Source of the DNA: a virus
IMG/VR virus record: IMGVR_UViG_3300032229_000533
Coordinates: 64,001 to 128,000 of that record
Strand: one strand, 5' to 3'
DNA: 64,000 nucleotides
Shown here: piece after piece, positions 1-64,000 of the stretch
Numbering within the stretch: position 1 is the first letter of the stretch
Layout: the number at the start of each line of letters is the position of its first letter
Notes under the pieces: generated by a model
The model's database searches: none
What the model was told of the DNA's origin: nothing
What the model saw: only the letters and a program-made list of their open reading frames with translations
Program-made: the position numbers and the translations under genes

Positions 1-236
1 TGTTTGGTCATGGCTTCTTTCTGAGCGGCTTTTGAGTTACCGTAAAAGTTAATACCACGTAGGTCACCTACCCAAGCAAATGGTGTAAATGTGTCCTTAC
101 GGATTTCTTTTCCTTTACCAGGAATCTCTTTAATTTTGTAAATGCAGTTTTCGCGATAATCGTATTCGATTGCGACTATAAATTCTTCAGGGTCATTCCC
201 GTGCAAGAACGATTCAATTTCTTCGTTTGATATCAT
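1..236 (-). CDS. 5' part of a gene running off the window; possibly family B DNA polymerase N-terminus
   Basis: Manual translation from ATG at 236: MISNEEIESFLHGNDPEEFIVAIEYDYRENCIYKIKEIPGKGKEIRKDTFTPFAWVGDL..., open to the window edge. Resembles N-termini of large-phage PolB proteins as I recall them; no catalytic motif is inside the window. Confidence 0.45.
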   Translation of the reverse strand, partial: MISNEEIESFLHGNDPEEFIVAIEYDYRENCIYKIKEIPGKGKEIRKDTFTPFAWVGDLRGINFYGNSKAAQKEAMTK

Positions 237-292
237 ATTTTAAACAGTTGGTTCATTAGCTTTCACACCATCGTGAAATTTACCTTCTAATG

Positions 293-323
293 CAAATATA
301 AAATAAAAAACTTAGTAATCAAA
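293..323 (-). promoter_or_regulatory. Bacteroidota housekeeping-sigma promoter (-33 TTTG / -7 TAnnTTTG)
   Basis: Minus strand reads TTTG (323-320), 19 nt spacer, TATATTTG (300-293), then CA. Exact match to the Bacteroidota consensus, upstream of the ATG at 236. Confidence 0.75.
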
Positions 324-701
324 TTAACAACACGCGGTTTCTGAAATAAAACTTTCTTGGATATTAATATATAGTTCTTCTCTAATTGGAAGAATTAAAT
401 TACCTTCGTCATTCCTAATTAAGAATTGACCTTGATATCTACCTGGTGTATTTGTATCCCTTGCGGTGAATTGAAAATATACGTAATATTCGGGAGCGGC
501 ACCAATAGGTAATATTAAAGGTACGATACCGCATGGTGCGGAAACTATTTTAGGAATTCCTGTCTCCACATCTATCATTGTGAAATAGATTGTAGAAACC
601 GCTAAATCTTCCATTAGTTGTAGAAATCCCGCTCTACCATCTTTAACAACCTGCATTTTTAATACAGGAAGAGTTGCGTTTTGTTTTATGTAAAATTCCA
701 T
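324..701 (-). CDS. hypothetical protein, BppU-N/Ig-like small structural protein
   Basis: 125 aa, beta-rich. The DTNTPGRYQGQFLI pattern resembles baseplate upper protein N-terminal domains; preceded by a TATTTATT motif. Confidence 0.45.
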   Translation of the reverse strand: MEFYIKQNATLPVLKMQVVKDGRAGFLQLMEDLAVSTIYFTMIDVETGIPKIVSAPCGIVPLILPIGAAPEYYVYFQFTARDTNTPGRYQGQFLIRNDEGNLILPIREELYINIQESFISETACC

Positions 702-717
702 AACAATAAATATATTG

Positions 718-2388
718 TTATGACTCTTTTCTTAAACTTCTTTCATAATGGTCAAACCTATCATGTTCAGTTGGGGTCATAAGTAATAACCCAGGATGTA
801 ATTCACCTTTTTTAACTAACTGATACATGTGACTCATCCATGTTTGTTCAAACGGGTGAGCCCAAGTTGTATCTAAAAACATTTTTTGATTACCTGTTCT
901 GCTTACAATCTGAGGCCAATTACAATAATAAACTTCACCTGTCACATATGGTACCCCTTGATATGTGTTAACAGAATCATAAACAGCTCTTGGAGCATTT
1001 GGGTCTAACCCTTGTTCAGGTAATCTATTTTTACCTGGCCAATATTTTTGTCTAACATTTTGTGGAACGTTGTACCAAGACCATTGGGTACCGTTATCAC
1101 CAAAGAATTCACTATAGTTAAGTTTTAAAAAATCAAAGTTTTCTTTTTTAACAATCTGTAGTGTTTTTGAATATAAGTTTGGAACATATCTATTAAACCC
1201 ATTACGACACACCTTACATTCATGTGGATAAAAGAACATGTCATCTTCAAAAAATAAGTAAAAATCTAAATCAGTTTCATTTTGAAAATGTTCGGCAATC
1301 CATTGACGACCACCACAAATACCTAAATTATCTTTTTTAATATGTTCAAAACCATACTCTTCACATAATTTCAAATATTCCTCAGTGGTTGACAAATCAC
1401 TTGAATTATCTAATAAGAATTTTTTTGTTTTAGAAATATAATCCTTATCGTATGCATTCATAGAATCAATTAAAGTTCTGAATTGATTAGGACTATTAAA
1501 TGTTATAACGTATAAACCAACTTTGTTCGTATCTAAAGTATTTTCTACTTTGATAGTACTTTCAGATTTAGGTTTTAATTCATTATTCTTTAAGTCTTCA
1601 AAAAATTTACCAAATAACCCATTAGATTCAATTTCAAAATAATTAATTAAATCCGAATGAGTGTAACACATTATACTAAAAATTGATTCTTCAGTTCCCA
1701 TATAATTTTCATCTAATGTAGTTTTTAGAAAATTATAATAGATACCATTAATATCGCTAATACTATGTTTTGGACCACCAAAAAATCCACCTCTGGCAAC
1801 TTTATTAACTTTTGCTCCTGCAATTGAATTCAACTTATTAAATTCAAATCCATGTATTTCGTTTTCTGCTTCATATGGAAAACAAACAAAAGAAAATTTT
1901 GAAATATATTTAGATAAGTTATTTAAAACTTTATCATGTGTAAAATATCCAGGATGAACCGTATTAGTTAGACCTGCGTCTATCCAAAACATCATTTCAG
2001 AATCAAATGGGTCCATGATTCTTGCATCGTTTAATAGAAACATTTTAGACATTACTAAAGGGTTATACATCTCTAATTTTGCCTGTGTTGATTCTGATAA
2101 CCACCCCGCCAAATTATACCAATCAGGGTTGGTTCTTATTTCTTGAATTTTATTGTAAAATTCATTTTTAAACCATTCTTGACTTCTATTAACAAATAAA
2201 GTATTTTCACGACTTCTTCTTTCAAAAACAAATGATTCTAATTCAGAATCACCAAAAATAATCATTGGATTATCAACTTTTAAAAGTTCTTCAAATTTAT
2301 TTAAATAGTGTTGAAATGAACGAGACCACCCTTGAGTAAGTCCGTCTCTTTTAATATTCCAAAGTCCTGTTACTAATGTTATTCCCAT
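718..2388 (-). CDS. two-domain glycosyltransferase (HtrL/YibB-like N-terminal + GT-A/GT2-like C-terminal)
   Basis: N-terminal ITLVTGLWNI...F.WIDAG typical of the HtrL/WlaTC family; C-terminal half has GICGGRQW and FFEDD (DxD-like) motifs. Confidence 0.7.
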   Translation of the reverse strand: MGITLVTGLWNIKRDGLTQGWSRSFQHYLNKFEELLKVDNPMIIFGDSELESFVFERRSRENTLFVNRSQEWFKNEFYNKIQEIRTNPDWYNLAGWLSESTQAKLEMYNPLVMSKMFLLNDARIMDPFDSEMMFWIDAGLTNTVHPGYFTHDKVLNNLSKYISKFSFVCFPYEAENEIHGFEFNKLNSIAGAKVNKVARGGFFGGPKHSISDINGIYYNFLKTTLDENYMGTEESIFSIMCYTHSDLINYFEIESNGLFGKFFEDLKNNELKPKSESTIKVENTLDTNKVGLYVITFNSPNQFRTLIDSMNAYDKDYISKTKKFLLDNSSDLSTTEEYLKLCEEYGFEHIKKDNLGICGGRQWIAEHFQNETDLDFYLFFEDDMFFYPHECKVCRNGFNRYVPNLYSKTLQIVKKENFDFLKLNYSEFFGDNGTQWSWYNVPQNVRQKYWPGKNRLPEQGLDPNAPRAVYDSVNTYQGVPYVTGEVYYCNWPQIVSRTGNQKMFLDTTWAHPFEQTWMSHMYQLVKKGELHPGLLLMTPTEHDRFDHYERSLRKES

Positions 2389-2407
2389 AAATTATTGTAT
2401 ATATGTT

Positions 2408-3355
2408 TTATAAAAAAATATTAAAATCGTCAAGAAAAGAAACGATTGTTTTAAATTGATTCTCAGGTAGACAATTATTAATAAACCATCTTTTTGATTC
2501 CTGAATCATATCATTATATTGGTTAGTCATACTAAACTCTAAAATCTCATTAACTTTTTCATCAATTATTGAATCAACGTTTTCTTTAGATAAAATTTTT
2601 TGTACCAAATCATCATTTATAAATTCAACATAATGAACATCCTTTATAATTGGTTCATAGGTTTTAGAATTAAGAGGTTGTCTCAAGTTTAAAACCCCGA
2701 GGCCAAATAATTCCAAGTCTCTATAACAAATGTTTGCAGCGCCATTTAAACTTAGCCCAAATCTGTGTTTAGAAACTTCATCATAATAGTCTTTCTTTTG
2801 TCTAAAATGTTCAGGGTTACCTTTTGTTCTAATATTAAAAAACGAATTATTTGATAATGAATTTAAAACATTTTCCCTAATACCGTGATTCAACCCGTTA
2901 AAATATGCTTTGTTGTCTTTAATTGATTGAGATTCAGTTGAAATTATGTATTCAATGTCTTTCCAATTTTCAACGTAATATACTGAAGGTTGTACAATAA
3001 TTTTATCTTTATACTCATCAATGATTGAATCGGTTAAATTAGAAACGCAAGAAAATTTAACAACATTAAAATTATTAGTTACAGAATATTTTAATATTTC
3101 AGGTGCATAGTCATACCAACTATGTACAAAAAATTTATCAGTAGTTTGATTGTAAATTACAAGGTTATACCAATTAAAAATATTACCTGTTTGATTGTTT
3201 AATGTTTTACCAAATCTGTGAGATAAATCACGTAAAGAAACATACTCAAATTGGATATTTGTTATTTCAGATAATTGTTTATGAAAATATTTGTAAAATT
3301 CACTAACATACCAATTATTATATCCTTGTTCGTACGATATGATTAATTTGTCCAT
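2408..3355 (-). CDS. putative GT-B glycosyltransferase
   Basis: C-terminal YYDEVSKHRFGLSLNG...CYRDLELFGLG pattern as in Glyco_trans_1_2/exostosin-like domains; lies in a glycan cluster. Confidence 0.55.
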   Translation of the reverse strand: MDKLIISYEQGYNNWYVSEFYKYFHKQLSEITNIQFEYVSLRDLSHRFGKTLNNQTGNIFNWYNLVIYNQTTDKFFVHSWYDYAPEILKYSVTNNFNVVKFSCVSNLTDSIIDEYKDKIIVQPSVYYVENWKDIEYIISTESQSIKDNKAYFNGLNHGIRENVLNSLSNNSFFNIRTKGNPEHFRQKKDYYDEVSKHRFGLSLNGAANICYRDLELFGLGVLNLRQPLNSKTYEPIIKDVHYVEFINDDLVQKILSKENVDSIIDEKVNEILEFSMTNQYNDMIQESKRWFINNCLPENQFKTIVSFLDDFNIFL

Positions 3356-4215
3356 TATTTTTCAGTTGCGTGTACCGTACCTGCTCTAGGTCCTGTTTTA
3401 TATCCATTAGGTGTAAAAACTTTACTCCATATAGGATGAGAATACGAAATATCTAAATCTTTAAATCCTGCGGTTAATGCTGATACTCCAATTTCAAAAC
3501 CTTCTGCCCAAGTACCAAAAGTATAATCTTTGTTATTTAAATAATCATAAAACCATTTCCATTGTTCTACCATTTTATTTAATTTACCGTTATTGTTATA
3601 AAAGATTATAAGATATTCTGAAGGAAATGATGCTTCACCCCACTTGTGGTTCTCACCTTCAACAACTTGATTGATATTTGTATCCACCAAATCATAGTTA
3701 AATAATTTATGCCATGCAAGTGTACACAAATCATAATCTAATGAGTCGGTGTGTGGATTTTTCTTACAAAATGTGTTGTATTTTGATATCAAATTTTTAA
3801 ACTTGAGTCCTGTTCTTGGTGCAAAATAATCATAACCATTTTCAAAATTTGTTTTAACAAAGTTTAAAACTTGTTCTTTATCCCACCAGTCAAAAGAATT
3901 ATCACAATCCGTAAAAATAATGATTGCGTCATCAATATTTTTTACATGGTCTAAACACAAATATCTCATGTTAAAATTAAAATCACGAGCACCTTTATTT
4001 GGTCCAATAGGTAACGAAACTTTTAAATCTTCACGTTTAATTTCGTTATATTTGATTCTATCTGAATTACCATATTTTTCTTCAATTAAATGTCTACAAT
4101 CAGTAGTTATGTACATTTCAATATCAGTTAAAGATAAAACATCTTCAATCATTCGTAGTGTGTAATCTTTAGTGTAATTTTCACCAAAGCTTAAAGTTGT
4201 TATTATTATTTTCAT
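3355..4215 (-). CDS. putative GT-A nucleotide-diphospho-sugar transferase
   Basis: IIIFTDCD DxD motif after a beta strand, FNFNMRY and EGFEIGVSA segments; cluster context. Confidence 0.5.
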   Translation of the reverse strand: MKIIITTLSFGENYTKDYTLRMIEDVLSLTDIEMYITTDCRHLIEEKYGNSDRIKYNEIKREDLKVSLPIGPNKGARDFNFNMRYLCLDHVKNIDDAIIIFTDCDNSFDWWDKEQVLNFVKTNFENGYDYFAPRTGLKFKNLISKYNTFCKKNPHTDSLDYDLCTLAWHKLFNYDLVDTNINQVVEGENHKWGEASFPSEYLIIFYNNNGKLNKMVEQWKWFYDYLNNKDYTFGTWAEGFEIGVSALTAGFKDLDISYSHPIWSKVFTPNGYKTGPRAGTVHATEK

Positions 4216-5099
4216 ATTACAATATTTGTTAGTTTAACTTTTTTTATGTTTATAGGATACCAATTAAATAAACTTGTATAACTCATATCTCCACAATAGT
4301 ATATGTTTTTACATTTACTTAATATTATTAATTCCCCAACAACATACAATGCTTCATCAATAGTTTGTCCAAACCTAACAAATCCAGTTGATATATAATT
4401 TGGGCTATGATTTTCTAAATCACGATACATTTTAATATCTAAATTAGTTTCTGAAAATACTTTTTTCACAAAACTAGAATTTGAACATATAAAATATTTT
4501 TTGTTTGGGTTTAAAGTTTCAACTAAACGGTTTTTAAAATTCAAAATTCGTTCAGAGTTGAGGGGAGGTAACGAGCGATAATATATAGATTCAAAATCTT
4601 CTTCAAAATTATCGGAAATAAATTTATTTACATTATTTACAATATCTTTATTAAAGACATCAAAATCTTTTGCTCTGTCGTCATTATCGTTAAATGTAAA
4701 ATCAATAAATGGTATGTTTAAATTTTTAACCTCATCATAGTTACTTGTTGGCACATACACATCAAAAATTCCGTTAGTGTCATTGAATACGTCATTATTC
4801 CTACCTGAATACAATCTCTTATATTCAATATCACCGTATGTTGAAAACCCATTTACGGATACAAATAAATTATCTTTATTTAAAATTTTAAATTCATCAA
4901 AAAACTCATTGAAAAAATCAATATTTAATACTTCCTCTAAAGTTTTAACATTGTACTTATCATTTATAAGTAAAATGAATTGAAAATTTGTGTATTGATT
5001 TTTTAAAAAATCAACACAATTAACAATATCAAACACACTTAAAAATGTGTCTCCCCATCCATTTTCAAAACTGAATTTAAATAAGATTTTATTATTCAT
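4212..5099 (-). CDS. putative fucosyltransferase-like GT-B enzyme (GT11/GT23/O-FucT-like)
   Basis: N-terminal GWGDTF loop, central YYRS, and C-terminal ELIILSKC...S.F, matching the FucT-type fold signature. Confidence 0.5.
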   Translation of the reverse strand: MNNKILFKFSFENGWGDTFLSVFDIVNCVDFLKNQYTNFQFILLINDKYNVKTLEEVLNIDFFNEFFDEFKILNKDNLFVSVNGFSTYGDIEYKRLYSGRNNDVFNDTNGIFDVYVPTSNYDEVKNLNIPFIDFTFNDNDDRAKDFDVFNKDIVNNVNKFISDNFEEDFESIYYRSLPPLNSERILNFKNRLVETLNPNKKYFICSNSSFVKKVFSETNLDIKMYRDLENHSPNYISTGFVRFGQTIDEALYVVGELIILSKCKNIYYCGDMSYTSLFNWYPINIKKVKLTNIVI

Positions 5100-5650
5100 T
5101 AATTATTTTTTTTCTTGAATGCACAGTAGTAATAATAGTGAGTACCCATATCAATTGGGATTTTTAATTCTTTACCGTTAAGATTAATCATTTCTAACAT
5201 TGGATAATGTTCTGCCATAATGGCGTCATCCAAGTCTGGTTGTAAGTGAATTTCATATTTATTACCAAAAACTTCATCTTGAGGCAAATAATATGGAACA
5301 ACAACGATTAGTTCTCTACATTTGTCTTTTAACTTATTTAAAAGGTTCTTAGCATCTTCTCTTGATAAGTGTTCAAGAATATCACCCATAATAATAATGT
5401 CATAATATTCAAACTCAAAATCTAATATGTTAACGTTGAATACGTTATCGTACATTTCGGTTAATTTATATTCCTCAATATAAGGTTCCCAAACTTCAAC
5501 CGCATCAAATTTTTTGAAGTAATCACCTAATAGTTTAATGTAGAATCCGTGACCACAACCAATGTCTAATATTGAACATGTTGGTTCAAAGTTTTCGGTT
5601 AAGTATTGTTTGACATCTGGGCCTAAATAACCCCAATTTCCTGGCATCAT
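5099..5650 (-). CDS. class I SAM-dependent methyltransferase
   Basis: ILDIGCGHG motif I; YDIIIMGDILEHL motif. Confidence 0.9.
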   Translation of the reverse strand: MMPGNWGYLGPDVKQYLTENFEPTCSILDIGCGHGFYIKLLGDYFKKFDAVEVWEPYIEEYKLTEMYDNVFNVNILDFEFEYYDIIIMGDILEHLSREDAKNLLNKLKDKCRELIVVVPYYLPQDEVFGNKYEIHLQPDLDDAIMAEHYPMLEMINLNGKELKIPIDMGTHYYYYCAFKKKNN

Positions 5651-5654
5651 AGTT

Positions 5655-6524
5655 TTAATTTATAAATTTTTTTAGTTTATGTTTTATATTTTCATCTGAA
5701 TTTAAAATGTTATTAAGTATATCTTTAGAATTAACATTAGCTTCTAAAAATTTACCATGTCTAACAATCTCAATATAATCAATTAATAGAAAATCTGTAG
5801 ATAATGGTTTTTCATCTACATGATATGTGATTGGCGGATAGTGGTAACAGAAATTATTGAACCCATAATCAAAAAAGTTTTCTTTGTTTTCGTAAAAAGA
5901 AAAATTAAAAAACTCACTTAATTGTCTATTTTCACCTTTCTTGTTTAAGATATTGGTATTATCTAGTTGATGTAAAGTAAGTGATGGGTTGTGGGTTAAT
6001 AATTCTATTAGAGAAGATTTTTTCCAAACACATGGTTGTACTGAATACATATGTCGTGCAGTCACATCAAATTTATAAAAACATCCATCAGGAAACCCAT
6101 ATTCCGATAATGTTATATTTGGTTTTTCCCAATTAACCACAAAATTTTCAATGTGTTTTTGTGTACCCAAGGCTAAATAATCACCATTAATTTTATCTAA
6201 AATATTAATAATGTTATCAAATCTATTTTTATTTATTGGTGATTTAATTAGATAATCATCACACAAGAATAATATATAATCTTCAGGTATCTGATTTAAT
6301 GCGAATAATAAACTATCTCTAAAATGTGAACCATCACCTGAAAAATTAACATTTGAATCAATATAATTTACCCCATCAAATTTTTCATGTTGAGGTATTT
6401 TATTTGAAACAACATTAATTGTCTTGTTTAAATCTTTTGTGTTTTCTATTGTATAAGGCAGTGTTAGATACAATAAGTCAAAATAGTTTTCATTGGTAAA
6501 AACTACAAATGATATGTCTTTCAT
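5655..6524 (-). CDS. putative GT-A glycosyltransferase
   Basis: YILFLCDDY (DxD-like), YSVQPCVWKK, IVRHGK pattern seen in glycan-locus proteins. Confidence 0.55.
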   Translation of the reverse strand: MKDISFVVFTNENYFDLLYLTLPYTIENTKDLNKTINVVSNKIPQHEKFDGVNYIDSNVNFSGDGSHFRDSLLFALNQIPEDYILFLCDDYLIKSPINKNRFDNIINILDKINGDYLALGTQKHIENFVVNWEKPNITLSEYGFPDGCFYKFDVTARHMYSVQPCVWKKSSLIELLTHNPSLTLHQLDNTNILNKKGENRQLSEFFNFSFYENKENFFDYGFNNFCYHYPPITYHVDEKPLSTDFLLIDYIEIVRHGKFLEANVNSKDILNNILNSDENIKHKLKKFIN

Positions 6525-6526
6525 AT

Positions 6527-7885
6527 TTATTTTTTATTTTCTAAATAAAAGTTTAAGTCTTCTGGAGTACCTAAACCCCACATATTATTAACTTCGTAAA
6601 CTCTTATTTTTTTATTGTCTTCTACCGCTTGATTGAAAACAGGACATACATAAAATTCATTATTGACTCTAATATTTTTTTGAATCATTTGTTCGGCGTA
6701 TTTTACAAAATCTGAACCATGTTTCCAATAATAAAAACCAACCGTTGCGTTATCTGAAATTGGATTTTTTTCTGCAACTTCACTAACGTATCCATTGTCA
6801 TCTACTTTTGCAAAAGACCATTTAGGGTGAGTCGCTTTAAAAGTTACGATACCACCATCCGCGTCAGTCTCATTCATTTTATACATGAATTCATTTGAAT
6901 CCCATTCAACAAACTGGTCTGAGTTTGCAAAAAACAAAGGCGAGTTATTGTTAATATATTCTTTAGCTAATAATGCAGTACAAGCTGCTCCTTCTGTAAT
7001 ACCATCAACCTCAACAATTTTACAATTTGGGGTTATTAAATTTAAGAGTGTATCTAAATTATATTTTTCACGATGTGATTTTTGGACCACATAAATGTAA
7101 TTTGCGTTTATGTTTAGATTGTCAACCACAACTTGAATCATTGGTTTATTATGAACATCAATAAGAGGTTTTGGAAATGTGTAACCTGCTTGTTGAAATC
7201 TTGAACCCGCACCCGCCATTGGGATTAGTACATTTAAATTATTATCTTCCCATTTTGGTGTCATAATATTGTGTCCTGATTTTATTTCTAATATTTTTTT
7301 TGTTATGTTAATGTAGGTAACCTCAATCGGAGATTTTACTCTAAATACATGTGACTTACTTCTTGACGCAGCTAATAAACCGTAAGGAGAATCCTCAACA
7401 ATTAATGTTTCTTCAGGTAAACACCCTACCATAGATATTGCCTTCCAATAAATTTCAGGATGTGGTTTTGAATTTTTTACATCTTCGTTTGAAAGTATTA
7501 AATCAAAAAACTCAATAATACCCAACTTACTCAAAACAGTTAAAACAGTTTTTCTAATACTATTAGAACATACCGCTAATTTATAACCTTCATTAACCAA
7601 CATAGTCATTGTTGTTACCAAATCAGGGTTATATTTTAAAGTTCTTAACGATTGTAATGTATAGGTTTGTTTATTGTCCCAAATCTCTTTAAATTTTTCT
7701 TTAGGTAAACCTTTTCGTTCATGTAACATATCTAATTTTTGATTGGTTTTTAAACCATCATAAATTGATAAATGTTCATCCCAAGTGATAGAATAATCAC
7801 CTAACGCTTTATTTAAAGATTCATAATGAATTTCTTTAGCGTCAACCAATACACCATCTAAATCAAATATTATTGTTTTAATCAT
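6527..7885 (-). CDS. HAD phosphatase fused to sugar-phosphate nucleotidyltransferase
   Basis: N-terminal FDLDGVL, KPHPEIY and VEDSPYG (HAD motifs); C-terminal IPMAGAGSRF...PKPLI, NSDQ and GLGTPEDL (NTP-transferase). Confidence 0.9.
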   Translation of the reverse strand: MIKTIIFDLDGVLVDAKEIHYESLNKALGDYSITWDEHLSIYDGLKTNQKLDMLHERKGLPKEKFKEIWDNKQTYTLQSLRTLKYNPDLVTTMTMLVNEGYKLAVCSNSIRKTVLTVLSKLGIIEFFDLILSNEDVKNSKPHPEIYWKAISMVGCLPEETLIVEDSPYGLLAASRSKSHVFRVKSPIEVTYINITKKILEIKSGHNIMTPKWEDNNLNVLIPMAGAGSRFQQAGYTFPKPLIDVHNKPMIQVVVDNLNINANYIYVVQKSHREKYNLDTLLNLITPNCKIVEVDGITEGAACTALLAKEYINNNSPLFFANSDQFVEWDSNEFMYKMNETDADGGIVTFKATHPKWSFAKVDDNGYVSEVAEKNPISDNATVGFYYWKHGSDFVKYAEQMIQKNIRVNNEFYVCPVFNQAVEDNKKIRVYEVNNMWGLGTPEDLNFYLENKK

Positions 7886-8312
7886 TATATCTTTTTATAA
7901 AGTCTGAGCATACACCCAAACATTTTGAAATGTCGTCATTATGTATTTCAGGCATAACCGCAATACTTCCAGTTATAGGTTGTTTACCAGGATATACCCA
8001 CATATAATTTTTAGATGTTAATGTTAGTGTATCTTGTTCATGCCAAAAATAATGTAATGAGGTACTTCTAATCCAATTTAAAGATTCAACATTCTTACAA
8101 TGAATCCATAATTTATCAACTCTTTCACCTAACCACTCATCACTAACTTCATATTGTGGTTCATCGTGTCCTAAATAAACTTTACCATCAACCCACCATA
8201 AGTCAACTTCAACATCGTATCCTTCAGCAATAGCTTCCATAATATAATATGGTGAGTTTTCTCTAACCTCATTAGGACCGTTTAAATTTCCTCTATGTGA
8301 AATTAATATCAT
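7878..8312 (-). CDS. PLC-like/GDPD-like phosphodiesterase domain protein
   Basis: ISHRGN, DVEVD, LGHDEP and WIHCKN motifs of the short GDPD-like family. Confidence 0.75.
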   Translation of the reverse strand: MILISHRGNLNGPNEVRENSPYYIMEAIAEGYDVEVDLWWVDGKVYLGHDEPQYEVSDEWLGERVDKLWIHCKNVESLNWIRSTSLHYFWHEQDTLTLTSKNYMWVYPGKQPITGSIAVMPEIHNDDISKCLGVCSDFIKRYND

Positions 8313-9577
8313 TAACTCACGGTATTATGTGTTAATTGACCTGTAATTCTATCACACCATCCTTTTGATTCTGAGTGAGGCCAAACCACCCAATGTGAAG
8401 GTAACTCATCAGTTTGAAATTCTCTCCATACCTTACAATATTTGTCAGGGTCTCTCATGAAACCTGCAATTTCATTTTTGTCTGCGTCTTTACGGAACAA
8501 TGTTTTATCGTCTTTACCATGGAATGCAACAACCCAAAAATCATAATCAGTTTCAGGAACTTGAGAATATCCGATATCAATACAATGTTTGAACATCATA
8601 CAAAAACTATCTCTCCATTCTTGTTCTGTTTCAAAATTATATGGGTTAGGAGGATAATTTTTATCTAAAGTATATTTGTCAATTGCTCTTTTTGAAAAGA
8701 GAATACCAGCATATTTTTCATAATCTGTTAAACTTCTAACAGGACCAAAACCATAAGGACCATCATGACCTTCTTGAGTTTCACCATCCATACCAAATAA
8801 TTTTCTATTTGTTAAGTGCGAATGACTATTTTTTTGTCCCCAAGTTTTATCATCATCCCATTGTTTTGTTCTACCTTTACGAGTGTACTCATGATAAACA
8901 ACAGGAATATGTGGATGGAATAAATCATAACCCCAAGTGTAAGCTCTTGCAGCGATTGAAATCTCTTCACCGTGGAAATAATATTCAGGATTGTGTTGAA
9001 CTTCGGTTGAGAATTGACCTAATGTGAAACAGAAGTGAGCAGAATAGAATCTTGCAGTTACAGGTTTTGTCATCTCTTTCCAACCTGGAATTGTTTCAGG
9101 TAAGAAGAACACAGCTCCTTCAGGAATGAATCGGTCAAACACCATTCTCCAAGCATCGGTTGCTCTTCCTGCTGGGTCGTTCTCGGGGTCAAAAGAAGGA
9201 ACGTAGCCCGTAAGTAGAGGCTTTTTATAACCGTCCTTCTGTAACCCCTTTATCATCTTGATAAGGATGTCATCCCAATCCTTAACAAATCTCATGTGAG
9301 AATCAATTTGTAATGTGTACGTTTCACCTTTATAAAGTTGTTGAACTTGGTGTCTTGCCCAACATACACCTTTGGCATCTTGATATGGAATATCTAAGAT
9401 TCTAAATCTTTTGTCATTTTTATATTCATCTAAGTTATCAAATCCGTCTTCAGGACTATATTGTCTAGCAATACCGATAACAAGGTTATTTGGTTTTTTG
9501 GCATTTGCCAACATGTCTTTAATAGTAGGAACCAACTGAGGGTCTCTGTAAGATGCTATTTGAACGAATATTTTCAT
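8312..9577 (-). CDS. GT60-family (GlcNAc transferase, Skp1/polypeptide alpha-GlcNAc-T-like) glycosyltransferase
   Basis: IFVQIASYRD, GVCWAR, YTLQIDSHMRF, FHGEEISIAARAYTWGYDLFHP and VYHEY match the conserved GT60 blocks. Confidence 0.85.
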   Translation of the reverse strand: MKIFVQIASYRDPQLVPTIKDMLANAKKPNNLVIGIARQYSPEDGFDNLDEYKNDKRFRILDIPYQDAKGVCWARHQVQQLYKGETYTLQIDSHMRFVKDWDDILIKMIKGLQKDGYKKPLLTGYVPSFDPENDPAGRATDAWRMVFDRFIPEGAVFFLPETIPGWKEMTKPVTARFYSAHFCFTLGQFSTEVQHNPEYYFHGEEISIAARAYTWGYDLFHPHIPVVYHEYTRKGRTKQWDDDKTWGQKNSHSHLTNRKLFGMDGETQEGHDGPYGFGPVRSLTDYEKYAGILFSKRAIDKYTLDKNYPPNPYNFETEQEWRDSFCMMFKHCIDIGYSQVPETDYDFWVVAFHGKDDKTLFRKDADKNEIAGFMRDPDKYCKVWREFQTDELPSHWVVWPHSESKGWCDRITGQLTHNTVS

Positions 9578-9603
9578 GTATAATATAATTTATACATAAA
9601 AAT

Positions 9604-9633
9604 AAAAAACCCTCCACAAAGGTGAAGGGTTTT
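9604..9633 (-). terminator. intrinsic terminator
   Basis: AAAACCCT-CCAC...GTG-AAGGGTTTT hairpin followed by a U-tract on the minus strand, downstream of 9655..11130. Confidence 0.7.
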
Positions 9634-9654
9634 CTAAAATATATTGTTTTGATT

Positions 9655-11130
9655 TTAGAACGCCGCATTTAAAACATTTGCACTGTTTGATAATAATGAT
9701 TGGTTACCTGAGCTTGGTTGGTCACCTGTTGTTTGATTCGAACTATCCCAAGAACTTTTAGGTAAACTTCCTAATAAGAAATCTGTAACAGCATTGTTTA
9801 ATGATGCTTGGGTAAACGCACAATCACTAATATCAATTAGTGTTAATGTTTGTGGTAATGTTGGTAATGAAGACAATACCGTACAACCTCCAGCAGATAA
9901 CAATGTAAGTGTATTTGGTAAGTTTGGTATTGAAGTTATTTGTGTATTTAGATTCATCAATAAATTTTGTAATGATGTTCCTGATAGTTGAGGTAAACTT
10001 GTTAAACTTGTTGTACCATATATTTCTAACGTAACTAAAGTTGAAGGTAATGATGGTAATGACGTTATTGAGGTGTTATAGTTCAACTTCAATGTTGTTA
10101 ACGATGTTGCCGATAATGTCGGTAACGATGGTAAGTTAACAAAACCTGCGTTTAAAGACACCAACGAATCAGGTAATTGACTTATACTTGTAAAATTAGT
10201 TTGTTGTAAAATATTAATATTAGTTACATTAAAAACGCTTGCTGTAATGTCTCCTGAAGTGTTATTAAACGCAGTAACAACCGCATTAGGGTTGTTATTA
10301 ACATTAGGTGAAGTACCACCACTAATTAACCAATTTTGGAAATCTTGTTGTGTAAATCCTGTCCATGTGCTATTTTCTAATTGAATGTATTCAATTGTTG
10401 GTGTAGTACTTGGTGTTGGTGTGTTAGTTGGAGTTATTGATGGTGTGACCGTGTTTGTCGGTGTATTTGTTGGAGTTTGTGTTAAAGTTGGTGTTTGAGT
10501 AGGTGTTGGAGTAGGACAGGTACCATATACTGAAATAGTTGAGCCAGTAATACAACCTATACCACAACTTCCATTTACCAAATAAATTATTCCATTTTCC
10601 ACATAGTATCCCTCTGGATTACCAGTATTTACCCCAAATTGGTCAGACCAAGCTAATGTAGAATTGGACAGGTTTGTTCCATTAACAAATAAAGTCGCTG
10701 TTTGTAAACAAGCGCAGGCCCCATTTGGGTCACCTTCGTCATGGCAAATTCCCGCGAGAACAGTTCTAACAATATTGGTAGGTGTTAGTGTAATTGTTGG
10801 AGTTGTAGTAACAGTTGGTGTAACCGTATTTGTTGGAGTTGTAGTAACAGTTGGTGTTACTGTATTAGTAGGTGTTATACTTGGTGTTGGGGTTGGGGCT
10901 TGAGTTCTTGTTGGAGTTGGAGTTAATGGGTATACTCCGTCATTAACTAATACGATACTTGACTCAAAAATTTGAGCAACGTCATAAGTTCCGTCAATTA
11001 ACCAAATATTTTTAGTTTGATTTGGTAATAGATTTACTTGATATTCCCACATGGAATCGTCACATCTTCTGTAATTGAAGTTAATCGCTGTTGTACCAGT
11101 ATTTGTCAAAGTATATTTACTACACGCCAT
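9655..11130 (-). CDS. Thr/Pro-repeat protein with C-terminal leucine-rich repeats (putative virion surface protein)
   Basis: Cys-containing N-domain, two TP-repeat tracts, and C-terminal LPxLPxxLxxL repeats. Confidence 0.7.
   Translation of the reverse strand: MACSKYTLTNTGTTAINFNYRRCDDSMWEYQVNLLPNQTKNIWLIDGTYDVAQIFESSIVLVNDGVYPLTPTPTRTQAPTPTPSITPTNTVTPTVTTTPTNTVTPTVTTTPTITLTPTNIVRTVLAGICHDEGDPNGACACLQTATLFVNGTNLSNSTLAWSDQFGVNTGNPEGYYVENGIIYLVNGSCGIGCITGSTISVYGTCPTPTPTQTPTLTQTPTNTPTNTVTPSITPTNTPTPSTTPTIEYIQLENSTWTGFTQQDFQNWLISGGTSPNVNNNPNAVVTAFNNTSGDITASVFNVTNINILQQTNFTSISQLPDSLVSLNAGFVNLPSLPTLSATSLTTLKLNYNTSITSLPSLPSTLVTLEIYGTTSLTSLPQLSGTSLQNLLMNLNTQITSIPNLPNTLTLLSAGGCTVLSSLPTLPQTLTLIDISDCAFTQASLNNAVTDFLLGSLPKSSWDSSNQTTGDQPSSGNQSLLSNSANVLNAAF
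10400..10925 (-). repeat. two Thr/Pro coding repeat tracts (approx. 10400-10515 and 10780-10925)
   Basis: Degenerate (GGTGTT/GGAGTT)n on the plus strand, encoding TPTPT/TPTNT/TPTVT. Confidence 0.85.
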
Positions 11131-11144
11131 AATTTTATTTTATA

Positions 11145-11152
11145 TATAAATA
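11145..11152 (-). promoter_or_regulatory. TATTTATA motif (putative late promoter)
   Basis: 14 nt upstream of ATG 11130. Confidence 0.6.
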
Positions 11153-11161
11153 TAAAGAAAT

Positions 11162-11192
11162 AAAAAAACCCTCCACGAATGTGAAAGGGTTT
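11162..11192 (-). terminator. intrinsic terminator, paralogous to 9604..9633
   Basis: AAAACCCTCCAC-gaat-GTGAAAGGGTTT hairpin plus U-tract on the minus strand. Confidence 0.7.
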
Positions 11193-11229
11193 CTAAAATA
11201 TATTGGTATTGTTTTTTTTTTATTAAAAA

Positions 11230-11871
11230 TTATAGTGTTGGGGTTGGTGTTGGAGTTGGAGTGCCACTTGGTGTTTGAGTTTGAGTATTAGTTGGTGTTT
11301 GAGTATTAGTTGGTGTTATACTTGGTGTTGGAGTTGAAGTTGCACTTGAGGTTGGTGTTTGAGTATTAGTTGGTGTTTGAGTATTAGTTGGTGTTTGAGT
11401 TTGAGTATTAGTTGGTGTTTGAGTTGGAGTCTCACTTGGTGTTTGAGTTTGAGTATTAGTTGGTGTTTGAGTTTGAGTATTAGTCGGTGTTTGAGTCGGT
11501 GTTTGAGTTGCCGTAACACTTGGTGTTGGAGTATTAGTTGGTGTTTGAGTTTGAGTCTGAGTTGGTGTTTGAGTTTGAGTCTGAGTTGGTGTTTGAGTTG
11601 CCGTAACACTTGGTGTTGGAGTCTGAGTTGGGGTCTGAGTTGGAGTTCTTGTCGGAGTTGGAGTTAATGGGTATACTCCACTATCAAATAATACAATACT
11701 TGACTCAAAAATTTGAGCTGTATCATAAGTTCCGTCAATTAACCAAATATTTTTAGTTTGATTTGGGTCAAGGTTTACTTGATATTCCCACATAGAGTCA
11801 TCGCATCTTCTATAGTTGAAGTTAATCGCGGTTGTACCCGTATTTGTTAAAGTATATTTACTACAAGCCAT
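11230..11871 (-). CDS. mucin-like protein: N-terminal domain paralogous to 9655..11130, followed only by Thr/Pro/Gln repeats
   Basis: First ~75 aa near-identical to the 491 aa neighbour; the remaining ~140 aa are almost purely TPTQT/TPTNT. Confidence 0.8.
11236..11665 (-). repeat. Thr/Pro/Gln tandem coding repeat
   Basis: Repeated GTTGGTGTTTGAGT(ATTA/TTGA) units. Confidence 0.9.
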
Positions 11872-11888
11872 CTTAAATTCTGTTTAAA

Positions 11889-11896
11889 TATAAATA
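11889..11896 (-). promoter_or_regulatory. TATTTATA motif
   Basis: 17 nt upstream of ATG 11871. Confidence 0.6.
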
Positions 11897-11950
11897 CTAC
11901 ATTATTGTTTATTATTTTGAAATTTATTTAAATTTTATAATTTGTGTATA

Positions 11951-14050
11951 TTACACAACAATAATTGGTTCTGCAACAATTGTTCCTCCACTTAAGAATG
12001 TTAACTTTTGACTACTATCCGCAGCATCTAATACAACATTCACAGGTATATTTGTGTAAAGTATTGGATTACCACCAGTTCCACCTGAAAGAGTATAATT
12101 TCCTGTTAAACCAGTAAATGTGAAATTATTGTTTTCACAATTACCTGAATAATCATAATCTCTGAACATTACGCCCTGCACTCCATAAGAAGTTCTATTA
12201 TTAACAAAATAATCAGCAATATCGTTATTAGCAAATTGGTCACCAATTGTATTATCATAGAAATATTCTCCGATAACATTACCTTGGAAACCATTTCCAA
12301 TTACATTACCTCTATAGTTTCCTCCTCCGAATCCAAAATCATTTGCAATTGTATTATTAATAAAGATATTACCAATTTGGTTGTATGAAAAATTGGTTGC
12401 TATTGTATTACTACCAAAGTCATATCCGACTTTATTATATTGGGATGCTCCTGTGATAACATTGTCACTAACATTCCCTTGGAATGAATTATACTGAAAG
12501 TAATAACCTTCAATGTTGTTCACATCACCTATAGTATTCCTATAGAAATTAGAACCTAAACTATTTTCTGTAACAATGTTGTAAAAATTATTTTCGTAAA
12601 AGAGTGGTCCGCCAGTATTTTTTTCAAAGTTACCGTAGAAATTATTGGTATATACATCAGTTCCAAGTACATTATCTCTAAATGTTTGTGTGATGTTGTT
12701 AGTGTTAAATCCGTTACCAATTTGATTGTCATCAAAAGCGCCTGTTATGGTATTATACGCAAAGTTATTACCAATTACGTTTCTTGCAAAACTAAGATGA
12801 ATTACATTTTCAACAAAATTATTACCAATTATATTGTTGATACAATCGCTATCACTGAAAGTAAAAAAGTTGTTTCGGAATCCCCAACCTACTTGATTAA
12901 AATCAAAATCTTGCCCGTCATTGTCTCCTAACATATTATATTGAAAATTACCAACAACAGTATTCCCTTGAAAATCACATTCTATAAAGTTGAATTTGAA
13001 ATCAGGACCAATAGTACTTCTATCAAAATTATTGGTTATAATATTATATTGGAAAAATGGTGCACAGGTGGTGCTGGTCATAAAATTGTCAAACGTGTTA
13101 CCAACAACATTACCTTCAAATGTCATATCTTCATAATTACCACCCTGAAACACGTTGTTAGACAAAATAAAGTCACTATAATTTTGATTGTCACCTAAAT
13201 ATGTGTTGAAGTTTTGATTTGCGTTGAATGTGTAATATTCGGTAAATCCTGTGTAGGATTCTGATTGTACGTTACATTTAAATGGGGACCTTATACCTCC
13301 CATAAGACCTCGTGAATAAAATCTATTACTTGTGGGATAGAAGGTTGTACCTGTTACTGTCATACCCGATACACTTGGAACAGTTAAAATTTCATAATAC
13401 GCAAAACCACCAATAAGGTTAGTGTTTGTTGTTGATATACCTAAAATTTGACCAACACTAAAATCGTTGATAAAATCAGTACCGACTCCGACAACATTAC
13501 CTGAACCATCTATTGACACGGTACCTCCATAATAAGCTTCAGAAAAAAATGCTTGATATCTAATAAACTGAACCGCTCTGAAGTCGTAATCTGCTCGGTT
13601 ATTTTTTTCATCAATTCTTTCGGTAATTCTACCTTTTGCAGGTGAACCTGTTACTTCAGTGGTACTCCAAGTAAAATCATATGATATTTTATCTTTAGGA
13701 TAAAGTGTGGAATATACAGTTGGTGAGAATTCATTTGCTGATATTGCCAACAATAAAATTGGTTCTGTAGTTCCTGTTTTATAATTTCCTGTTGTTATTG
13801 CAACACCCTGATTATCATAATTTGGTTGGTCATAACAAGTTTGGAAATCTGTCATTAAATAATATTGACCAACAATTAAACTACTAGTACTAGACCCTAT
13901 AGTTAATCCTGAATACGTAGATTGAGTATAGTTAATACCTGAAAAGGGGATATGATAAGTCGTACCCGCCTCTTCAACTGGAATTAAAAGGTTATTTGTT
14001 GTATAATCTAATGCGGTTAATTCGCCGATTGTTTTTCCTGTAAGTGCCAT
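11951..14050 (-). CDS. tail fibre/receptor-binding-like protein with right-handed beta-helix repeats
   Basis: C-terminal ~350 aa of ~11-residue Asn-rich repeats (GNxFxxNxI); N-terminus of phage fibre style. Confidence 0.6.
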   Translation of the reverse strand: MALTGKTIGELTALDYTTNNLLIPVEEAGTTYHIPFSGINYTQSTYSGLTIGSSTSSLIVGQYYLMTDFQTCYDQPNYDNQGVAITTGNYKTGTTEPILLLAISANEFSPTVYSTLYPKDKISYDFTWSTTEVTGSPAKGRITERIDEKNNRADYDFRAVQFIRYQAFFSEAYYGGTVSIDGSGNVVGVGTDFINDFSVGQILGISTTNTNLIGGFAYYEILTVPSVSGMTVTGTTFYPTSNRFYSRGLMGGIRSPFKCNVQSESYTGFTEYYTFNANQNFNTYLGDNQNYSDFILSNNVFQGGNYEDMTFEGNVVGNTFDNFMTSTTCAPFFQYNIITNNFDRSTIGPDFKFNFIECDFQGNTVVGNFQYNMLGDNDGQDFDFNQVGWGFRNNFFTFSDSDCINNIIGNNFVENVIHLSFARNVIGNNFAYNTITGAFDDNQIGNGFNTNNITQTFRDNVLGTDVYTNNFYGNFEKNTGGPLFYENNFYNIVTENSLGSNFYRNTIGDVNNIEGYYFQYNSFQGNVSDNVITGASQYNKVGYDFGSNTIATNFSYNQIGNIFINNTIANDFGFGGGNYRGNVIGNGFQGNVIGEYFYDNTIGDQFANNDIADYFVNNRTSYGVQGVMFRDYDYSGNCENNNFTFTGLTGNYTLSGGTGGNPILYTNIPVNVVLDAADSSQKLTFLSGGTIVAEPIIVV

Positions 14051-14062
14051 AGTTTTTTATAA

Positions 14063-14070
14063 TATAAATA
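14063..14070 (-). promoter_or_regulatory. TATTTATA motif
   Basis: 12 nt upstream of ATG 14050. Confidence 0.6.
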
Positions 14071-14075
14071 TGTTT

Positions 14076-17000
14076 TTATAATCCGTATTTTGATTTATTG
14101 GCATTGAAGTTTTGTAATACTTGAGAACCTGTCAGTGCTGAGTTATACATTCTAACAACACCCATTCTACCATTCAACCATTGAGAGAATTGTCCACCAT
14201 TAAATGAACCCAAATATAAAGGTGACGATGTGTTTTTAATACTTGTAACCGAATGAGAAATGCTTCCAATTAAACTACCATTTATGTAAAGGGCTAATGA
14301 ATTACTTGCAACGTTAGTCCATACACCAACAACTTGATACCAAGTGTTAATACTTAAAGTAGATGATGGAGTTGTAGTTGATGTCGAGCCATTACCTATT
14401 TCCATAAATGTACCACCATTTGCTATAGTCCTTAAACCATAACCCCAATCCGCAGAGTTACCACCATCAGTTTTTGCAATTAAAATTCTACTCGCCCCTG
14501 TAATTACAGAATGATTAACCCAAAACTCAATAGTCCAATCCCCAGTTCCTGGTTCTAACAAAATATTGTCGGCAACACTGACTTGAGAAGATGTACCATT
14601 AAATGAGAAATATGGTGATGTAAATGTGATGTTGGACATTGTTCCATTCAAACCATTACCCGATAAATCATTTATTGTGGTACCACTACCTGAATAACTT
14701 GATGAATTACTTGGGTCATAATATAATACAAGATTACTTGATACAGGGGCATTAGGTGTTGAAGTCGGTGTCGGAGTAGTGGTTGTTGTTGGTGTATTAG
14801 TTGGAGTTACTGTGGGGGTAGATGTTGGTGTTGTTGTTGGAGTTGGTGTTACTAATGAGTTTTCAATTGTCATTACAATTGAACTTGAATTTGCCCCTGA
14901 ACCCCATGCCCATGTGTATGTTCCAGGTGTTAGTCCCATACTTGTAATTGTTGCTCCCGTATAAGTTGCAGTTCCACTAATAACTGTATTTGATGTATAT
15001 CCTGAAGGTACTATTATTACACGTCCACTTACACCACCAGAAACAACACCAAATGTTGAACCTGAAGATATTGGGGTTGGAACAACAAGGTTGTTTCCAA
15101 AAGTGGTTGAGTAACCAGTCAACGACGCACCTCCATATCGTTGAACTGACGAGGATGGGCCGATTGCCCAAATACCAGCAAGCGCCTGAAATGCCGACCC
15201 ATTAGTTCCACTACTAGCTAAAGATAATGCGCTTAAATTAAAACTACCTGAACCACTCCATACAACATTAGGTCCTACTTCGGAAACTCTTACTGTAAAG
15301 ATATTAGTTGCCGCTGATGTGGGTGTTGGAGTTGATGTAGTTGTGGTGGTAGGTGTAACCGTTGTAGTGTTGGTTGGCGTTTGTGTTACTGTATTAGTTG
15401 GTGTTTGTGTAACCGTTGGTGTTGGGGTTACCTCAATAAAATTTGGGGATAAGAAATTATACATTTGGTTTATCTCAGAAAAACTTAATTTTCTATCGTA
15501 GAAATATAGATTTGCCAAATACCCAAATGATTGTCCTGCAAGAAGGTTATTACCCCACATTACGTGAATATCTCCACCCGCACCATAAGCAACCGTTCCA
15601 ACCTGCGTTCCGTTAATATAGAAAATACTTGATGTACTATCACCAACAACCGCATATTGAGTCCACACATCTTCAATCGGTGTAACATCGTACCCTGAAT
15701 CTCTAAACACACTATCATAGAACCCTAAATTATCGGTATTTACTTGAACTAAAATTGGTAACTCATTATTTGTTCTTAATAAGGACCTCCAACCTGAAGA
15801 GCTTGGTATAATTCTTGACCAAGTAACATATGTATAACCTGATGTTGGTAATGATGGTCCAGTACCATTAACCTGAACTGACTCAGTACCTGTACTACAA
15901 TCAAAACATTTTACACCATTTAGAGTTGTGAATGTTGCTCCACCCGATAAAGTGTTATCGTATGAACCTGTTAAATCAAAAACTGTTGTACCCGTACCAG
16001 GATAACTATCAGTTTTATTAGCATCTAACTGCATAATAAGACCTGATAATACAATATTAGGTGTTGGTGTTACTGTTGGAGTATTAGTCGGAGTTTCAGT
16101 ATTAGTAGGTGTTACAGTATTAGTTGGCGTCTCTGTATTAGTCGGTGTTGGTGTTACTGTATTAGTTGGCGTCTCTGTATTAGTCGGTGTTGGTGTTACT
16201 GTTGGAGTATTAGTCGGCGTCTCTGTGTTTGTAGGCGTAGGTGTGTTAGTCGGCGTCTCTGTGTTTGTAGGTGTTGGAGTATTAGTTGGGGTTTCGGTTA
16301 CTGTTGGAGTTGGTGTTTCAGTATTAGTTGGCGTCTGAGTTGGTGTTTCTGTGTTGGTTGGTGTTGGCGATGGCATTGGGTCAACAAACATTAAGTACTC
16401 ATCGGTACCAACACTCAAATATTCGTTAATACCAACCAATATTGGGTTTATTAATTGTGTCTCAAATGTTGGTGTCGGTGTTGGCGTTTGGGTTGGGGTT
16501 TCTGTATTAGTTGGGGTAGGAGTTGGTGTTGCATTATAAGTGTACCCTGTTACAAATGCATATGTGTAAGTGGTTCCTGTTTGAGTTACGGTAATTCCAC
16601 TGAAATTAGAAATTTGAGTTGCGTCTAAATAAGCGTCAAATAGTACCGTTTGAGTAAACCCTGTCAATTCTCCAAATGGGATTGTTACTGATACAGGATT
16701 GAGTATTTCGTAAGGTGGTGTTGAAGTTTCTATTTGGTCAACAAATGATACTGTAATTGTCTCATTGAGTACCGTACTGGCAGTTACTCCGTATCCCGCA
16801 TAAATTGAACCAGGAGAGTAATACGATTCAATAGTTAGTATAACAGATGCTGGCGTTTGAGTAGGGGTTTGAGTATTTGTTGGTGTTAATGTTTGCGTTG
16901 GTGTATTAGTTGGAGTTTCAGTTGGAGTTGGTGTATTAGTTGGAGTTTCACTTGGCGTTAATCCAATAGTAACTGAAGGTGTTGGTGTGTTAGTTGGAGT

Positions 17001-17321
17001 TTCGGTGTTAGTTGGGGTTGGAGTATTGGTATTAGTTGTGGTTGGAGTATTTGTATTAGTTGGTGTAATAGTTGGTGTTGGAGTAATAGTTGGCGTTAAA
17101 CTACTTGTCGGAGTTGGAGTTGGTTCAGGAATGGTAAGTGTGTATGTATAATCATAAGTTGGAACGTAACAATCGTAAGTACCGTAATAATAACTTGATA
17201 GATATGGAAATGGAAAAACTTTAGTACCCAAATCAATGGTACCTCCACTTTGCGGATAATATGTTACATAGGTGGTTTGACCACTTAAATTATCACTTAA
17301 AATTCTTACTCCTAATGCCAT
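14076..17321 (-). CDS. large modular Thr/Pro-linker protein with two LamG/ConA-like domains (putative fibre/adhesin)
   Basis: Likely start is MALGV at 17321 (TATTTATA 3 nt upstream). LamG-like domains begin LIMQLDANKTDSYPGTG and LVLYYDPSNSSSYSGSG; five TP tracts. Confidence 0.75.
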   Translation of the reverse strand: MALGVRILSDNLSGQTTYVTYYPQSGGTIDLGTKVFPFPYLSSYYYGTYDCYVPTYDYTYTLTIPEPTPTPTSSLTPTITPTPTITPTNTNTPTTTNTNTPTPTNTETPTNTPTPSVTIGLTPSETPTNTPTPTETPTNTPTQTLTPTNTQTPTQTPASVILTIESYYSPGSIYAGYGVTASTVLNETITVSFVDQIETSTPPYEILNPVSVTIPFGELTGFTQTVLFDAYLDATQISNFSGITVTQTGTTYTYAFVTGYTYNATPTPTPTNTETPTQTPTPTPTFETQLINPILVGINEYLSVGTDEYLMFVDPMPSPTPTNTETPTQTPTNTETPTPTVTETPTNTPTPTNTETPTNTPTPTNTETPTNTPTVTPTPTNTETPTNTVTPTPTNTETPTNTVTPTNTETPTNTPTVTPTPNIVLSGLIMQLDANKTDSYPGTGTTVFDLTGSYDNTLSGGATFTTLNGVKCFDCSTGTESVQVNGTGPSLPTSGYTYVTWSRIIPSSSGWRSLLRTNNELPILVQVNTDNLGFYDSVFRDSGYDVTPIEDVWTQYAVVGDSTSSIFYINGTQVGTVAYGAGGDIHVMWGNNLLAGQSFGYLANLYFYDRKLSFSEINQMYNFLSPNFIEVTPTPTVTQTPTNTVTQTPTNTTTVTPTTTTTSTPTPTSAATNIFTVRVSEVGPNVVWSGSGSFNLSALSLASSGTNGSAFQALAGIWAIGPSSSVQRYGGASLTGYSTTFGNNLVVPTPISSGSTFGVVSGGVSGRVIIVPSGYTSNTVISGTATYTGATITSMGLTPGTYTWAWGSGANSSSIVMTIENSLVTPTPTTTPTSTPTVTPTNTPTTTTTPTPTSTPNAPVSSNLVLYYDPSNSSSYSGSGTTINDLSGNGLNGTMSNITFTSPYFSFNGTSSQVSVADNILLEPGTGDWTIEFWVNHSVITGASRILIAKTDGGNSADWGYGLRTIANGGTFMEIGNGSTSTTTPSSTLSINTWYQVVGVWTNVASNSLALYINGSLIGSISHSVTSIKNTSSPLYLGSFNGGQFSQWLNGRMGVVRMYNSALTGSQVLQNFNANKSKYGL
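16060..17125 (-). repeat. multiple Thr/Pro/Glu coding repeat tracts (TPTNTETPT)
   Basis: Repeated GTATTAGTCGGCGTCTCTGT-type units; further tracts at about 14750-14870 and 15315-15430. Confidence 0.85.
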
Positions 17322-17324
17322 CTT

Positions 17325-17332
17325 TATAAATA
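17325..17332 (-). promoter_or_regulatory. TATTTATA motif
   Basis: 3 nt upstream of ATG 17321. Confidence 0.55.
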
Positions 17333-17346
17333 TTGAATCGTTATTT

Positions 17347-17916
17347 TTAACATAGACCCACATTTAACACCAAAGTACCACTAATCTGTATAAATCTAGA
17401 ACCATTTGATATTGTGAAGTTTGAGTTTATTGGTGGAATTGTTAACGATGAATTACCAAACACGTTATCACCAGGAACTAAAAGTCCAAATGGTTTTGTT
17501 GTGTATATCGTTACATTTGCTGGATTCGCAAACATATTTGCCGCCTCACAAGCGTTTTGATAATAACCACCGCTCCATAAGTTATAATTAAAAATAACGT
17601 TTGGTGTTGTGCTAGGTGTTGGGGTAGGTGTAGGTGTTACAGGTGTTGGGGTAGGTGTAGGTGTTACAGGTGTTGGGGTAGGTGTAGGTGTTATGGTTGG
17701 TGTAGGAGTGTTTGAAGGGCATAATCCAATGAAAACAACATTAAGTGGTGCCCCATATTCTTCAACCAATATGTCTTTGGCACAAAAATAACTTGTTTGC
17801 AAGGGTTCAACAGGGGTTACACCAATAATATCAGTACATCCCGTCCATCTATAATACCCTTCTTGGACATTATTATAATTTGTTATTCTAAAATAATTAC
17901 AATCTGTTGTATACAT
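17347..17916 (-). CDS. small Thr/Pro-repeat protein with Cys-containing N-domain
   Basis: CNYFRITN...WTGCTD N-domain, VTPTPTPTP repeats, short C-domain. Confidence 0.7.
   Translation of the reverse strand: MYTTDCNYFRITNYNNVQEGYYRWTGCTDIIGVTPVEPLQTSYFCAKDILVEEYGAPLNVVFIGLCPSNTPTPTITPTPTPTPVTPTPTPTPVTPTPTPTPSTTPNVIFNYNLWSGGYYQNACEAANMFANPANVTIYTTKPFGLLVPGDNVFGNSSLTIPPINSNFTISNGSRFIQISGTLVLNVGLC
17614..17694. repeat. 3 x 27 bp near-perfect tandem repeat (VTPTPTPTP)
   Basis: AGGTGTTGGGGTAGGTGTAGGTGTTAC twice exactly; the third copy differs at the last base. Confidence 0.95.
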
Positions 17917-17921
17917 TTTTA

Positions 17922-19820
17922 TTACTCAATTAATAGATAATACAAATCATTCGCAGGTATTGTTATTCTACAATTAGGACAATCTGGATTTAATAAATTG
18001 TATTTATTTTTTAATATTTTAAAATTGTGTTTTATTTGTGCTGGATTTAATGGTTCAGTATACATTCTAAATGCACTGATATCTCCAATCATACTACCAC
18101 CAAACAATTCTTCTAATCTAATTTGAGTGGTTAATCCTGAATAAATTGTATTGTCTAAATCATGAGTTGTTAAACACTCTGGGTCTTGTTGATATTGAAG
18201 TCCGCTTAAATCAACTGGACATCCACCTGAAAAAGTTAAGTTGTCGTGAAGACCTTGGGTACCACCACCAATTGAAATGTTATATCCAACACCAATTTGT
18301 TTTTCTTTTTCAACATTTAGTAATCTTGGAATAATTTCTTCAAAGTTTTCCGCAACCATGAATAACTTACCATTAACATAGAACTTAAGAGTACCTAATC
18401 TATACTTTTGTTCTTCAGTCCACATGTCATTAAATGTAACAACTTCAGTCGACGCTGGGTCATAAGGTTGTTCGTGTGTAATTGGTGGCTCAATTAATGA
18501 AACACTCCTACCTTCAATTGTTGCAAAATACACATCTTTAACTAACAACCCTAATCCACCCTTATCATAAAGGTCACAAGTGTCTAACCACTCATATCTT
18601 TGGAATACCGCATCAATTTGAGCCCAATGTTCAACATTTTGATATGTCGTACCAGAACAATCATCAAATATTCCTCTTGTTGAACACCATTCGGTTACCG
18701 ATGTTCCTGTAACATAAGTTATTCCTGTCAAACAAGTTCCAGTACTTTCACACCCTCCTGTTATTCTGTATGTTTTAACACACAATCTTGGGCTACCAGT
18801 ATCCCCACTTAATCTTAATGACAACGCGTTTGAAACCTCATCATACAATGGGTCTTTTTCTGGATATTGGGCTTTGGTTGTACAATCACACGCGCATCCA
18901 CAATTACATGTTGTTATTGTTCCTCCTGATGGTTGATAAACTTGAAGGCATTGTGATGATGTATTTGCACTACTTGCACATCCACAAGTGTGCATACAAG
19001 TTAAACCTGAAGTAACTCTTGTATATCCTGTGTCTTGTTTTGGGCTACCATCGGCATAGTGATAAAATTTATTTTCGGCTCTTGCCCCCATGTAAAAGAA
19101 TGTCCCTTTATTTTCAGGGTATCTAACATTTAAACCAACTGAAGTATTACCAGTCCATCTATATTTTAACATGAACTCTGCAGTCCAACCTAAACTAACT
19201 CTTTCAGGAAAAACTTGATAATCATATCCAGCAAGTTTGTAGAATCCTTGATAGAATCCACCATTTAAAGTTGCAACATATCCAATATCTCCACCAGCGT
19301 TTGTATACGATAAATTATAATCGTATGAACCATCATTCCACAATCTATTTTGTGTTGTTGTAAAACCAGTGATAGGATGAAGTTTCATTCTCCTATCATA
19401 CTTATATCTGCTAAATTTATCAGAAATATTTGTGTATAACCCTGTTGTTACTTGAATAGTCTCTCCTGACATGTTCTGTACCAACCCGTTATCAATACCT
19501 GTCAGTCCAACATCACATAAGTTAGTAACTATGGGACAAAAATTTGGGTCAGTATCAGTTGGGTTCCAATAATTTTCAGAAACAATGGTATCACTACTAA
19601 AAACACAAGGTGAAACCTGACATAATGTGGTACCACTACTATTAAAATCAAATCTGAATGGCATTCTATTACCATCATCCTCACCAATCAATAACGGTGA
19701 AAAGATAACTTCTTGGTCATAATCTTTTTCGTCAGAAGCAAGACATAAGTCGGTCACTTCATTAACAGGTTTTAGACCAAATCTTCTAAAATTATATTGA
19801 TTAATATTTTGATATGCCAT
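17922..19820 (-). CDS. Cys-rich putative structural protein with LamG-like elements
   Basis: GTLKFYVNGK and GDISAFRMYTEPL segments are ConA/LamG-like; many Cys clusters; TATTTATC upstream. Confidence 0.5.
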   Translation of the reverse strand: MAYQNINQYNFRRFGLKPVNEVTDLCLASDEKDYDQEVIFSPLLIGEDDGNRMPFRFDFNSSGTTLCQVSPCVFSSDTIVSENYWNPTDTDPNFCPIVTNLCDVGLTGIDNGLVQNMSGETIQVTTGLYTNISDKFSRYKYDRRMKLHPITGFTTTQNRLWNDGSYDYNLSYTNAGGDIGYVATLNGGFYQGFYKLAGYDYQVFPERVSLGWTAEFMLKYRWTGNTSVGLNVRYPENKGTFFYMGARAENKFYHYADGSPKQDTGYTRVTSGLTCMHTCGCASSANTSSQCLQVYQPSGGTITTCNCGCACDCTTKAQYPEKDPLYDEVSNALSLRLSGDTGSPRLCVKTYRITGGCESTGTCLTGITYVTGTSVTEWCSTRGIFDDCSGTTYQNVEHWAQIDAVFQRYEWLDTCDLYDKGGLGLLVKDVYFATIEGRSVSLIEPPITHEQPYDPASTEVVTFNDMWTEEQKYRLGTLKFYVNGKLFMVAENFEEIIPRLLNVEKEKQIGVGYNISIGGGTQGLHDNLTFSGGCPVDLSGLQYQQDPECLTTHDLDNTIYSGLTTQIRLEELFGGSMIGDISAFRMYTEPLNPAQIKHNFKILKNKYNLLNPDCPNCRITIPANDLYYLLIE

Positions 19821-19828
19821 ATTACAAT

Positions 19829-19857
19829 GATAAATACCTTGTGAGCTAGTATTTATA
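19829..19857. promoter_or_regulatory. back-to-back divergent TATTTAT motifs
   Basis: TATTTATC on the minus strand (19836-19829, 8 nt before ATG 19820) and TATTTATA on the plus strand (19850-19857, 16 nt before ATG 19874). Confidence 0.7.
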
Positions 19858-19873
19858 AGATAAAAAAGAAGAG

Positions 19874-20704
19874 ATGATTACAACAGATACAGAATTTTAT
19901 TCATCACCATACTACTTTCTACTAAGAGATAAAGGTAATAAATACTCTTTATACTACTCTGTGGAGGAAAATTTAACAGAAGCTCGTAAAAAAGACGAGG
20001 TAATTCATTTTGAAAAAAGTAAAGGTGATAAGGTTAAAAACCATCTTAAGAAAGTTGCCAAAGAGAAAAAAATTAAAACAACTAAAGGTCTTAAGAAAGA
20101 TTTAGAAGAATTAGTAAATTTAGACGGGGCGTTATCCAACTCTAAAGTTCCAATTCTTGACCCAAGACTTCACCCAATGAAAACAATGGACCAAACCGTT
20201 GCCGCGGCAAGAATAACAAATGACCCTATTTCTCGTGGTTATAGAACATATTACGGTGAATCGGTTGAAGAAGTTAGTGAAATTGATATGTCGGGAGCTT
20301 TTGGTTATGAAGAGACAGAAGATATGGACGGAGCAGAAACTTACAAATATTTAGTTAAAAAGATGGGTATGAACCCTGACGAAGCAAAAGAAAGAACAAA
20401 ACAAAAAGGTCAAGACCCAACAGGTAATAAAGATAAAAAATCAAAATATTATAAAGACAAAAATTTTGTAACAAGAGCAACCTTATCGGAAATTCAAAAA
20501 CAAAAGATGATTAAAGTTGTAGAGGATATATTGATGAATAAAAAAAATTCAGATAATTCTGAAGTTGGTAAAAAAGAAATGGGTAAAAGCATTGATGAAT
20601 TACCATTATTAATTAGAAAGAATTTAAAATCTCTTTTAAATCATGTTGAAAAAAACGGTTATTCAAAAGAAGATTTAATTAAATTAATAAAAAAAGGTGA
20701 ATAA
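19874..20704 (+). CDS. hypothetical protein (possible head-internal protein)
   Basis: 276 aa, Lys-rich, LTE/LSE sites; late-type motif upstream. Confidence 0.6.
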   Translation: MITTDTEFYSSPYYFLLRDKGNKYSLYYSVEENLTEARKKDEVIHFEKSKGDKVKNHLKKVAKEKKIKTTKGLKKDLEELVNLDGALSNSKVPILDPRLHPMKTMDQTVAAARITNDPISRGYRTYYGESVEEVSEIDMSGAFGYEETEDMDGAETYKYLVKKMGMNPDEAKERTKQKGQDPTGNKDKKSKYYKDKNFVTRATLSEIQKQKMIKVVEDILMNKKNSDNSEVGKKEMGKSIDELPLLIRKNLKSLLNHVEKNGYSKEDLIKLIKKGE

Positions 20705-21164
20705 AAGTTTATACGATAACGAAATAGAATTCCCGTCCGACAAAAGGGAACATATGAAAAAATGTTTTCATATGGTAAAGAATGCGGATGAAAATACTGA
20801 AGGTTATAATAGAAACAAAGAACTTCAATCTCAAAAATTCATTACTTATAAACAATTAAAAAGAATTAAAAACTTTTTTGATACGTTTAAAGGTAACCAC
20901 AAAGAACCTTCATTTATTTTAAATGGTGGTGTTGAAATCAAAAATTGGGTTAATGATGAATTAAGAAAAATGAGAGAGTATGTGAAAAACACCAAAACAA
21001 ATAAAATGAATGCGGGTATGATGAACCAATTTATTGACCCTCACGAAAAAAAAGATTTTACAAATGTAAGACCATCTCAAGAACATTCAAAAACGGTGGA
21101 CAAATATAATCCATCGGTTAATGAAAGTATTAAGAGAATAAATGAACTAATAACAAAAATATAA
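20697..21164 (+). CDS. hypothetical protein
   Basis: 155 aa ORF overlapping the previous stop. Confidence 0.6.
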   Translation: MNKSLYDNEIEFPSDKREHMKKCFHMVKNADENTEGYNRNKELQSQKFITYKQLKRIKNFFDTFKGNHKEPSFILNGGVEIKNWVNDELRKMREYVKNTKTNKMNAGMMNQFIDPHEKKDFTNVRPSQEHSKTVDKYNPSVNESIKRINELITKI

Positions 21165-21168
21165 AACT

Positions 21169-21462
21169 ATGCCTAGTCAAATTAACGTAGATTTATCTCA
21201 AAACGTACCAAACGCACTTACTGCAGTCGCAGACCAAGAAAGAACTAAATTAATCCCAAAGAATGATTATAATAAAGTCGGCAACGAATATTCTGTAGTT
21301 AATAAAGATGCAGTTGCTGATGGAGACTCTTTAGGTAGAGGAACTGGTTCATTCTTAGATGTGTATAACACGACCGCAGGAACAATTGAAGACGTTGTTG
21401 AAAGAAAAAACGAAATAAAAATTAATAAATTTAACTCGTCAAAAGTATACCCTAATTTCTAA
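21169..21462 (+). CDS. hypothetical protein
   Basis: 97 aa ORF in a tightly packed operon. Confidence 0.6.
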   Translation: MPSQINVDLSQNVPNALTAVADQERTKLIPKNDYNKVGNEYSVVNKDAVADGDSLGRGTGSFLDVYNTTAGTIEDVVERKNEIKINKFNSSKVYPNF

Positions 21463-21902
21463 TGAAACTTCAAGGAGCATTAAAAGGTCTAATTTGTGAA
21501 ATCGCTTCTTTAGATAGTATTATTGATGCTATTAAAGGTAGAAAGATTGTCGTTATCTATTACGATGGTGATGAACCAGGTGGTAGAGGTTTAAGACAAA
21601 TTGAACCTGTGTGCCTAGGAGTTAGTAAAGCGGGTAATAAAGTTTTAAGAGCGTGGGACAGTGAAGGAGCGTCACATACAGGATATAAAGGAGAACAACC
21701 ATTACCTGGATGGAGACTTTTTAGATTAGATAAAATACTATCAAACAAACCTACAGGTGAGGTTTACAATGAACCTAAACCAGGTTATAATTTTAACGGT
21801 GATAAAAGTATGGTCAGCGTTATAATAAATGCTAAATTTGATAATAATCCTCAAACACCACCAACTCAAACACCACCAACTCAACCTCAAACACCTGAAT
21901 AA
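21462..21902 (+). CDS. WYL-domain protein
   Basis: IVVIYY...RQIEPVCLG...LRAWD...WRLFRLDKI matches the WYL SH3-like pattern; no HTH; TP-rich tail. Confidence 0.75.
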   Translation: MKLQGALKGLICEIASLDSIIDAIKGRKIVVIYYDGDEPGGRGLRQIEPVCLGVSKAGNKVLRAWDSEGASHTGYKGEQPLPGWRLFRLDKILSNKPTGEVYNEPKPGYNFNGDKSMVSVIINAKFDNNPQTPPTQTPPTQPQTPE

Positions 21903-21918
21903 GAAAATATAACATAAT

Positions 21919-22545
21919 ATGGATAGATTAATGGAAAAATTAGCTTTGTCTAAAGCAATTATGGATAAGGCGGATGGAATTAAAAGTTCAAATTCTATGA
22001 ACGGAGGATTACCACCCACATCATTACAACAATTAAATTCACCTGAAACATTTGATATACCAAATGTAAAATATAATATTCCTGCAGAATTTTTACAGGA
22101 ATCAGAACAAACGCAACAACCTTACCTTTCAAATGTACCAAGAGAAAATACCAAGCCAGTTGGGGTTCCAACAGTAGACGCAATTAAAAATTCTAAATTA
22201 CCTGATGAAATTAAAAGGTTAATGATGGAACACCCTATTGGACAACCTCAACAACAAAGTACTACAATATCTAATGATGTGATTGAAAGAGCATCAAGAT
22301 TAATGAACGCAAACAAAGAAGGATATATCCCTGAATCGGCAAAACCAAAACAACAACCACAATCCTCTGTGTCAGGAATTGACTATAAATTAATTAAAAA
22401 AATGATTAATGAGGCGGTTAATGATGCATTACATGAAAATGGTTTAATAACCGAAAGTTCCGAAAAATCAAACGAAGTTTTTAGTTTTAAAGTTGGTAAA
22501 CATATCTTTGAGGGTAAAGTTACCAAAATTAAAAAATTGTCCTAA
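21919..22545 (+). CDS. hypothetical protein
   Basis: 208 aa; Q/P-rich middle; INE/ITE sites. Confidence 0.6.
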   Translation: MDRLMEKLALSKAIMDKADGIKSSNSMNGGLPPTSLQQLNSPETFDIPNVKYNIPAEFLQESEQTQQPYLSNVPRENTKPVGVPTVDAIKNSKLPDEIKRLMMEHPIGQPQQQSTTISNDVIERASRLMNANKEGYIPESAKPKQQPQSSVSGIDYKLIKKMINEAVNDALHENGLITESSEKSNEVFSFKVGKHIFEGKVTKIKKLS

Positions 22546-22601
22546 CCGCTTTATTTATCACTTATAAATTACTATATTTTTAAAAAATATATTAATTTAT
22601 T

Positions 22602-23810
22602 ATGTCTAAAATCAAAGTATTAGTAGTCCCATCTGATAGAACTGGTGTGGGTAAATTTAGGTCTGTTGACCCTCACGTCTTTTTACAAAATCTTTACGGT
22701 GACGATTTCCACGTAGATATCGTATATGAACCATCATATGATGATATGAATTTTTGGAAAGAATATCAAATAGTTGCATTCCATAGAAGTATTGGTTCTG
22801 ATTTTGATAGAGCCAACAGATTAATTCAAATGTTAAACTCATTAGGGATTATAACTGTTTGCGATATTGATGATTATTGGATGCCAGGCAAAGAACATCC
22901 AATTCATGATATTATTAGAGTTAATAAGATTAACGAAAAAATCATGGCAAACCTTAAGGTTTCAAAATATGTTACAACAACCACAACAATTTTTGCAGAT
23001 GAAATTAAAAAATTAAACAAAAATGTTGTTGTATTCCCTAACGCTATCAATCCTAATGAACCACAATTTAAAGAACCTACACTTGAATCAAACCGATTAA
23101 GGGTTGGTTGGTTAGGTGGTTCTTCTCACTTACATGACCTACAACTATTAGATTTTGGTAGATTAGGTCAATATAACGACAAATTACAATTTGTTTTATG
23201 TGGATTTGATACAAGAGGTACGGTTACTGAAATAAATCAACAAACAGGTGAACAAAAGAAAAGAAACATTTTACCCCATGAAACTGTTTGGGCTCAATAT
23301 GAAAAAATATTCACAAAAAACTTAACAACGGTTTCCGAAGATTATAAAAAATTCTTATTAAATTACACTCAAGAGTCATATCCAAATGAAATGAATGAAC
23401 CTTATTTAAGAGTGTGGACAAAACCTGTTACATCTTATGCTAAGAATTATTCAAAATTTGATGTATCTTTGGCTCCAATTAAAAACCATCTGTTTAATAG
23501 AGTTAAATCACAATTAAAAGTTATTGAGGCTGGTTTCTATAAAAAAGCTGTTATTGCGTCTAACGTTGGACCATACACTATTGATTTAAAACATTGTTTA
23601 AATCATGGTGAATTTGTTGATGGAAATGCAATGTTGGTTGAAGAAAAAAGAAACCATTCTGATTGGTCTAAGTACATTGAAAAATTAATTAAAAACCCAA
23701 ATATGGCAAAAGATATGGGGGAAAGACTATATGAAACAGTTAAAGACAAATATGATTTAAATAACGTAACAAAAGACAGAGCAGAATTTTATAAATCAAT
23801 AATCAAATGA
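22602..23810 (+). CDS. GT-B (GT4-like) glycosyltransferase
   Basis: DIDDYW, VGWLGGSSH, FDVSLAPI...KSQLKVIEAG...VIASNVGPY. Confidence 0.85.
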   Translation: MSKIKVLVVPSDRTGVGKFRSVDPHVFLQNLYGDDFHVDIVYEPSYDDMNFWKEYQIVAFHRSIGSDFDRANRLIQMLNSLGIITVCDIDDYWMPGKEHPIHDIIRVNKINEKIMANLKVSKYVTTTTTIFADEIKKLNKNVVVFPNAINPNEPQFKEPTLESNRLRVGWLGGSSHLHDLQLLDFGRLGQYNDKLQFVLCGFDTRGTVTEINQQTGEQKKRNILPHETVWAQYEKIFTKNLTTVSEDYKKFLLNYTQESYPNEMNEPYLRVWTKPVTSYAKNYSKFDVSLAPIKNHLFNRVKSQLKVIEAGFYKKAVIASNVGPYTIDLKHCLNHGEFVDGNAMLVEEKRNHSDWSKYIEKLIKNPNMAKDMGERLYETVKDKYDLNNVTKDRAEFYKSIIK

Positions 23811-24508
23811 TAAACATACCAATTACCAAATTATTATTTTTAGACATTGAAACCGTAGGTATTCAACCTGATTGGAAATCTCTTGAAGAAAACCGACCTG
23901 AGTTGGCATTCCAATTTCAAAACTATCACGATTGGTTCCAAAAAAGATTCCCTGAAGACGCGGACAAACCTGTTGGTGATATGTTTGTTAATAGAGCAGC
24001 GTTAGTTCCTGAATTTGCAAGAATTGCATGTGTTAGTGTTGCGTTTGTAACCGATAAAGGTGATGTTAAAATGCAATCATTTAGTGACCCTGATGAAAAG
24101 AAACTATTACAGGATGTTCAAAAACTTTTATATAGAGTTGGTGAACTTGGGTTCCATTTATGTGGTCACAATGTGAAAGGATTTGATATTCCAATGATGG
24201 CTAAAAGAATGATTATGAATGGTATTATGCCACCTAAGATTTTACCAGGTCACGACACAAAACCATGGGAAATTAAAGCTTTAGATACTAAAGAGGTATG
24301 GCAATATGGTGGATATGGTTCAATTGCGTCATTAGAACTTATGTGTGTTTGCTTAGGTGTTGAGTCATCTAAAACAATGGAAGTCACAGGTAATAAAGTT
24401 CATGAAGCATTTTGGGATAAAAAAGATATTGAAGGTATTGTAAAATATTGTGAAAAAGATGTGTCAGTATTAATTGATGTAATAAAAAAATTAAACGAAT
24501 TAAAATAA
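23807..24508 (+). CDS. DnaQ-like 3'-5' exonuclease (PolB-exo-related)
   Basis: FLDIET (ExoI), GHNVKGFDIP (ExoII), YCEKDV (ExoIII). Confidence 0.9.
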   Translation: MINIPITKLLFLDIETVGIQPDWKSLEENRPELAFQFQNYHDWFQKRFPEDADKPVGDMFVNRAALVPEFARIACVSVAFVTDKGDVKMQSFSDPDEKKLLQDVQKLLYRVGELGFHLCGHNVKGFDIPMMAKRMIMNGIMPPKILPGHDTKPWEIKALDTKEVWQYGGYGSIASLELMCVCLGVESSKTMEVTGNKVHEAFWDKKDIEGIVKYCEKDVSVLIDVIKKLNELK

Positions 24509-25131
24509 TGATAGACTTAGGAAATCTTGGTCATTTTGACCCAAAAGTTAGAGAAGAGATTGAGAAACAATTTAAAAAAATTCAATCTGAAATGGGTATT
24601 GAGCCCGATGATGAATATCAAAAAGAATTAGAAGACATGTTAGGTATTTCATTTGAAGAAATGGAAGCCGAAATTAACAATGTTGCCAAATTAAGAACAC
24701 TTAAAGTTGAGTTAACTCATGAAAACGCGGTTCTTCCAAAATACGCATACCCTTCTGATTCAGGATTTGATTTACACGCAACTGAAGAAGTTATTATTGG
24801 TCCATTTGGTAGAGCGTTAGTCCCAACAGGATTAAAGGTTTCTTTTGAAGAAGGATATGAAATACAAGTTAGACCTAAAAGTGGGTTGGCTATTAAACAA
24901 GGACTAACTGTTCTTAACACACCAGGAACTGTAGACCAAGGATATACAGGTGAAATACAAGTAATTGTTTTTAACACTAATAACACGACCGTAACTATTC
25001 CAAAAGGAATGAAAGTTGGTCAGGCAGTTTTATGCCCCGTAGTACAAGGTAAATTTGTTATGATTGAAACCGTTAAAAAGGTTGAAGATAAAGATAGAGG
25101 AAATAATGGTTTTGGAAGTACAGGAATATAA
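24508..25131 (+). CDS. dut: dUTPase (trimeric) with N-terminal extension
   Basis: SGFDL, RPKSGLA, GTVDQGYTGEI, GQAV, RGNNGFGSTG motifs. Confidence 0.95.
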   Translation: MIDLGNLGHFDPKVREEIEKQFKKIQSEMGIEPDDEYQKELEDMLGISFEEMEAEINNVAKLRTLKVELTHENAVLPKYAYPSDSGFDLHATEEVIIGPFGRALVPTGLKVSFEEGYEIQVRPKSGLAIKQGLTVLNTPGTVDQGYTGEIQVIVFNTNNTTVTIPKGMKVGQAVLCPVVQGKFVMIETVKKVEDKDRGNNGFGSTGI

Positions 25132-25517
25132 TGGAAAATAGTATTAGTCCCTCATTACCTGATGGTGTCAAAAATTATTTAATTGACATTGACGGAACAA
25201 TTACTGATGACATTCCAAATGAAGAGCCATGGAGAATGGAAACATCATTACCATATGATGGTTCTGTTGAAATGATTAACTCTTGGTTTGATGATGGTCA
25301 TATCATTACTTTCTTTACATCAAGAACATATGAACACGAAATAGTTACTAAACAATGGTTAGATAAACATGGTTTTAAATACCATAACATCTTATTTAAC
25401 AAACCTCGTGGTGGTAATTACCATTGGATTGATAATCACATTGTAAGAGCAACACGTTACGATGGAAGATGGAGTGAATTAATTAAAAAAGAACATAAAA
25501 TAGAAGTTTTTAAATGA
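25131..25517 (+). CDS. small HAD-family phosphatase
   Basis: LIDIDGT motif I, FFTSR motif II, KP...WIDN. Confidence 0.85.
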   Translation: MENSISPSLPDGVKNYLIDIDGTITDDIPNEEPWRMETSLPYDGSVEMINSWFDDGHIITFFTSRTYEHEIVTKQWLDKHGFKYHNILFNKPRGGNYHWIDNHIVRATRYDGRWSELIKKEHKIEVFK

Positions 25518-27139
25518 TAACAATAGGATACTCTACAAGAGAACATAACCCAAAATTTATTGAATACTTGAAAAAAAGTTCAGGGAACAAAAAAATTGAG
25601 GTGATTGAAAAAATTAATAATGGGGATAAATCCCTTTCTCAAGTTTATAACGAGATACTTGACGAAGCAAAAACTGACATAGTTGTATTGTGTCATGACG
25701 ACATTTACTTTGACACTAATAGTTGGTACTACAAATTGAAGACTCACTTTGAAAGTAGTGAGTATGGTATTTTAGGTGTTGCAGGAACAACTGAAATGCC
25801 CGCTTCAGGTCAATGGTGGGAAACACGAAGAAAAATGATTGGTATTGTAAACCATGAAAGTGGTGGAAAAAAATGGACTTCAAAGTACTCTGAAGATTTG
25901 GGTAAATCAATCAGAGAAACAGTAATTGTTGACGGTCTTTTCATTGCATTAAGTAAATCAAGAATTAAACATAATTTTGATGAAGAGTTTAAAGGGTTCC
26001 ATTTCTATGACATTGGGTTTTGTTTTAAAAATCAAATAGAAGGTGTTAAGGTTGGAGTGATTTCAAACATTAGAATTACACATAAATCTATCGGACAAAC
26101 TAATCAACAATGGGAGGAAAATAAAAATTTATTTGCTCAAAAATATAGTGACATTTTACCCGTTAAAATTCCATTTGACCCAAATAAAAAACTAAAAGTT
26201 TTATTGTCTTGTATTTCATTTAGAAACTTTACGGGTTCAGAATTGTATGTTTTTGAATTAGCAAAAAGTTTAATCAAATTAAACTGTAGTGTTACCGTAT
26301 TATCACAAATTGGTGGTCCAGTAACCGATATGGCAAAGAAACTTGGTATTAAATGTGTTTCATTTGAAAATGCACCAGGATTTAAACTTGGGGATGGTCA
26401 GTGGGGTATTAACACACCTGAAGGATTTAAACCATCAACCCCAAATGCATTATATAGGGTTTCAGATGTAGATTATGACATCATTCATTTCCAACACAAA
26501 CCTGTTGCCGAAAGAATACTTAATATGTATCCTGAATTACCTAAGATAAGTGCGATTCACTCAGAAGTCATTTCACTAGAAGACCCTGTTGTTGACCCAA
26601 CAATTAAAAAGTACATTGCAATTCGTCCTGAAATTAAGGAACATATGGTTAACAATTTTGACATACCTGAAGAAATGATTGAGGTTATTTACAATCCTGT
26701 TGATAATGAAAAGTTCCAATCTAAAAAAGTATCTGAAGAAAATTATGTTTTGTTTGTTGGTACCATAGATTATTTAAGAAAAGAGACAATCTTAGATTTA
26801 ATTGAATATACAAGAGAACTTGGAAAAGAACTTTGGTTAGTTGGTGAAAACAATGGAAATTATTTAGAAAATGTTCTGTTAGAAGACCACGTTAAACATT
26901 TCCCTTCGACTTGGAAAATTGAAGACTTCATTTTAAAGTCGTACGAAACTGCAGGAATCCAATTAGGTAGAACAACCATTGAAAGTTGGATGTGTGGAAA
27001 ATCAAGTTGGATTTATAAAGTGGATAAGGGCGGATTTATTTTATCAAAAGAAAAATTTGACCCACCATCAGATATTGAAAAATATCACACTTTAAAAGTC
27101 GCCCAACAAATAAAAGATGAATACTTAAAACTATTATAA
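25514..27139 (+). CDS. bifunctional glycosyltransferase (GT2-like + GT4-like)
   Basis: N-terminal VVLCHDD, VDGLFI and FHFYD; C-terminal FTGSELYV...GRTTIESW. Confidence 0.8.
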   Translation: MITIGYSTREHNPKFIEYLKKSSGNKKIEVIEKINNGDKSLSQVYNEILDEAKTDIVVLCHDDIYFDTNSWYYKLKTHFESSEYGILGVAGTTEMPASGQWWETRRKMIGIVNHESGGKKWTSKYSEDLGKSIRETVIVDGLFIALSKSRIKHNFDEEFKGFHFYDIGFCFKNQIEGVKVGVISNIRITHKSIGQTNQQWEENKNLFAQKYSDILPVKIPFDPNKKLKVLLSCISFRNFTGSELYVFELAKSLIKLNCSVTVLSQIGGPVTDMAKKLGIKCVSFENAPGFKLGDGQWGINTPEGFKPSTPNALYRVSDVDYDIIHFQHKPVAERILNMYPELPKISAIHSEVISLEDPVVDPTIKKYIAIRPEIKEHMVNNFDIPEEMIEVIYNPVDNEKFQSKKVSEENYVLFVGTIDYLRKETILDLIEYTRELGKELWLVGENNGNYLENVLLEDHVKHFPSTWKIEDFILKSYETAGIQLGRTTIESWMCGKSSWIYKVDKGGFILSKEKFDPPSDIEKYHTLKVAQQIKDEYLKLL

Positions 27140-27918
27140 TGAATAGAATAATTGACTATAAAAATTTATCCGAAGAAATACAAAATTGGATAATAAATTA
27201 TGTTAATGAATATAATATTAAAACGTTAGTCATTGGCGTTTCAGGCGGCATTGACTCTGCGGTTGTATCTACACTATGTGCTAAAACAGGTATACCGACA
27301 ATTGCGGTTGGGATGCCGTTAAATTCAAAACCTGAAAATACAAGGTTATCAAACTTACAATTAGATTTTTTATCTAAGTTAAATGTAAAAACTTTTGAGT
27401 ATGATTTAACTAAAACTTTTAATTCGTTTGAGACTTTAATGTCGGAATTTTTTAACTCTGATTTATCAAGCGCTAATAGTAAATCAAGAATGAGGATGAT
27501 GACTTTGTATCACATTGCAACAACGGTAAAAGGTATTGTTGTTGGTACAGGAAATAAAGTTGAAGACTTTGGCGTTGGGTTTTATACAAAATATGGTGAT
27601 GGAGGTGTTGATATATCTCCAATTGCCGACCTATATAAAACAGAAGTCAGAGAACTTGGTCGTTACTTAGGGGTACCACAAGAAATTATTAATGCGACCC
27701 CAACCGATGGTTTATGGGATGATGACAGAAACGATGAAGAACAAATCGGTGCGACATATGAAGAATTAGAATGGGTTATGGAATATGGAATTAATAAACA
27801 AGCGTACACAGAAAAAGAATTTAGAGTTTTAGAAATTTATCAAAACTTTAATGAAAAGAATAAACACAAGATGGTACCAATACCAATTTTTGATTTAAAA
27901 GAAAACGAAATTATATGA
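27139..27918 (+). CDS. nadE: NH3-dependent NAD+ synthetase
   Basis: GVSGGIDSAV, NSKSRMRM, GTGNKVE, GFYTKYGDGG, PIADLYKTEV, PTDGLW, DEEQIG. Confidence 0.95.
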   Translation: MNRIIDYKNLSEEIQNWIINYVNEYNIKTLVIGVSGGIDSAVVSTLCAKTGIPTIAVGMPLNSKPENTRLSNLQLDFLSKLNVKTFEYDLTKTFNSFETLMSEFFNSDLSSANSKSRMRMMTLYHIATTVKGIVVGTGNKVEDFGVGFYTKYGDGGVDISPIADLYKTEVRELGRYLGVPQEIINATPTDGLWDDDRNDEEQIGATYEELEWVMEYGINKQAYTEKEFRVLEIYQNFNEKNKHKMVPIPIFDLKENEII

Positions 27919-29072
27919 AAATAGGAATTATCGGAGCAGGTAGATTAGGATTAACTTTTGCTCTATTATGTGAAAAAAATGGATACGATGTTATTGTATC
28001 GGATGTTAGAGAAGATTATGTCTTTAACCTAAACAAAAGAATTTGTAATACAAATGAACCATTAATTCAATCAATGTTATTGGATGCTAAAAATTTTAGT
28101 GCAACCACCAACAATATTGAAATTATTAAAAACTCTGATGTTATTTTTACATTTGTTGCAACACCATCAACATTGGATGGTAATTACGACACTGCAAGAG
28201 TATTTGAAGTTGTTGCTGATTTTTATAGTGCATCATCATTAAACATTCCATTGTATGATAAAAAATTCATTGTTGGTTGTACTACAAATCCTGGTGACGT
28301 AGAACAAGTTCAAACAAGATTAAACATGTTTAACATTCAAGTGGCGTATAACCCAGAATTTATTGCTCAAGGTGAAATTGTAAAAGGTCTTGAACAATCA
28401 GACATTGTTTTAATAGGTACTGAATATACTGAATTGGCAAATGATTTAATTGGAATTTACAATAAAATTCAGACTACTCCAGTGAATGCTTATGTTATGT
28501 CGCCAAAAGCTGCTGAGATAACTAAAATAGGTATCAATTGTTTCTTAACAACAAAAATTAGTTATGCAAACATGATGGGGGAAATAATGATTAAGGCTGG
28601 CATACAAGATGAAATTGATATGGTATTAGGAGCAATTGGGGGAGACTCAAGAGTTGGTAAAAAATATTTGAAATATGGTTTTGGTTTTGGAGGTCCTTGT
28701 CTACCAAGAGATAATAGAGCTTTAGGTCATTTTGCTAATAATCTTGGTATGGAATTAAACTTACCATTAACGGTAGATAACTTTAATAAAGAACACGCAA
28801 ACTTTGTTAAAAACTATTTTATGGAGAAAAACCCTGATAGGTCGGTTCCATTTGTTATGGAATATATCACATATAAAAAAGGTACTGATATATTGGAAGA
28901 ATCACAGCAATTCCAATTGTGTGTTGATTTATTAAATGAAGGTTATACTTTACATGTAATTGAAATTGATGCAATCACAAATAAATTACAACAAATGAGT
29001 GAATCATACAACAACAGATTAAAATTCTTTAGACCAGGAACTAAACCAGAAGGATATAAAATTACATTATAA
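27915..29072 (+). CDS. ugd: UDP-glucose/GDP-mannose dehydrogenase family protein
   Basis: GAGRLG Rossmann motif, FVATP, YNPEF, GFGFGGPCLPRD (catalytic Cys). Confidence 0.9.
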   Translation: MKIGIIGAGRLGLTFALLCEKNGYDVIVSDVREDYVFNLNKRICNTNEPLIQSMLLDAKNFSATTNNIEIIKNSDVIFTFVATPSTLDGNYDTARVFEVVADFYSASSLNIPLYDKKFIVGCTTNPGDVEQVQTRLNMFNIQVAYNPEFIAQGEIVKGLEQSDIVLIGTEYTELANDLIGIYNKIQTTPVNAYVMSPKAAEITKIGINCFLTTKISYANMMGEIMIKAGIQDEIDMVLGAIGGDSRVGKKYLKYGFGFGGPCLPRDNRALGHFANNLGMELNLPLTVDNFNKEHANFVKNYFMEKNPDRSVPFVMEYITYKKGTDILEESQQFQLCVDLLNEGYTLHVIEIDAITNKLQQMSESYNNRLKFFRPGTKPEGYKITL

Positions 29073-29798
29073 ATGATTAAAATAGTTAGTTGTTTTTGGA
29101 ACGCAGAGAAATATATTGAGAATTGTATTAGAACACTTAAAAATCAAAAAAGTATAGATTTTCAAGTGTATTTAATTGATGACATGTCAACAGATAATTC
29201 CGTAAGTGTTGTAAAAGAATTAATTGGTAATGATTCAAGATTTAAATTAATTGTTAACACAGAAAAAAAATTTAAATTAAAAAACTTAGATGACCTAATC
29301 AGTACATTTGATGATGAGGATATTGTGGTGGAATTAGATGGTGACGATTTTTTACTTGGTGATGATGTTATTACCGAAATAAAACAAATGTATAGTAATA
29401 AAAATGTTTGGTTAACAAACGGTTCTTTTATGTATACAAACGGTAATAACGGATTTTCATCAAAGGCTGACTGCAAAAACATAAGAACTTCAGTATTCAC
29501 ATTTTCGCATTTGAGAACGTGGAAATCTTTTCTATGGAAATCAATCCCAAAAGAATATTTTATGGATTTAAATGGTCAATATTTTAAATCCGCATCTGAC
29601 GTTGCGTATTCAATACCTCTTTTAGAATTGTCAGGTGAAGAACACTATAGATTTAATCCAAAAATATTATATGTTTATAATGGAGACTCACCATATAATG
29701 ACCATAAAGAAGGAAGCGCAACAGGTGGTTTATCCGAACAATCTAGAAGTGCTAACATTATACGAAACAAACCAAAATTAAATAAATTAATTAGATAA
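29073..29798 (+). CDS. GT2 glycosyltransferase
   Basis: LIDDMSTD and VELDGDD DxD motif. Confidence 0.9.
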   Translation: MIKIVSCFWNAEKYIENCIRTLKNQKSIDFQVYLIDDMSTDNSVSVVKELIGNDSRFKLIVNTEKKFKLKNLDDLISTFDDEDIVVELDGDDFLLGDDVITEIKQMYSNKNVWLTNGSFMYTNGNNGFSSKADCKNIRTSVFTFSHLRTWKSFLWKSIPKEYFMDLNGQYFKSASDVAYSIPLLELSGEEHYRFNPKILYVYNGDSPYNDHKEGSATGGLSEQSRSANIIRNKPKLNKLIR

Positions 29799-29803
29799 AA
29801 AAT

Positions 29804-30646
29804 ATGAAAGGATTAACTAGTTTAGAAATTTTACATCATCATAATGGTAGGTTTGGAAACCAATTATTTAGAATTGGTACTATCATTGGTGAGTCATTAA
29901 AAAGAAATGTTGAGTATTACATACCGAGTGAATGGGAACACTCTAATAAATTCCCAAATTTAAAAAATGTTATTTCAGTTAATGAAATTAGACCAAAAAT
30001 AACATCTAACCACAGAGAATCAAAATTTGGATATCATAATATACCTGACACTCAAGGAATATTGGAAATTACGGGATATTTTCAATCTTGGAAATTTTTT
30101 GAAGAATTTGAAAATGAAGTTAGAAATTCTTTATCGTTTTCAGACGAGTTAATTGAAAAAGCGGCATCAAGAATGTCTAAAGACACTATTAAACTTTGTC
30201 TCCATGTTAGATGGGGGGACATTTATGATAGAAAAACAAATGGTGGACACAAAGGGGTTGAAAATTTTCATCCTGTAATGACCCTTCAATATTATGAAAA
30301 TGCCCTAAATCTTATATTAAGTGAAACTAAAATTGATGAGATTTTGGTTTTTACCGATAATGTAGACACAAAAGAATTTATTGAAGGCAAATTTGAAAAA
30401 TTTGGTGTTAAAGTTATTTATTTTGACTATAGTGACGATTTTATTAATGACTTTATTTGTCAAAGTCTTTGTGACCATTTTATAATTGCAAATAGTACTT
30501 TTTCATGGTGGGCATCATTTCTAAGTAAAAATGAAAACAAAATTGTTTGTTGTCCAAAAGAAGAAGATTGGTTTGGACCATCTTATCGTAATTTGGATAG
30601 AAGCACTCTATTGCCTTTAAATTGGAAAAGAATATCTCAAAATTAA
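29804..30646 (+). CDS. GT11 alpha-1,2-fucosyltransferase-like
   Basis: GRFGNQLF, GYFQSWKFF, LHVRWGD, CDHFIIANSTFSWWASFL. Confidence 0.92.
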   Translation: MKGLTSLEILHHHNGRFGNQLFRIGTIIGESLKRNVEYYIPSEWEHSNKFPNLKNVISVNEIRPKITSNHRESKFGYHNIPDTQGILEITGYFQSWKFFEEFENEVRNSLSFSDELIEKAASRMSKDTIKLCLHVRWGDIYDRKTNGGHKGVENFHPVMTLQYYENALNLILSETKIDEILVFTDNVDTKEFIEGKFEKFGVKVIYFDYSDDFINDFICQSLCDHFIIANSTFSWWASFLSKNENKIVCCPKEEDWFGPSYRNLDRSTLLPLNWKRISQN

Positions 30647-30647
30647 T

Positions 30648-31379
30648 ATGAATAAAATTTTACTTGAAAACATTGATTTTAAATGTATCAGTTTACTTAA
30701 AAGAACTGATAGAAGAGAATGGGTTGATTCACATTTAAAAACATTTAACATCCCTTTTGAATATTTTGACGCACTGTCATCAAACGATAATCGTACCAAT
30801 ATTAAATTTTTACAAGGTATTAAATCAGGTAATATTGGTTGTACATTATCTCACTATAATTTAATTAAAAATTATGAAGGGGAAAAAATACTCGGTATTT
30901 TTGAAGATGATGTATTACTATGTGAAGATTTTAATGAAAGATTCTCATATATAGAAAATAATTTTAATCTTGATTGGGATATATTTTTCTTATCTTCTTT
31001 CTACCATTTAAATGACGATAAAAATAGATGGAACCAAACAGGTGATTTTGAGTTCACCGATATTAAATACATTCATAGAGTTTATGGGTCATTCTGTACT
31101 CATTCATATTTGGTAAATCCAAAGTCTAAAGATAAAATCATTAAATTAATGGAGGAAAATTTTAATAGGTCTTATGCAATAGACCATCTGTATATTTTAA
31201 TCCAACCTAAACTTAATTGCTTTTCATTTACACCAGGATTAGCAAATCAAATTGTTAGTAGCAGTGACATTGATGGTGTAGTTAAAAACCAAAATTCTTT
31301 TGAACAAACAGTTGGACCACATTATTTTGTAAATAACTTAAAAGATTTTGATTATGACAAATACTTTAAATTAAAATAA
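30648..31379 (+). CDS. GT25 glycosyltransferase
   Basis: ISLLKRTDRR, IGCTLSH, IFEDD, THSYLV, AIDH. Confidence 0.88.
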   Translation: MNKILLENIDFKCISLLKRTDRREWVDSHLKTFNIPFEYFDALSSNDNRTNIKFLQGIKSGNIGCTLSHYNLIKNYEGEKILGIFEDDVLLCEDFNERFSYIENNFNLDWDIFFLSSFYHLNDDKNRWNQTGDFEFTDIKYIHRVYGSFCTHSYLVNPKSKDKIIKLMEENFNRSYAIDHLYILIQPKLNCFSFTPGLANQIVSSSDIDGVVKNQNSFEQTVGPHYFVNNLKDFDYDKYFKLK

Positions 31380-31380
31380 T

Positions 31381-32115
31381 ATGAATAATATTTCAAACCA
31401 AATAAAAAAATACATTTTAAAAGTAGAATCTGCAACCTACATAATTAACAATTATGATTATTTTACATCACAGTATAACCTACCTAGTGATAAAGAAATT
31501 AATCTTCCCGATGACTATAGAGTTTTATTAAATTTAACCAAAAAAGTATCTAAAGATAAGTCAATTATTGATATCGGAGGTAATTGCGGTTTATATTGTA
31601 TACCAGTTGCAAAAGAGGGGTACCAAGTTTTTACATTTGAACCAATTAACATGAATGTAGAGTTATTAAAATTAAATAAAGTTATAAATAATTGTGATAA
31701 TCTTACAATAATACAAAAGGCATTATCAAATAATAACAATAAAAAGAAAATTTTTATACCATATTGTTCTGATAACACATCATTTAATTTGTCTGTTGCA
31801 ATTAGTAATATGAAGATTAAAGATTATGTTGAAGAGGTTGTTAGTTGTCAAACATTTGATAGTTGGATTAATAAAAATAAAGATGTTAATGTTGGATTTA
31901 TAAAAATTGATGTTCAGGGATATGAAAAAGAAGTTTTAGAGGGGATGCAAAAATTTCTTAATAAATGTAATGATGTTTATATATTCATTGAATGGGATGA
32001 AAAACATACCACCCAAGCAGGGTCGTCTTTGGATGAATTAGAAAGATTAATAACTTCAAATGGGTTTACCGCACTTGAACAAATTTTTGGAGATAAATTA
32101 TTTTATAAAAATTAA
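31381..32115 (+). CDS. FkbM-family methyltransferase
   Basis: IDIGGNCGLY, FEP, IKIDVQGYE. Confidence 0.9.
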   Translation: MNNISNQIKKYILKVESATYIINNYDYFTSQYNLPSDKEINLPDDYRVLLNLTKKVSKDKSIIDIGGNCGLYCIPVAKEGYQVFTFEPINMNVELLKLNKVINNCDNLTIIQKALSNNNNKKKIFIPYCSDNTSFNLSVAISNMKIKDYVEEVVSCQTFDSWINKNKDVNVGFIKIDVQGYEKEVLEGMQKFLNKCNDVYIFIEWDEKHTTQAGSSLDELERLITSNGFTALEQIFGDKLFYKN

Positions 32116-32121
32116 GATACA

Positions 32122-32802
32122 ATGGAACATATAACATATAACAAAATATTAATATCTTATCCAATATACCAAATACCTAAAATTATTGAATTACCTCATC
32201 AAAAAAGATGGGAGGACGATAATGGAGATTTTACTAAAATTTTAGATTACCCTATAGACAGTACATCGCAAGTTATTGAGCTAGGTGGATACATTGGAGA
32301 ATGGACTGAAAAAATAGTTAATAAGTTTAACCCAAAACTTTTAATCATTGAACCAATACCAATGTTTGTAAAACAACTAAAAAGTAAATTTAGTGATAAC
32401 CCAAATGTTATTATTGATAATTCTGCAATATCAACTTCAAACAAAAAAATAGAATTACATGTATTAGACTCTAGAACTTCAGAATCAATTAAAGTTTCTA
32501 ATAATAAAATAAAAGTTAAAGCGTATAACATTGAACATTTTATTGAAAAATACAATTTAAATAAAATTGATTTAATACAAGTTAATATAGAATGTGAAGA
32601 ATACCCTTTATTATTACATTGGATTAACACAGATTTTTTGAAAAATGTAAGATTTATTCAAATACAATTTCACACATTTTGTGATAACTACGAGGAAAAT
32701 TATTCTATCATTAGTGAAGGTCTTAAAAATTTAGGATTTGAAATTAGATATAGATATGATTTTGTTTGGGAATCATGGGAAAATAAAAATTTTAATAAAT
32801 AA
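32122..32802 (+). CDS. FkbM-family methyltransferase
   Basis: IELGGYIG, IEP, IDLIQVNIECEEY, QIQFH. Confidence 0.85.
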   Translation: MEHITYNKILISYPIYQIPKIIELPHQKRWEDDNGDFTKILDYPIDSTSQVIELGGYIGEWTEKIVNKFNPKLLIIEPIPMFVKQLKSKFSDNPNVIIDNSAISTSNKKIELHVLDSRTSESIKVSNNKIKVKAYNIEHFIEKYNLNKIDLIQVNIECEEYPLLLHWINTDFLKNVRFIQIQFHTFCDNYEENYSIISEGLKNLGFEIRYRYDFVWESWENKNFNK

Positions 32803-32805
32803 ATT

Positions 32806-33186
32806 ATGATTACAATACCTGTTAGTGTTGGAGAATTAATTGATAAATTATCAATCCTTCACGTAAAAAAAATAAAAATAAATAACACAGAAAAATTAGT
32901 ACACGTTAATAGAGAATTTGAACTATTATATAATTTTTCTTCAGTTTATTTAAACAACGAAGAAATATCAAAATTATACCATGAATTGGTTGATACTAAC
33001 TCAAAACTATGGGAAATTGAAGATATGTTAAGAGTTATTGAAACTGAGAAAAATTTTGATTCAAAATTTATTGAACTTTCAAGAAGTGTGTATCACACGA
33101 ACGATAAAAGATTCAGTTTAAAAAACGAAATAAACGAAAGAACTTCTTCTGAAATTAGAGAAGTCAAAGAATATGTAGAATATTAA
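32806..33186 (+). CDS. DUF6165-like protein
   Basis: IPVSVGELIDKLSIL...LWEIED...VYHTNDKRF..K.EIN pattern common in glycan loci. Confidence 0.75.
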   Translation: MITIPVSVGELIDKLSILHVKKIKINNTEKLVHVNREFELLYNFSSVYLNNEEISKLYHELVDTNSKLWEIEDMLRVIETEKNFDSKFIELSRSVYHTNDKRFSLKNEINERTSSEIREVKEYVEY

Positions 33187-33188
33187 TT

Positions 33189-34268
33189 ATGAAAAAAATA
33201 TTAGTTCTTGGTGGTGGCGGATTTATTGGAGGTCACTTAGCAAAAAAACTAAAAGATGAAGGCAACTGGGTTAGAGTTGTTGATATTAAAAAACACGAAT
33301 ATTTCACTGAAGATGAAATGTGTGATGAGTTCTTAACTTATGATTTACGTGACCCAAGAAATGTGGAAGCGGTCATTAGGTTAGAACAATTTGGAGATGA
33401 ATTTAGAAAAAATAACATATTACCATTTTCATATCTTAAACAACCTTATTCCGAGTTGGTGCCTTTTGATGAAGTTTATCAACTTGCCGCGGATATGGGT
33501 GGAGCTGGATATATTTTTACAGGAGAACACGATGCAGATGTTATGCATAACTCGGCGATGATTAACTTAAATGTCGCTAAAGAATGTGTTAACTATGGTG
33601 TTAAAAAAGTGTTCTACTCATCATCAGCATGTATGTACCCTGAACATAATCAATTAGACCCAACCAACCCAAATTGTGAAGAGTCTTCTGCGTATCCCGC
33701 AAACCCTGACTCAGAATATGGTTGGGAAAAATTGTTCTCTGAAAGACTATTTTTATCATTTCATAGAAACTATGGATTAAATGTTAGAATCGCAAGATTC
33801 CATAACATCTTTGGACCAATGGGAACTTGGAAAGGTGGTAAAGAAAAATCACCTGCAGCAATGTGTAGAAAAGCGGCTGAAGCTAAAGACGGAGATGTTA
33901 TTGAGGTTTGGGGTGATGGAAAACAAACACGTTCATTTCTTTACATTGATGATTGCGTTGAAGCAGTACAAAGATTAATGGATAGTGATTTTATCGGTCC
34001 TGTTAATATTGGTAGTGAAGAGATGGTTACAATTAACCAATTAGCGGGAATAGCAATTGCAATTTCAGATAAAGATTTAAACATTAAAAATATTGATGGT
34101 CAGGATTTTATTGACAAATATGGGTTTAAATGTCCTTTAGGCGTTAAAGGTAGAAACTCAGATAATAGATTATATAAAGAAAAAATAGGTTGGGAGGTAA
34201 ATCAACCATTATCAATCGGTCTTAAAAAGACATATGAGTGGATTAAATCTCAAGTTGAGAAATCATAA
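33189..34268 (+). CDS. GDP-mannose 3,5-epimerase-like NAD-dependent epimerase
   Basis: GGGGFIG, QLAADMGGAGYI, SSSACMYPE, AYPANPDSEYGWEKL, EKSPAAMCRK, WGDGKQTRSF are GME-type signatures. Confidence 0.88.
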   Translation: MKKILVLGGGGFIGGHLAKKLKDEGNWVRVVDIKKHEYFTEDEMCDEFLTYDLRDPRNVEAVIRLEQFGDEFRKNNILPFSYLKQPYSELVPFDEVYQLAADMGGAGYIFTGEHDADVMHNSAMINLNVAKECVNYGVKKVFYSSSACMYPEHNQLDPTNPNCEESSAYPANPDSEYGWEKLFSERLFLSFHRNYGLNVRIARFHNIFGPMGTWKGGKEKSPAAMCRKAAEAKDGDVIEVWGDGKQTRSFLYIDDCVEAVQRLMDSDFIGPVNIGSEEMVTINQLAGIAIAISDKDLNIKNIDGQDFIDKYGFKCPLGVKGRNSDNRLYKEKIGWEVNQPLSIGLKKTYEWIKSQVEKS

Positions 34269-34288
34269 AAAAATTAAAAACAAAATAG

Positions 34289-35038
34289 ATGGCTAACACA
34301 AGACCAAAGAAATCACCAGTACCAACCCCTTCAATGGAAGAGGGTCACAATAAAACAAGAAAAGAAGTAATTTGTTCAATTTTAAAAAAGAAAACTAAAG
34401 AAAAATTTCTAACTCAAACACAAAAAAGATATTACGATACTTTAATTTCAAGTGAAGTAACAATATGTTCAGGACCAGCTGGTGTAGGTAAAAGTTATAT
34501 TACAATGAAGGCTGCAATTGATTTACTCTCAGACCCAAACACACCTTATGAAAAAATTATTATTGTAAGACCTGCAGTAGAGGCTGAAGAAAAATTAGGT
34601 AGTCTACCTGGTAATGTTGAAGAAAAATTAGACCCTTATATTTTTCCGTCATATTATTTGTTAAATAAAATAATTGGTAAAGAAGTAAGAGAAAAATTAA
34701 AAGAACTTGAAATTGTTGAGGTATTTGCGTTGGCCTTTATGAGAGGTATGAACATTGACAATTCAATTTTAATTTTTGAAGAAGGTCAAAATGCAACACC
34801 AAGTCAAATGAAACTTCTATTGACAAGAATTGGTTTTAATAGTAAATTTTTTATATCAGGGGATGTTGAACAATCTGACAGATATAAAAACAAAACTCAT
34901 AGTGGGTTATGGGACGCAATGGAAAAATTCAGAGATGATAAATATATTTCAACTTTTGAGTTTAAAGATAAAAATGATATTGTTAGAAATCCTCTAATTA
35001 GTAAGATATTACAAAAATACGATAACGAAACGGAATGA
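34289..35038 (+). CDS. phoH: PhoH-family ATPase
   Basis: GPAGVGKS, RPAVE, LGSLPG, MRG, GDVEQSD, VRNPL. Confidence 0.95.
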   Translation: MANTRPKKSPVPTPSMEEGHNKTRKEVICSILKKKTKEKFLTQTQKRYYDTLISSEVTICSGPAGVGKSYITMKAAIDLLSDPNTPYEKIIIVRPAVEAEEKLGSLPGNVEEKLDPYIFPSYYLLNKIIGKEVREKLKELEIVEVFALAFMRGMNIDNSILIFEEGQNATPSQMKLLLTRIGFNSKFFISGDVEQSDRYKNKTHSGLWDAMEKFRDDKYISTFEFKDKNDIVRNPLISKILQKYDNETE

Positions 35039-35631
35039 GAATTGCAATAGAATTAAATGGAGTATTACGAGATACATTAAAAAAAATACAACAAGAGTAT
35101 GAAAAATGGTATTTAGAAAACCCATTCAAAGAAGATGAAGAAAAATCTGATTATGAAGTAATTTCTGATTTAACAACTTTAGATATTTTAAAACATCTTA
35201 AGTTTAAAGATGAAGATGAATTGTACAATTTTTTATACAAGGAACACACTATGGAAATTTTTGGTCACGCAGGTTCAGTAGAAACTTCAAGTATGATGGA
35301 CTTTAATGACTTTTATTTAGATATGAGAGACAATCATGATATTCTAATTGTTTCCGATGAAATAGGTAAATCAAAACCAGCTTCATTATTTTTTATATCA
35401 AAATTTGGTTGTCTTGTTGAAACGGTTAAATTTTACAGTGAACCAACAATTATTTCAATGTGGGACTCAATTGACATTTTACTTACTGCGAATCCTAACT
35501 TATTATTAAATCATCCAAACGGAAAAACTGTTATTAAATATGAAACATCATATAATCAAGATATTAAAACTGAATATTCAATAACAAAATTAAAAGAATT
35601 GCAAACAAAAATAAAAGAGATATATGATTAA
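35035..35631 (+). CDS. HAD/NT5C-like protein with degenerate motif I
   Basis: MRIAIELNGVLRD aligns to IAIDxDGVL of 5'(3')-nucleotidases, but with E and N at the Asp positions. Confidence 0.55.
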   Translation: MRIAIELNGVLRDTLKKIQQEYEKWYLENPFKEDEEKSDYEVISDLTTLDILKHLKFKDEDELYNFLYKEHTMEIFGHAGSVETSSMMDFNDFYLDMRDNHDILIVSDEIGKSKPASLFFISKFGCLVETVKFYSEPTIISMWDSIDILLTANPNLLLNHPNGKTVIKYETSYNQDIKTEYSITKLKELQTKIKEIYD

Positions 35632-35905
35632 AGTATTAGGAGAAAACTACTATATTGATTTAGACAAGGTTGAAGAATATTTGGACATGTCTGACCAATA
35701 TCCTGAAGGAGAAAATTCAGGTAGCACAGAAACAAAGATTAACATCATAAAATTTGAAATGGTAAAAATGTTGATGGATACCGTTTTAACTGAACATGAA
35801 GAGATTGATGAACAGTTAGGAATGAAATCAAGTTCAAACACAAGTATACCTTTCAGATTAGCATTTAATAGCTTATTAAATAAAAAACTTATAAATCATT
35901 ATTAA
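35624..35905 (+). CDS. hypothetical protein
   Basis: 93 aa ORF in operon. Confidence 0.6.
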   Translation: MIKVLGENYYIDLDKVEEYLDMSDQYPEGENSGSTETKINIIKFEMVKMLMDTVLTEHEEIDEQLGMKSSSNTSIPFRLAFNSLLNKKLINHY

Positions 35906-35906
35906 T

Positions 35907-36959
35907 ATGGATACATCGTTAAACGAAAAAGTAAAACAATCAATTCAGAATCTAAAAGATAAGAACTCAAGAATTTATTTTCTTATTCAAGATACTAAGG
36001 GTAACGCAAAAGCGTCAGTTAGATTAATTTATCAAATGGCAAAGTCGCTATTGGATGCAGGATTTAATCCTATAATTCTCCATGAGAAAAAAGAATATGC
36101 TGGAGTTGTTGCTTGGCTTGACGAAGAATATATGTCAATTCCTCACAGAGCAATTGAAGGTCAAAACTTAGAGATTGCACCTGAAGATTTTATTGTTGTA
36201 CCTGAAGTATTTGGGTATGTTATGGAACAAATTAAAAACTTACCTTGTGGTAAAATAGTTTTTACTCAAAACTACAATCACATTGTTGAAACTCTACAAC
36301 CTGGTCAAAATTGGGCACAATATGGATTTTTTAAATGTTTAACAACTACTACAAAACAACAAGAATATATTGAAACTGTAATGAGACAATCAAGTTTTGA
36401 TATTATTAAACCTTTAATTACTGACAGTTTTTATCCAAAAAACCTACCTCCAATGCCAATTATTGGTGTTCACACTAAAGACCAATCAGATACGATTAAT
36501 ATAATTAAAACGTTCTATTTGAAATTCCCACAATACAGATGGTTTACATTTAGAGATTTAAGAGGTCTTTCTGAAAAAGAATTTGCAAACTCATTGAGAG
36601 ATTGTTTTGTTAGTGTTTGGATTGACGATGAAAGTGGTTTTGGTACTTTCCCATTAGAATCTATGGCGTCAGGAGTACCTGTTATTGGTAAGGTTCCAAA
36701 TATTCAACCTGAATGGATGAATGACGATAATGGTGTTTGGATTACAAACAAAACACTAATATGTGATTTTATTGCGGATTATATCCAAAATTGGTTGGAA
36801 GATAATATCAAAACTGAACTTTATGAAAACATGAAGAAAACAGTTGAAAACTACACAAATAAACAAGAATTTGACTCTACTGTAATTTCGTTATTTGAAA
36901 ATTACCTAAACGTAAGAGCAGAATCATTTGAACAACAAATATCTAAAACAGAAGAATAA
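35907..36959 (+). CDS. GT-B glycosyltransferase
   Basis: IVVPE, ESGFGTFPLESMASGVPVIG (GT4-type EG.G...LEAMA.G.PVI). Confidence 0.85.
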   Translation: MDTSLNEKVKQSIQNLKDKNSRIYFLIQDTKGNAKASVRLIYQMAKSLLDAGFNPIILHEKKEYAGVVAWLDEEYMSIPHRAIEGQNLEIAPEDFIVVPEVFGYVMEQIKNLPCGKIVFTQNYNHIVETLQPGQNWAQYGFFKCLTTTTKQQEYIETVMRQSSFDIIKPLITDSFYPKNLPPMPIIGVHTKDQSDTINIIKTFYLKFPQYRWFTFRDLRGLSEKEFANSLRDCFVSVWIDDESGFGTFPLESMASGVPVIGKVPNIQPEWMNDDNGVWITNKTLICDFIADYIQNWLEDNIKTELYENMKKTVENYTNKQEFDSTVISLFENYLNVRAESFEQQISKTEE

Positions 36960-36960
36960 T

Positions 36961-37767
36961 ATGAAAGAAAAATTATCACTATCCATTATACTACCTATTA
37001 AATCATCTAAATCTAGAGATTTTAATGAGTACTTTGAAAAAGCAATGAATTCAATTAAAACACAAACTGTTGATATTGAAGAATTAATAATTGTCCACAC
37101 ACCTGAAGAATCATTAGTTGAACATTTAAATGGTTATGATTTTGAATCGTTAAATGTTACAAAATTGTTATGGGATAAAGAACCTAGTTATGCGGAACAA
37201 GTAAATTATGGTATTAAGAACGCTAAAGGTACTTGGGTTTCATTATTTGAATTTGATGATGAGTATGCTTCAATTTGGTTTAAAAATGTTAAAAAATACA
37301 TTGAATCTTTCCCTGAAACTCAAGTATTTTTACCCGTAGTGGTTGAAACTGACGAAAAAGGTTTATTCGCAGGATTTACTAACGAAGCAACATTTGCGGC
37401 AAATTTTAGTCAAGAAATGGGATTCTTAACTAATGAAACTTTACAAGAATATCAAAATTTCCAAACAGCTGGTGCGGTTATTAAAAAACAAATTATTGAA
37501 GATTTTGGAGGATTTAAACCTTCAATCAAATTGACTTTTGTTTATGAGTTTTTATTAAGATTAACTTACAATTCTGTGTCAATTATGACAATACCTAAAC
37601 TTGGGTATAAACATACCAACATGAGAGAAGGTTCTATTTTTTGGAATTATAAATTTGGTGAAAACAAAATGTTAGAAGATGAGGTTAAATTTTGGGTTCA
37701 AACTGCAAAGAAAGAATTTTTCTTTGTTGACGATAGGGTCATAAAATATCAATCAGAAAATGGATAA
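36961..37767 (+). CDS. GT2-like glycosyltransferase
   Basis: Start at MKEK (36961); SIILP, VNYG, LFEFDDE DxD region. Confidence 0.75.
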   Translation: MKEKLSLSIILPIKSSKSRDFNEYFEKAMNSIKTQTVDIEELIIVHTPEESLVEHLNGYDFESLNVTKLLWDKEPSYAEQVNYGIKNAKGTWVSLFEFDDEYASIWFKNVKKYIESFPETQVFLPVVVETDEKGLFAGFTNEATFAANFSQEMGFLTNETLQEYQNFQTAGAVIKKQIIEDFGGFKPSIKLTFVYEFLLRLTYNSVSIMTIPKLGYKHTNMREGSIFWNYKFGENKMLEDEVKFWVQTAKKEFFFVDDRVIKYQSENG

Positions 37768-38516
37768 TGCTAGAAACTCTATCTGCAACAACAGAAGATG
37801 TTTCATCTAAAAAAAGGGGTAGGAAAACGGTAAATGTAAATTATTTTGATGTTAGAGAAGAGACCGCGGTAAGAAATTTTTTATTAGCAGAAACTTCAGA
37901 AGAGAAGAACAAAATATATAACGAATTCTTAAGAGGTCCTTTAGATAAGATGATATCATCTATTATTAGAAGATATAAACTATATCGTAAAGATATGGAT
38001 TTTAATGAAATTCATTGTGATACTCATTCATTTTTAATGACCAAGGTTGATAAATTCAAACCTTCAAAAGAAAAAAAGGCATACTCTTATTTTGGTACTA
38101 TTTGTAAAAATTACTTAATGGGCCAAATAATAAAAGACCAAAAAGAAACTAACAGAAAAGTTTCTTATGAAGATATGTCAGAAAGTATTGAGCAAAGACC
38201 TGATATGATGTATCGTATTGATGAATATCAAGTTGACACTAGTATTATAATTACAGAATATCTAAGAGAATTAAAGGACTTTATTGAGGGTGAGAATTTA
38301 AATGATAATGAAAAAAAATTAGGTTATGCGTTAATTGATTTATTTGATAACTATGAGTCTATATTCTCTGGTGCTGATAATAATAAGTTTAATAAAAATG
38401 TAATTCTTTTGTCTTTAAGAGAAATGACAAATTTAAGTACAAAAGAAATTCGTAGTTCAATGAAAAGGTTCAAAAAATTATATACTTTTATTCAAAGTAA
38501 AATGAAAACCGATTAA
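37767..38516 (+). CDS. gp55-like late-transcription sigma factor
   Basis: NYF...KFKPSKEKKAYSYFGTICKNYLMGQIIK resembles sigma region 2 / T4 gp55 ([26 protein letters not shown]). Confidence 0.65.
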   Translation: MLETLSATTEDVSSKKRGRKTVNVNYFDVREETAVRNFLLAETSEEKNKIYNEFLRGPLDKMISSIIRRYKLYRKDMDFNEIHCDTHSFLMTKVDKFKPSKEKKAYSYFGTICKNYLMGQIIKDQKETNRKVSYEDMSESIEQRPDMMYRIDEYQVDTSIIITEYLRELKDFIEGENLNDNEKKLGYALIDLFDNYESIFSGADNNKFNKNVILLSLREMTNLSTKEIRSSMKRFKKLYTFIQSKMKTD

Positions 38517-38520
38517 AAAG

Positions 38521-38528
38521 TATTTATA
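38521..38528 (+). promoter_or_regulatory. TATTTATA motif
   Basis: 3 nt upstream of ATG 38532. Confidence 0.6.
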
Positions 38529-38531
38529 GAT

Positions 38532-38900
38532 ATGCCTAGACCACAACGTAAAGAAATTAATTTTAGTAAAGATTCAATCCTATCTTTAATGCAAGAAATA
38601 TATAATGAACTTGTAGAACAAAGACAAACAGCAATTAGGATTCAAAATAAAATGTTATCAATGTTAAAAGACCCTAATGATATGATGACTATTGGACCTG
38701 TGATTGAAAAACAACAAAAAATTGTAAACGATTGCGTTGAGAAAAAAATTAGTTTATCTAAACTACAATCAAGTATTTGGGAAAAATCTAACAGCAATAA
38801 TAATGAATCTTTTTCTCTTGCGGATTTAGATGACGACCTTATTCAAAATTTAATTGATAAGGATATTTCTAATGATGAAGAGACTTATAAAATGAAGTAA
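38532..38900 (+). CDS. hypothetical coiled-coil protein
   Basis: 122 aa, helical. Confidence 0.6.
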   Translation: MPRPQRKEINFSKDSILSLMQEIYNELVEQRQTAIRIQNKMLSMLKDPNDMMTIGPVIEKQQKIVNDCVEKKISLSKLQSSIWEKSNSNNNESFSLADLDDDLIQNLIDKDISNDEETYKMK

Positions 38901-38902
38901 TA

Positions 38903-41005
38903 ATGGCGGATTTAAATCAAAGTTATGATACTGCAAAAAGTCAAATAAGTGCTCTCAAATCTTATAAAGAGATTTCAGCTGGTACTAAAGAACTAAAAAA
39001 ATCTGCAGGTAATTCATTTTCACAATCAGCTGCAAAGCTAAATTCTTCTTTAGATAAAGTTTCAAATCAACAAAAAAGGTATTTAAGAGACCAACCAACA
39101 TCATTTGACCAATTAACTCAATTAATAAGTATTACAAGTGGTAGTGGGTCGAGTTCTACAAGATTGTTAAAACAAAAACTTTTAGAAGTTGTTGTTAAAA
39201 TAGAACCTCAAGTACAAAAACTTATAACCGAAGAGGCGTTAAAAGCTTTAGGTTGTTCACAAGAACAAACATTTAAAGGATATGATAAGTCAAATTTACA
39301 ACTAAATCCTTTAACAACACTTCCAGCTGGTGAAGGAATTTATGTGCCAGTACAATCTTTAGATTTAGCAAATTTACTAAAAAATCCTGTTGATAGTAAA
39401 TTAGGTAAAATTTCATTTGAAAAAAATGACCCGACAGTTAAATCAGGAGTATTTAAACCTTATTCAGGTCCTCTTCCATTCCCAATGAATAAGACATTAA
39501 ATCTTAGAATGGAGAATTCAAATTTATCTAGGTCATACTATCAAGAGTATGGTAAGAATTACCAAGGAACATCAGGTTTAGATTTATTTGATTTTGTTTA
39601 CAGTACAACAAACCAATATGGTGTAAACCAACCTTGTTATAGAGTCGCATTAATTGATAAACCTGCAAACACTTTAACAATATCAGGAATAACTTCAGGT
39701 GAAAAAATCAATAAAGTTGGAGAATTTTTAAATGACTATTATTCAACAATTAGATTGGTTGACAAAGTTGATTTTGTTGCAATACTCTTAAATATAATTT
39801 CTGGAGTACTTAATATTCAATCTAATTTAAGCGCTCAAGAAATAGAAAAAGGAACACAATTTTCTTTAATTATTCAAAGAATATTAGGTCTTTGTTTTGA
39901 CAATAGAAGGGAAATTGATGTTAGTGGTGTTTCAAAAGTTGCCGAATTAGATGGTGTTGATGATTCATTTTTTGAATTAACTGAAGTTGATTTGAGAAAT
40001 ATTGAAATTAGAATATCTAATATTCAAAATGGTGTCATGGAATTTGAAGATTGTGAAAACGTTAAATTACCTGTTGATTACGAGACATTAATTGATGAAT
40101 TAATTAAATTTAGAGATACTGTTGATGACCAAACACCTGAACAACAAGTAAAAAGTATTAGTAACATTTTAGATACATTATATCAAAATCCTGATTGGCA
40201 AGCATTTTTACCAACAAATTTTAATCTTGAAGTTGCGGTTAATAAAGAAATTATTAAACAAATTCCTTTAGCGGTTGCATCCGCAATACTGAGTCCTAAA
40301 GTATTATTTCCAATTTTTACTCTATTACAAGTTGTTGAAGGTCAAGCAAAAAATACATATAATCAAGCGGTAACCTCAGGTAATACATATATACAATCGG
40401 GTAATACAACTCTTGGTGGGGTAAATAATATCATTAATAACGGAGTAGATTTTTTAAAAGTATTTAGAAGTTTTAATATCCAATTAATTTCAAAAATAGG
40501 TTCAATTTTCTTAAAGGCGTTGTACGACATCTTAAAAAGAGATATTTTACTTTTAGTTAGTTCGGTAATTTCAGATATTTCAAAATCACAGAAGTTAAAA
40601 AGATATACAATAATTTTAAGATTGGTTAACATACTTTTAATATTAGCCCAATTACTTGATGATTATAGAAAATGTAAATCACTAATTAACGACATTTTAT
40701 CGTTATTAAGAACAATATTTGGAGAGTCGGATGGAGCAATACCATTTCCACTACTATTACTTACCGAGTTTTTACCAGGAACTTCACCTGAAAGGTCAAC
40801 AATAAATACAATTGAATTATTACAGGGGGTTGGTATACCAACTGGAGTATTACCTGATGGTTCACCTAATTTAATGGGAATATATAATTTAATGACACAT
40901 AAAGGTGCTGATAAAGAAGAGTCTGAAAATGGTAAAGTTGAAGGTACAGTAATTGTTCCTCCATTAACTGGTGGCCTACTTAAAGTGTGGGGTAAAAAAA
41001 GATAA
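38903..41005 (+). CDS. large hypothetical protein (putative tail/baseplate)
   Basis: 700 aa, upstream of the gp5-like gene. Confidence 0.5.
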   Translation: MADLNQSYDTAKSQISALKSYKEISAGTKELKKSAGNSFSQSAAKLNSSLDKVSNQQKRYLRDQPTSFDQLTQLISITSGSGSSSTRLLKQKLLEVVVKIEPQVQKLITEEALKALGCSQEQTFKGYDKSNLQLNPLTTLPAGEGIYVPVQSLDLANLLKNPVDSKLGKISFEKNDPTVKSGVFKPYSGPLPFPMNKTLNLRMENSNLSRSYYQEYGKNYQGTSGLDLFDFVYSTTNQYGVNQPCYRVALIDKPANTLTISGITSGEKINKVGEFLNDYYSTIRLVDKVDFVAILLNIISGVLNIQSNLSAQEIEKGTQFSLIIQRILGLCFDNRREIDVSGVSKVAELDGVDDSFFELTEVDLRNIEIRISNIQNGVMEFEDCENVKLPVDYETLIDELIKFRDTVDDQTPEQQVKSISNILDTLYQNPDWQAFLPTNFNLEVAVNKEIIKQIPLAVASAILSPKVLFPIFTLLQVVEGQAKNTYNQAVTSGNTYIQSGNTTLGGVNNIINNGVDFLKVFRSFNIQLISKIGSIFLKALYDILKRDILLLVSSVISDISKSQKLKRYTIILRLVNILLILAQLLDDYRKCKSLINDILSLLRTIFGESDGAIPFPLLLLTEFLPGTSPERSTINTIELLQGVGIPTGVLPDGSPNLMGIYNLMTHKGADKEESENGKVEGTVIVPPLTGGLLKVWGKKR

Positions 41006-41006
41006 T

Positions 41007-41210
41007 ATGAGTAAAGAAGAATTTGAAAATATAGTAAAAGAATTAGGTGATTTGAAAAATCTACCTAATACTAAGTTAATTGAAATCATGGATAAACTAA
41101 CCACTGATTTTGATTTAACAAAAAATAACATAATTGGTCTAACTGTTTATTTAGATAGTGTAGAAGAATTATATAATAAAACATTAAAAGAATACCAATC
41201 TAGAGCATAA
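41007..41210 (+). CDS. small hypothetical protein
   Basis: Likely start MSKEE at 41007; 67 aa helical. Confidence 0.6.
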   Translation: MSKEEFENIVKELGDLKNLPNTKLIEIMDKLTTDFDLTKNNIIGLTVYLDSVEELYNKTLKEYQSRA

Positions 41211-43036
41211 TGAATAATAATACATTACTTTATCAGGGAGTTGTACTTGATAATGAAGACCCGATGATGTTAGGTAGGGTTAGAGCCAGATTTCAAAATC
41301 CGCCATCTGACATGGGTAGTTATGATGATATTATAAAATCAATTAAAAACCCACCTTGGAATGAAGAAAAAGATAAGTGGACCCCAAGAGACCCTTTTGT
41401 TTTTACCCCGCTTATACCATACTTTATTTATCAAGTACCAAAAAACGAGGAATTAATTCAATTAATGTATCTTAACAAAGATTACAAATTCCAAAACCAA
41501 TATTACATACAAAGTAATTTTTCAACACCTACTGCAACAAAATTTGAATACAATCAAGGTAGTAATAAATTTACGGGTATGGGTACCCAGTTTGTCGCGC
41601 CAAAACCATTAAAAAATCAAGATGGTACTTACACTAATTCTGCAATTCATAAAGGTGTATTTCCAGAACCTGGTGATAATGGAGTATTAGGTCGTGGTAG
41701 TGCAGATGTTATTGTAAAAGAAAATGAAGTATTAATTAGGGCAGGTAAATTTAGAGGTACTTCCCTTGAGCCAAACGTTATTCCATCAGGAAATCCTAAA
41801 AGAGGATTTTTACAATTATCAAAATTTAATCTAACAAAAGTTAAACAACCTGATAAAATTGTTACACAACTTAACGAAGAAATTGTTTCAGTAAAACATC
41901 TAATTGAATGGGTTATTACAAATCCTGAAAATACTCAAGAAAAATTTACAGGTACTGTTTATCTTTATAGGTTAAAAAATGATTTATCTACTAACTCAAA
42001 AAATTTAACTGTTGGTAGTGCGGTCAAAGAAAATTTAAAATCATTAGTTGCTTCTGAAACTTTTAGTTTATTATCTAAATTAGAAGTTGTTGCATTTATA
42101 AATAATTTTATACAAACTTGTAATACCTCAAACACAACAAAATCAGGGATTCAATTATTTACCGACACAAATAATAAATTTCCAATTTTTTATAGACCAA
42201 ACAATTTAACATATAATATTTTAAAATCATCGGTACCGCCAGCTCCAATATACAATCAAAATTATTATTCTATTGGGTACAAAACTTTGGCTCCTATTCC
42301 TAGTGTTAATTGTAATGTTACAATACAAGTTATTGATGTTGTAAGTGCTAATGTTGTTGCAACTGGTACCGCAGACGGAAATGAAAATTTATTAGATGAA
42401 CTTTATCAAAGTGTTGTTAGTCAAGTAACAAATAGTTTAATTTCACAAAAAATAGAGAATGTATTGTTACCAACTGTTGATGAGTTAGACGGTACAACAA
42501 TAACTGCACCAACAACAATTAATACCGCAGAATCTACCGCATCATTTAGAAATGTTACGGAGATTTACAATCAAATAAAATTAAAACCAGCATTAAGAAT
42601 TCCTGGATACGGTTTAATTTATGCTCAAGATAAAGTTGGGGTTCCAACAAACTTACAATCAACAACTGTTCCACAATCAAAATCTTTTGCCGACCCAACA
42701 ACATATGGAGCATTGGCTAGTGATTACCTATACTTATTATCACATAACTCATCAATACCTGGTAAAGGTAAAATTAACTTTGATAACACTTTATATGGTA
42801 TTAATCTTGACCAATTTGTAGATGAAATACTTCCAAAAACATCAAGTTTAGTTAGAGGTGAAGAACTTTTAGAGTTAATTAATATGATTGTTAGATTTCT
42901 TACGACACACACCCATGCATACCCTGGACTACCTCCAGTGCCTGTTACACAAGATGGGTCAAACATTGCGGATATGTTAACGGAAATGCAAAATGCATAC
43001 ACAAAAATTCTTAATAGCAATATCCGACTTAATTGA
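41210..43036 (+). CDS. baseplate hub/central spike protein (T4 gp5/VgrG-like)
   Basis: N-terminal OB-fold YQGVVLDNEDPMMLGRVRAR; C-terminal THTHAYP HxH spike-tip motif. Confidence 0.7.
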   Translation: MNNNTLLYQGVVLDNEDPMMLGRVRARFQNPPSDMGSYDDIIKSIKNPPWNEEKDKWTPRDPFVFTPLIPYFIYQVPKNEELIQLMYLNKDYKFQNQYYIQSNFSTPTATKFEYNQGSNKFTGMGTQFVAPKPLKNQDGTYTNSAIHKGVFPEPGDNGVLGRGSADVIVKENEVLIRAGKFRGTSLEPNVIPSGNPKRGFLQLSKFNLTKVKQPDKIVTQLNEEIVSVKHLIEWVITNPENTQEKFTGTVYLYRLKNDLSTNSKNLTVGSAVKENLKSLVASETFSLLSKLEVVAFINNFIQTCNTSNTTKSGIQLFTDTNNKFPIFYRPNNLTYNILKSSVPPAPIYNQNYYSIGYKTLAPIPSVNCNVTIQVIDVVSANVVATGTADGNENLLDELYQSVVSQVTNSLISQKIENVLLPTVDELDGTTITAPTTINTAESTASFRNVTEIYNQIKLKPALRIPGYGLIYAQDKVGVPTNLQSTTVPQSKSFADPTTYGALASDYLYLLSHNSSIPGKGKINFDNTLYGINLDQFVDEILPKTSSLVRGEELLELINMIVRFLTTHTHAYPGLPPVPVTQDGSNIADMLTEMQNAYTKILNSNIRLN

Positions 43037-43044
43037 TATTTATA
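43037..43044 (+). promoter_or_regulatory. TATTTATA motif
   Basis: 11 nt upstream of ATG 43056. Confidence 0.6.
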
Positions 43045-43055
43045 AATAAAAAATA

Positions 43056-44576
43056 ATGTCAATTTTAAGGTCATACGTAGATAAGAACAACACAATACAA
43101 TCAAATTCATATGTTAATACGGGTAGAAATCCTATTATTGAATTGAATTTTGGTGCGTCTGATTTTATCGTTCCAAATTATGGTTATAGTAGATTACTGT
43201 TTAACTTAGATTTAAGTCTATTAAGAGAAAATATTGCATCAGGTGTAATATCAACAGGATGTACAACAGGAATGACTCACGTTCTTAGTATGACAAATAC
43301 GTCATCATTTGATAATGAGTTGTTAAACACTTTCATGTCAAATGAAAGAAGAAGAGCAACTTCATTTGATTTAATTTTATTTAGAATACCAAAGACATCA
43401 GGCAGTACAGGAAACCCTCAACCTTGGGATGAAGGTGTTGGATTTGATTATAGTGATTCTAATGTTAACCAAAATAGCCCATACGGTGGTTCTACTCCAA
43501 TAACTTATGTTGATAGTAGAGCATTCTCAACAAGACCGTCAAATTGGTACCAAACAACTACGATTAGTGGTTGGTCTCAATCAGGTGTTTATAACAACAA
43601 AAATGAAGGTTCCGTAAATTTCTCAGGTCTAACTATTGTTGCAAGACAACATTTTGAACTTGGTAATGAGAATATTAATATGGATATGACCAATGAGATA
43701 AATGGTATATTAAACGGTACTATCACAGGTGTTACAGGTTGGGGAATTGCATACTTACCACAAATTGAAAACATTACAGGTTTAACTGACAGTTATAGTG
43801 TGGCGTTCTTTTCAAGACACACTCAAACATTTTATCAACCATTCCTTCAAACAACTTATGATGATTTAATTAAGGACAATAGAAACTTATTCTTGAAGAG
43901 CCAAGAAAATAAACTTTATTTGTATGTTTATCAAAATGGTGATTATAAGAATTTAGATTCAAACCCCGTTGTTAGAATTGAGGACCGAAATGGTGACGCA
44001 GTTACTGGTATGGCAACATTATCTACTTGTTTAAGAACAAGAGGAATATATGAAGTTATAGTACCTAATGGATTTTCAGGTTCTCCAACACCATGTCAAT
44101 ATTATGATATTTGGTCAGGTTTAACAATTAATGGACAAGCTTTACCAAATGTTACCAATCAATTTACATTACAACAATATAGTTCAGGTATTCAAATAGG
44201 TTCAACTTCAAAAGAACCTGAGATATATGGATTTGATTTTTACGGTATATTACAAGATGAAAAAATACTAAATTCAGATATCAGAAAAGTTGGGGTTACA
44301 ATTAAAAAAGCTTACACTGGTCAAGTTTTATTACAAGATATTTCCGCTTTCTATAGAGTTTACGTTAGAGAAGGAACAACTGAAGTATTAGTTCAAGATT
44401 GGACTCCAATCAATAGAACACCAAACGAGTATTACTTTATGTTTGATACGAGAGATAAAATACCTAATCAATATTATGTTGATATTCAAGTGAATACTTC
44501 AGGAGAGAAAGATACTTATAAGAAACAATTAACCTTTAACATAGTAAATAAAAAACAAAATTATCCTACAATATAA
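43056..44576 (+). CDS. putative virion structural protein
   Basis: 506 aa beta-rich; seven [ST]GxT motifs; late-type motif upstream. Confidence 0.5.
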   Translation: MSILRSYVDKNNTIQSNSYVNTGRNPIIELNFGASDFIVPNYGYSRLLFNLDLSLLRENIASGVISTGCTTGMTHVLSMTNTSSFDNELLNTFMSNERRRATSFDLILFRIPKTSGSTGNPQPWDEGVGFDYSDSNVNQNSPYGGSTPITYVDSRAFSTRPSNWYQTTTISGWSQSGVYNNKNEGSVNFSGLTIVARQHFELGNENINMDMTNEINGILNGTITGVTGWGIAYLPQIENITGLTDSYSVAFFSRHTQTFYQPFLQTTYDDLIKDNRNLFLKSQENKLYLYVYQNGDYKNLDSNPVVRIEDRNGDAVTGMATLSTCLRTRGIYEVIVPNGFSGSPTPCQYYDIWSGLTINGQALPNVTNQFTLQQYSSGIQIGSTSKEPEIYGFDFYGILQDEKILNSDIRKVGVTIKKAYTGQVLLQDISAFYRVYVREGTTEVLVQDWTPINRTPNEYYFMFDTRDKIPNQYYVDIQVNTSGEKDTYKKQLTFNIVNKKQNYPTI

Positions 44577-45043
44577 TGAAAACAGTTAAATTAACAGAAT
44601 CAGATATCACAAGATTAGTTAAAAGAGTATTATCTGAGCAAGAAGTTGAACAATCAAATTACATGTTCTTTTCTAATTTAAAACAAATGAAAAGACAAAT
44701 TGAAATGATGTTAGACATGGACCCTAACATGATTGACGATATTATTCAAAATGGTCATGATTGGGCTGATGACCACATCTCAGAAGCAAAAACAAATATG
44801 GACCAAGTATTTGATTTCTTAAAAAATGAAATGGATAAGGAATCAGAATATGTGGATTATGAAGAAATGACTGAAGGTAGAAAAAAAACAGGTACAAAAC
44901 TTTGTGCTAGAGGTAAGGCAGCGGCAAAAGCTAAATTTGACGTGTATCCCTCAGCTTATGCAAATGGGTTCGCCGTTCAAGTATGTAAAGGTAGGATGCC
45001 AGGTTTAGACGGTAAAAAACATTGCTCAGGAGCGTACTGTTAA
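44576..45043 (+). CDS. hypothetical protein with C-terminal Cys/Lys-rich module
   Basis: KLTESDITRLVKRVLSEQ N-terminus; CARGKAAAKAKFDVYPSAYANGFAVQVC C-terminus. Confidence 0.6.
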   Translation: MKTVKLTESDITRLVKRVLSEQEVEQSNYMFFSNLKQMKRQIEMMLDMDPNMIDDIIQNGHDWADDHISEAKTNMDQVFDFLKNEMDKESEYVDYEEMTEGRKKTGTKLCARGKAAAKAKFDVYPSAYANGFAVQVCKGRMPGLDGKKHCSGAYC

Positions 45044-45081
45044 TTTTTTTAAATACGTTTTTCTTATTCAAATTTTTTGAT

Positions 45082-45089
45082 TATCTTTG
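45082..45089 (+). promoter_or_regulatory. Bacteroidota -7 element TATCTTTG
   Basis: TAnnTTTG 24 nt before ATG 45114; the -33 box is imperfect. Confidence 0.5.
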
Positions 45090-45113
45090 TTGTGTTATAT
45101 TAATCCAACAAAA

Positions 45114-45515
45114 ATGAATTCACATCTACACAAACTAAGACGACTAATCCAAAAATGGTATATCTCATTAGTAAGAATGACAACTCCTCATATTGAGAAA
45201 TCTGAATACGAAAGAGACTGTATTGCAATTTGTAAAAAACTAATTTCAAAAGAAGACACGGTACTTTTACTCACCCCAATTTCCCACAAACGTTATATTA
45301 GAAATGAAGAATTACAAATCTTTGTGATTCTTGAAGGTCATACTGTTAAAGTTATTAACCACGTATATTCTTACACTGTATTTTTAGAACAAAAAGAGTG
45401 GGATAACGTTATTCATTACTTTGATAATGAAGTAGAAAAACGTAGAGAAGAATTTGAAAAAGAAATCACTTCAAATATTAAGCATTCACTACAAAACATT
45501 TTACAGAATATCTAA
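45114..45515 (+). CDS. hypothetical protein
   Basis: Likely start MNSHL at 45114. Confidence 0.6.
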   Translation: MNSHLHKLRRLIQKWYISLVRMTTPHIEKSEYERDCIAICKKLISKEDTVLLLTPISHKRYIRNEELQIFVILEGHTVKVINHVYSYTVFLEQKEWDNVIHYFDNEVEKRREEFEKEITSNIKHSLQNILQNI

Positions 45516-45850
45516 TGAAGAAAAATAATTCATTTAAGACGACATTCTACTTGGGGTTAACTATATTACTAATTATTGGGTCAGTAGTATCCTTAATTGT
45601 AGTTAACGTATTTAATGTTTTAACCACTAAATTTGCTAAGGATAAAGATAAAGTTGAAATTTATATTGATAATGTTACACCTGAAAAAGAAATTATTCAC
45701 GATACAGTATATATTGACAAACCTACTGTTAAAATTAATAACACTCTTAAGGATGTTACCACTGTAACTCCAAAAAGTTTACCTGTAACACAAAGTGAAA
45801 AGGATACCGATAATGTAACTAAATCAATAATTACGGATACGATTAAATAG
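45515..45850 (+). CDS. membrane-anchored hypothetical protein
   Basis: N-terminal hydrophobic helix FYLGLTILLIIGSVVSLIVVNVF; IIHDTVYIDK motif. Confidence 0.6.
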   Translation: MKKNNSFKTTFYLGLTILLIIGSVVSLIVVNVFNVLTTKFAKDKDKVEIYIDNVTPEKEIIHDTVYIDKPTVKINNTLKDVTTVTPKSLPVTQSEKDTDNVTKSIITDTIK

Positions 45851-46535
45851 AATTTTTGTATTCGTTAAGTATTGTTGTAATTGTATCTCTTAACGATTCA
45901 TTTTTAGGTTTGTATGATACCATAGTTGGCTTGTTACCTTTACCAACTTTAGGGTCTTTTTTCTCTTCTCTTCTTTTTTGAGAACATGCTGATTTTTTTT
46001 GAGCATCTGTCATTTTGGATGCAACACCTGCGGCTCTACATTTAGGATAACCTTTAGAATCTGCTTCAGGTCTACCACACGGTGGATGACCACCACCTTC
46101 TTTTTTTCTACATATATTAACCCAAGGACCTTTTGGTTGTTTTGAACCTTTTGGTTTTTTCTTTGTTCCAAACCAAACTGCCAAATCTTCTTTTAATGGA
46201 CCTACAGCTTGTTGTATAATTTTTTCGGGGTCTTCAACATCACCAAGAACACTACCTTCATCATCATTTTGCCCTGTATAAAAACTTTTCAAATAAGCAT
46301 CTACCTGAGATATTCTATCAGTTCTTCTTTCAATACGGGCTCTTTCTTCAGGAGTTTCTTTAAAATCACCGTCAGCTTCTTCATAGGCTAACTCAGCGTT
46401 ATCATAATTATAAACATCAATAGTGAAAGGGGCAACTTGTTTGTCAGTCCAAGGTTGTGGTGAAAGCACAATTGGAACTTTGAAATGTCCTGCATTTCCT
46501 GAACCAGTTGCTTCACTTATTCTATTTTTTTTCAT
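45843..46535 (-). CDS. hypothetical protein with basic Cys-containing module
   Basis: PWVNICRKK...PCGR...YPKCR...CSQKR; TATTTATA (46546-46553) 10 nt upstream. Confidence 0.6.
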   Translation of the reverse strand: MKKNRISEATGSGNAGHFKVPIVLSPQPWTDKQVAPFTIDVYNYDNAELAYEEADGDFKETPEERARIERRTDRISQVDAYLKSFYTGQNDDEGSVLGDVEDPEKIIQQAVGPLKEDLAVWFGTKKKPKGSKQPKGPWVNICRKKEGGGHPPCGRPEADSKGYPKCRAAGVASKMTDAQKKSACSQKRREEKKDPKVGKGNKPTMVSYKPKNESLRDTITTILNEYKNSI

Positions 46536-46568
46536 ATACTTATACTATAAATATACGGATAATACATT

Positions 46569-46775
46569 ATGGAACAACAAAAACAACCAATATTATTTCT
46601 ATTTGAAGATGTTGCAATATACAAACCTGAAGACATTGATAATTTGATAGATTCCCTAACTGAAGAACAAGCAAAATTTATGTTGATAAGGGCGGTTCAA
46701 ATGGCTTATAAGAATGGATTATATTCTTTAACTGAATCAGAACTTGTTTCAAAATCGCTTAGAATTTTAAAATAA
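46569..46775 (+). CDS. hypothetical protein
   Basis: 68 aa, ends at a bidirectional terminator. Confidence 0.55.
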   Translation: MEQQKQPILFLFEDVAIYKPEDIDNLIDSLTEEQAKFMLIRAVQMAYKNGLYSLTESELVSKSLRILK

Positions 46776-46804
46776 AAAAAGGAGTCTCACGGGACTCCTT
46801 TTTA
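46775..46804. terminator. bidirectional intrinsic terminator
   Basis: AAAAAAGGAGTC-tcacgg-GACTCCTTTTT between convergent genes. Confidence 0.85.
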
Positions 46805-46805
46805 T

Positions 46806-47528
46806 TTATAACTTATTTCCGCAAGACGGACAAAATTTATATTTTGATTTTGTCTTGGTACCACACTCAGTACAATAATGTTTAATGTCATCTGTAGTTT
46901 TATTTTTAATACCTAATGGTAATATCTTGAAAATAATTTGACGAGATGCATTATATTCAAAATTTTGATACGAATTAATAAATTGTTGTTTTGATTTACC
47001 ACCTTTTTCAACCCTACCTGTTTCAATAGTATTACTAACGGATGAAGTGTTAGAATAATATGACATTGGAGCAGAATTTGATGTTGTAAATGTCATATCA
47101 CCATAGTACGGTGAACCTGTATGGATTGTGGTATTTACGTTACCTCCTAATGTTAAACCATAATTTGGTTGATAAGTTTGTTCGTTATAGAACTCAATTC
47201 TAACATCCCCGTTTAAATCAATTGCCGTCCTGTTTGCCGACGTATCTTTTACTTCGTAGGTACTGAACTCAAACTTGTTGTTAGTGTCAAGGAAACGTTC
47301 TAAAAACACTCTCTGACCTGGTTTAATAACAACACCACCTGTTGAGATGTATTCACCATTCAATTTAATTTTACAGAGAACAGATTTTTGTGTTGGGTTA
47401 TGAATTTCAAATTCAAAATTATCCTTATCTCCAAGGAAAACGGTGTTACCGTTGTAGACTTTAAGACGCGACTTTTTCTTTGTGATGTGAGCAGTCGGTT
47501 TACCCACGTTTGTTGTTGTGTAATACAT
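46806..47528 (-). CDS. hypothetical protein with C-terminal zinc ribbon
   Basis: Ig-like N-domain; CTECGTK...FCPSCG. Confidence 0.7.
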   Translation of the reverse strand: MYYTTTNVGKPTAHITKKKSRLKVYNGNTVFLGDKDNFEFEIHNPTQKSVLCKIKLNGEYISTGGVVIKPGQRVFLERFLDTNNKFEFSTYEVKDTSANRTAIDLNGDVRIEFYNEQTYQPNYGLTLGGNVNTTIHTGSPYYGDMTFTTSNSAPMSYYSNTSSVSNTIETGRVEKGGKSKQQFINSYQNFEYNASRQIIFKILPLGIKNKTTDDIKHYCTECGTKTKSKYKFCPSCGNKL

Positions 47529-47550
47529 TTTCTTTAATTTTATAATAGTT

Positions 47551-47620
47551 AATGACTATGTTACCAATACCTTCGTGTCCGTGAATACTCAACAGCTTGT
47601 TAGGGCTGGGGACTGATAAA
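47551..47620 (-). ncRNA. candidate structured 5' leader RNA
   Basis: About 53% GC over 47571-47613 in an AT-rich genome; possible stems GUCC/GGAC, CAGC/GCUG and UGA/UCA; lies between a TATTTATT motif (47633-47640) and ATG 47528. Confidence 0.35.
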
Positions 47621-47665
47621 CTAAAATCTAAAAATAAATATAATCAATTTGAGATTTTGGTAAAC

Positions 47666-47698
47666 AAAAAAAGGGAGACAATTTCTTGTCTCCCTTTT
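47666..47698 (-). terminator. intrinsic terminator after major capsid gene
   Basis: AAAAGGGAGACAA-ttt-CTTGTCTCCCTTTT hairpin with U-tract. Confidence 0.9.
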
Positions 47699-47719
47699 GG
47701 TATCTAAATAAGATATTGA

Positions 47720-49525
47720 TTATCTCAATTCTCTTAAGTCGAATGTTCTAACACCATCAACTGTGATACGTCCGTAGAATCTGTTATTCACCATTTTCTT
47801 AGCGTATCTAGTCATGATACCTTTGATTGGTGTAAAGTTGAACGGATTGTACATAGTTGGAGTTAATTGTAGAGGTACGTACGGTGCGTAGATGTAACCT
47901 GTGTCTAACAATGATGTTCCTTTGTGTCCCATTAACACTTGGTTAGGTGGGAAGTAAGGGTCACGGTAAACTTGGTAACGACCTGCTAATGTACCAACTC
48001 TTTCAATACCCATGTTGTATTGGTCTTGCTCAGGAGCTGCATTTGATACGTGGAAATATTCCAAGTCATCAAAGATTGCACTGATTTCAGAAGAAACAAC
48101 AATCCAGTTTGCTCCACCTCTTAATGTAGATTTGTGGATTTGTGCTGAAATTTGGTTGATTGCTGTGATTAAAGTTTGGTTCCAATCTTTTTGAGTGTAA
48201 GGAACTGCACTTGAACCAAGACGTTTCCAACCATTGTAGTCCCATCTTAAGTTCCAAGCTGCACCTTTACGTAAATCTCTTAAGATTTCACGGTCGATTT
48301 CAGCCGCAACTTGTTCAGATAATAAAGCTGTTAATTCAGCTTCAGCATCAATGTTGTGGAACGCTGCAACGTCTTGAGCCATTTCTGGAGACCATTGAGC
48401 TCTTAATTTTCTTTCAGTTACAGAAACTGTTACTGACATAAGGTCAAACGATACCTCACCGATTCTATCTTCAAACTCTAAGTTTTTGTAGATTCTGTAA
48501 GTTCCCGTAAATGCTGCGTTACTTGCAGTTGTTGAAGAGAATGTTGAACCTGTGTAACCGTCCATAGAACCACCACAAGTGATACATACTGGAACTTGTA
48601 AGTCAACTTCTAAGTAGATTTTACCTTCAGCGTCACATAAGTTGTCATATTGACCACCATCAGTTTTACTGTTAGGGAATACTAACGTAGCGTTGTTGTT
48701 ACCGTATTGTACAATACCTTTACCGTATCTTTGAGTTACAACTCTGAATAAGTAAGGATTACTTGCGTTTGCCGCAGTTGTTGGGTTACCAGCAACTCCG
48801 TAGATAGTTAAATCAGATAAGAAAGCTTCGTTATCCATTGGTTGACCATCAGGACCGATTAATTTACCAGCTCCATCAGATGCAAAACCTGACATAACAA
48901 CTAATACTTTTCTGTAATCAGAAGTAGTATAAGCTGAAGGTACTAAATTGTCATCTAACCAAGCAACAGTAACAACTGGTGCAGTGATTGCTGAATATTG
49001 TCCTTTAGAATAGTCAAATAAACCTGGTGGGTCTAATGCTGGTTCGTTACCTTCGTAGAATCTATCGTAAAGGTCTTTAGTGTTGTTGTAATCGTAACCA
49101 CTGTTTGGAGTTTGGTCCGAAGCTGCGTTTGGTGAACCATACGGTGCATAGTGAATACCTGTATTCGCTAAGTTAGTTGGGTCAGTGTACGCTTGGATGT
49201 TAGGTACAAAGTAGAATAATTTACCAATAGGTAAGTTCATAGCTTGTACTGATACGATGTCATTCGCTAATAATTTAGAGAATACACGTCTAACAATTGG
49301 GAAAACTACTGTTTCAAATGCACCTGTATCAGATGTAGATGATGCTTCATTGATTAAGAATGATGCTTGGTTTTCGTATAATTGTGCTACGTTTTCTCTC
49401 ATGTGACCTTTAAGACCTTCTAAAAAGCCTAATTTGTCCCATTTGTTGATTGTGTCTTCTTTGATAACTTTAAGGTGTTTTAAACCGATATTACCAACAA
49501 GACCTGATTCTAATAATGCTCCCAT
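47720..49525 (-). CDS. gp23: major capsid protein (T4 gp23-like)
   Basis: VFPIVRRVF, VSVQAM..P.G.LF, RKLRAQWSPEMAQD, AEIDREI, YAPYVPL, TPIKGIMTRYA. Confidence 0.95.
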   Translation of the reverse strand: MGALLESGLVGNIGLKHLKVIKEDTINKWDKLGFLEGLKGHMRENVAQLYENQASFLINEASSTSDTGAFETVVFPIVRRVFSKLLANDIVSVQAMNLPIGKLFYFVPNIQAYTDPTNLANTGIHYAPYGSPNAASDQTPNSGYDYNNTKDLYDRFYEGNEPALDPPGLFDYSKGQYSAITAPVVTVAWLDDNLVPSAYTTSDYRKVLVVMSGFASDGAGKLIGPDGQPMDNEAFLSDLTIYGVAGNPTTAANASNPYLFRVVTQRYGKGIVQYGNNNATLVFPNSKTDGGQYDNLCDAEGKIYLEVDLQVPVCITCGGSMDGYTGSTFSSTTASNAAFTGTYRIYKNLEFEDRIGEVSFDLMSVTVSVTERKLRAQWSPEMAQDVAAFHNIDAEAELTALLSEQVAAEIDREILRDLRKGAAWNLRWDYNGWKRLGSSAVPYTQKDWNQTLITAINQISAQIHKSTLRGGANWIVVSSEISAIFDDLEYFHVSNAAPEQDQYNMGIERVGTLAGRYQVYRDPYFPPNQVLMGHKGTSLLDTGYIYAPYVPLQLTPTMYNPFNFTPIKGIMTRYAKKMVNNRFYGRITVDGVRTFDLRELR

Positions 49526-49569
49526 TTTAGTATTTGTTTTTGTTTTTAGTTTATTTTAATTTTATTTTT

Positions 49570-51132
49570 TTACCCTAATTTACCCATTAAATCTTTCATT
49601 CTTAAGAACTGAGGATTTTCATAAGTTTTTGATTCAATTAGAGTAGTTGATGAACCTGTAGTTACTGTTTTATTTAATTTTGCACTTACCGACTCATTAA
49701 TTGATTTTGTTTCTACCTTAGATAATTCGTCTTTGATTGACTTATAAAGATTTTTAGATTCTTTTAAAGTTTCAACATCGTCAAATCTTCTTAGGATGTT
49801 TATTTTTTCTTTCTTAGTAGTTGAGTGTTCTGTGAACAATCTTGTAGCATAAGCTAAATTTGAATTGAAGATTGCAACTTCATTAAGTTTTTCTCTAAAA
49901 ACATTTAATGCTTTTCTGTACTCTTCATTCTTTTCTCTCAACATTCTAACTTCTTCTTGAGTAGATTCAACTTTAACACCACCTTTACCATAAACATAGT
50001 TTCTGTTATTAGTGATACCTTTTCTTAATCCTCTACCTTCTTTAGACCCCATGCCGTATGTTCTAGCAGCTTCTTTGGTTTCTTCTTTTTCAAACGCTTT
50101 TTCTCCTTTAGAATTTGACATACCTTTTTTAGTAGTGTAATCTTCTTTACCTTTCATGGTTTTAGATTTATCACCTCTATTCATTCCGTAATCGCCTTCT
50201 TTAGTTTCAGTTTTAACAACTTTAGACTTACCTTCCATGTTAGCACCTTTTTTGTAATCAAATTTTGCTTTACCCGTACCAACAGATTTAGGACCTTGTT
50301 TCATGTCTTCTTTAAATCCACCTGTTGTTTTCTTGTAATCAAATTTAGGTTTACCCATACCAACACCTTTAGGTTTGATGTTTTCATTAGTTAAATCTTC
50401 CATGTCATCTTCTTCCATCATTTCAGAATCCTCTTCATCCATCATTTCAGAATCATCTTCTTCCATCATTTCAGAATCCTCTTCATCCATCATTTCAGAA
50501 TCGTCATCTAATGTAATTTCGTAAACAACTTCTTCGTCTTCTTCAGACATATCTTCAGAATCCACATCTGACATATTTCCACTAAAAATAGCGTCAATAA
50601 CATCATCAACTGACTCATCAAATTCTCCATCATCATACATCATATCATCTTCCATCATGTCATCAGACATCATATCATCTTCCATCATGTCGTCTTCTGA
50701 TTCACCAAGCTTAACAAGATATTCTACATCAGCATTGTCGTCAGATAAATGAACATTCTCACCGTCTTTTTTAACAATGATTCCGTCATCTTCACCCATC
50801 GCTTTGAATACTTTCAAAATTTCTTCGTCAGAAGCGTCAGTTAAATCAATTGGAGTTTCGTCTGAATCCATACCAAAGTCCATGTCCATATCTTCATCAT
50901 CTGAATCAACGTCCATGTCTAAGTCTACTTCATCATTATCAGCGGACATATCCATGTCAGCATCTAATTCAACCTCATCTTCGTCAGATTGCTCGGAAAG
51001 AGATTCTTTTACTAGTTGATTGATTTCTTCCTTCATAGTAGAAGCAAGTATTCCTTTTGCGTTTTCGGCTATAGCTTCTTCAACTTGTTTCATTTGAATA
51101 AGAGCCTCTTGAACTAATTTGTTTTCTTTCAT
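49570..51132 (-). CDS. prohead core/scaffold protein (gp22-like)
   Basis: Very acidic N-half, C-terminal coiled coil LNEVAIFNSNLAY; directly upstream of the capsid gene. Confidence 0.75.
   Translation of the reverse strand: MKENKLVQEALIQMKQVEEAIAENAKGILASTMKEEINQLVKESLSEQSDEDEVELDADMDMSADNDEVDLDMDVDSDDEDMDMDFGMDSDETPIDLTDASDEEILKVFKAMGEDDGIIVKKDGENVHLSDDNADVEYLVKLGESEDDMMEDDMMSDDMMEDDMMYDDGEFDESVDDVIDAIFSGNMSDVDSEDMSEEDEEVVYEITLDDDSEMMDEEDSEMMEEDDSEMMDEEDSEMMEEDDMEDLTNENIKPKGVGMGKPKFDYKKTTGGFKEDMKQGPKSVGTGKAKFDYKKGANMEGKSKVVKTETKEGDYGMNRGDKSKTMKGKEDYTTKKGMSNSKGEKAFEKEETKEAARTYGMGSKEGRGLRKGITNNRNYVYGKGGVKVESTQEEVRMLREKNEEYRKALNVFREKLNEVAIFNSNLAYATRLFTEHSTTKKEKINILRRFDDVETLKESKNLYKSIKDELSKVETKSINESVSAKLNKTVTTGSSTTLIESKTYENPQFLRMKDLMGKLG
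50401..50505. repeat. 4 x 24 bp tandem repeat encoding DSEMM(D/E)E(E/D)
   Basis: CATCATTTCAGAATC core repeated inside the scaffold gene. Confidence 0.85.
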
Positions 51133-51156
51133 ATAGAAAATCTATTTATTTTAACT

Positions 51157-51164
51157 AATAAATA
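51157..51164 (-). promoter_or_regulatory. TATTTATT motif
   Basis: 24 nt upstream of scaffold ATG 51132. Confidence 0.5.
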
Positions 51165-51280
51165 TTACCAAAAAACAAAAAATATCATTTTTGATTGATA
51201 TATCTTTTATTTTTCAATACTTTATGATTATTAATCTTGCGGAAATGCAATATTGTATCAACATATAAATATGTACAAGC

Positions 51281-51310
51281 AAAAAAAAAGTGGTCAAAAT
51301 TGACCACTTT
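51281..51310 (-). terminator. intrinsic terminator
   Basis: AAAGTGGTCAA-aa-TTGACCACTTT with a long U-tract on the minus strand. Confidence 0.85.
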
Positions 51311-51335
51311 AATTTAATTAGCTTATTTTAACCAA

Positions 51336-51545
51336 TTATTCAATAACTTCATCTATTTTACTTTCAGACACTGAAGTGATTCTCCAATCATGAGTAAACC
51401 CTTCATATTTTGCCGTAACCTTTGCTTCTACATCGGTAACAGAATATCCTCTTACAAGTTTCTCTTCTCTGATTTTTTTAATTTTACCACTGTTTTCGTC
51501 AGGTAAATCATACTGAACTTTTGCTACAAAAAATTTTTCTTCCAT
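51336..51545 (-). CDS. DUF4494-like small protein
   Basis: FVAKVQY...GKIKKIREEKLVRGYSVTDVEAKV resembles the Bacteroidota DUF4494 pattern. Confidence 0.6.
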   Translation of the reverse strand: MEEKFFVAKVQYDLPDENSGKIKKIREEKLVRGYSVTDVEAKVTAKYEGFTHDWRITSVSESKIDEVIE

Positions 51546-51553
51546 AATTAATT

Positions 51554-52276
51554 TTATTTTCCCAAATAATCGGTTAATTTTTTCATTAAGTCAACTCCTT
51601 TGGATTGGAATTCTGAATTTTCTGGTGATTTATGTCGTTTTTCTTCTTCTAAGTTTTCTTCGTACTTGCTTCTATCATCAGGATTACTAAACAAATAAGC
51701 CCCTGGTGTTGATGGTGATGATACTAAGTCAAAACAAATTAATTCAAAATCATCTTGTACTTCATTTCTTTCCCCAACCTTTTTTAAAGAACCTACTCCT
51801 CTTGAAGAAACTCCCATTGTAACACCTTGTCTCATTAAGTTAGCCGCTTGGTCTCCTTTAGTTGAAACAATCCCCCTTTCGTGAAATCCTGGTGATGTCA
51901 ACAATTTTAGTTTACCCATCAAGATATTTTTATCCCACCATATATCAGTGATGATGTGAGATACTCTATCCAAGTCAATTAAAGATGACTCAGGGTGATT
52001 AAGTTCTGAAGTTGATAAACCCTTGGCAATTGCCTTCTTATAATTCTCAGCTTCTCTTTTTAATATTCTTTCAGGGTAGAATCTTCCGTTTCTATTTGGT
52101 GTATCGTATTTCTGTAATACGGCATAAAACTCAAATGGGTTTCTATAATCTAAGTTAGCAGCTTCCTTTAACATTTCTGAATTACGAATGTCTTTTGGGG
52201 AAACCCAACCCGCATCCATCTCAATCAATATACCATGACCGACTTCACTTGCTTCTAAAATTCTTAATTGTTTCAT
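51554..52276 (-). CDS. gp21: prohead protease (T4 gp21-like)
   Basis: NRNGRFYP, ELNHP, VSHII, GVSSRGVGSL, FDLVSSPSTPGA; TATTTATC at 52290-52297. Confidence 0.95.
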   Translation of the reverse strand: MKQLRILEASEVGHGILIEMDAGWVSPKDIRNSEMLKEAANLDYRNPFEFYAVLQKYDTPNRNGRFYPERILKREAENYKKAIAKGLSTSELNHPESSLIDLDRVSHIITDIWWDKNILMGKLKLLTSPGFHERGIVSTKGDQAANLMRQGVTMGVSSRGVGSLKKVGERNEVQDDFELICFDLVSSPSTPGAYLFSNPDDRSKYEENLEEEKRHKSPENSEFQSKGVDLMKKLTDYLGK

Positions 52277-52321
52277 TAATAGTTTTTAAGATAAATATAT
52301 CAAAAGAGTTCTTTATTGATT

Positions 52322-52753
52322 TTATTTAGTTTTTGATATTGAAAAATCAAAGTATTTGTTTTCAATAACATTATCCCTTACAATACTTCTTACTATTTTT
52401 TTAACGGATTCCTTTAATTCAGGAGATTTAAAATCAAATTCTTGATTGGTATACAAATTAACCTCTAAATTAAAAAATGATTTTTTTCCGTGGGATATCC
52501 CACTTGTTCTTAAATCTAAATCAACAATACTATTTTCTTTAAAAAGACTCGTGTCAATTGAATTAAATACGGAATGTTTTATTTCTCGGTTTAGATTACA
52601 CACGACCCGATTCCAATTATCGTGGTCAAATTTGGGGGAGACCCATGATTGAATGTTTATGTATAATGATTTTAAATTTTTAGAATCTACCGTACCATAT
52701 ACCGATTTTATCGGACTGAATAGATTTAACTTTACACTTTTTCCTTTTTTCAT
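52322..52753 (-). CDS. hypothetical protein
   Basis: 143 aa, divergent from rpsU. Confidence 0.6.
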   Translation of the reverse strand: MKKGKSVKLNLFSPIKSVYGTVDSKNLKSLYINIQSWVSPKFDHDNWNRVVCNLNREIKHSVFNSIDTSLFKENSIVDLDLRTSGISHGKKSFFNLEVNLYTNQEFDFKSPELKESVKKIVRSIVRDNVIENKYFDFSISKTK

Positions 52754-52854
52754 TAATTTTCATTGATGTCAATGTTTATTTGTTTTTTTAAAAAATAACA
52801 CAAATAAATTCCATTGTCAAAAATTTTTCAATAAATTGCGATATTTCTAATAAT

Positions 52855-53043
52855 ATGCTAATAGTAGAAGTAAAAAAAGACGGAATAGAAAAAGCCTTGA
52901 AAACTTTAAAGTCTAAAGTTATCAAGACTAAGCAAAATCAAATTCTATTTGAAAAAAAAGAATTTGTTAAAAAATCAGTTGTAAGACGAGCTCAGGTGTT
53001 GAAAGCGTCGTATGTGCAAAAAGTAAAAAATTCTTTAAATTGA
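52855..53043 (+). CDS. rpsU: ribosomal protein bS21
   Basis: IVEVKKDGIEKALKTLKSKV...KKEFVKKSVVRR matches bS21 (V.V.E.IE.ALKRFK.K....RE.Y.KPS..RR); 62 aa, basic. Confidence 0.85.
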   Translation: MLIVEVKKDGIEKALKTLKSKVIKTKQNQILFEKKEFVKKSVVRRAQVLKASYVQKVKNSLN

Positions 53044-53733
53044 TTCTTCTAAGTTTTTTAACTTAAGGAAATTCAATTGGTCAAACTTTTCAGTTTTCAA
53101 CCTATCTATGGTTTCAGACAATTTTGTCTTTAACTCAAATTCCTCTTCTTTTTCTAAGATGACATTAAGTTTACTAATCGCACTTTCACGAATAGTTTCA
53201 AACTTGTCTTCAAGAGATTTTGAATCTTCAGAAATTAATTGAAGGAATTCTTTTTTAGATGATTCATCAAGATTTTCAACATATTTGTTCAAAGTTTGGT
53301 TTGCAATACTAACCATTGATTTCAATGGGATATTGATAGATTCTTTAACAATATTATTTGTTGAAGTTAACACACTTGTAATATTTTTTTTGGAATTAAC
53401 CCTTTCTAACAAATTTAATTTATTTGTATAAACAAGGGCGTCAATATCGGAATATCTATTTTGAACATTCTCAGATAAAGTTCTTGGTAATTTAATACTT
53501 GGCAGTAATTGTTGGATTAAACTAATACCTTCTTCTAAGAAGTCTTTAGCATCAGATTCGTTTAGTCCTTGAGGAGTACTCAATTGGTCGTACAAAGAAT
53601 ACAATTTAGACATAGTTTTGTTACTCAAAACATTTTGTTTGAATTCTTTCAACGATTTCTTAAATTCCTTTTCATCTTTGTAGGATTCAAGAAGATTGTT
53701 TTCAATTATGGATTTGATTTTTCCGAAAGTCAT
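53035..53733 (-). CDS. hypothetical helical protein (possible head-associated)
   Basis: 232 aa between portal and rpsU; many LxE/S sites; TATTTATA at 53750-53757. Confidence 0.6.
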   Translation of the reverse strand: MTFGKIKSIIENNLLESYKDEKEFKKSLKEFKQNVLSNKTMSKLYSLYDQLSTPQGLNESDAKDFLEEGISLIQQLLPSIKLPRTLSENVQNRYSDIDALVYTNKLNLLERVNSKKNITSVLTSTNNIVKESINIPLKSMVSIANQTLNKYVENLDESSKKEFLQLISEDSKSLEDKFETIRESAISKLNVILEKEEEFELKTKLSETIDRLKTEKFDQLNFLKLKNLEESI

Positions 53734-53757
53734 TATAGTGTGTTTTCAATATAAATA

Positions 53758-55614
53758 TTAGGAATTTAGTAACTTATCCAATTCTTTTGAAATTTCTCCT
53801 AAAGATTCTTGAGCTTGACCTAAATCTAAAAATGTTGACCCTTCTAATAGGTTACTTTCAACCAATAAATTCATGTTTTTAATCTTTGATTCTGGTGTAA
53901 CCGCAGCTTCTCCACCTTCAGGTGCTCCACCTTCTGCTGGTGGTGGAGGTGCCGCCTCTTCACCTCCAGCTGGCGGTGCAGTTTCAAAACCACCTCCACC
54001 TCCAAATGATTCTTCACCACCTGTTGTAGTTGTTGCTGCAGCTGTTGCAGTTCCTCCTGTAGTATTACCATAAAGTTTATCTATATTATCAAATAAACCT
54101 GTTTTACTAATAACCGTAGGAGTTGCTTTAAGTTCTTCACCAACCGCTCTTTCAATTCTTTGTTGTTGTAAATCCAATCTAATTTCTTCATCAGACCAAT
54201 TAAATATGTGTTTCTTAGCCCAAGTTGAAGATGTTGGTTGAATACCATTTCCTGGGTCAGCAACTAAATCTTTATACAATAAAACTTTTTCTTTCCAAAC
54301 ATCAATTTTTAATAAATCCGCTTGTGTTGATGGATTAGACAAACCTAATGTAAAGTTTTGTAATTCGTCTTCAAATCCCAATAAGAATAAGTGAATGATT
54401 GCAATTTTGTTTAACTCCGCAATCATACTTTTTTGAATTCTGTTGATTGTACGAGCAAAACGAATATCTTGTAATGATAAATTTTTACCATCACCAACAA
54501 CTTCTTCAAAACCTAAAAATGCTTTAGGTACACGAAGAGCCGTTAATAATTTCTTTTGAATATATTCAATATCGGCAATCTCTGATAAGTTAGTTGCTCC
54601 TGGTAATGTTGTAATTGGGTCTGGTGCTGCAGGGTCACGAACAGGAATAAAATAATCTTGGTCTACCGCCATTTGGTTAAACCTCATATCAACATTACCT
54701 GTTTTAGCATCCACAACTTGTTCTCTCTTGAACTTGTTGGCAACACGGTTTACATATGCTTCAACGTCGTCATCGTTCATGTTTCCAACAAACACCTTAA
54801 ACATTCTTCGTTCAGGTGCTCTTGACGTACGATAGATTAACATCGCATCTTCAGATAACAATAATTGTTTCCAAATACGTCTTGCCTTTTCTAACATGGA
54901 AGTACCGTACGGAAGTTTTCGGTCATCACCTAATAATCTAAAGTGAGCTATTTCCCATGATTGGAATTCCATATTTCTATTTTTCCAAGTAAAATGAAGA
55001 GCCTTTTTATTCTCATCTTTTTCTTGTGTAATATCCACAGTAATTTTGGCAGATACTCCAACCTCATGACGTTCAATTTCAATTGTTGGTAATTGTTGAC
55101 AACCAATAATACCTTTTTCAGGGTCTAATTTAAGGTAAACAAAGTTATCACCATACTTACAAGTGTTTCTTGTCCACATTGGTAAGTTGGTGTTAATATC
55201 AAGTGCATTATTAAATAAATCCGCTAATACAGATTTAATACGTTTTGATTCAGAATAAATTTGAAGGATAAAGCCATCTTCGTTTGTTGTTGTAGATTCT
55301 TCAGAATAAATGTCTAACGCCGCTGAAATTTCAGGAGTGTATTCCATTGATTCATAATCATACTGAGCGGATAATCTTGATGGTTCATAATAAATCGCTT
55401 GAGAGTATAAATTGTTTTCAACTTTAGCCCATTGATTTGTTAAATAAAATGTTTGTTGCGCTTGGAGTTTTTCTCTTTCGTAATCATCGCGATTTGGAGT
55501 ACGCAAAAGTTCTTTTTTATCAAACTTAAAAGTTGGATAATCTTGTTTTAATAAAGAGTTTGGTCCAAATGTTTTGGACAACCTCTGCCATACCGTTAAA
55601 TTATTATCACTCAT
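53758..55614 (-). CDS. gp20: portal protein (T4 gp20-like)
   Basis: YESMEYTPEISAALD, CKYGD, EDAMLIYRTSRAPERR.F...GN, QDYFIP, ALRVP, DIRFAR; TATTTATA at 55643-55650. Confidence 0.95.
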   Translation of the reverse strand: MSDNNLTVWQRLSKTFGPNSLLKQDYPTFKFDKKELLRTPNRDDYEREKLQAQQTFYLTNQWAKVENNLYSQAIYYEPSRLSAQYDYESMEYTPEISAALDIYSEESTTTNEDGFILQIYSESKRIKSVLADLFNNALDINTNLPMWTRNTCKYGDNFVYLKLDPEKGIIGCQQLPTIEIERHEVGVSAKITVDITQEKDENKKALHFTWKNRNMEFQSWEIAHFRLLGDDRKLPYGTSMLEKARRIWKQLLLSEDAMLIYRTSRAPERRMFKVFVGNMNDDDVEAYVNRVANKFKREQVVDAKTGNVDMRFNQMAVDQDYFIPVRDPAAPDPITTLPGATNLSEIADIEYIQKKLLTALRVPKAFLGFEEVVGDGKNLSLQDIRFARTINRIQKSMIAELNKIAIIHLFLLGFEDELQNFTLGLSNPSTQADLLKIDVWKEKVLLYKDLVADPGNGIQPTSSTWAKKHIFNWSDEEIRLDLQQQRIERAVGEELKATPTVISKTGLFDNIDKLYGNTTGGTATAAATTTTGGEESFGGGGGFETAPPAGGEEAAPPPPAEGGAPEGGEAAVTPESKIKNMNLLVESNLLEGSTFLDLGQAQESLGEISKELDKLLNS

Positions 55615-55651
55615 AGTTTAAATTTACTAATTACCTTGATAATATAAATAG

Positions 55652-57415
55652 TTAGCGCGAACCAAATAACCATCCATATTTTTGGTAATCAGCCTTGGTG
55701 GCCTCACCTTGATTATTCATACCATTACCCCTACCCATTTGTGGAACCATTGGGTTAAAGAAATCAGAAGAGTTTTTATTTTCATTAACCGTGGTTGCCC
55801 ATGAGTTAATCATTGCTTTAGTATGATTAGTTACTTTCTCTAAAGATTGAAACGATTTTTCCGCAACATACAACGCCATGGAAACACCCATAATACAGTC
55901 ATCATGATGACCTTTTTGGTGGTCAGGTCTACCGTTGATATATACAAACGTATTCATTTCATTGTATAATCTATTTGAATATACTTTAAATCCATGCCTA
56001 ACACCTTCTTCAAATGATGCAATAATCTGAACCCTTTTAGAGTTAAAATTAATACCAGGAATTTTTTCGTTAATTTTTGGGTCCCATTTCCACTTATTAC
56101 TTGTATCAACGTTATCAATATATAAACCACCCTGATAGTTTAATTCTTGTAATTTTCTCGCAGTAGAAATACCCATACCCCCTGTGATATCAATTACACA
56201 GTAAGCATTATACATTGTCCCCCATTTATATGCTATTTCAGCCAATACATCAGGTGGAATTTTTGCAACGTATTCTAATACTTGTTCTCTTTCATCAAAA
56301 TCAATAATTTGGATACACGAAAAGTCCTCAGAATCACCACGAGATACATCCACACCCATAACGTATTTGTGACCGTTTACAGGTTCTTTAAATATCCACA
56401 ATGAACCACCCATAAGTTTAGCTTGTGGTTCACGTAAAGTATTTTTAGCAATACCTTGCATTAATTCAGATTCAAATACGTTATCACCTGAACCTAAGAA
56501 GTTACATTCCAACTCTTGAGCTACTTTTCTTCGGTCAAACTTTAACTTTTTAACCATACTTTCAAACCACGCAGAACATGGTTTATATCCTTGGGAGATG
56601 TAATCAGTTACAACAGAATGGTCTCTGTCGTATGGATTTTCCATAGACAAATCAACAATATCTTTATCAGAATATTCTTCTCGGTTTAACAAATAGTGAA
56701 CCAAATCATTAGTTTTAACCATATACAAATCTTTTGTATATCTTGGGTCACGATACCAAAACATCTCAGATATTTTGAAATCGTTCATGTTTCTTAATGA
56801 CTGGTCATAGATTTCATAGTAGATTGGGTCATATCCGTTTGGAGTGGATACAACAATAACTTTACCCCCTGTAGATAGGGACGCCATACACGCAGACCAG
56901 AAATCTGAATCCGCTTCAATAAACGCCGCCTCGTCAAATACAAGGATAGTAGGGGTATAACCCCTCAAAGCATCCTTTGACGTTGCAACCGCTTTTACTT
57001 CACAGTCGTTACTTAATTTGAAATGTCTTTGGGAATTTTTTTCTTTTGAAAAAGTAACTCCGACCCATGCAGGCCATTGTTCTGTAAACCCTCTCACCTT
57101 GTTAGCCATCTCCATTGAGGTATCTAACTTGTTTGCAATTATAAGGATTTTTTCAGGTTTGTTCTTTTTGGCAAATACTAATCTTTTAGATATCCATGCC
57201 GCAGTTACGGTGGATACACCTGCCTGACGATACTTCAATGCAATATTTTCATTGTAGTTATCGTAATCTTCAATTAAACTAACTTGGTCGGGAAATAAGT
57301 CCAATGGGACATATTTGGATACGGTATTATCGTATGTTTGTAAGTAAGTACGAAGTGCGTAAGGAGTATTCCTCATACACTTCGTAACTTCAATAATCAG
57401 TTGTTCTCTATTCAC
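55652..57415 (-). CDS. terL: terminase large subunit
   Basis: LKYRQAGVST (Walker A), VFDEAAF (Walker B), VSTPNG, QELEC.F.GS, MGVDVSRG, GHHDDCIM nuclease motifs. Confidence 0.95.
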   Translation of the reverse strand: MNREQLIIEVTKCMRNTPYALRTYLQTYDNTVSKYVPLDLFPDQVSLIEDYDNYNENIALKYRQAGVSTVTAAWISKRLVFAKKNKPEKILIIANKLDTSMEMANKVRGFTEQWPAWVGVTFSKEKNSQRHFKLSNDCEVKAVATSKDALRGYTPTILVFDEAAFIEADSDFWSACMASLSTGGKVIVVSTPNGYDPIYYEIYDQSLRNMNDFKISEMFWYRDPRYTKDLYMVKTNDLVHYLLNREEYSDKDIVDLSMENPYDRDHSVVTDYISQGYKPCSAWFESMVKKLKFDRRKVAQELECNFLGSGDNVFESELMQGIAKNTLREPQAKLMGGSLWIFKEPVNGHKYVMGVDVSRGDSEDFSCIQIIDFDEREQVLEYVAKIPPDVLAEIAYKWGTMYNAYCVIDITGGMGISTARKLQELNYQGGLYIDNVDTSNKWKWDPKINEKIPGINFNSKRVQIIASFEEGVRHGFKVYSNRLYNEMNTFVYINGRPDHQKGHHDDCIMGVSMALYVAEKSFQSLEKVTNHTKAMINSWATTVNENKNSSDFFNPMVPQMGRGNGMNNQGEATKADYQKYGWLFGSR

Positions 57416-57421
57416 AAAATG

Positions 57422-58708
57422 TTATTTAGGTAGTGTTATACCTAAACCACTTAAAAAGTCATCTAAACCATCATCGTCATCCTCATCTGAATCAATATTT
57501 TCTTCTTCTTTGTAGTTTTCAAATTCTTCTTTCATTTGAATCGCTTCTTTCATGATTTCTTTAAATCTTGAGGTGGCTTTTTTAACTTTTGAAGAATCTT
57601 CAGAGATGGCATTTCCAATAATTTCTAAAAACTCTTGTGCTGGTATTTGATATAACAATATATGGAACCAGTTTATTAGTCCTTTATTATCTTGGTCATA
57701 CATTTCATCGGGTAATGCAAATCTAATTTTTTCAACAATTTCAGGACCAATTCTTAATTGCATTGGTTCATTAGATAAAATGTCTGTTTGACCTTGTACT
57801 TTTTGACGAAGACTTGGTTCTTTTGGTAATCCGTGTCTACCTTTAGCTTCTTCTAATCCTTTAATAATTTCATGACAAAGAATCGGGAAAATCATACCTG
57901 TAGCCATGATTTTTGTGTCAGGTTGTGATTCACCTTCTTCTCCACCTTCATCTTCATCGGCATCACCTAATTCTACTTTACCTGCAACACCTTGACCTGT
58001 TTGACTCATCATTTCAATCATTTGTTCCATACTAAAATACAAGAAATCATTGATTGCCATAATACCCAAATAATCTCTATAAAGAGACGGGTCAATAGCA
58101 TCTAATCTTGCTTTAACTTCAGGTTTTTGAAAAAGATAATGTCCTTTTTTTGCAGCACCTTGGATAATTGCGTTAATAATATTTCTTTTGTGTTTTTCTA
58201 ACTCTAAAATTTCTTCGTCGGTTAAATCTTCAATATCAAAAGATGGGAATTCCAAAGATTCTTCCTTTTCTTCTTCATCCTCTTTATCATCTTCAGGTTC
58301 AAATCTAAAATTACCAGTATCTGGCATACCTAAAGTAGCTTCAATTTGATACCAATCTGCAGGAACTTCGGCCTCATCTAAAGACGCTTCTTTTGCTAAA
58401 TCAATAAGTTCATCCCTATTAGCTGCTTCTATTCTCATAATATTAGGAAGCTTTCTCATCATTTCTTGGTAAATCATACCTTGAACTTGTTTAGAACTAA
58501 GGTCTTCTATTCCAGTTACTTGTCTTAATTTATTAGCAACTTTTTGAAATCTACTACTAACTAATCTTTGAACATCTTGGGTTCCTCTTTGTAGTGCAGG
58601 ATTACTTGCGTAAATATTTTCAGGACTTCCCAATTTTCTTTCCAAATTTGGGTCCATTCTTTCAGGTCTATTACCGTAATCTATTTGTTCGTTAAATTTC
58701 TTTGCCAT
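57422..58708 (-). CDS. hypothetical protein
   Basis: 428 aa, acidic patches, upstream of terL. Confidence 0.6.
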   Translation of the reverse strand: MAKKFNEQIDYGNRPERMDPNLERKLGSPENIYASNPALQRGTQDVQRLVSSRFQKVANKLRQVTGIEDLSSKQVQGMIYQEMMRKLPNIMRIEAANRDELIDLAKEASLDEAEVPADWYQIEATLGMPDTGNFRFEPEDDKEDEEEKEESLEFPSFDIEDLTDEEILELEKHKRNIINAIIQGAAKKGHYLFQKPEVKARLDAIDPSLYRDYLGIMAINDFLYFSMEQMIEMMSQTGQGVAGKVELGDADEDEGGEEGESQPDTKIMATGMIFPILCHEIIKGLEEAKGRHGLPKEPSLRQKVQGQTDILSNEPMQLRIGPEIVEKIRFALPDEMYDQDNKGLINWFHILLYQIPAQEFLEIIGNAISEDSSKVKKATSRFKEIMKEAIQMKEEFENYKEEENIDSDEDDDDGLDDFLSGLGITLPK

Positions 58709-58711
58709 AAA

Positions 58712-59575
58712 TTATTTCTTTAATAAGTTCATTATCACATCAATCACTTTGTCTTTAGCCTGTTCAGGTGAAACTTTTGTCGCTTTTGGTGCGGGATTTT
58801 CACCAGGGTTTGGGTTTTTACCAGGATGAGCAGGTCTACTTGGTTTTGTAGTTGGTTTTGTTGTTGGTTTTGTTGTAGGTGCGGGTGCAGTTTGTTGTTC
58901 TTTTGTTTCACTTTTTTTTGCCTTTGGAGCAGGATTCTCTCCAGGGTTTGGGTTTTTACCAGGATGTGCAGGTCTTGTTGTAGGTCTTGTTGTAGGTTTT
59001 GTTTTTGGTTTTGTTGGTGCAACCGCTGGTTCTGATTCTGAAAGAACCTTCATTAAATCGCCTTTTGTAATTCTTGGGGGTATATGTTTTTCCACTATTC
59101 TTTCTATTTGAGTTTCCAAGAACAAAGATACAGGATTTTTCCCTTCTTTCAATTGTTTTTTTACTTCTCTTACACATCTCTCCCACTTTCTTGATTTTTT
59201 AGGTCCGACTTGTGAATGACAAATAGCCCAAGGATTTGGACCATCTTTTTCTTCCATCATTCCCATACCATCTGTTTCATCACCAAATCCATCATCAGAT
59301 GAAGGGCCTACTTGATGAGGGTCTTGAGTTTCAGTATCTTTATTTGGGTCTAAAGTTACTTCTTCTTCTTCATCAAGTTCTTTTTCATAAACTTGAAATG
59401 GTTTTTTTTCACTTTTTAACTTATTAATTGTTGCGGAATCTGTTTTTGACACCATTGTTTGTTCAACAAATAATTTTTTATGTAAAGTATCAATTTGTGA
59501 CTCAGTTAATCTACTAACTGTTTTAGACGATAAACCTTTATCAATCAATTCAAGGGCTTTTTTATTAACTTTCAT
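58712..59575 (-). CDS. hypothetical protein with duplicated Pro/Thr/Lys-rich repeat
   Basis: Two copies of PTT(R/K)PTT..RPAHPGKNPNPGENPAPKA. Confidence 0.6.
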   Translation of the reverse strand: MKVNKKALELIDKGLSSKTVSRLTESQIDTLHKKLFVEQTMVSKTDSATINKLKSEKKPFQVYEKELDEEEEVTLDPNKDTETQDPHQVGPSSDDGFGDETDGMGMMEEKDGPNPWAICHSQVGPKKSRKWERCVREVKKQLKEGKNPVSLFLETQIERIVEKHIPPRITKGDLMKVLSESEPAVAPTKPKTKPTTRPTTRPAHPGKNPNPGENPAPKAKKSETKEQQTAPAPTTKPTTKPTTKPSRPAHPGKNPNPGENPAPKATKVSPEQAKDKVIDVIMNLLKK

Positions 59576-59960
59576 ATACTAATTTTTTTTCAAATTCTAA
59601 AATTAAGTCTCTTTCATAGAGTTTATCTTTAATTTCCTGTTCAGAACTACCAAATCTAAAAACCATTCTTTTTTGTCCTTCAGATTCTTCTTGTTCCCAG
59701 GCTAACGCAACAACGTCATCCATTGCGTCTATCATACAAAAAAAATCGGAGTTCTGAATCAATTCCAATTTTAAATCAGTATTTCTCAGAACTCCTACTT
59801 TCTTAATATATTGTAATTCAGGTGGAGTTGGATAACCGTTGGAAGGTTTACTTTCCCAAGATTCTCCCCAAACGTCCAAACTATCTGAAAATATAAATTC
59901 GTATAAATTATCTCCCTTATAGTTAGGACCTAGTCCGTTAACATAAGTTAAATAGCTCAT
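59565..59960 (-). CDS. hypothetical protein
   Basis: 131 aa, overlaps both neighbours. Confidence 0.6.
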   Translation of the reverse strand: MSYLTYVNGLGPNYKGDNLYEFIFSDSLDVWGESWESKPSNGYPTPPELQYIKKVGVLRNTDLKLELIQNSDFFCMIDAMDDVVALAWEQEESEGQKRMVFRFGSSEQEIKDKLYERDLILEFEKKLVYES

Positions 59961-61201
59961 ATCAAATCTCCGTTTGGTGTAATTCTTACTTGACCTGTTT
60001 TAGTTTCAAAAACTAAATTCTTTTTGTTTGTGATTCCAACAAATTTAGAATTTAAATTTTCTTTTACAAATTTCTTAGCTGCTAATTCTTGTTCAATAGT
60101 TTCAGTCATTTTAACAACTGATTCCATAATCTGATTAACTATTGATTTTTTCTTCGCAGTTTCTTGGATTTGTTTTTCTTTACCTTCTCTAATTTCTTTT
60201 TTAGAAACCTCAAAATATTTTGAAATTACTTTGTCTACTTTTGATTCACTAAAAATACTATCAAAGATTGCTCCATTACCATAATCTTCTTCTTCCATTT
60301 CATACCCCTCAACAGGAATATCCATATCAGCTTGAATATCTTCAACTTCAGTATCGTCAGTCATATCTTCACCGTCCATATCATCTTCTTGACCAAAATC
60401 TTCAGTTTCATCTTCTTCAAATTTAGACATGATGTCTTCCTTATCTTCCTCTGATAATGATTTTAAATCTAATGAAGATAATACCATATTAATTACATAC
60501 TTAATATCTTCAGAAGTCATTCCTTCTTGAGAATCAAGGGTTCTAATTTTTTGAGTTAATTTACCTGTAAGTTTTTGAATTGTTTTAAACGTAACTTGTC
60601 CTTCATTTTCTTCTCCACCTTCTTCAGCGTTAACGTCAACATCAATGTCAACATCATCTACTTCAGGTGCGTCATCTACTTCAGGTGCATCATCTACTTC
60701 AGGTGCATCTTCCATTCCCATGTCTTCACCTCCACCCATTGGTGATGGTGGTAATTCAGGTGATGGTACTGCTGGTGGTGCCGCTGGTGGTGCAATAGGT
60801 GCCTCAGCTGCAGGTTCAGGTTTTGGGGTTTTTAATGTGAATTTTTTTTGTTCACCATACAATGAAACACCTTCTTCGTTTTCATTAATTCTGTTTAATT
60901 CTCCCGCAACAAGATTTAATCTTTTAAACGCTTGCGAATATGAAGAATAGTATTTTCTATTTTTCATAGGTTCAATATATTCAGTTTCAGATTCAGAAAT
61001 AGTTTTCTTAATAATATATCCTTGTCTTTCTCTTACAATTTCATACTTGTTTCCGTCGGCAAGAGACACTGAATATTCAGATTTTGCAGTTTCATTAATT
61101 GATTTTGGCATCACTTCTTTGAAACGAGCGATTTCCATAATTCTACTTATTTTGTCTTGGCCTGTTAGTTTTTCACTACCAATTGGTTTTAAGTCTGCCA
61201 T
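59957..61201 (-). CDS. acidic hypothetical protein (possible core/internal head protein)
   Basis: 414 aa; DAPEVD x3 repeat, Pro-rich linker, INE/FSE sites. Confidence 0.55.
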   Translation of the reverse strand: MADLKPIGSEKLTGQDKISRIMEIARFKEVMPKSINETAKSEYSVSLADGNKYEIVRERQGYIIKKTISESETEYIEPMKNRKYYSSYSQAFKRLNLVAGELNRINENEEGVSLYGEQKKFTLKTPKPEPAAEAPIAPPAAPPAVPSPELPPSPMGGGEDMGMEDAPEVDDAPEVDDAPEVDDVDIDVDVNAEEGGEENEGQVTFKTIQKLTGKLTQKIRTLDSQEGMTSEDIKYVINMVLSSLDLKSLSEEDKEDIMSKFEEDETEDFGQEDDMDGEDMTDDTEVEDIQADMDIPVEGYEMEEEDYGNGAIFDSIFSESKVDKVISKYFEVSKKEIREGKEKQIQETAKKKSIVNQIMESVVKMTETIEQELAAKKFVKENLNSKFVGITNKKNLVFETKTGQVRITPNGDLI

Positions 61202-61220
61202 ATTTTCTTATTTTATATTT

Positions 61221-61415
61221 TTAATTATTTAATCCGTTAAACCCACCTAAGGTTATCGCGTTTAGTTGTATGATTGGTTCATTGTCTGCGTTAGAAAATA
61301 CGGGGTGAGGAGCAACCCCATTAGCAGGACCTCCCTCTGTTATTGAACCACCACTAAAATTACCTAAAATTCCAACGGTATACTCGTATTGTGTATTTGC
61401 AGAATATGTTGCCAT
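61221..61415 (-). CDS. small Gly-rich hypothetical protein
   Basis: 64 aa with its own TATTTATT motif (61432-61439). Confidence 0.55.
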   Translation of the reverse strand: MATYSANTQYEYTVGILGNFSGGSITEGGPANGVAPHPVFSNADNEPIIQLNAITLGGFNGLNN

Positions 61416-61462
61416 GTGTTTTAATTTTCTTAATAAATATACGACCGATACAAATAATTTAA

Positions 61463-62188
61463 CTATTCTTGAATTGTTCTTTCAATAGACAACTCTTTAT
61501 CCGTCTCTTTATTTACGGTATCAAATAATTTTTCTATGTGACCCGACCTTCTTAAAAATTTAAAAACCAAATTTTCATAAGATAATTCACCATCTTTTTC
61601 TAATCCAGACTTTCTATAATCTTTAAGTTTAGTCTTAATTGTTTCTAAATTTTTATCCTCGTCAATCGCGGTATCAATCTTTTCTGTCCAAGATTTTATC
61701 TTTTTTTCAAGAACTGATTTGTCAATTTCGTTTTTGAATTTTTTTGGTTTGCTAACCCATTCATCATTCATAACAGAATATACCCCTGAACTATAATGTG
61801 GTTCTTCTGCATCTTGTGCATATAACTCAACATCGTAACCAAAAATTTTGATATTATGTTTGTCGTTAAAAACTTGTTTTTTTAAATTGAATAATTCTTT
61901 ATATAAGTCACTTTGTTTTTCATATTGTTTTAAATCAACAATTACATGTAAATCAAAGTCTGAAAATTCTGACCAATTAAAATTTGCTAATGAACCTGTA
62001 AGATGAATATCGTCAACAAAAACATCATCACCTAAATAATCAATAAACTCTTCTGAAATACGCATAAGAGCTTTTCTAACCTTTGGTATCATTACCGATT
62101 TGTTAGGTTCTTTCGGATTTTCCCAAATTTTTGGGTTTAGTGTATCCTTAATTGAAAAGCTATCAAGAATTTTTTGGAAATTATTCAT
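61463..62188 (-). CDS. nucleotidyltransferase (Pol-beta superfamily)
   Basis: LTGSLANFNWSEFSDFDLHV (hG[GS]...DxD) and a third acidic strand YDVELY; TATTTATA 4 nt upstream. Confidence 0.75.
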   Translation of the reverse strand: MNNFQKILDSFSIKDTLNPKIWENPKEPNKSVMIPKVRKALMRISEEFIDYLGDDVFVDDIHLTGSLANFNWSEFSDFDLHVIVDLKQYEKQSDLYKELFNLKKQVFNDKHNIKIFGYDVELYAQDAEEPHYSSGVYSVMNDEWVSKPKKFKNEIDKSVLEKKIKSWTEKIDTAIDEDKNLETIKTKLKDYRKSGLEKDGELSYENLVFKFLRRSGHIEKLFDTVNKETDKELSIERTIQE

Positions 62189-62209
62189 CCTATATAAATA
62201 GTAAGAATA

Positions 62210-62452
62210 TTAAAGTTTTTTATATGGGTATTTTTTTGCGATATCTGTGGTAAAGAATTTACCTTGAGATTCGGCTAATCTAAGTTTTGTGTAAACTTGG
62301 TGTGGGACACCATCGTATTTGTATTTTGCTCCGTTATTAAATTCAACAACTAAATCTTTTGTTTCAGTGTCATATTCAGTTGATTTAATGTTTGACGATT
62401 TGATTTCGTTTTTAATCTTCGTCCCAATTATCTCCTCTTTTATTATAGCCAT
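62210..62452 (-). CDS. KTSC domain protein
   Basis: SSNIKSTEYD..TKDLVVEFNNG..Y.Y..VP..VY..L..AES.GKFF...I...YPYKK. Confidence 0.9.
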   Translation of the reverse strand: MAIIKEEIIGTKIKNEIKSSNIKSTEYDTETKDLVVEFNNGAKYKYDGVPHQVYTKLRLAESQGKFFTTDIAKKYPYKKL

Positions 62453-62744
62453 TTTTACTTAGTGGGGTTAAATCGTTTATTTTTTCCATTAATGGTTTCA
62501 TGTAGTTCACTAACTCAGTAAATGTAATATCAAAACCATAATCTTTAACTTGATTAAATAAAGCCTTTTGAGTATCCCCAAATTTGTGAAATAGTTCCAT
62601 CATCATTGGTGAATATGTTGGTGGTTTTTCCAAATCATTTTCACTAAATCCCAATCTTTGGAATTCCTGTCTTAATTCAAGATAAGTCTCAAGTAATTCT
62701 TTGGTCCCTAACGTATCATTTAAAAATTTTTCAAATGGCTTCAT
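62412..62744 (-). CDS. hypothetical protein
   Basis: 110 aa; TATTTATA at 62748-62755, 3 nt upstream. Confidence 0.55.
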   Translation of the reverse strand: MKPFEKFLNDTLGTKELLETYLELRQEFQRLGFSENDLEKPPTYSPMMMELFHKFGDTQKALFNQVKDYGFDITFTELVNYMKPLMEKINDLTPLSKNGYNKRGDNWDED

Positions 62745-62757
62745 GTATATAAATACG

Positions 62758-62782
62758 AAACCCCCACTAAATGTGAGGGTTT
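62758..62782 (-). terminator. possible terminator hairpin
   Basis: AAACCC(T/C)CAC...GTG(A/G)GGGTTT, similar to the 9604 and 11162 hairpins; short U-tract. Confidence 0.5.
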
Positions 62783-62785
62783 AAT

Positions 62786-63220
62786 TTAAGACTTCAATTT
62801 TTTCAACTCATCTCTAATCTCAATTGATTTTTCAAAATTTTGTTCTTCAATTGATTTTTTTAATTCTAATTCAAGTTTTTTAATTGAATCTTGATTTGTT
62901 TCATAGTTTTTAATTTCATCTCTGAGTTTTACCGCTTCTTCAAAGTTTTCATCTTCAATAGCAATTTGAAGTTTTTTCTTTAAAGCATTTAAACCAGAAC
63001 TTTTATTGGTGCCATTAGAACTATTGGTTCTAACAAAGTTGGTTATGTAAATGCTACCGTCTGGTGATGAATAGGTCTCTTTTGTCCAATCACCTAATTC
63101 GTCATTTCCTTTTTCACTTTTACTATCATTTGGCATCCCACCAAACATAGAATCGAATTGACTAAAAATTGCGTCAAAGTCTCCAAAGATGTCGTTAATG
63201 TTTTTTCTTCTTCTAAACAT
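62786..63220 (-). CDS. protein with two UvrB/C (UVR) motifs
   Basis: LKKKLQIAIEDENFEEAVKLRDEIK and LELELKKSIEEQNFEKSIEIRDELKK. Confidence 0.85.
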   Translation of the reverse strand: MFRRRKNINDIFGDFDAIFSQFDSMFGGMPNDSKSEKGNDELGDWTKETYSSPDGSIYITNFVRTNSSNGTNKSSGLNALKKKLQIAIEDENFEEAVKLRDEIKNYETNQDSIKKLELELKKSIEEQNFEKSIEIRDELKKLKS

Positions 63221-63320
63221 GTTTCTTTTGTTTTTTTAATTTTATTTTATATCTTTGTAATATCAAATTTTATTCCGATGATAAATATACGTCATTTTTT
63301 CAGATAAGACAAATATTATC

Positions 63321-63363
63321 TGACATTATGACATACTAAAAAAATATTTATGACAATTTGTCA
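63321..63363. promoter_or_regulatory. TGACA repeat/palindrome operator candidate
   Basis: TGACA-N3-TGACA (63321-63333) and TGACA-N3-TGTCA (63351-63363) in the divergent intergenic region. Confidence 0.45.
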
Positions 63364-63420
63364 AATTATTTGGAGATGAACAAAATTTGTACTTACTTTG
63401 TAAACCAAAATATATAAAAT

Positions 63421-64000
63421 ATGAACGACTTAATGGACGATGACGACAAAATGATGAGTAAAAAATCAAAATCATCAACAGATACAAACACACCTGTATT
63501 AGACAACTTCAGTAGAGACTTAAATAGCTTAGCTGAGGAAGGTAAACTTGACCCTGTTATTGGTCGTGACCGAGAGATTTTGAGAATCGCTCAGATTTTA
63601 TCTCGTAGAAAGAAAAACAACCCAATTATCCTTGGTGAACCTGGTTGTGGTAAAACCGCTCTTGTTGAAGGTTTGGCGATTAAAATTGTAAACGGGGAAT
63701 GTCCTCGTAACTTGGTCGACAAACGTATTGTTAACCTTGACCTGACTTCAGTTGTTGCTGGTACAAAGTACCGTGGACAATTTGAAGAACGTATGAAAGT
63801 TATCATTGAAGAACTTCAGGCAAACCCTAACATCATCGTATTCATTGATGAGATTCACACATTGGTTGGTTCAGGGAATTCTTCAGGTTCAATGGATGGT
63901 TCAAACATATTCAAACCAGCACTTTCTCGTGGTGAACTTCAATGTATTGGAGCAACTACATTGGATGAATTCCGTAAGAACATTGAGAAAGATGGGGCAT
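63421..64000 (+). CDS. ClpB/ClpC-family AAA+ ATPase, 5' part, lacking the Clp N-domain
   Basis: Manual translation from 63421: [11 protein letters not shown]...[12 protein letters not shown]...[18 protein letters not shown] (Walker A)...[11 protein letters not shown]...FIDEIH (Walker B)...GATT. Confidence 0.95.

Follow-up and report, generated by a model that had tools for sequence, protein, structure and literature searches.

A large uncultured lake phage (IMG/VR record IMGVR_UViG_3300032229_000533, 182 kb) encodes a glycosyltransferase (GT) of family GT60 directly 3' of genes for long Thr-Pro-tract proteins, and the phage probably sugar-coats its own fiber-like proteins. We consider it fairly probable that these genes belong to a phage-encoded cytoplasmic system for mucin-type protein O-glycosylation. 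The core idea, an initiating polypeptide GT acting on phage Thr/Pro tracts, was put forward in a first-pass annotation of the window (the 64,000-nucleotide stretch analyzed, positions 64,001 to 128,000 of the record, to which coordinates refer) and is well supported because of the GT60 fold, the recurrence of the pairing, the unique Thr/Pro gene adjoining GT60 in bacteria, and the Schiff-positive virions of phage XacN1. The pairing of GT60 with Thr/Pro tracts, a mucin-like substrate with an initiating GT, is new for phages, as no description was found in the searched literature. Precedents exist for phage virion glycosylation itself, namely XacN1 and the mycobacteriophages, whose virion O-glycosylation is said to have been described by Freeman et al. 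in 2023.

The GT60 enzyme

The proposed initiating enzyme (8312..9577, minus strand) is a soluble polypeptide-type glycosyltransferase that scores 226 bits with PF11397 (cut-off 21, E 1e-66), and its D92-x-H94 motif is invariant among 14 homologs. The best PDB folds found by Foldseek for its AF2 model (pLDDT 87.8) are all GT27 ppGalNAc-Ts, and an independent VIA search returned GalNAc-T1 (Z 20.9) and TgGalNAc-T3 (Z 20.0) ahead of the next GT-A fold (16.4); the predicted structure is closest to mucin-type polypeptide GalNAc-transferases. Like the phage enzyme, the protist GT60 alpha-GlcNAc-transferases (the Dictyostelium and Trypanosoma cruzi mucin-type initiators and Gnt1) belong to PF11397, carry a DxH motif, and have a GT-A fold most similar to GT27 ppGalNAc-Ts, and all characterized GT60 enzymes are polypeptide-directed (PMC8724618, PMC6939170). 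The likely acceptor of the phage enzyme, as for the protist mucin-type enzymes, is a Thr/Pro-rich tract. Gnt1, which acts on Skp1, is likewise a soluble enzyme of the cytoplasm. Unlike its protist relatives, this GT60 is encoded by a phage (and also by bacteria), has an extra, beta-strand-rich C-terminal domain of ~100 aa without an assigned fold, and has as partners an HtrL-like two-domain protein and, in many cases, a carbamoyltransferase.

The Thr/Pro-tract proteins

The four Thr/Pro-tract genes recognized in the first pass are all present on the minus strand. The product of 9655..11130 consists of a 66-aa N-domain, a tract (residues 65-121), a middle domain, a second tract (197-250), and an LRR-like C-terminus with weak matches to LRR_4 (Pfam) and phrog_21719; its N-domain is conserved at the loci of 71 relatives. 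The Thr/Pro/Gln-tract protein encoded by 11230..11871, a gene with imperfect tandem DNA repeats, has a 92% identical N-domain followed solely by a 151-aa tract. The 1095-aa product of 14076..17363 carries six Thr/Pro tracts (377 aa) between globular domains, two of which are lectin domains of LamG/ConA-like type (Laminin_G_3, E 7e-31), and its C-terminus matches phrog_8510, a "virion structural protein". The 189-aa product of 17347..17916 has a Cys-containing N-domain, a 48-aa Thr/Pro tract, and a C-domain, and is conserved in relatives with invariant Thr and Pro positions in the aligned tract; its AF2 model is unusable (pLDDT 41.6). The cluster also encodes a 699-aa repeat protein that is rich in Asn and Gly and lacks a Thr/Pro tract (11951..14050, minus strand). 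It is found in just 2 of 80 relatives and has no match in Pfam or PHROG. The first gene of the cluster encodes a conserved 632-aa protein (17922..19820, minus strand). This protein has an Atlas lead to LamG_3 clusters and no match in PHROG or PDB, and is fused in some relatives to a Thr/Pro stalk (956-1309 aa). With two further tract genes outside the window (genome positions 4453-6036 and 6438-9482), the six tract proteins comprise 1,084 tract residues, 526 of which are Ser/Thr. They share the conserved N-terminal domain (~66 aa), variable stalks, and distal domains of lectin, LRR, or Ig type.

A putative late-type motif had been placed before each tract unit, and this is borne out in part. 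The motif, TATTTAT, lies 11-50 nt upstream of genes 9655 (where a terminator also lies upstream), 11230, 11951, and 17922; genes 14076 and 17347 each lack one. Of its 111 copies, 53 are located upstream of gene starts (4.4 expected), with ~50 other genes, some of them non-structural, preceded by the motif.

The tract proteins most likely serve at the particle surface as fibers or decoration. Their presence in virions, claimed earlier, is not borne out by the position of the window's cluster, which lies beside PolB and other non-structural genes, outside the tail module; only the second cluster adjoins baseplate-like genes. Comparison with known tail-fiber families gave no match, and the sole "virion structural" match is to a generic LamG domain.

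Linkage of GT60 and tract genes

Viral contigs yielded at least 564 GT60 matches, and the co-occurrence of tract genes with GT60, which the first pass had proposed as a check, recurs across phage lineages. Tracts occur ≤3 kb upstream of GT60 in 53 of the 54 close relatives with enough flank. When GT60 phage lineages were defined at 80% identity (n = 48), which share ancestry and so do not count as independent events, same-strand tracts were found ≤3 kb upstream in 15 and ≤10 kb in 27, and the remaining 21 have no tract within 10 kb. The tract frequency per kb falls from 27-28% immediately upstream of GT60 to 3-6% at 8-10 kb, and it is 0% throughout the 3 kb downstream. This phage has 15 TPTPTP sites, XacN1 has 29, and CM1 has 19; the three named phages nearest to it in capsid protein have none and no GT60 match.

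Two Cytophagales chromosomes each have a sole TPTPTP-coding gene, and that gene adjoins GT60 (5/5 coding sites in Jiulongibacter sediminis, 4.5 Mb; 8/8 in Arcticibacterium, 5.2 Mb). Among 151 sampled genomes of their family, GT60 is encoded in 7 and a tract cluster in 11; the two coincide in 4 (Fisher p 5e-4), each time with the tract gene within 2 kb of a GT60 gene. The coupling is strong but not obligate, because 7 of the 144 GT60-less genomes also carry tract clusters. A Gemmatimonadaceae chromosome likewise has a Thr/Pro ORF immediately upstream of GT60-HtrL. In the tract proteins of bacteria, an Arg-Arg plus hydrophobic segment precedes the tract and might carry it out of the cytoplasm, the compartment of a soluble enzyme.

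XacN1, an unrelated high-GC jumbo phage with a gammaproteobacterial host, encodes the same module of GT60, carbamoyltransferase, and HtrL-like proteins (46%, 31%, and 42% identity to those of this phage) as well as Pro/Ser/Thr linker proteins, including a 3313-aa protein encoded after the baseplate wedge genes. At least two bands of XacN1 virions are Schiff-positive, none matched to a named protein, and its authors named neither the GT family, the acceptor, nor a link to tract proteins (PMC5852040).

Variable islands and conserved glycosyltransferases

The conserved GT60 partner is a 556-aa protein (718..2388, minus strand) with an HtrL_YibB domain (residues 3-250, Pfam) and a C-terminal EDD-motif domain in which E381-D382-D383 is invariant. 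It is 58% identical over its full length to the Arcticibacterium protein and 42% to XacN1 ORF330, and a PDB sequence search found no relative. Such a partner is present at most GT60 loci, namely 75 of the 80 close ones and 67 of the 80 diverse ones. Between the two genes lies a strain-specific island of seven genes (2408..8312, minus strand). Four of these ORFs (2408-3355, 3355-4215, 4212-5099, and 5655-6524) have no Pfam match even at E ≤ 10 and none in NCBIfam, although 3355-4215 has an Atlas lead to GT8. The others encode a class I methyltransferase (5099-5650), a fusion of a HAD/beta-PGM-like domain with a sugar-1-phosphate nucleotidyltransferase (6527-7885), and a 144-aa protein (7878-8312). 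Each of the seven genes is absent from the 80 closest relatives, whereas distant GT60 loci carry homologs of six (none listed for 4212-5099), including 2408-3355, 3355-4215, and 5655-6524. These homologs and the Atlas lead support a GT role for the ORFs indirectly. Among 76 related phages the island occurs in 14 arrangements and draws on 41 families, including GT10, GT11, GT25, GT7C, PLOD-type GT, RXYLT1, GT2, and GT1, with FkbM or CmcI methyltransferases. A hypervariable GT/methyltransferase island flanked by GT60 and its HtrL-like partner is a new arrangement.

A second block of GT genes lies on the plus strand. Its conserved part (22602..27139; 70-96% in 23 relatives) includes a GT1-like gene (22602-23810, sub-threshold in Pfam at 24.1 bits against 26.4) and a two-domain GT2_5+GT4 gene (25514-27139), interleaved with exonuclease, dUTPase, and HAD phosphatase genes. 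UDP-glucose dehydrogenase (27915-29072) and, after it, a second variable island (together 27915..34268) follow; the island holds GT2 (29073-29798), GT11 (29804-30646), GT25 (30648-31379), two FkbM methyltransferases (31381-32115 and 32122-32802), DUF6165, and an SDR epimerase/reductase (33189-34268). Gene content between UDP-glucose dehydrogenase and PhoH varies among relatives, and GT1 (35907-36959) and GT2 (36928-37767) are 75-94% identical in relatives.

Taken over both blocks, the three methyltransferases and three nucleotide-sugar enzymes of the first-pass annotation stand, the latter being the nucleotidyltransferase fusion, the dehydrogenase, and the SDR. Its ~13 GT genes with ~15 domains reduce to 9 genes and 10 domains in Pfam, one of them sub-threshold; the HtrL-like, GT60, GT2, GT4, GT11, and GT25 types were recovered, and a "FucT-like" type was not confirmed in the window. 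The view that both blocks build one branched glycan is not upheld, as block 2 has dUTPase, NAD synthase, and PhoH genes mixed in and is coupled to GT60 solely within this phage's lineage.

Alternative acceptors

The GT clusters might instead remodel O-antigen, capsule, or some other lipid-linked glycan of the host surface, for instance to block superinfection, the tracts being plain unglycosylated flexible linkers that happen to lie nearby; we regard this as unlikely overall, and it could still apply to block 2 by itself. In favor of this reading, block 2 has lineage-restricted coupling to GT60 and contains LPS-type families (GT25, GT11, GT2, FkbM, and UDP-glucose dehydrogenase) amid auxiliary metabolic genes. 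Jumbo cyanophages have polymorphic GT clusters that include NDP-sugar enzymes, and these were interpreted in print as host-surface modification, under the term "capsular polysaccharide modification" (PMC7824862). Like O-antigen and capsule clusters, they have a conserved frame around hypervariable GTs and tailoring enzymes, as do the islands of this phage, both polymorphic among close relatives. In this phage, unlike in all of those clusters, the conserved flank is a polypeptide-type GT, and the record encodes no initiating polyprenyl-phosphate transferase, Wzx flippase, Wzy polymerase, ABC transporter, or ligase. In agreement with the first-pass annotation, a crude hydropathy scan of all 190 ORFs found no GT with a TM helix and, across the 182-kb record, no multi-pass membrane protein, including any for lipid-linked export. 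Peripheral GTs do not require a TM helix, and the lack of membrane genes is no proof of a protein acceptor because soluble GTs can also use host lipid-linked acceptors. Host-surface remodeling does not account, however, for a polypeptide-directed family whose model is closest to ppGalNAc-Ts, for the sole Thr/Pro gene adjoining GT60 in two 4.5-5.2 Mb genomes, or for the peak of tracts just upstream of GT60 across phage lineages.

It is quite doubtful that GT60 and its partners act on proteins without tracts, such as the capsid or tail tube, a Gly-Thr-Ser collagen-like fiber, or a host protein. The 21 lineages without a nearby tract would fit such acceptors, as would the Ser- and Thr-rich, 1473-aa collagen-repeat protein of this phage, the collagen-glycosylating families (GT25 here, PLOD-type GTs in relatives), and the action of Gnt1 on one Skp1 hydroxyproline. 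Against this, the adjacency statistics favor Thr/Pro tracts as acceptors, and no prolyl hydroxylase was identified, the sole candidate being an unassigned DUF6445 protein. Mycobacteriophage GTs modify proteins of the phage itself inside the host cytoplasm, which is also what we propose for this phage; their glycans are located on the C-termini of capsid and tail-tube subunits, according to the summary in PMC12619734. In contrast, the capsid protein of this phage lacks a C-terminal Ser/Thr/Pro tail, and the candidates are long internal Thr/Pro stalks of modular lectin-type proteins.

Chloroviruses and mimiviruses also glycosylate themselves, encoding for this a set of cytoplasmic GTs, methyltransferases, and sugar-nucleotide enzymes from families that are eukaryote-like, but they are eukaryotic viruses with Vp54 (N-linked-like) or fibril proteins as acceptors, and we know of no GT60/Thr-Pro logic reported for them. 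Hypermodification of phage DNA with sugars is extremely improbable. Some phages have GTs that assemble glycans on hydroxymethyl-pyrimidines, reportedly from Pyle et al., and this genome encodes a ThyA-like protein of 436 aa with an insertion. That protein, however, passes the NCBI thymidylate synthase model (290 bits, cut-off 108), and neither TET/5mYOX nor a hydroxymethylase was seen. The families GT60, GT10, GT11, and GT25 are directed at proteins or glycans, and DNA modification offers no reason for the Thr/Pro gene linkage in phages and bacteria.

Proposed glycosylation of the tract stalks

In the favored reading, protein O-glycosylation of the tracts, the soluble GT60 would add the first sugar from a UDP-sugar to tract Thr/Ser hydroxyls during infection, presumably a HexNAc by analogy with characterized GT60 enzymes; the acceptors would be the four tract proteins of the window and the two encoded near the baseplate genes. 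The HtrL-like two-domain partner may then lengthen the chain, and the strain-specific island GTs and methyltransferases would complete the glycan, to which a carbamoyltransferase encoded elsewhere in the genome may contribute. The phage's nucleotide-sugar enzymes would provide the donors. A function as a glycocalyx or shield is speculative. The glycan would stiffen and protect the tract stalks, and it would vary between strains.

The GT60 Enzyme

The minus-strand gene at 8312-9577 encodes a soluble glycosyltransferase (GT) that matches PF11397 with 226.2 bits (cut-off 21, E 1.1e-66, Pfam). It contains a metal-binding DxH motif, D92-S93-H94, whose D and H are invariant across 14 aligned sequences, one of them a paralogue with 31% identity. 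No solved structure related to it by sequence was detectable in a PDB sequence search. An AF2 model built from 14 homologues had a pLDDT of 87.8, and its best PDB matches by Foldseek were all GT27 polypeptide GalNAc-transferases. In VIA, a structure search independent of Foldseek covering 48,161 chains, mouse GalNAc-T1 ranked with Z 20.9 (279 residues aligned, rmsd 3.7) and Toxoplasma GalNAc-T3 with Z 20.0, followed by other GT-A enzymes at 16.4; these matches span residues 1-324 only, and residues ~325-414 form a beta-rich domain in the model. The phage gene belongs to CAZy family GT60, with a GT-A fold akin to that of the GT27 ppGalNAc-Ts. All characterised GT60 members are polypeptide alpha-GlcNAc-transferases, namely the enzymes that start mucin-type chains in Dictyostelium and T. 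cruzi and Gnt1, which acts on Skp1 in the cytoplasm (PMC8724618, PMC6939170), and in contrast to GT27 they lack a C-terminal ricin-type lectin domain (PMC8724618).

Linkage of GT60 and Thr/Pro Tracts in Bacteria

The strongest single line of evidence for the pairing of GT60 with Thr/Pro tracts is their linkage in bacteria. A scan of species-representative genomes located the GT60 module in chromosomes of Jiulongibacter sediminis (on a 1.3-Mb contig), Arcticibacterium, a Cytophagaceae MAG, and three Gemmatimonadota. In Jiulongibacter, a UDP-glucose dehydrogenase, an epimerase, a second GT60, and a 262-aa Thr/Pro protein are encoded in this order; next comes a divergent group made up of GT60, a carbamoyltransferase, and a fusion of FkbM with HtrL. 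In its whole genome, Jiulongibacter has 5 sites of TPTPTP-coding DNA and Arcticibacterium has 8, all of them in the gene beside GT60. PF11397 is rare, being present in 1 of 401 Bacteroidota genomes sampled (Jiulongibacter itself) and in 7 of 151 genomes of Jiulongibacter's own family. A tract cluster was found in 11 of the same 151 genomes and together with GT60 in 4 (Fisher p 5e-4), and in all four genomes having both, the tract gene lies at most 2 kb from a GT60 gene.

On a Gemmatimonadaceae chromosome, a PqqD-domain protein with a terminal Thr/Pro tract is encoded directly before GT60-HtrL (locus L095:9230-9955). Its N-terminal PqqD/RRE-type domain (Pfam, 32 bits, cut-off 23.4) is followed by an Arg-rich and hydrophobic segment and then by the tract; it is unusual for a candidate substrate of glycosylation to be fused to a peptide-recognition domain. 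The Thr/Pro proteins of Cytophagales (L096:8941-9729, L100:8645-9625, and L187:5888-6916) have in common an N-terminal segment, KGLNRRLA(L/I)(R/K)ELFLGSS, and a conserved C-terminal domain of ~60 aa. This stretch may serve as a Tat-like signal or as a short anchor, and if these proteins are exported, the soluble GT60 would need to work beforehand. Arcticibacterium and a related genome also encode ClpB directly after the GT60 module (L100:14714-17341 and L187:9996-12623), to which a ClpB-like AAA+ chaperone of the phage (63421-65436, plus strand) is 43% identical.

The Phage and Its GT60-Bearing Relatives

The record, of which the window covers bases 64001-128000, is a single viral sequence of 182,339 bp with ~30% G+C and a completeness of ~61% (CheckV), and contigs of related phages reach 321 kb. 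Genes for a major head protein of the T4 type, a portal, and a large terminase show it to be a tailed phage. The closest named capsid relatives (42-45% identity) are LR756508, an uncultured phage genome, Microcystis phage Mel-JY01, and Flavobacterium phage vB_FspM_immuto. When 22 kb of the window was compared with named phages by Megablast, no match was found. A Bacteroidota host is suggested by sequence, because one phage protein carries SprB repeats and glycosylation genes share 56-58% identity with their Cytophagales counterparts. The aquatic ‘moraphage’ lineage, considered as a possible affiliation of the phage, has Bacteroidota as its predicted hosts and four core GT groups (PMC12619734).

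A first scan of IMG/VR yielded 265 GT60 matches, of which 80 with at least 85% identity to the window GT60 were kept. Among the 54 of these close relatives whose upstream flank spans 3 kb or more, 53 have tract ORFs directly upstream of GT60 on the same strand. A second scan, ranked on the protein of the Xanthomonas jumbo phage XacN1, yielded at least 564 matches, from which 80 diverse loci (43-72% identity) were taken; together, the 160 loci of both scans fall into 48 lineages at a clustering threshold of 80% identity. Co-occurrence of tracts with GT60 across related genomes had been proposed as a check in the first-pass annotation. Tracts lie within 3 kb upstream in 15 of the 48 lineages and within 10 kb in 27, and the flanks of 21 contain none. 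With one representative per lineage, 27-28% have a tract in any given kb of the 2 kb before GT60; at 8-10 kb the proportion is down to 3-6%, and in the 3 kb after GT60 it is zero. GT60 lineages share ancestry, and lineage counts are therefore not independent events. Named phages with GT60 amount to 4 of 50,697 records, all Xanthomonas or Stenotrophomonas jumbo phages; the three nearest named capsid relatives are absent from these carriers and have no TPTPTP site. Such sites number 15 in the genome of the phage studied here, 29 in XacN1, and 19 in CM1.

Thr/Pro-Tract Proteins and Their Probable Promoters

All four genes claimed to carry Thr/Pro repeats in the window are real (9655-11130, 11230-11871, 14076-17363, and 17347-17916, all on the minus strand), and two further tract genes (genome positions 4453-6036 and 6438-9482) adjoin baseplate-like genes and a 1473-aa collagen-repeat protein. 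The tracts of the six proteins comprise 1,084 residues, of which 526 are Ser or Thr. Their DNA consists of imperfect tandem repeats with 62-92% matches and varied codons (TRF), and in the 189-aa protein (17347-17916) Thr and Pro are invariant over 14 aligned relatives with variable residues in between. The tracts are therefore maintained at the protein level, and an origin as plain DNA slippage products is rejected on the same features.

The tract proteins are built from a conserved N-terminal domain, variable stalks, and distal LamG, LRR, or Ig/SprB domains. From this architecture they look like exposed fibres or decorations, in which the N-terminal domain may be the anchor. One matched a phrog annotated as ‘virion structural protein’ and one had a Hoc-like match, and none received a tail-fibre assignment in PHROGs. 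The window cluster adjoins replication genes. For the 189-aa protein, AF2 gave a model with too low a confidence for use (pLDDT 41.6). PDB sequence searches with a 632-aa protein (17922-19820, minus strand) and with the HtrL-like protein (718-2388, minus strand; the latter both alone and as a profile) returned nothing useful.

Rho-independent terminators are located between 11230-11871, 9655-11130, and GT60. The motif TATTTAT, described earlier as a late-type motif, does precede four of the genes in the cluster (9655, 11230, 11951, and 17922), but copies also precede ~50 other genes of all kinds; it is rejected as a specific mark of late genes and the ‘late’ label is therefore unproven. With 111 copies in the genome, 53 gene starts preceded by it at 11-50 nt, and 4.4 expected upstream of starts, TATTTAT is probably the main promoter element of the phage. 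Intergenic examples are found at 11872-11950, 11131-11229, and 19821-19873. The last, a divergent region of 53 bp, has one copy per strand, and the copy serving 17922-19820 overlaps a T4-like TATAAATA.

Conserved Frame and Variable Glycan Islands

In 75 relatives, the locus has a conserved frame: it starts with the gene of the 632-aa protein and continues through the tract genes to GT60, after which come a variable island and the genes of the HtrL-like protein, a 125-aa protein, and PolB. The tract genes vary in number and length across these relatives, with conserved N-terminal domains of ~66 aa. The island between GT60 and the HtrL-like gene occurs in 14 arrangements drawn from 41 gene families, the commonest being two genes (56 of 75). 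None of the seven island genes of the window (2408-8312) was found in 80 close relatives, and six of the seven have homologues in distant GT60 lineages. Matches obtained with family representatives from the island include the methyltransferases FkbM and CmcI, further methyltransferases, PLOD-type GT, GT10, GT25, GT2, GT11, GT7C, RXYLT1, and GT1.

The second GT region (block 2, ~22602-37767, plus strand) follows the same logic of a conserved frame and a variable interior. Its conserved genes encode GT1, GT2_5+GT4, UDP-glucose dehydrogenase, PhoH, GT1, and GT2, and the variable stretch lies between UDP-glucose dehydrogenase and PhoH. An NAD synthase and PhoH are embedded in block 2 (27139-27918 and 34289-35038), and about half of the relatives lack the NAD synthase.

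Of the ~13 GT genes with ~15 domains previously counted in the window, Pfam supports nine genes with ten domains (HtrL_YibB, GT60/PF11397, a sub-threshold GT1, GT2_5+GT4, GT2, GT11, GT25, GT1, and GT2). The ORFs 2408-3355, 3355-4215, 4212-5099, and 5655-6524 gave zero matches in Pfam (E<=10) or NCBIfam and were therefore left out; the first-pass annotation had probably counted these four as GTs. Its three methyltransferases (Pfam/NCBIfam) and three nucleotide-sugar enzymes (a HAD and sugar-1-phosphate nucleotidyltransferase fusion, UDP-glucose dehydrogenase, and an SDR epimerase/reductase) were each confirmed. Far outside the window, the record has further genes related to glycans, encoding a NodU/CmcH carbamoyltransferase (genome 152308-153972), a DUF6445 protein (160512-161093), and a GT17-like protein (162161-163165). 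In bacteria, XacN1, and some of the diverse GT60-bearing phage contigs, a carbamoyltransferase is located between GT60 and HtrL.

Comparison With Known Systems and Alternative Acceptors

The XacN1 locus encodes GT60 (ORF334) together with a carbamoyltransferase (ORF333) and with ORF330, which is HtrL-like and shares 42% identity with the window protein along the full length. GT9 and a 3313-aa protein are encoded near the module, the latter after baseplate wedge genes and with a PSPSPTPTPTTTPQLSPTPTPTP linker. Purified XacN1 virions display at least two Schiff-positive bands, in which the proteins are not named, and the authors suggest that these bands are due to phage GTs (PMC5852040). Virion glycosylation of the mycobacteriophage type likewise involves phage-encoded GTs, as are present in the window, and places glycans on virion structural proteins. 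The one result bearing on this point is the Schiff staining from XacN1, which is a distant carrier of the module. In the mycobacteriophage type, the capsid or tail-tube subunit bears the acceptor as a C-terminal extension; in contrast, the capsid gene of the phage studied here (47720-49525) encodes no Ser/Thr/Pro tract, nor does any other part of the window from 20000 to 64000.

We consider cytoplasmic O-glycosylation of the Thr/Pro tracts the best reading and a fairly probable one. On the basis of genomic linkage, GT60 is predicted to initiate a glycan on the tracts, the HtrL-like partner and strain-specific GTs would lengthen the chain, and methylation, probably with carbamoylation, would tailor it.

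Alternatively, the GT clusters may modify a polysaccharide of the host surface, as has been proposed for GT clusters of jumbo cyanophages (PMC7824862), and for block 2 alone this may well be the case. Host-surface modification clusters combine polymorphic GTs with NDP-sugar enzymes, as does this phage. Their membrane steps (initiating transferase, flippase, polymerase, and acyltransferase) are not represented among the 190 ORFs of the record, where a hydropathy scan detected no multi-pass membrane protein and no membrane helix in any GT, in agreement with the first-pass annotation; the host could supply these steps. Other protein acceptors are a second rival to the tracts. GT25 and PLOD-type GTs belong to collagen-glycosylating families, and since GT25 is encoded by the phage and PLOD-type GT domains by its relatives, glycans may also be placed on the collagen-like fibre as a second acceptor. 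This 1473-aa protein (genome 1-4419, minus strand), cut by the contig end, contains ~1,000 residues of Gly-Thr-Ser, Gly-Ser-Ser, and Gly-Thr-Asp collagen repeats. Glycosylation of phage DNA found no support and is rejected as the main reading, as the only candidate for a hydroxymethyl-pyrimidine enzyme in this ~61% complete record fits the thymidylate synthase model TIGR03284. The thymidylate synthase homologue (genome 169953-171263, 436 aa) has ~100 extra residues inside the Pfam domain, its residues 6-343 covering profile positions 1-235 of 266, and this insertion may represent an intein or an additional domain.

Implications

Virion glycosylation of phages as such is already known, and no description of the pairing of GT60 with Thr/Pro tracts was found in the literature searched. 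This analysis adds a genome-wide test in bacteria of whether the tract gene is unique, a positional profile by lineage, and the two hypervariable islands, along with the structural ranking of the GT60 model and the link to XacN1 Schiff staining. To our knowledge, only a few cultured phages are known to glycosylate the proteins of their particles, and little is understood of the enzymes involved or of how acceptors are chosen. At least 564 viral contigs are now seen to carry an enzyme family known from protist mucin synthesis; its candidate acceptor gene is adjacent, and a strain-variable island of glycan genes comes after it.

More tentatively than for the tract reading itself, we propose that some Bacteroidota and Gemmatimonadota and hundreds of freshwater phage lineages have in common a GT60-initiated cytoplasmic mucin-type pathway, which in the phages would decorate the Thr/Pro stalks of virion fibres, with the islands conferring strain ‘glyco-serotypes’. 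If true, bacteria not among the known systems would possess a route of cytoplasmic mucin-type O-glycosylation, and the module would offer a compact kit of two or three genes for dense O-glycosylation of Thr/Pro tracts in the bacterial cytoplasm. Abundant lake phages would likewise carry mucin-like glycoproteins with sugars differing by strain, which would influence adsorption, stability, grazing, and recognition, and the ‘glyco-serotypes’ of co-circulating strains would be a viral counterpart of O-antigen variation.

Follow-up and report, generated by a model that had tools for sequence, protein, structure and literature searches.

The GT60 polypeptide alpha-GlcNAc-transferases of Dictyostelium and Trypanosoma cruzi are Golgi type II membrane proteins, and their acceptors are Thr-rich, Pro-containing mucin-like repeats. 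Another member of the family, Gnt1, is a soluble cytoplasmic enzyme that adds GlcNAc to the hydroxyproline (Hyp) of Skp1 in Dictyostelium and Toxoplasma. On the serine-rich repeat adhesins, GtfA/GtfB add GlcNAc in the cytoplasm before export and neighbouring glycosyltransferases extend the chain. GT60 is related to GT27 but is without the ricin domain, and all characterised GT60 enzymes are polypeptide transferases (PMC8724618). The C. difficile protein BclA3 is glycosylated by SgtA, whose gene lies beside the repeat-rich acceptor gene (PMC7157674). Mycobacteriophages encode glycosyltransferases that act, in the cytoplasm of the host, on structural proteins of the virion (Freeman et al. 2023, as cited in PMC10877033). 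The literature that we searched contains no paper on phage or bacterial GT60, and the pairing of GT60 with Thr/Pro (TP) repeats is absent from it.

The locus described here belongs to a large freshwater phage that encodes a GT60 glycosyltransferase, P0001. In the window (the whole stretch of viral DNA analysed, 64,000 nucleotides), the GT60 gene is the first of nine co-oriented genes and follows a cassette of TP-repeat genes (Table 1). Megablast of positions 7000-12000 against isolated phages matched nothing.

Table 1. Features of the GT60 locus, in order along the window
Feature	Positions	Strand	Remarks
HtrL_YibB-type protein with C-terminal GT2-like part, 556 aa, last gene of block	718..2388	-	profile and MAG homologue
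Four further ORFs	2408-3355, 3355-4215, 4212-5099, 5655-6524	-	no Pfam/PHROG match
SAM-dependent methyltransferase	5099..5650	-	profile match
HAD phosphatase/mutase-like domain fused to nucleotidyltransferase	6527..7885	-	profile matches
144-aa ORF, second gene of block	7878..8312	-	phrog_34507, no Pfam match; start overlaps GT60 stop
GT60 (PF11397) gene, P0001, 421 aa	8312..9577	-	open ORF and Pfam
C-terminal beta-sandwich domain of P0001, residues 296-421, ~125 aa	8315..8692	-	structure matches FN3/Ig-like
GT-A catalytic domain of P0001, residues 1-~295	~8693-9577	-	DxH D92/H94, HGEE 202-205, invariant H229
Terminator-like hairpin between TP/LRR gene and GT60 gene	9603..9636	-	in 77-nt spacer
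Candidate acceptor 1, P0002, 491 aa	9655..11130	-	TPTNTVTPTVT repeats
Candidate acceptor 2, P0003, 213 aa	11230..11871	-	P0002-type N-terminal domain and TQTP/TNTP repeats
Candidate acceptor 3, P0125, 1095 aa	14076..17363	-	TPTNTETPTNT linkers, Laminin_G_3
Candidate acceptor 4, P0126, 189 aa	17347..17916	-	PTPTPTPV tract

P0001 scores 226 bits (cut-off 21; E 1.1e-66) with the Pfam profile PF11397 ('GlcNAc', GT60), over profile positions 2-44 and 95-349 of 352. This is far beyond chance, the match was recovered in a genome-wide profile scan as well, and the HMM test that could have placed the protein outside GT60 places it within PF11397. At E <= 0.01 this was the only Pfam match, with neither GT2 nor ricin domains found, so the Glycos_transf_2 and Ricin_B_lectin combination that marks GT27 sequences is absent. 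The blocks on which the first-pass annotation had based its assignment are all located in the translation (QIASYRDP at residues 6-13, LQIDSHMRF at 89-97 and HGEEISIAARAYTWGYD at 202-218), and D92, H94, E204, E205, R211 and H229 are invariant across an alignment of 43 homologues with 35-85% identity.

The AlphaFold model of P0001 (pLDDT 94.8) has a Rossmann-like alpha/beta core. A sequence search of the PDB gave no match at E <= 1, but the top ~46 PDB fold matches are almost all polypeptide GalNAc-transferases. GalNAc-T2 (E 1.4e-10), T4, T1, T12 and PGANT9 are the nearest solved structures (E 1e-10 to 1e-8, TM ~0.5), which bears out the claimed relatedness of GT60 to GT27, at a sequence identity of only 11-17%. 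By analogy with GalNAc-T2, H229 would be the third metal ligand. P0001 thus has the features of a GT60 enzyme: a profile score above the cut-off, a GT-A fold with DxH and GEE, and kinship to GT27 without a ricin domain. In its PF11397 match, its GT27 kinship and its lack of a ricin domain it resembles Dictyostelium pp-alphaGlcNAcT2/GntB and the T. cruzi GT60. It differs from these protist enzymes in that it carries no signal peptide or membrane anchor (strand 1 begins at residue 3, leaving no leader) and would act in the bacterial cytoplasm, in that its activity is predicted, and in the additional beta-sandwich at its C-terminus.

This C-terminal domain extends for ~125 aa beyond the Pfam match (residues ~296-421), rather than the ~90 aa first estimated. 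It is modelled confidently (pLDDT 93.4) as a sandwich of ~7 strands. The best VIA-align matches are FN3/Ig-like sandwiches, at a Z of 7.2 that is typical of a common fold; weak CBM-like folds are also among the structural matches. Foldseek found no PDB match at E <= 1e-3, and a protein-atlas feature search gave no usable match. Both P0001 and the metazoan GT27 GalNAc-transferases have a DxH metal motif and a second domain after the catalytic one, but no beta-trefoil lectin is among the fold matches of the phage domain, whose weak scores leave room for another kinship. The proposal that this domain is a lectin or substrate module finds no support here: Pfam and structure comparison turned up nothing of lectin or ricin type, and only around half of the GT60 homologues possess the domain. 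It does contain cysteines, as had been noted; however, all four fall outside the conserved columns of the 43-sequence alignment.

The GT60 gene lies close to the TP cassette, as had been claimed, with 77 nt between the stop of the TP/LRR gene (9655) and its own start (9577). This spacer contains the hairpin, and TATAAATT is located 12 nt ahead of the GT60 ATG; together they indicate that GT60 probably begins its own transcription unit. Judged on these elements, the GT60 and TP genes are adjacent but probably not co-transcribed. The neighbouring protein, P0002, does carry the TPTVT repeats attributed to it, alongside TPTNT. From an N-terminal domain of ~65 aa it runs through TPTNTVTPTVT repeats and a middle part rich in Cys to a second TP tract, and it ends in LRR-like repeats. 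Beyond its N-terminal domain P0003 is nothing but ~140 aa of TQTP/TNTP repeats (49% Thr+Pro). P0125 resembles a PHROG 'virion structural protein' and carries several globular domains on long TPTNTETPTNT linkers, with Laminin_G_3 at its C-terminus.

Adjacency to TP genes is a recurrent property of GT60. Within the phage's own lineage the TP pattern occurs in 73 of 80 related IMG/VR loci, and nearly all loci with upstream DNA have, immediately upstream and in the same orientation, one to four TP ORFs of varying size. Three isolated phages, Xoo-sp13, XacN1 and CM1, have GT60 homologues 43-49% identical to P0001 and contain 29, 39 and 10 TPTxTPTxT matches, respectively; the studied genome has 47. 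The motif is absent from all nine large phages examined that lack GT60, as against these four with it (Fisher p 0.0014). When IMG/VR records were sampled by the TP pattern, 10 of 72 encoded PF11397, and two of these 10 belong to distant lineages (34-37% identity). Of 60 control records sampled with the reversed pattern, a single one did, and that record is itself TP-rich. One viral locus, retrieved by a search that took no account of TP, carries a TP ORF 1.6 kb from GT60. Single divergent queries against IMG/VR returned no locus (P0152) or one (P0183). TP tracts also serve as ordinary flexible linkers, and two TP-rich phages, G040 (152 matches, 94% complete) and G002, lack GT60.

GT60 homologues number at least 4,543 cluster representatives and occur in at least 558 species genomes. 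Among 80 bacterial loci, 20 from many phyla have the TP pattern within 10 kb of the homologue, and these 20 hold 219 of the 968 genome-wide matches within ~0.4% of the DNA. At the other 60 loci the pattern does not occur within that distance, and 18 of 40 genomes lack it altogether. In four Burkholderiales genomes nearly every TP match lies in the GT60 locus (Ralstonia 53/55, Achromobacter 43/44, Paraburkholderia 42/42, Paraherbaspirillum 14/14). There the matches sit in a VgrG gene at a distance of 0.9-3.7 kb from GT60; the VgrG of Ralstonia sp. 25C and of Paraburkholderia ferrariae has a (TP)n tail. TP or S/T/P-repeat proteins with a twin-arginine leader neighbour GT60 at seven loci, which belong to several phyla. 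The nearest TP ORF is merely 34-500 bp away in some bacterial loci. On the GT60 tree TP adjacency is scattered throughout, its 20 labels requiring 18 changes. No phage capsid protein was found in the Saprospiraceae, Lewinellaceae, Bacteroidia and Planctomycetaceae MAGs, and on that slender ground their GT60 loci were treated as bacterial.

XacN1 is the relative for which virion data are available. Its ORF334 is 46% identical to P0001 over the full length, C-domain included, and is one of only two annotated glycosyltransferases in that phage. The 39 TPTxTPTxT sites fall in ORF232-237, ORF370-372 and ORF384. XacN1 virions give at least two Schiff-positive (glycoprotein) bands, to which the paper assigns no glycosyltransferase family, glycoprotein identity or acceptor motif (PMC5852040); the virion proteome is deposited as PXD008065. 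Unlike in the studied phage, the homologue of XacN1 and of Xoo-sp13 is not adjacent to TP genes; it lies beside a carbamoyltransferase gene and near DNA polymerase. In the XacN1 group it is grouped with the carbamoyltransferase and a GT9, with RNase H and NUDIX genes nearby.

We propose, with a probability of roughly 0.6, that P0001 glycosylates Thr in the TP repeats of phage structural or fibre proteins, starting a mucin-like O-glycan. The recurrent pairing of GT60 with TP genes in unrelated phages and bacteria makes TP repeats its most likely target. That TP repeats are the acceptor had been suggested from adjacency and enzyme family; the comparative coupling in IMG/VR, isolated phages and bacteria strengthens this suggestion, as does, indirectly, the Schiff staining of XacN1. 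We infer the acceptor, initiating role, sugar and linkage, as well as the roles of the downstream genes, in the following scheme. P0001 would be a soluble, cytoplasmic, Mn2+-dependent GT-A enzyme of CAZy family GT60 that, during infection, moves HexNAc from a UDP-sugar to Thr hydroxyls in TPT(x)T linkers. To our knowledge, UDP-GlcNAc is the sole donor known for GT60. The predicted acceptors are P0002, P0003, P0125 and P0126, together with more TP-rich ORFs upstream of the window. The HexNAc on Thr would start the glycan, and the eight downstream genes would then extend and decorate it, among them the HAD-nucleotidyltransferase, the methyltransferase and the HtrL/GT2-like transferase. The first of these probably makes an activated sugar or phospho-substituent. 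The last is a probable elongating transferase and is 63% identical to the product of the gene directly after the GT60 homologue in the Saprospiraceae MAG; GT60 with HtrL/GT2 is the conserved bacterial module. Pfam and PHROG searches with the four further ORFs were empty even at E <= 1.

The scheme would work like GtfA/GtfB and SgtA in that the transferase adjoins a repeat acceptor, acts in the cytoplasm and is followed by chain extension. It differs in that those enzymes belong to the unrelated families GT4 and GT2 and their repeats are Ser-rich or collagen-like, not TP. Mycobacteriophage virion glycosylation likewise relies on phage glycosyltransferases that act on structural proteins in the cytoplasm. 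The system of Freeman et al. (2023) reportedly has transferases of families other than GT60 and, in place of TP-repeat fibres, extensions at the C-termini of capsid and tail-tube proteins.

GT60 could instead build or modify a non-protein glycan, either polysaccharide or lipid-linked (one of the host envelope, for example), or a small molecule, with TP adjacency reflecting inherited gene order. Its place at the head of nine genes of sugar-related enzymes would suit such a role, as would the XacN1-group homologue, away from TP genes in the company of a carbamoyltransferase and GT9, and the lack of a TP gene within 10 kb at most bacterial loci. We nevertheless consider a non-protein substrate unlikely. 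The TP link recurs in lineages that share no gene order and whose TP proteins (phage fibres, VgrG spikes, Tat-leader proteins) are not related to one another, and a Pfam scan of the ORFs of positions 1-27,139 recognised no flippase, polymerase or polyprenyl-phosphate transferase. Moreover, the GT60 members characterised so far all act on polypeptides, as do the enzymes of closest solved fold.

The TP proteins could also be the substrate of GT60 acting as an elongating enzyme, another transferase of the cluster having added the first sugar. The block does contain several ORFs without assignment as well as the HtrL/GT2-like protein, and the order of action within the GT60 and HtrL/GT2 module is not readable from sequence. 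This division of labour appears distinctly improbable, given that every characterised GT60 enzyme transfers to the polypeptide itself, that the closest folds are initiating ppGalNAc-Ts and that GT60 lies so close to a TP gene in many bacterial loci.

A Skp1-type pathway would have a phage 2OG-Fe(II) prolyl 4-hydroxylase make Hyp in the TP repeats and GT60 add GlcNAc to it. P0001 is soluble and anchor-free like Gnt1, and the genome search that had been advised for such a hydroxylase did find a gene: a P4H-like PF13640 oxygenase of 197 aa (G000:C1:161,500-162,093, E 1e-13). The finding is tempered by its distance of ~88 kb from GT60 and by its distribution, which does not follow that of GT60 in the relatives. 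Profile search shows PF13640 to be absent from Xoo-sp13, XacN1, CM1, G036 and G070, and also from the complete genome G010 (321 kb), which belongs to the lineage studied and has both GT60 and TP repeats. Aquatic phages commonly carry oxygenases of this family. Just one of the 80 bacterial loci, in a Lewinellaceae MAG, has PF13640 near GT60 (between an HTH/peptidase gene and an S/T/P-repeat protein adjoining GT60), and the other 79 have none. A prolyl 4-hydroxylase accompanying the transferase is therefore not a feature of the relatives or of the bacterial loci, and because it is missing from the relatives, linkage to Thr is favoured over hydroxyproline, which on this gene content is unlikely. 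A Skp1-like acceptor is not to be expected in a phage, and the phage acceptors would, in addition, be long repeats and not the single Hyp that Gnt1 modifies. We give the Skp1-type pathway very little weight.

Glycosylation of phage DNA (a hypermodified base) against restriction, in the manner of T4-type glucosyltransferases, can be all but set aside: the head and packaging genes of the phage are T4-like and the XacN1-group homologue has genes for DNA polymerase, RNase H and NUDIX in its vicinity, but GT60 is widespread in bacterial chromosomes beside TP proteins, and the DNA glycosyltransferases known to us are all of other families and folds.

Glycosylation of TP repeats by P0001 would give phages a new route to modify their own virions, one that uses the enzyme family that initiates protist mucins; few cases of phage virion glycosylation have been described so far. 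The acceptor motif would be defined and easy to synthesise, and the presence of hypervariable TP-repeat genes beside a large block of sugar enzymes would be accounted for. The GT60 genes of bacteria and phages, unannotated and numbering in the thousands, could be given a function, and T6SS VgrG spikes and Tat-exported TP-repeat proteins would be suggested to be glycoproteins. More tentatively, and at somewhat short of even odds, prokaryotic and phage GT60 may constitute a widespread cytoplasmic system of mucin-type Thr/Pro O-glycosylation, whose clients leave the cytoplasm folded or assembled (fibres, VgrG spikes and Tat-exported surface proteins) and from which eukaryotic GT60 and GT27 descend or with which they share an origin. 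TP-repeat glycosylation by P0001 would also inform the question of how eukaryotic mucin-type glycosylation arose from prokaryotes. The phage itself would gain a hypervariable glycosylated coat, which could affect adsorption, stability or recognition.

The protein encoded by ORF 8312-9577 (minus strand), hereafter P0001, is securely a GT60 member. The frame is open for 421 aa and contains all three sequence blocks that the first-pass annotation had read as GT60 hallmarks, and PF11397, the Pfam model of GT60, places it inside the family (E 1.1e-66, 226 bits against a cut-off of 21). Invariant among 43 aligned full-length homologues (35-85% identity) are D92 and H94 (DxH), E204, E205, R211, H229 and W240. 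A sequence search of the PDB with P0001 gave no match. With the AlphaFold2 model (pLDDT 94.8), nearly all of the top ~46 Foldseek matches in the PDB are polypeptide GalNAc-transferases of GT27 (E 1e-10 to 1e-8), including GalNAc-T2, T4, T1, T12, PGANT9 and Toxoplasma GalNAc-T3. GT60 has been described as related to GT27 but without the ricin-type domain (PMC8724618), and the predicted fold fits this description. Strand 1 of the model starts at residue 3, so a signal peptide or membrane anchor would have no room.

Residues 296-421 are modelled as a separate beta-sandwich (pLDDT 93.4) that matches only generic FN3/Ig-like sandwiches (Z 7.2) and, weakly, CBM-like ones. About half of the family members end near residue 300 and so lack this domain. 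The match to PHROG 24687 ('glycosyltransferase') spans residues 2-412, which makes the extension part of a recurrent phage protein. Its earlier description as Cys-containing holds, since there are four Cys, but none is conserved in the 43-homologue alignment. Some family members are giants (P0129, P0130, P0131 and P0142; 1,600-2,460 aa), with as many as four or five separate GT60-like segments in one protein.

The reported position of the gene beside a Thr/Pro (TP) repeat cassette is confirmed: 77 nt separate the GT60 start from the stop codon of the preceding gene, whose 491-aa product has TPTNTVTPTVT repeats. Within this spacer a terminator-like hairpin is followed by TATAAATT, 12 nt ahead of the ATG; the two genes, although adjacent, are thus probably transcribed as separate units. 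GT60 is the first gene in a block of nine, closely packed on the minus strand, which also contains a methyltransferase, a HAD-nucleotidyltransferase fusion and an HtrL_YibB-type protein. Four ORFs of the block have no match in Pfam or PHROG, and for a 144-aa ORF the single match is PHROG 34507, whose function is unknown.

The TP-repeat proteins P0002 (9655..11130) and P0003 (11230..11871) are almost identical over their first ~65 residues, and their genes are followed by near-identical terminator-like hairpins (9603-9636 and 11169-11188, minus; CCCTTCAC...GTGGAGGG, then a T-run), so they look like duplicated cassettes. Three further TP-rich ORFs (981 aa; 527 aa, 43% Thr+Pro; 1014 aa) lie outside the window at G000:C1:719-9482 (G000, the whole IMG/VR record), which puts TP-repeat proteins in at least two genome regions.

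The window spans bases 64,001-128,000 of the record (182,339 bp, 32.6% G+C, estimated completeness 61%), which encodes T4-like structural and packaging proteins (table). By capsid protein, its nearest isolated relatives are Flavobacterium phage immuto and Microcystis phage Mel-JY01 (42-45% identity). Contigs related to it are as long as 321 kb and have terminal repeats, indicating a jumbo-phage lineage of environmental metagenomes. The major head protein matches T4-like capsid proteins in two pieces, together covering only ~55% of its 601 aa, as would be expected if a large domain had been inserted or appended.

Coordinates of features discussed in the text (L, loci around GT60 homologues or other genes)
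Feature	Location	Strand	Length
PF13640 P4H-like oxygenase	G000:C1:160,500-163,200 cluster (outside window, locus L001)		197 aa
Major head protein, T4-like	window 47720-49525	-	601 aa
Portal, T4-like	window 53758-55614		
Large terminase, T4-like	window 55652-57415		
VgrG with (TP)n tail	L430:12267-15131	-	
VgrG with (TP)n tail	L385:13900-16389	-	
VgrG with (TP)n tail	L404:15049-17520	-	
VgrG with (TP)n tail	L435:15075-17564	-	
Tat-leader TP or S/T/P protein	L384:4189-5064	+	
Tat-leader TP or S/T/P protein	L391:6940-7452	+	
Tat-leader TP or S/T/P protein	L406:6880-7476	+	
Tat-leader TP or S/T/P protein	L410:11563-12243	+	
Tat-leader TP or S/T/P protein	L358:2684-3412	-	
Tat-leader TP or S/T/P protein	L362:7997-9751	-	
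Tat-leader TP or S/T/P protein	L359:8504-9649	-	

That the TP repeats would be the acceptor of the GT60 enzyme is a hypothesis for which independent comparative evidence speaks well. We asked whether GT60 and TP repeats co-occur where gene order is independent, searching DNA for a TPTxTPTxT pattern; this pattern, reversed but not complemented, served as internal control. Within the phage's own lineage (80 IMG/VR loci whose GT60 is 85-99% identical to P0001) the pattern is present in 73 loci. Where upstream DNA is available, nearly every locus has one to four TP-rich ORFs immediately upstream in the same orientation, and the number and length of these ORFs differ widely; across these loci the transferase is conserved and the TP cassette hypervariable.

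Only four of 50,697 isolated-phage records hold a GT60 homologue: Xanthomonas phages Xoo-sp13 and XacN1, and Stenotrophomonas phages CM1 and RAS14. The three scanned have 29 (Xoo-sp13), 39 (XacN1) and 10 (CM1) TP matches, as against 47 in this genome and none in nine large phages without a GT60 gene, among them the closest polymerase and capsid relatives (Fisher p 0.0014; the four isolated phages form one clade and thus count as one independent lineage). Sampling IMG/VR by TP pattern alone recovered PF11397 in 10 of 72 records, eight from this lineage (70-95% identity) and two distant (G070, 36.5%; G036, 34%). The reversed pattern recovered it in 1 of 60 (p 0.012), and that single record is itself TP-rich (44 matches). 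On L355, a viral contig reached via an unrelated GT60 query, a TP ORF lies 1.6 kb from GT60.

As a counterpoint, the GT60 gene is sometimes located away from TP genes. In XacN1 and Xoo-sp13 it adjoins a carbamoyltransferase, with no TP ORF within 8 kb; the XacN1 TP sites fall in ORF232-237, ORF370-372 and the giant ORF384 (AP018399.1 272200-280671), a protein of virion size annotated as glycerophosphoryl diester phosphodiesterase. The XacN1 paper names ORF334 (the GT60 homologue) and ORF328 as its only glycosyltransferases and reports at least two Schiff-positive virion bands (PMC5852040). These bands may be an experimental hint of GT60 acting on TP proteins. The TP-rich phage G002 lacks GT60, and G040 (an IMG/VR record of 139,964 bp, 94% complete) has 152 TPTxTPTxT sites and no PF11397 gene. 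TP-repeat proteins thus also exist in phages that have no GT60; there they would carry no glycan or be glycosylated by a different enzyme. TP tracts often serve as passive linkers.

GT60 homologues are found in at least 558 bacterial species genomes. Among the 80 best homologue loci, the TP pattern lies within 10 kb in 20, and most have no TP gene nearby. Across 45 whole genomes, GT60 loci contain 219 of 968 TP matches on ~0.4% of the DNA. A single GT60-near gene holds 53 of 55 matches in Ralstonia sp. 25C, 43 of 44 in an Achromobacter, 42 of 42 in Paraburkholderia ferrariae and 14 of 14 in Paraherbaspirillum soli. In these four Burkholderiales genomes (5-8 Mb) that gene stands 0.9-3.7 kb from GT60 and encodes a T6SS VgrG spike (Phage_GPD, Phage_base_V, Gp5_trimer_C) that ends in a tail of 30-110 residues of (TP)n. 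Such near-total concentration suggests that the VgrG spikes may be glycosylated.

At seven further loci, from at least five phyla (Myxococcota, Acidobacteriota, Gammaproteobacteria, Actinomycetota and Bacteroidota), the protein beside GT60 begins with a twin-arginine-like leader and continues in TP or S/T/P repeats. Most of these proteins are small (170-290 aa); the larger ones, from Bacteroidota (381 and 584 aa), have a type IX secretion sorting domain at the C-terminus. The leaders would fit cytoplasmic glycosylation ahead of Tat export. When 85 GT60 sequences are placed on a maximum-likelihood tree, TP adjacency is spread all over it (18 changes for 20 labelled rows, not fewer than under shuffled labels), so the coupling is not one inherited gene order.

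The closest cellular relatives (61-71% identity) belong to Saprospiraceae, Lewinellaceae and Bacteroidia MAGs, in which no phage capsid gene was found. The best resolved, on a 230-kb Saprospiraceae contig (L359:8504-13092), is 69% identical to the phage GT60. One neighbour, divergently oriented, encodes a Tat-leader protein that combines (SPTPTTSVSPSNSI)n repeats with a type IX secretion sorting domain. The gene on the opposite side encodes an HtrL_YibB+GT2 protein 63% identical to the product of window 718-2388, the gene that closes the phage block. In Bacteroidota, the two genes at the ends of the block thus form a two-enzyme module beside a mucin-like protein. This arrangement supports the functional reading of the phage GT60, hints at the host group and points to gene exchange with Saprospirales.

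The first-pass annotation had left room for hydroxyproline as the acceptor. A P4H-type 2OG oxygenase is indeed encoded (PF13640, E 1e-13), but ~88 kb from GT60. Its cluster also contains a GT17-like glycosyltransferase (334 aa, PF04724 E 6e-9) and, on the strand opposite to the PF13640 gene, a 193-aa ORF of unknown family. PF13640 is absent from Xoo-sp13, XacN1, CM1, G036, G070 and G010, a complete 321-kb relative having GT60 and TP repeats, and just one of the 80 bacterial loci has it near GT60. Hydroxylation is thus not required in general, and direct sugar transfer to threonine would be the better guess.

We infer the donor sugar, the anomeric linkage and the modified sites, as well as the initiating role of the enzyme and what the downstream genes do. 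The GT60 enzyme family and phage virion glycosylation are already known; our literature search found no paper on a phage or bacterial GT60. What would be new is the combination of GT60, candidate TP-repeat acceptors and a cytoplasmic setting, recurring in phages, VgrG spikes and Tat substrates.
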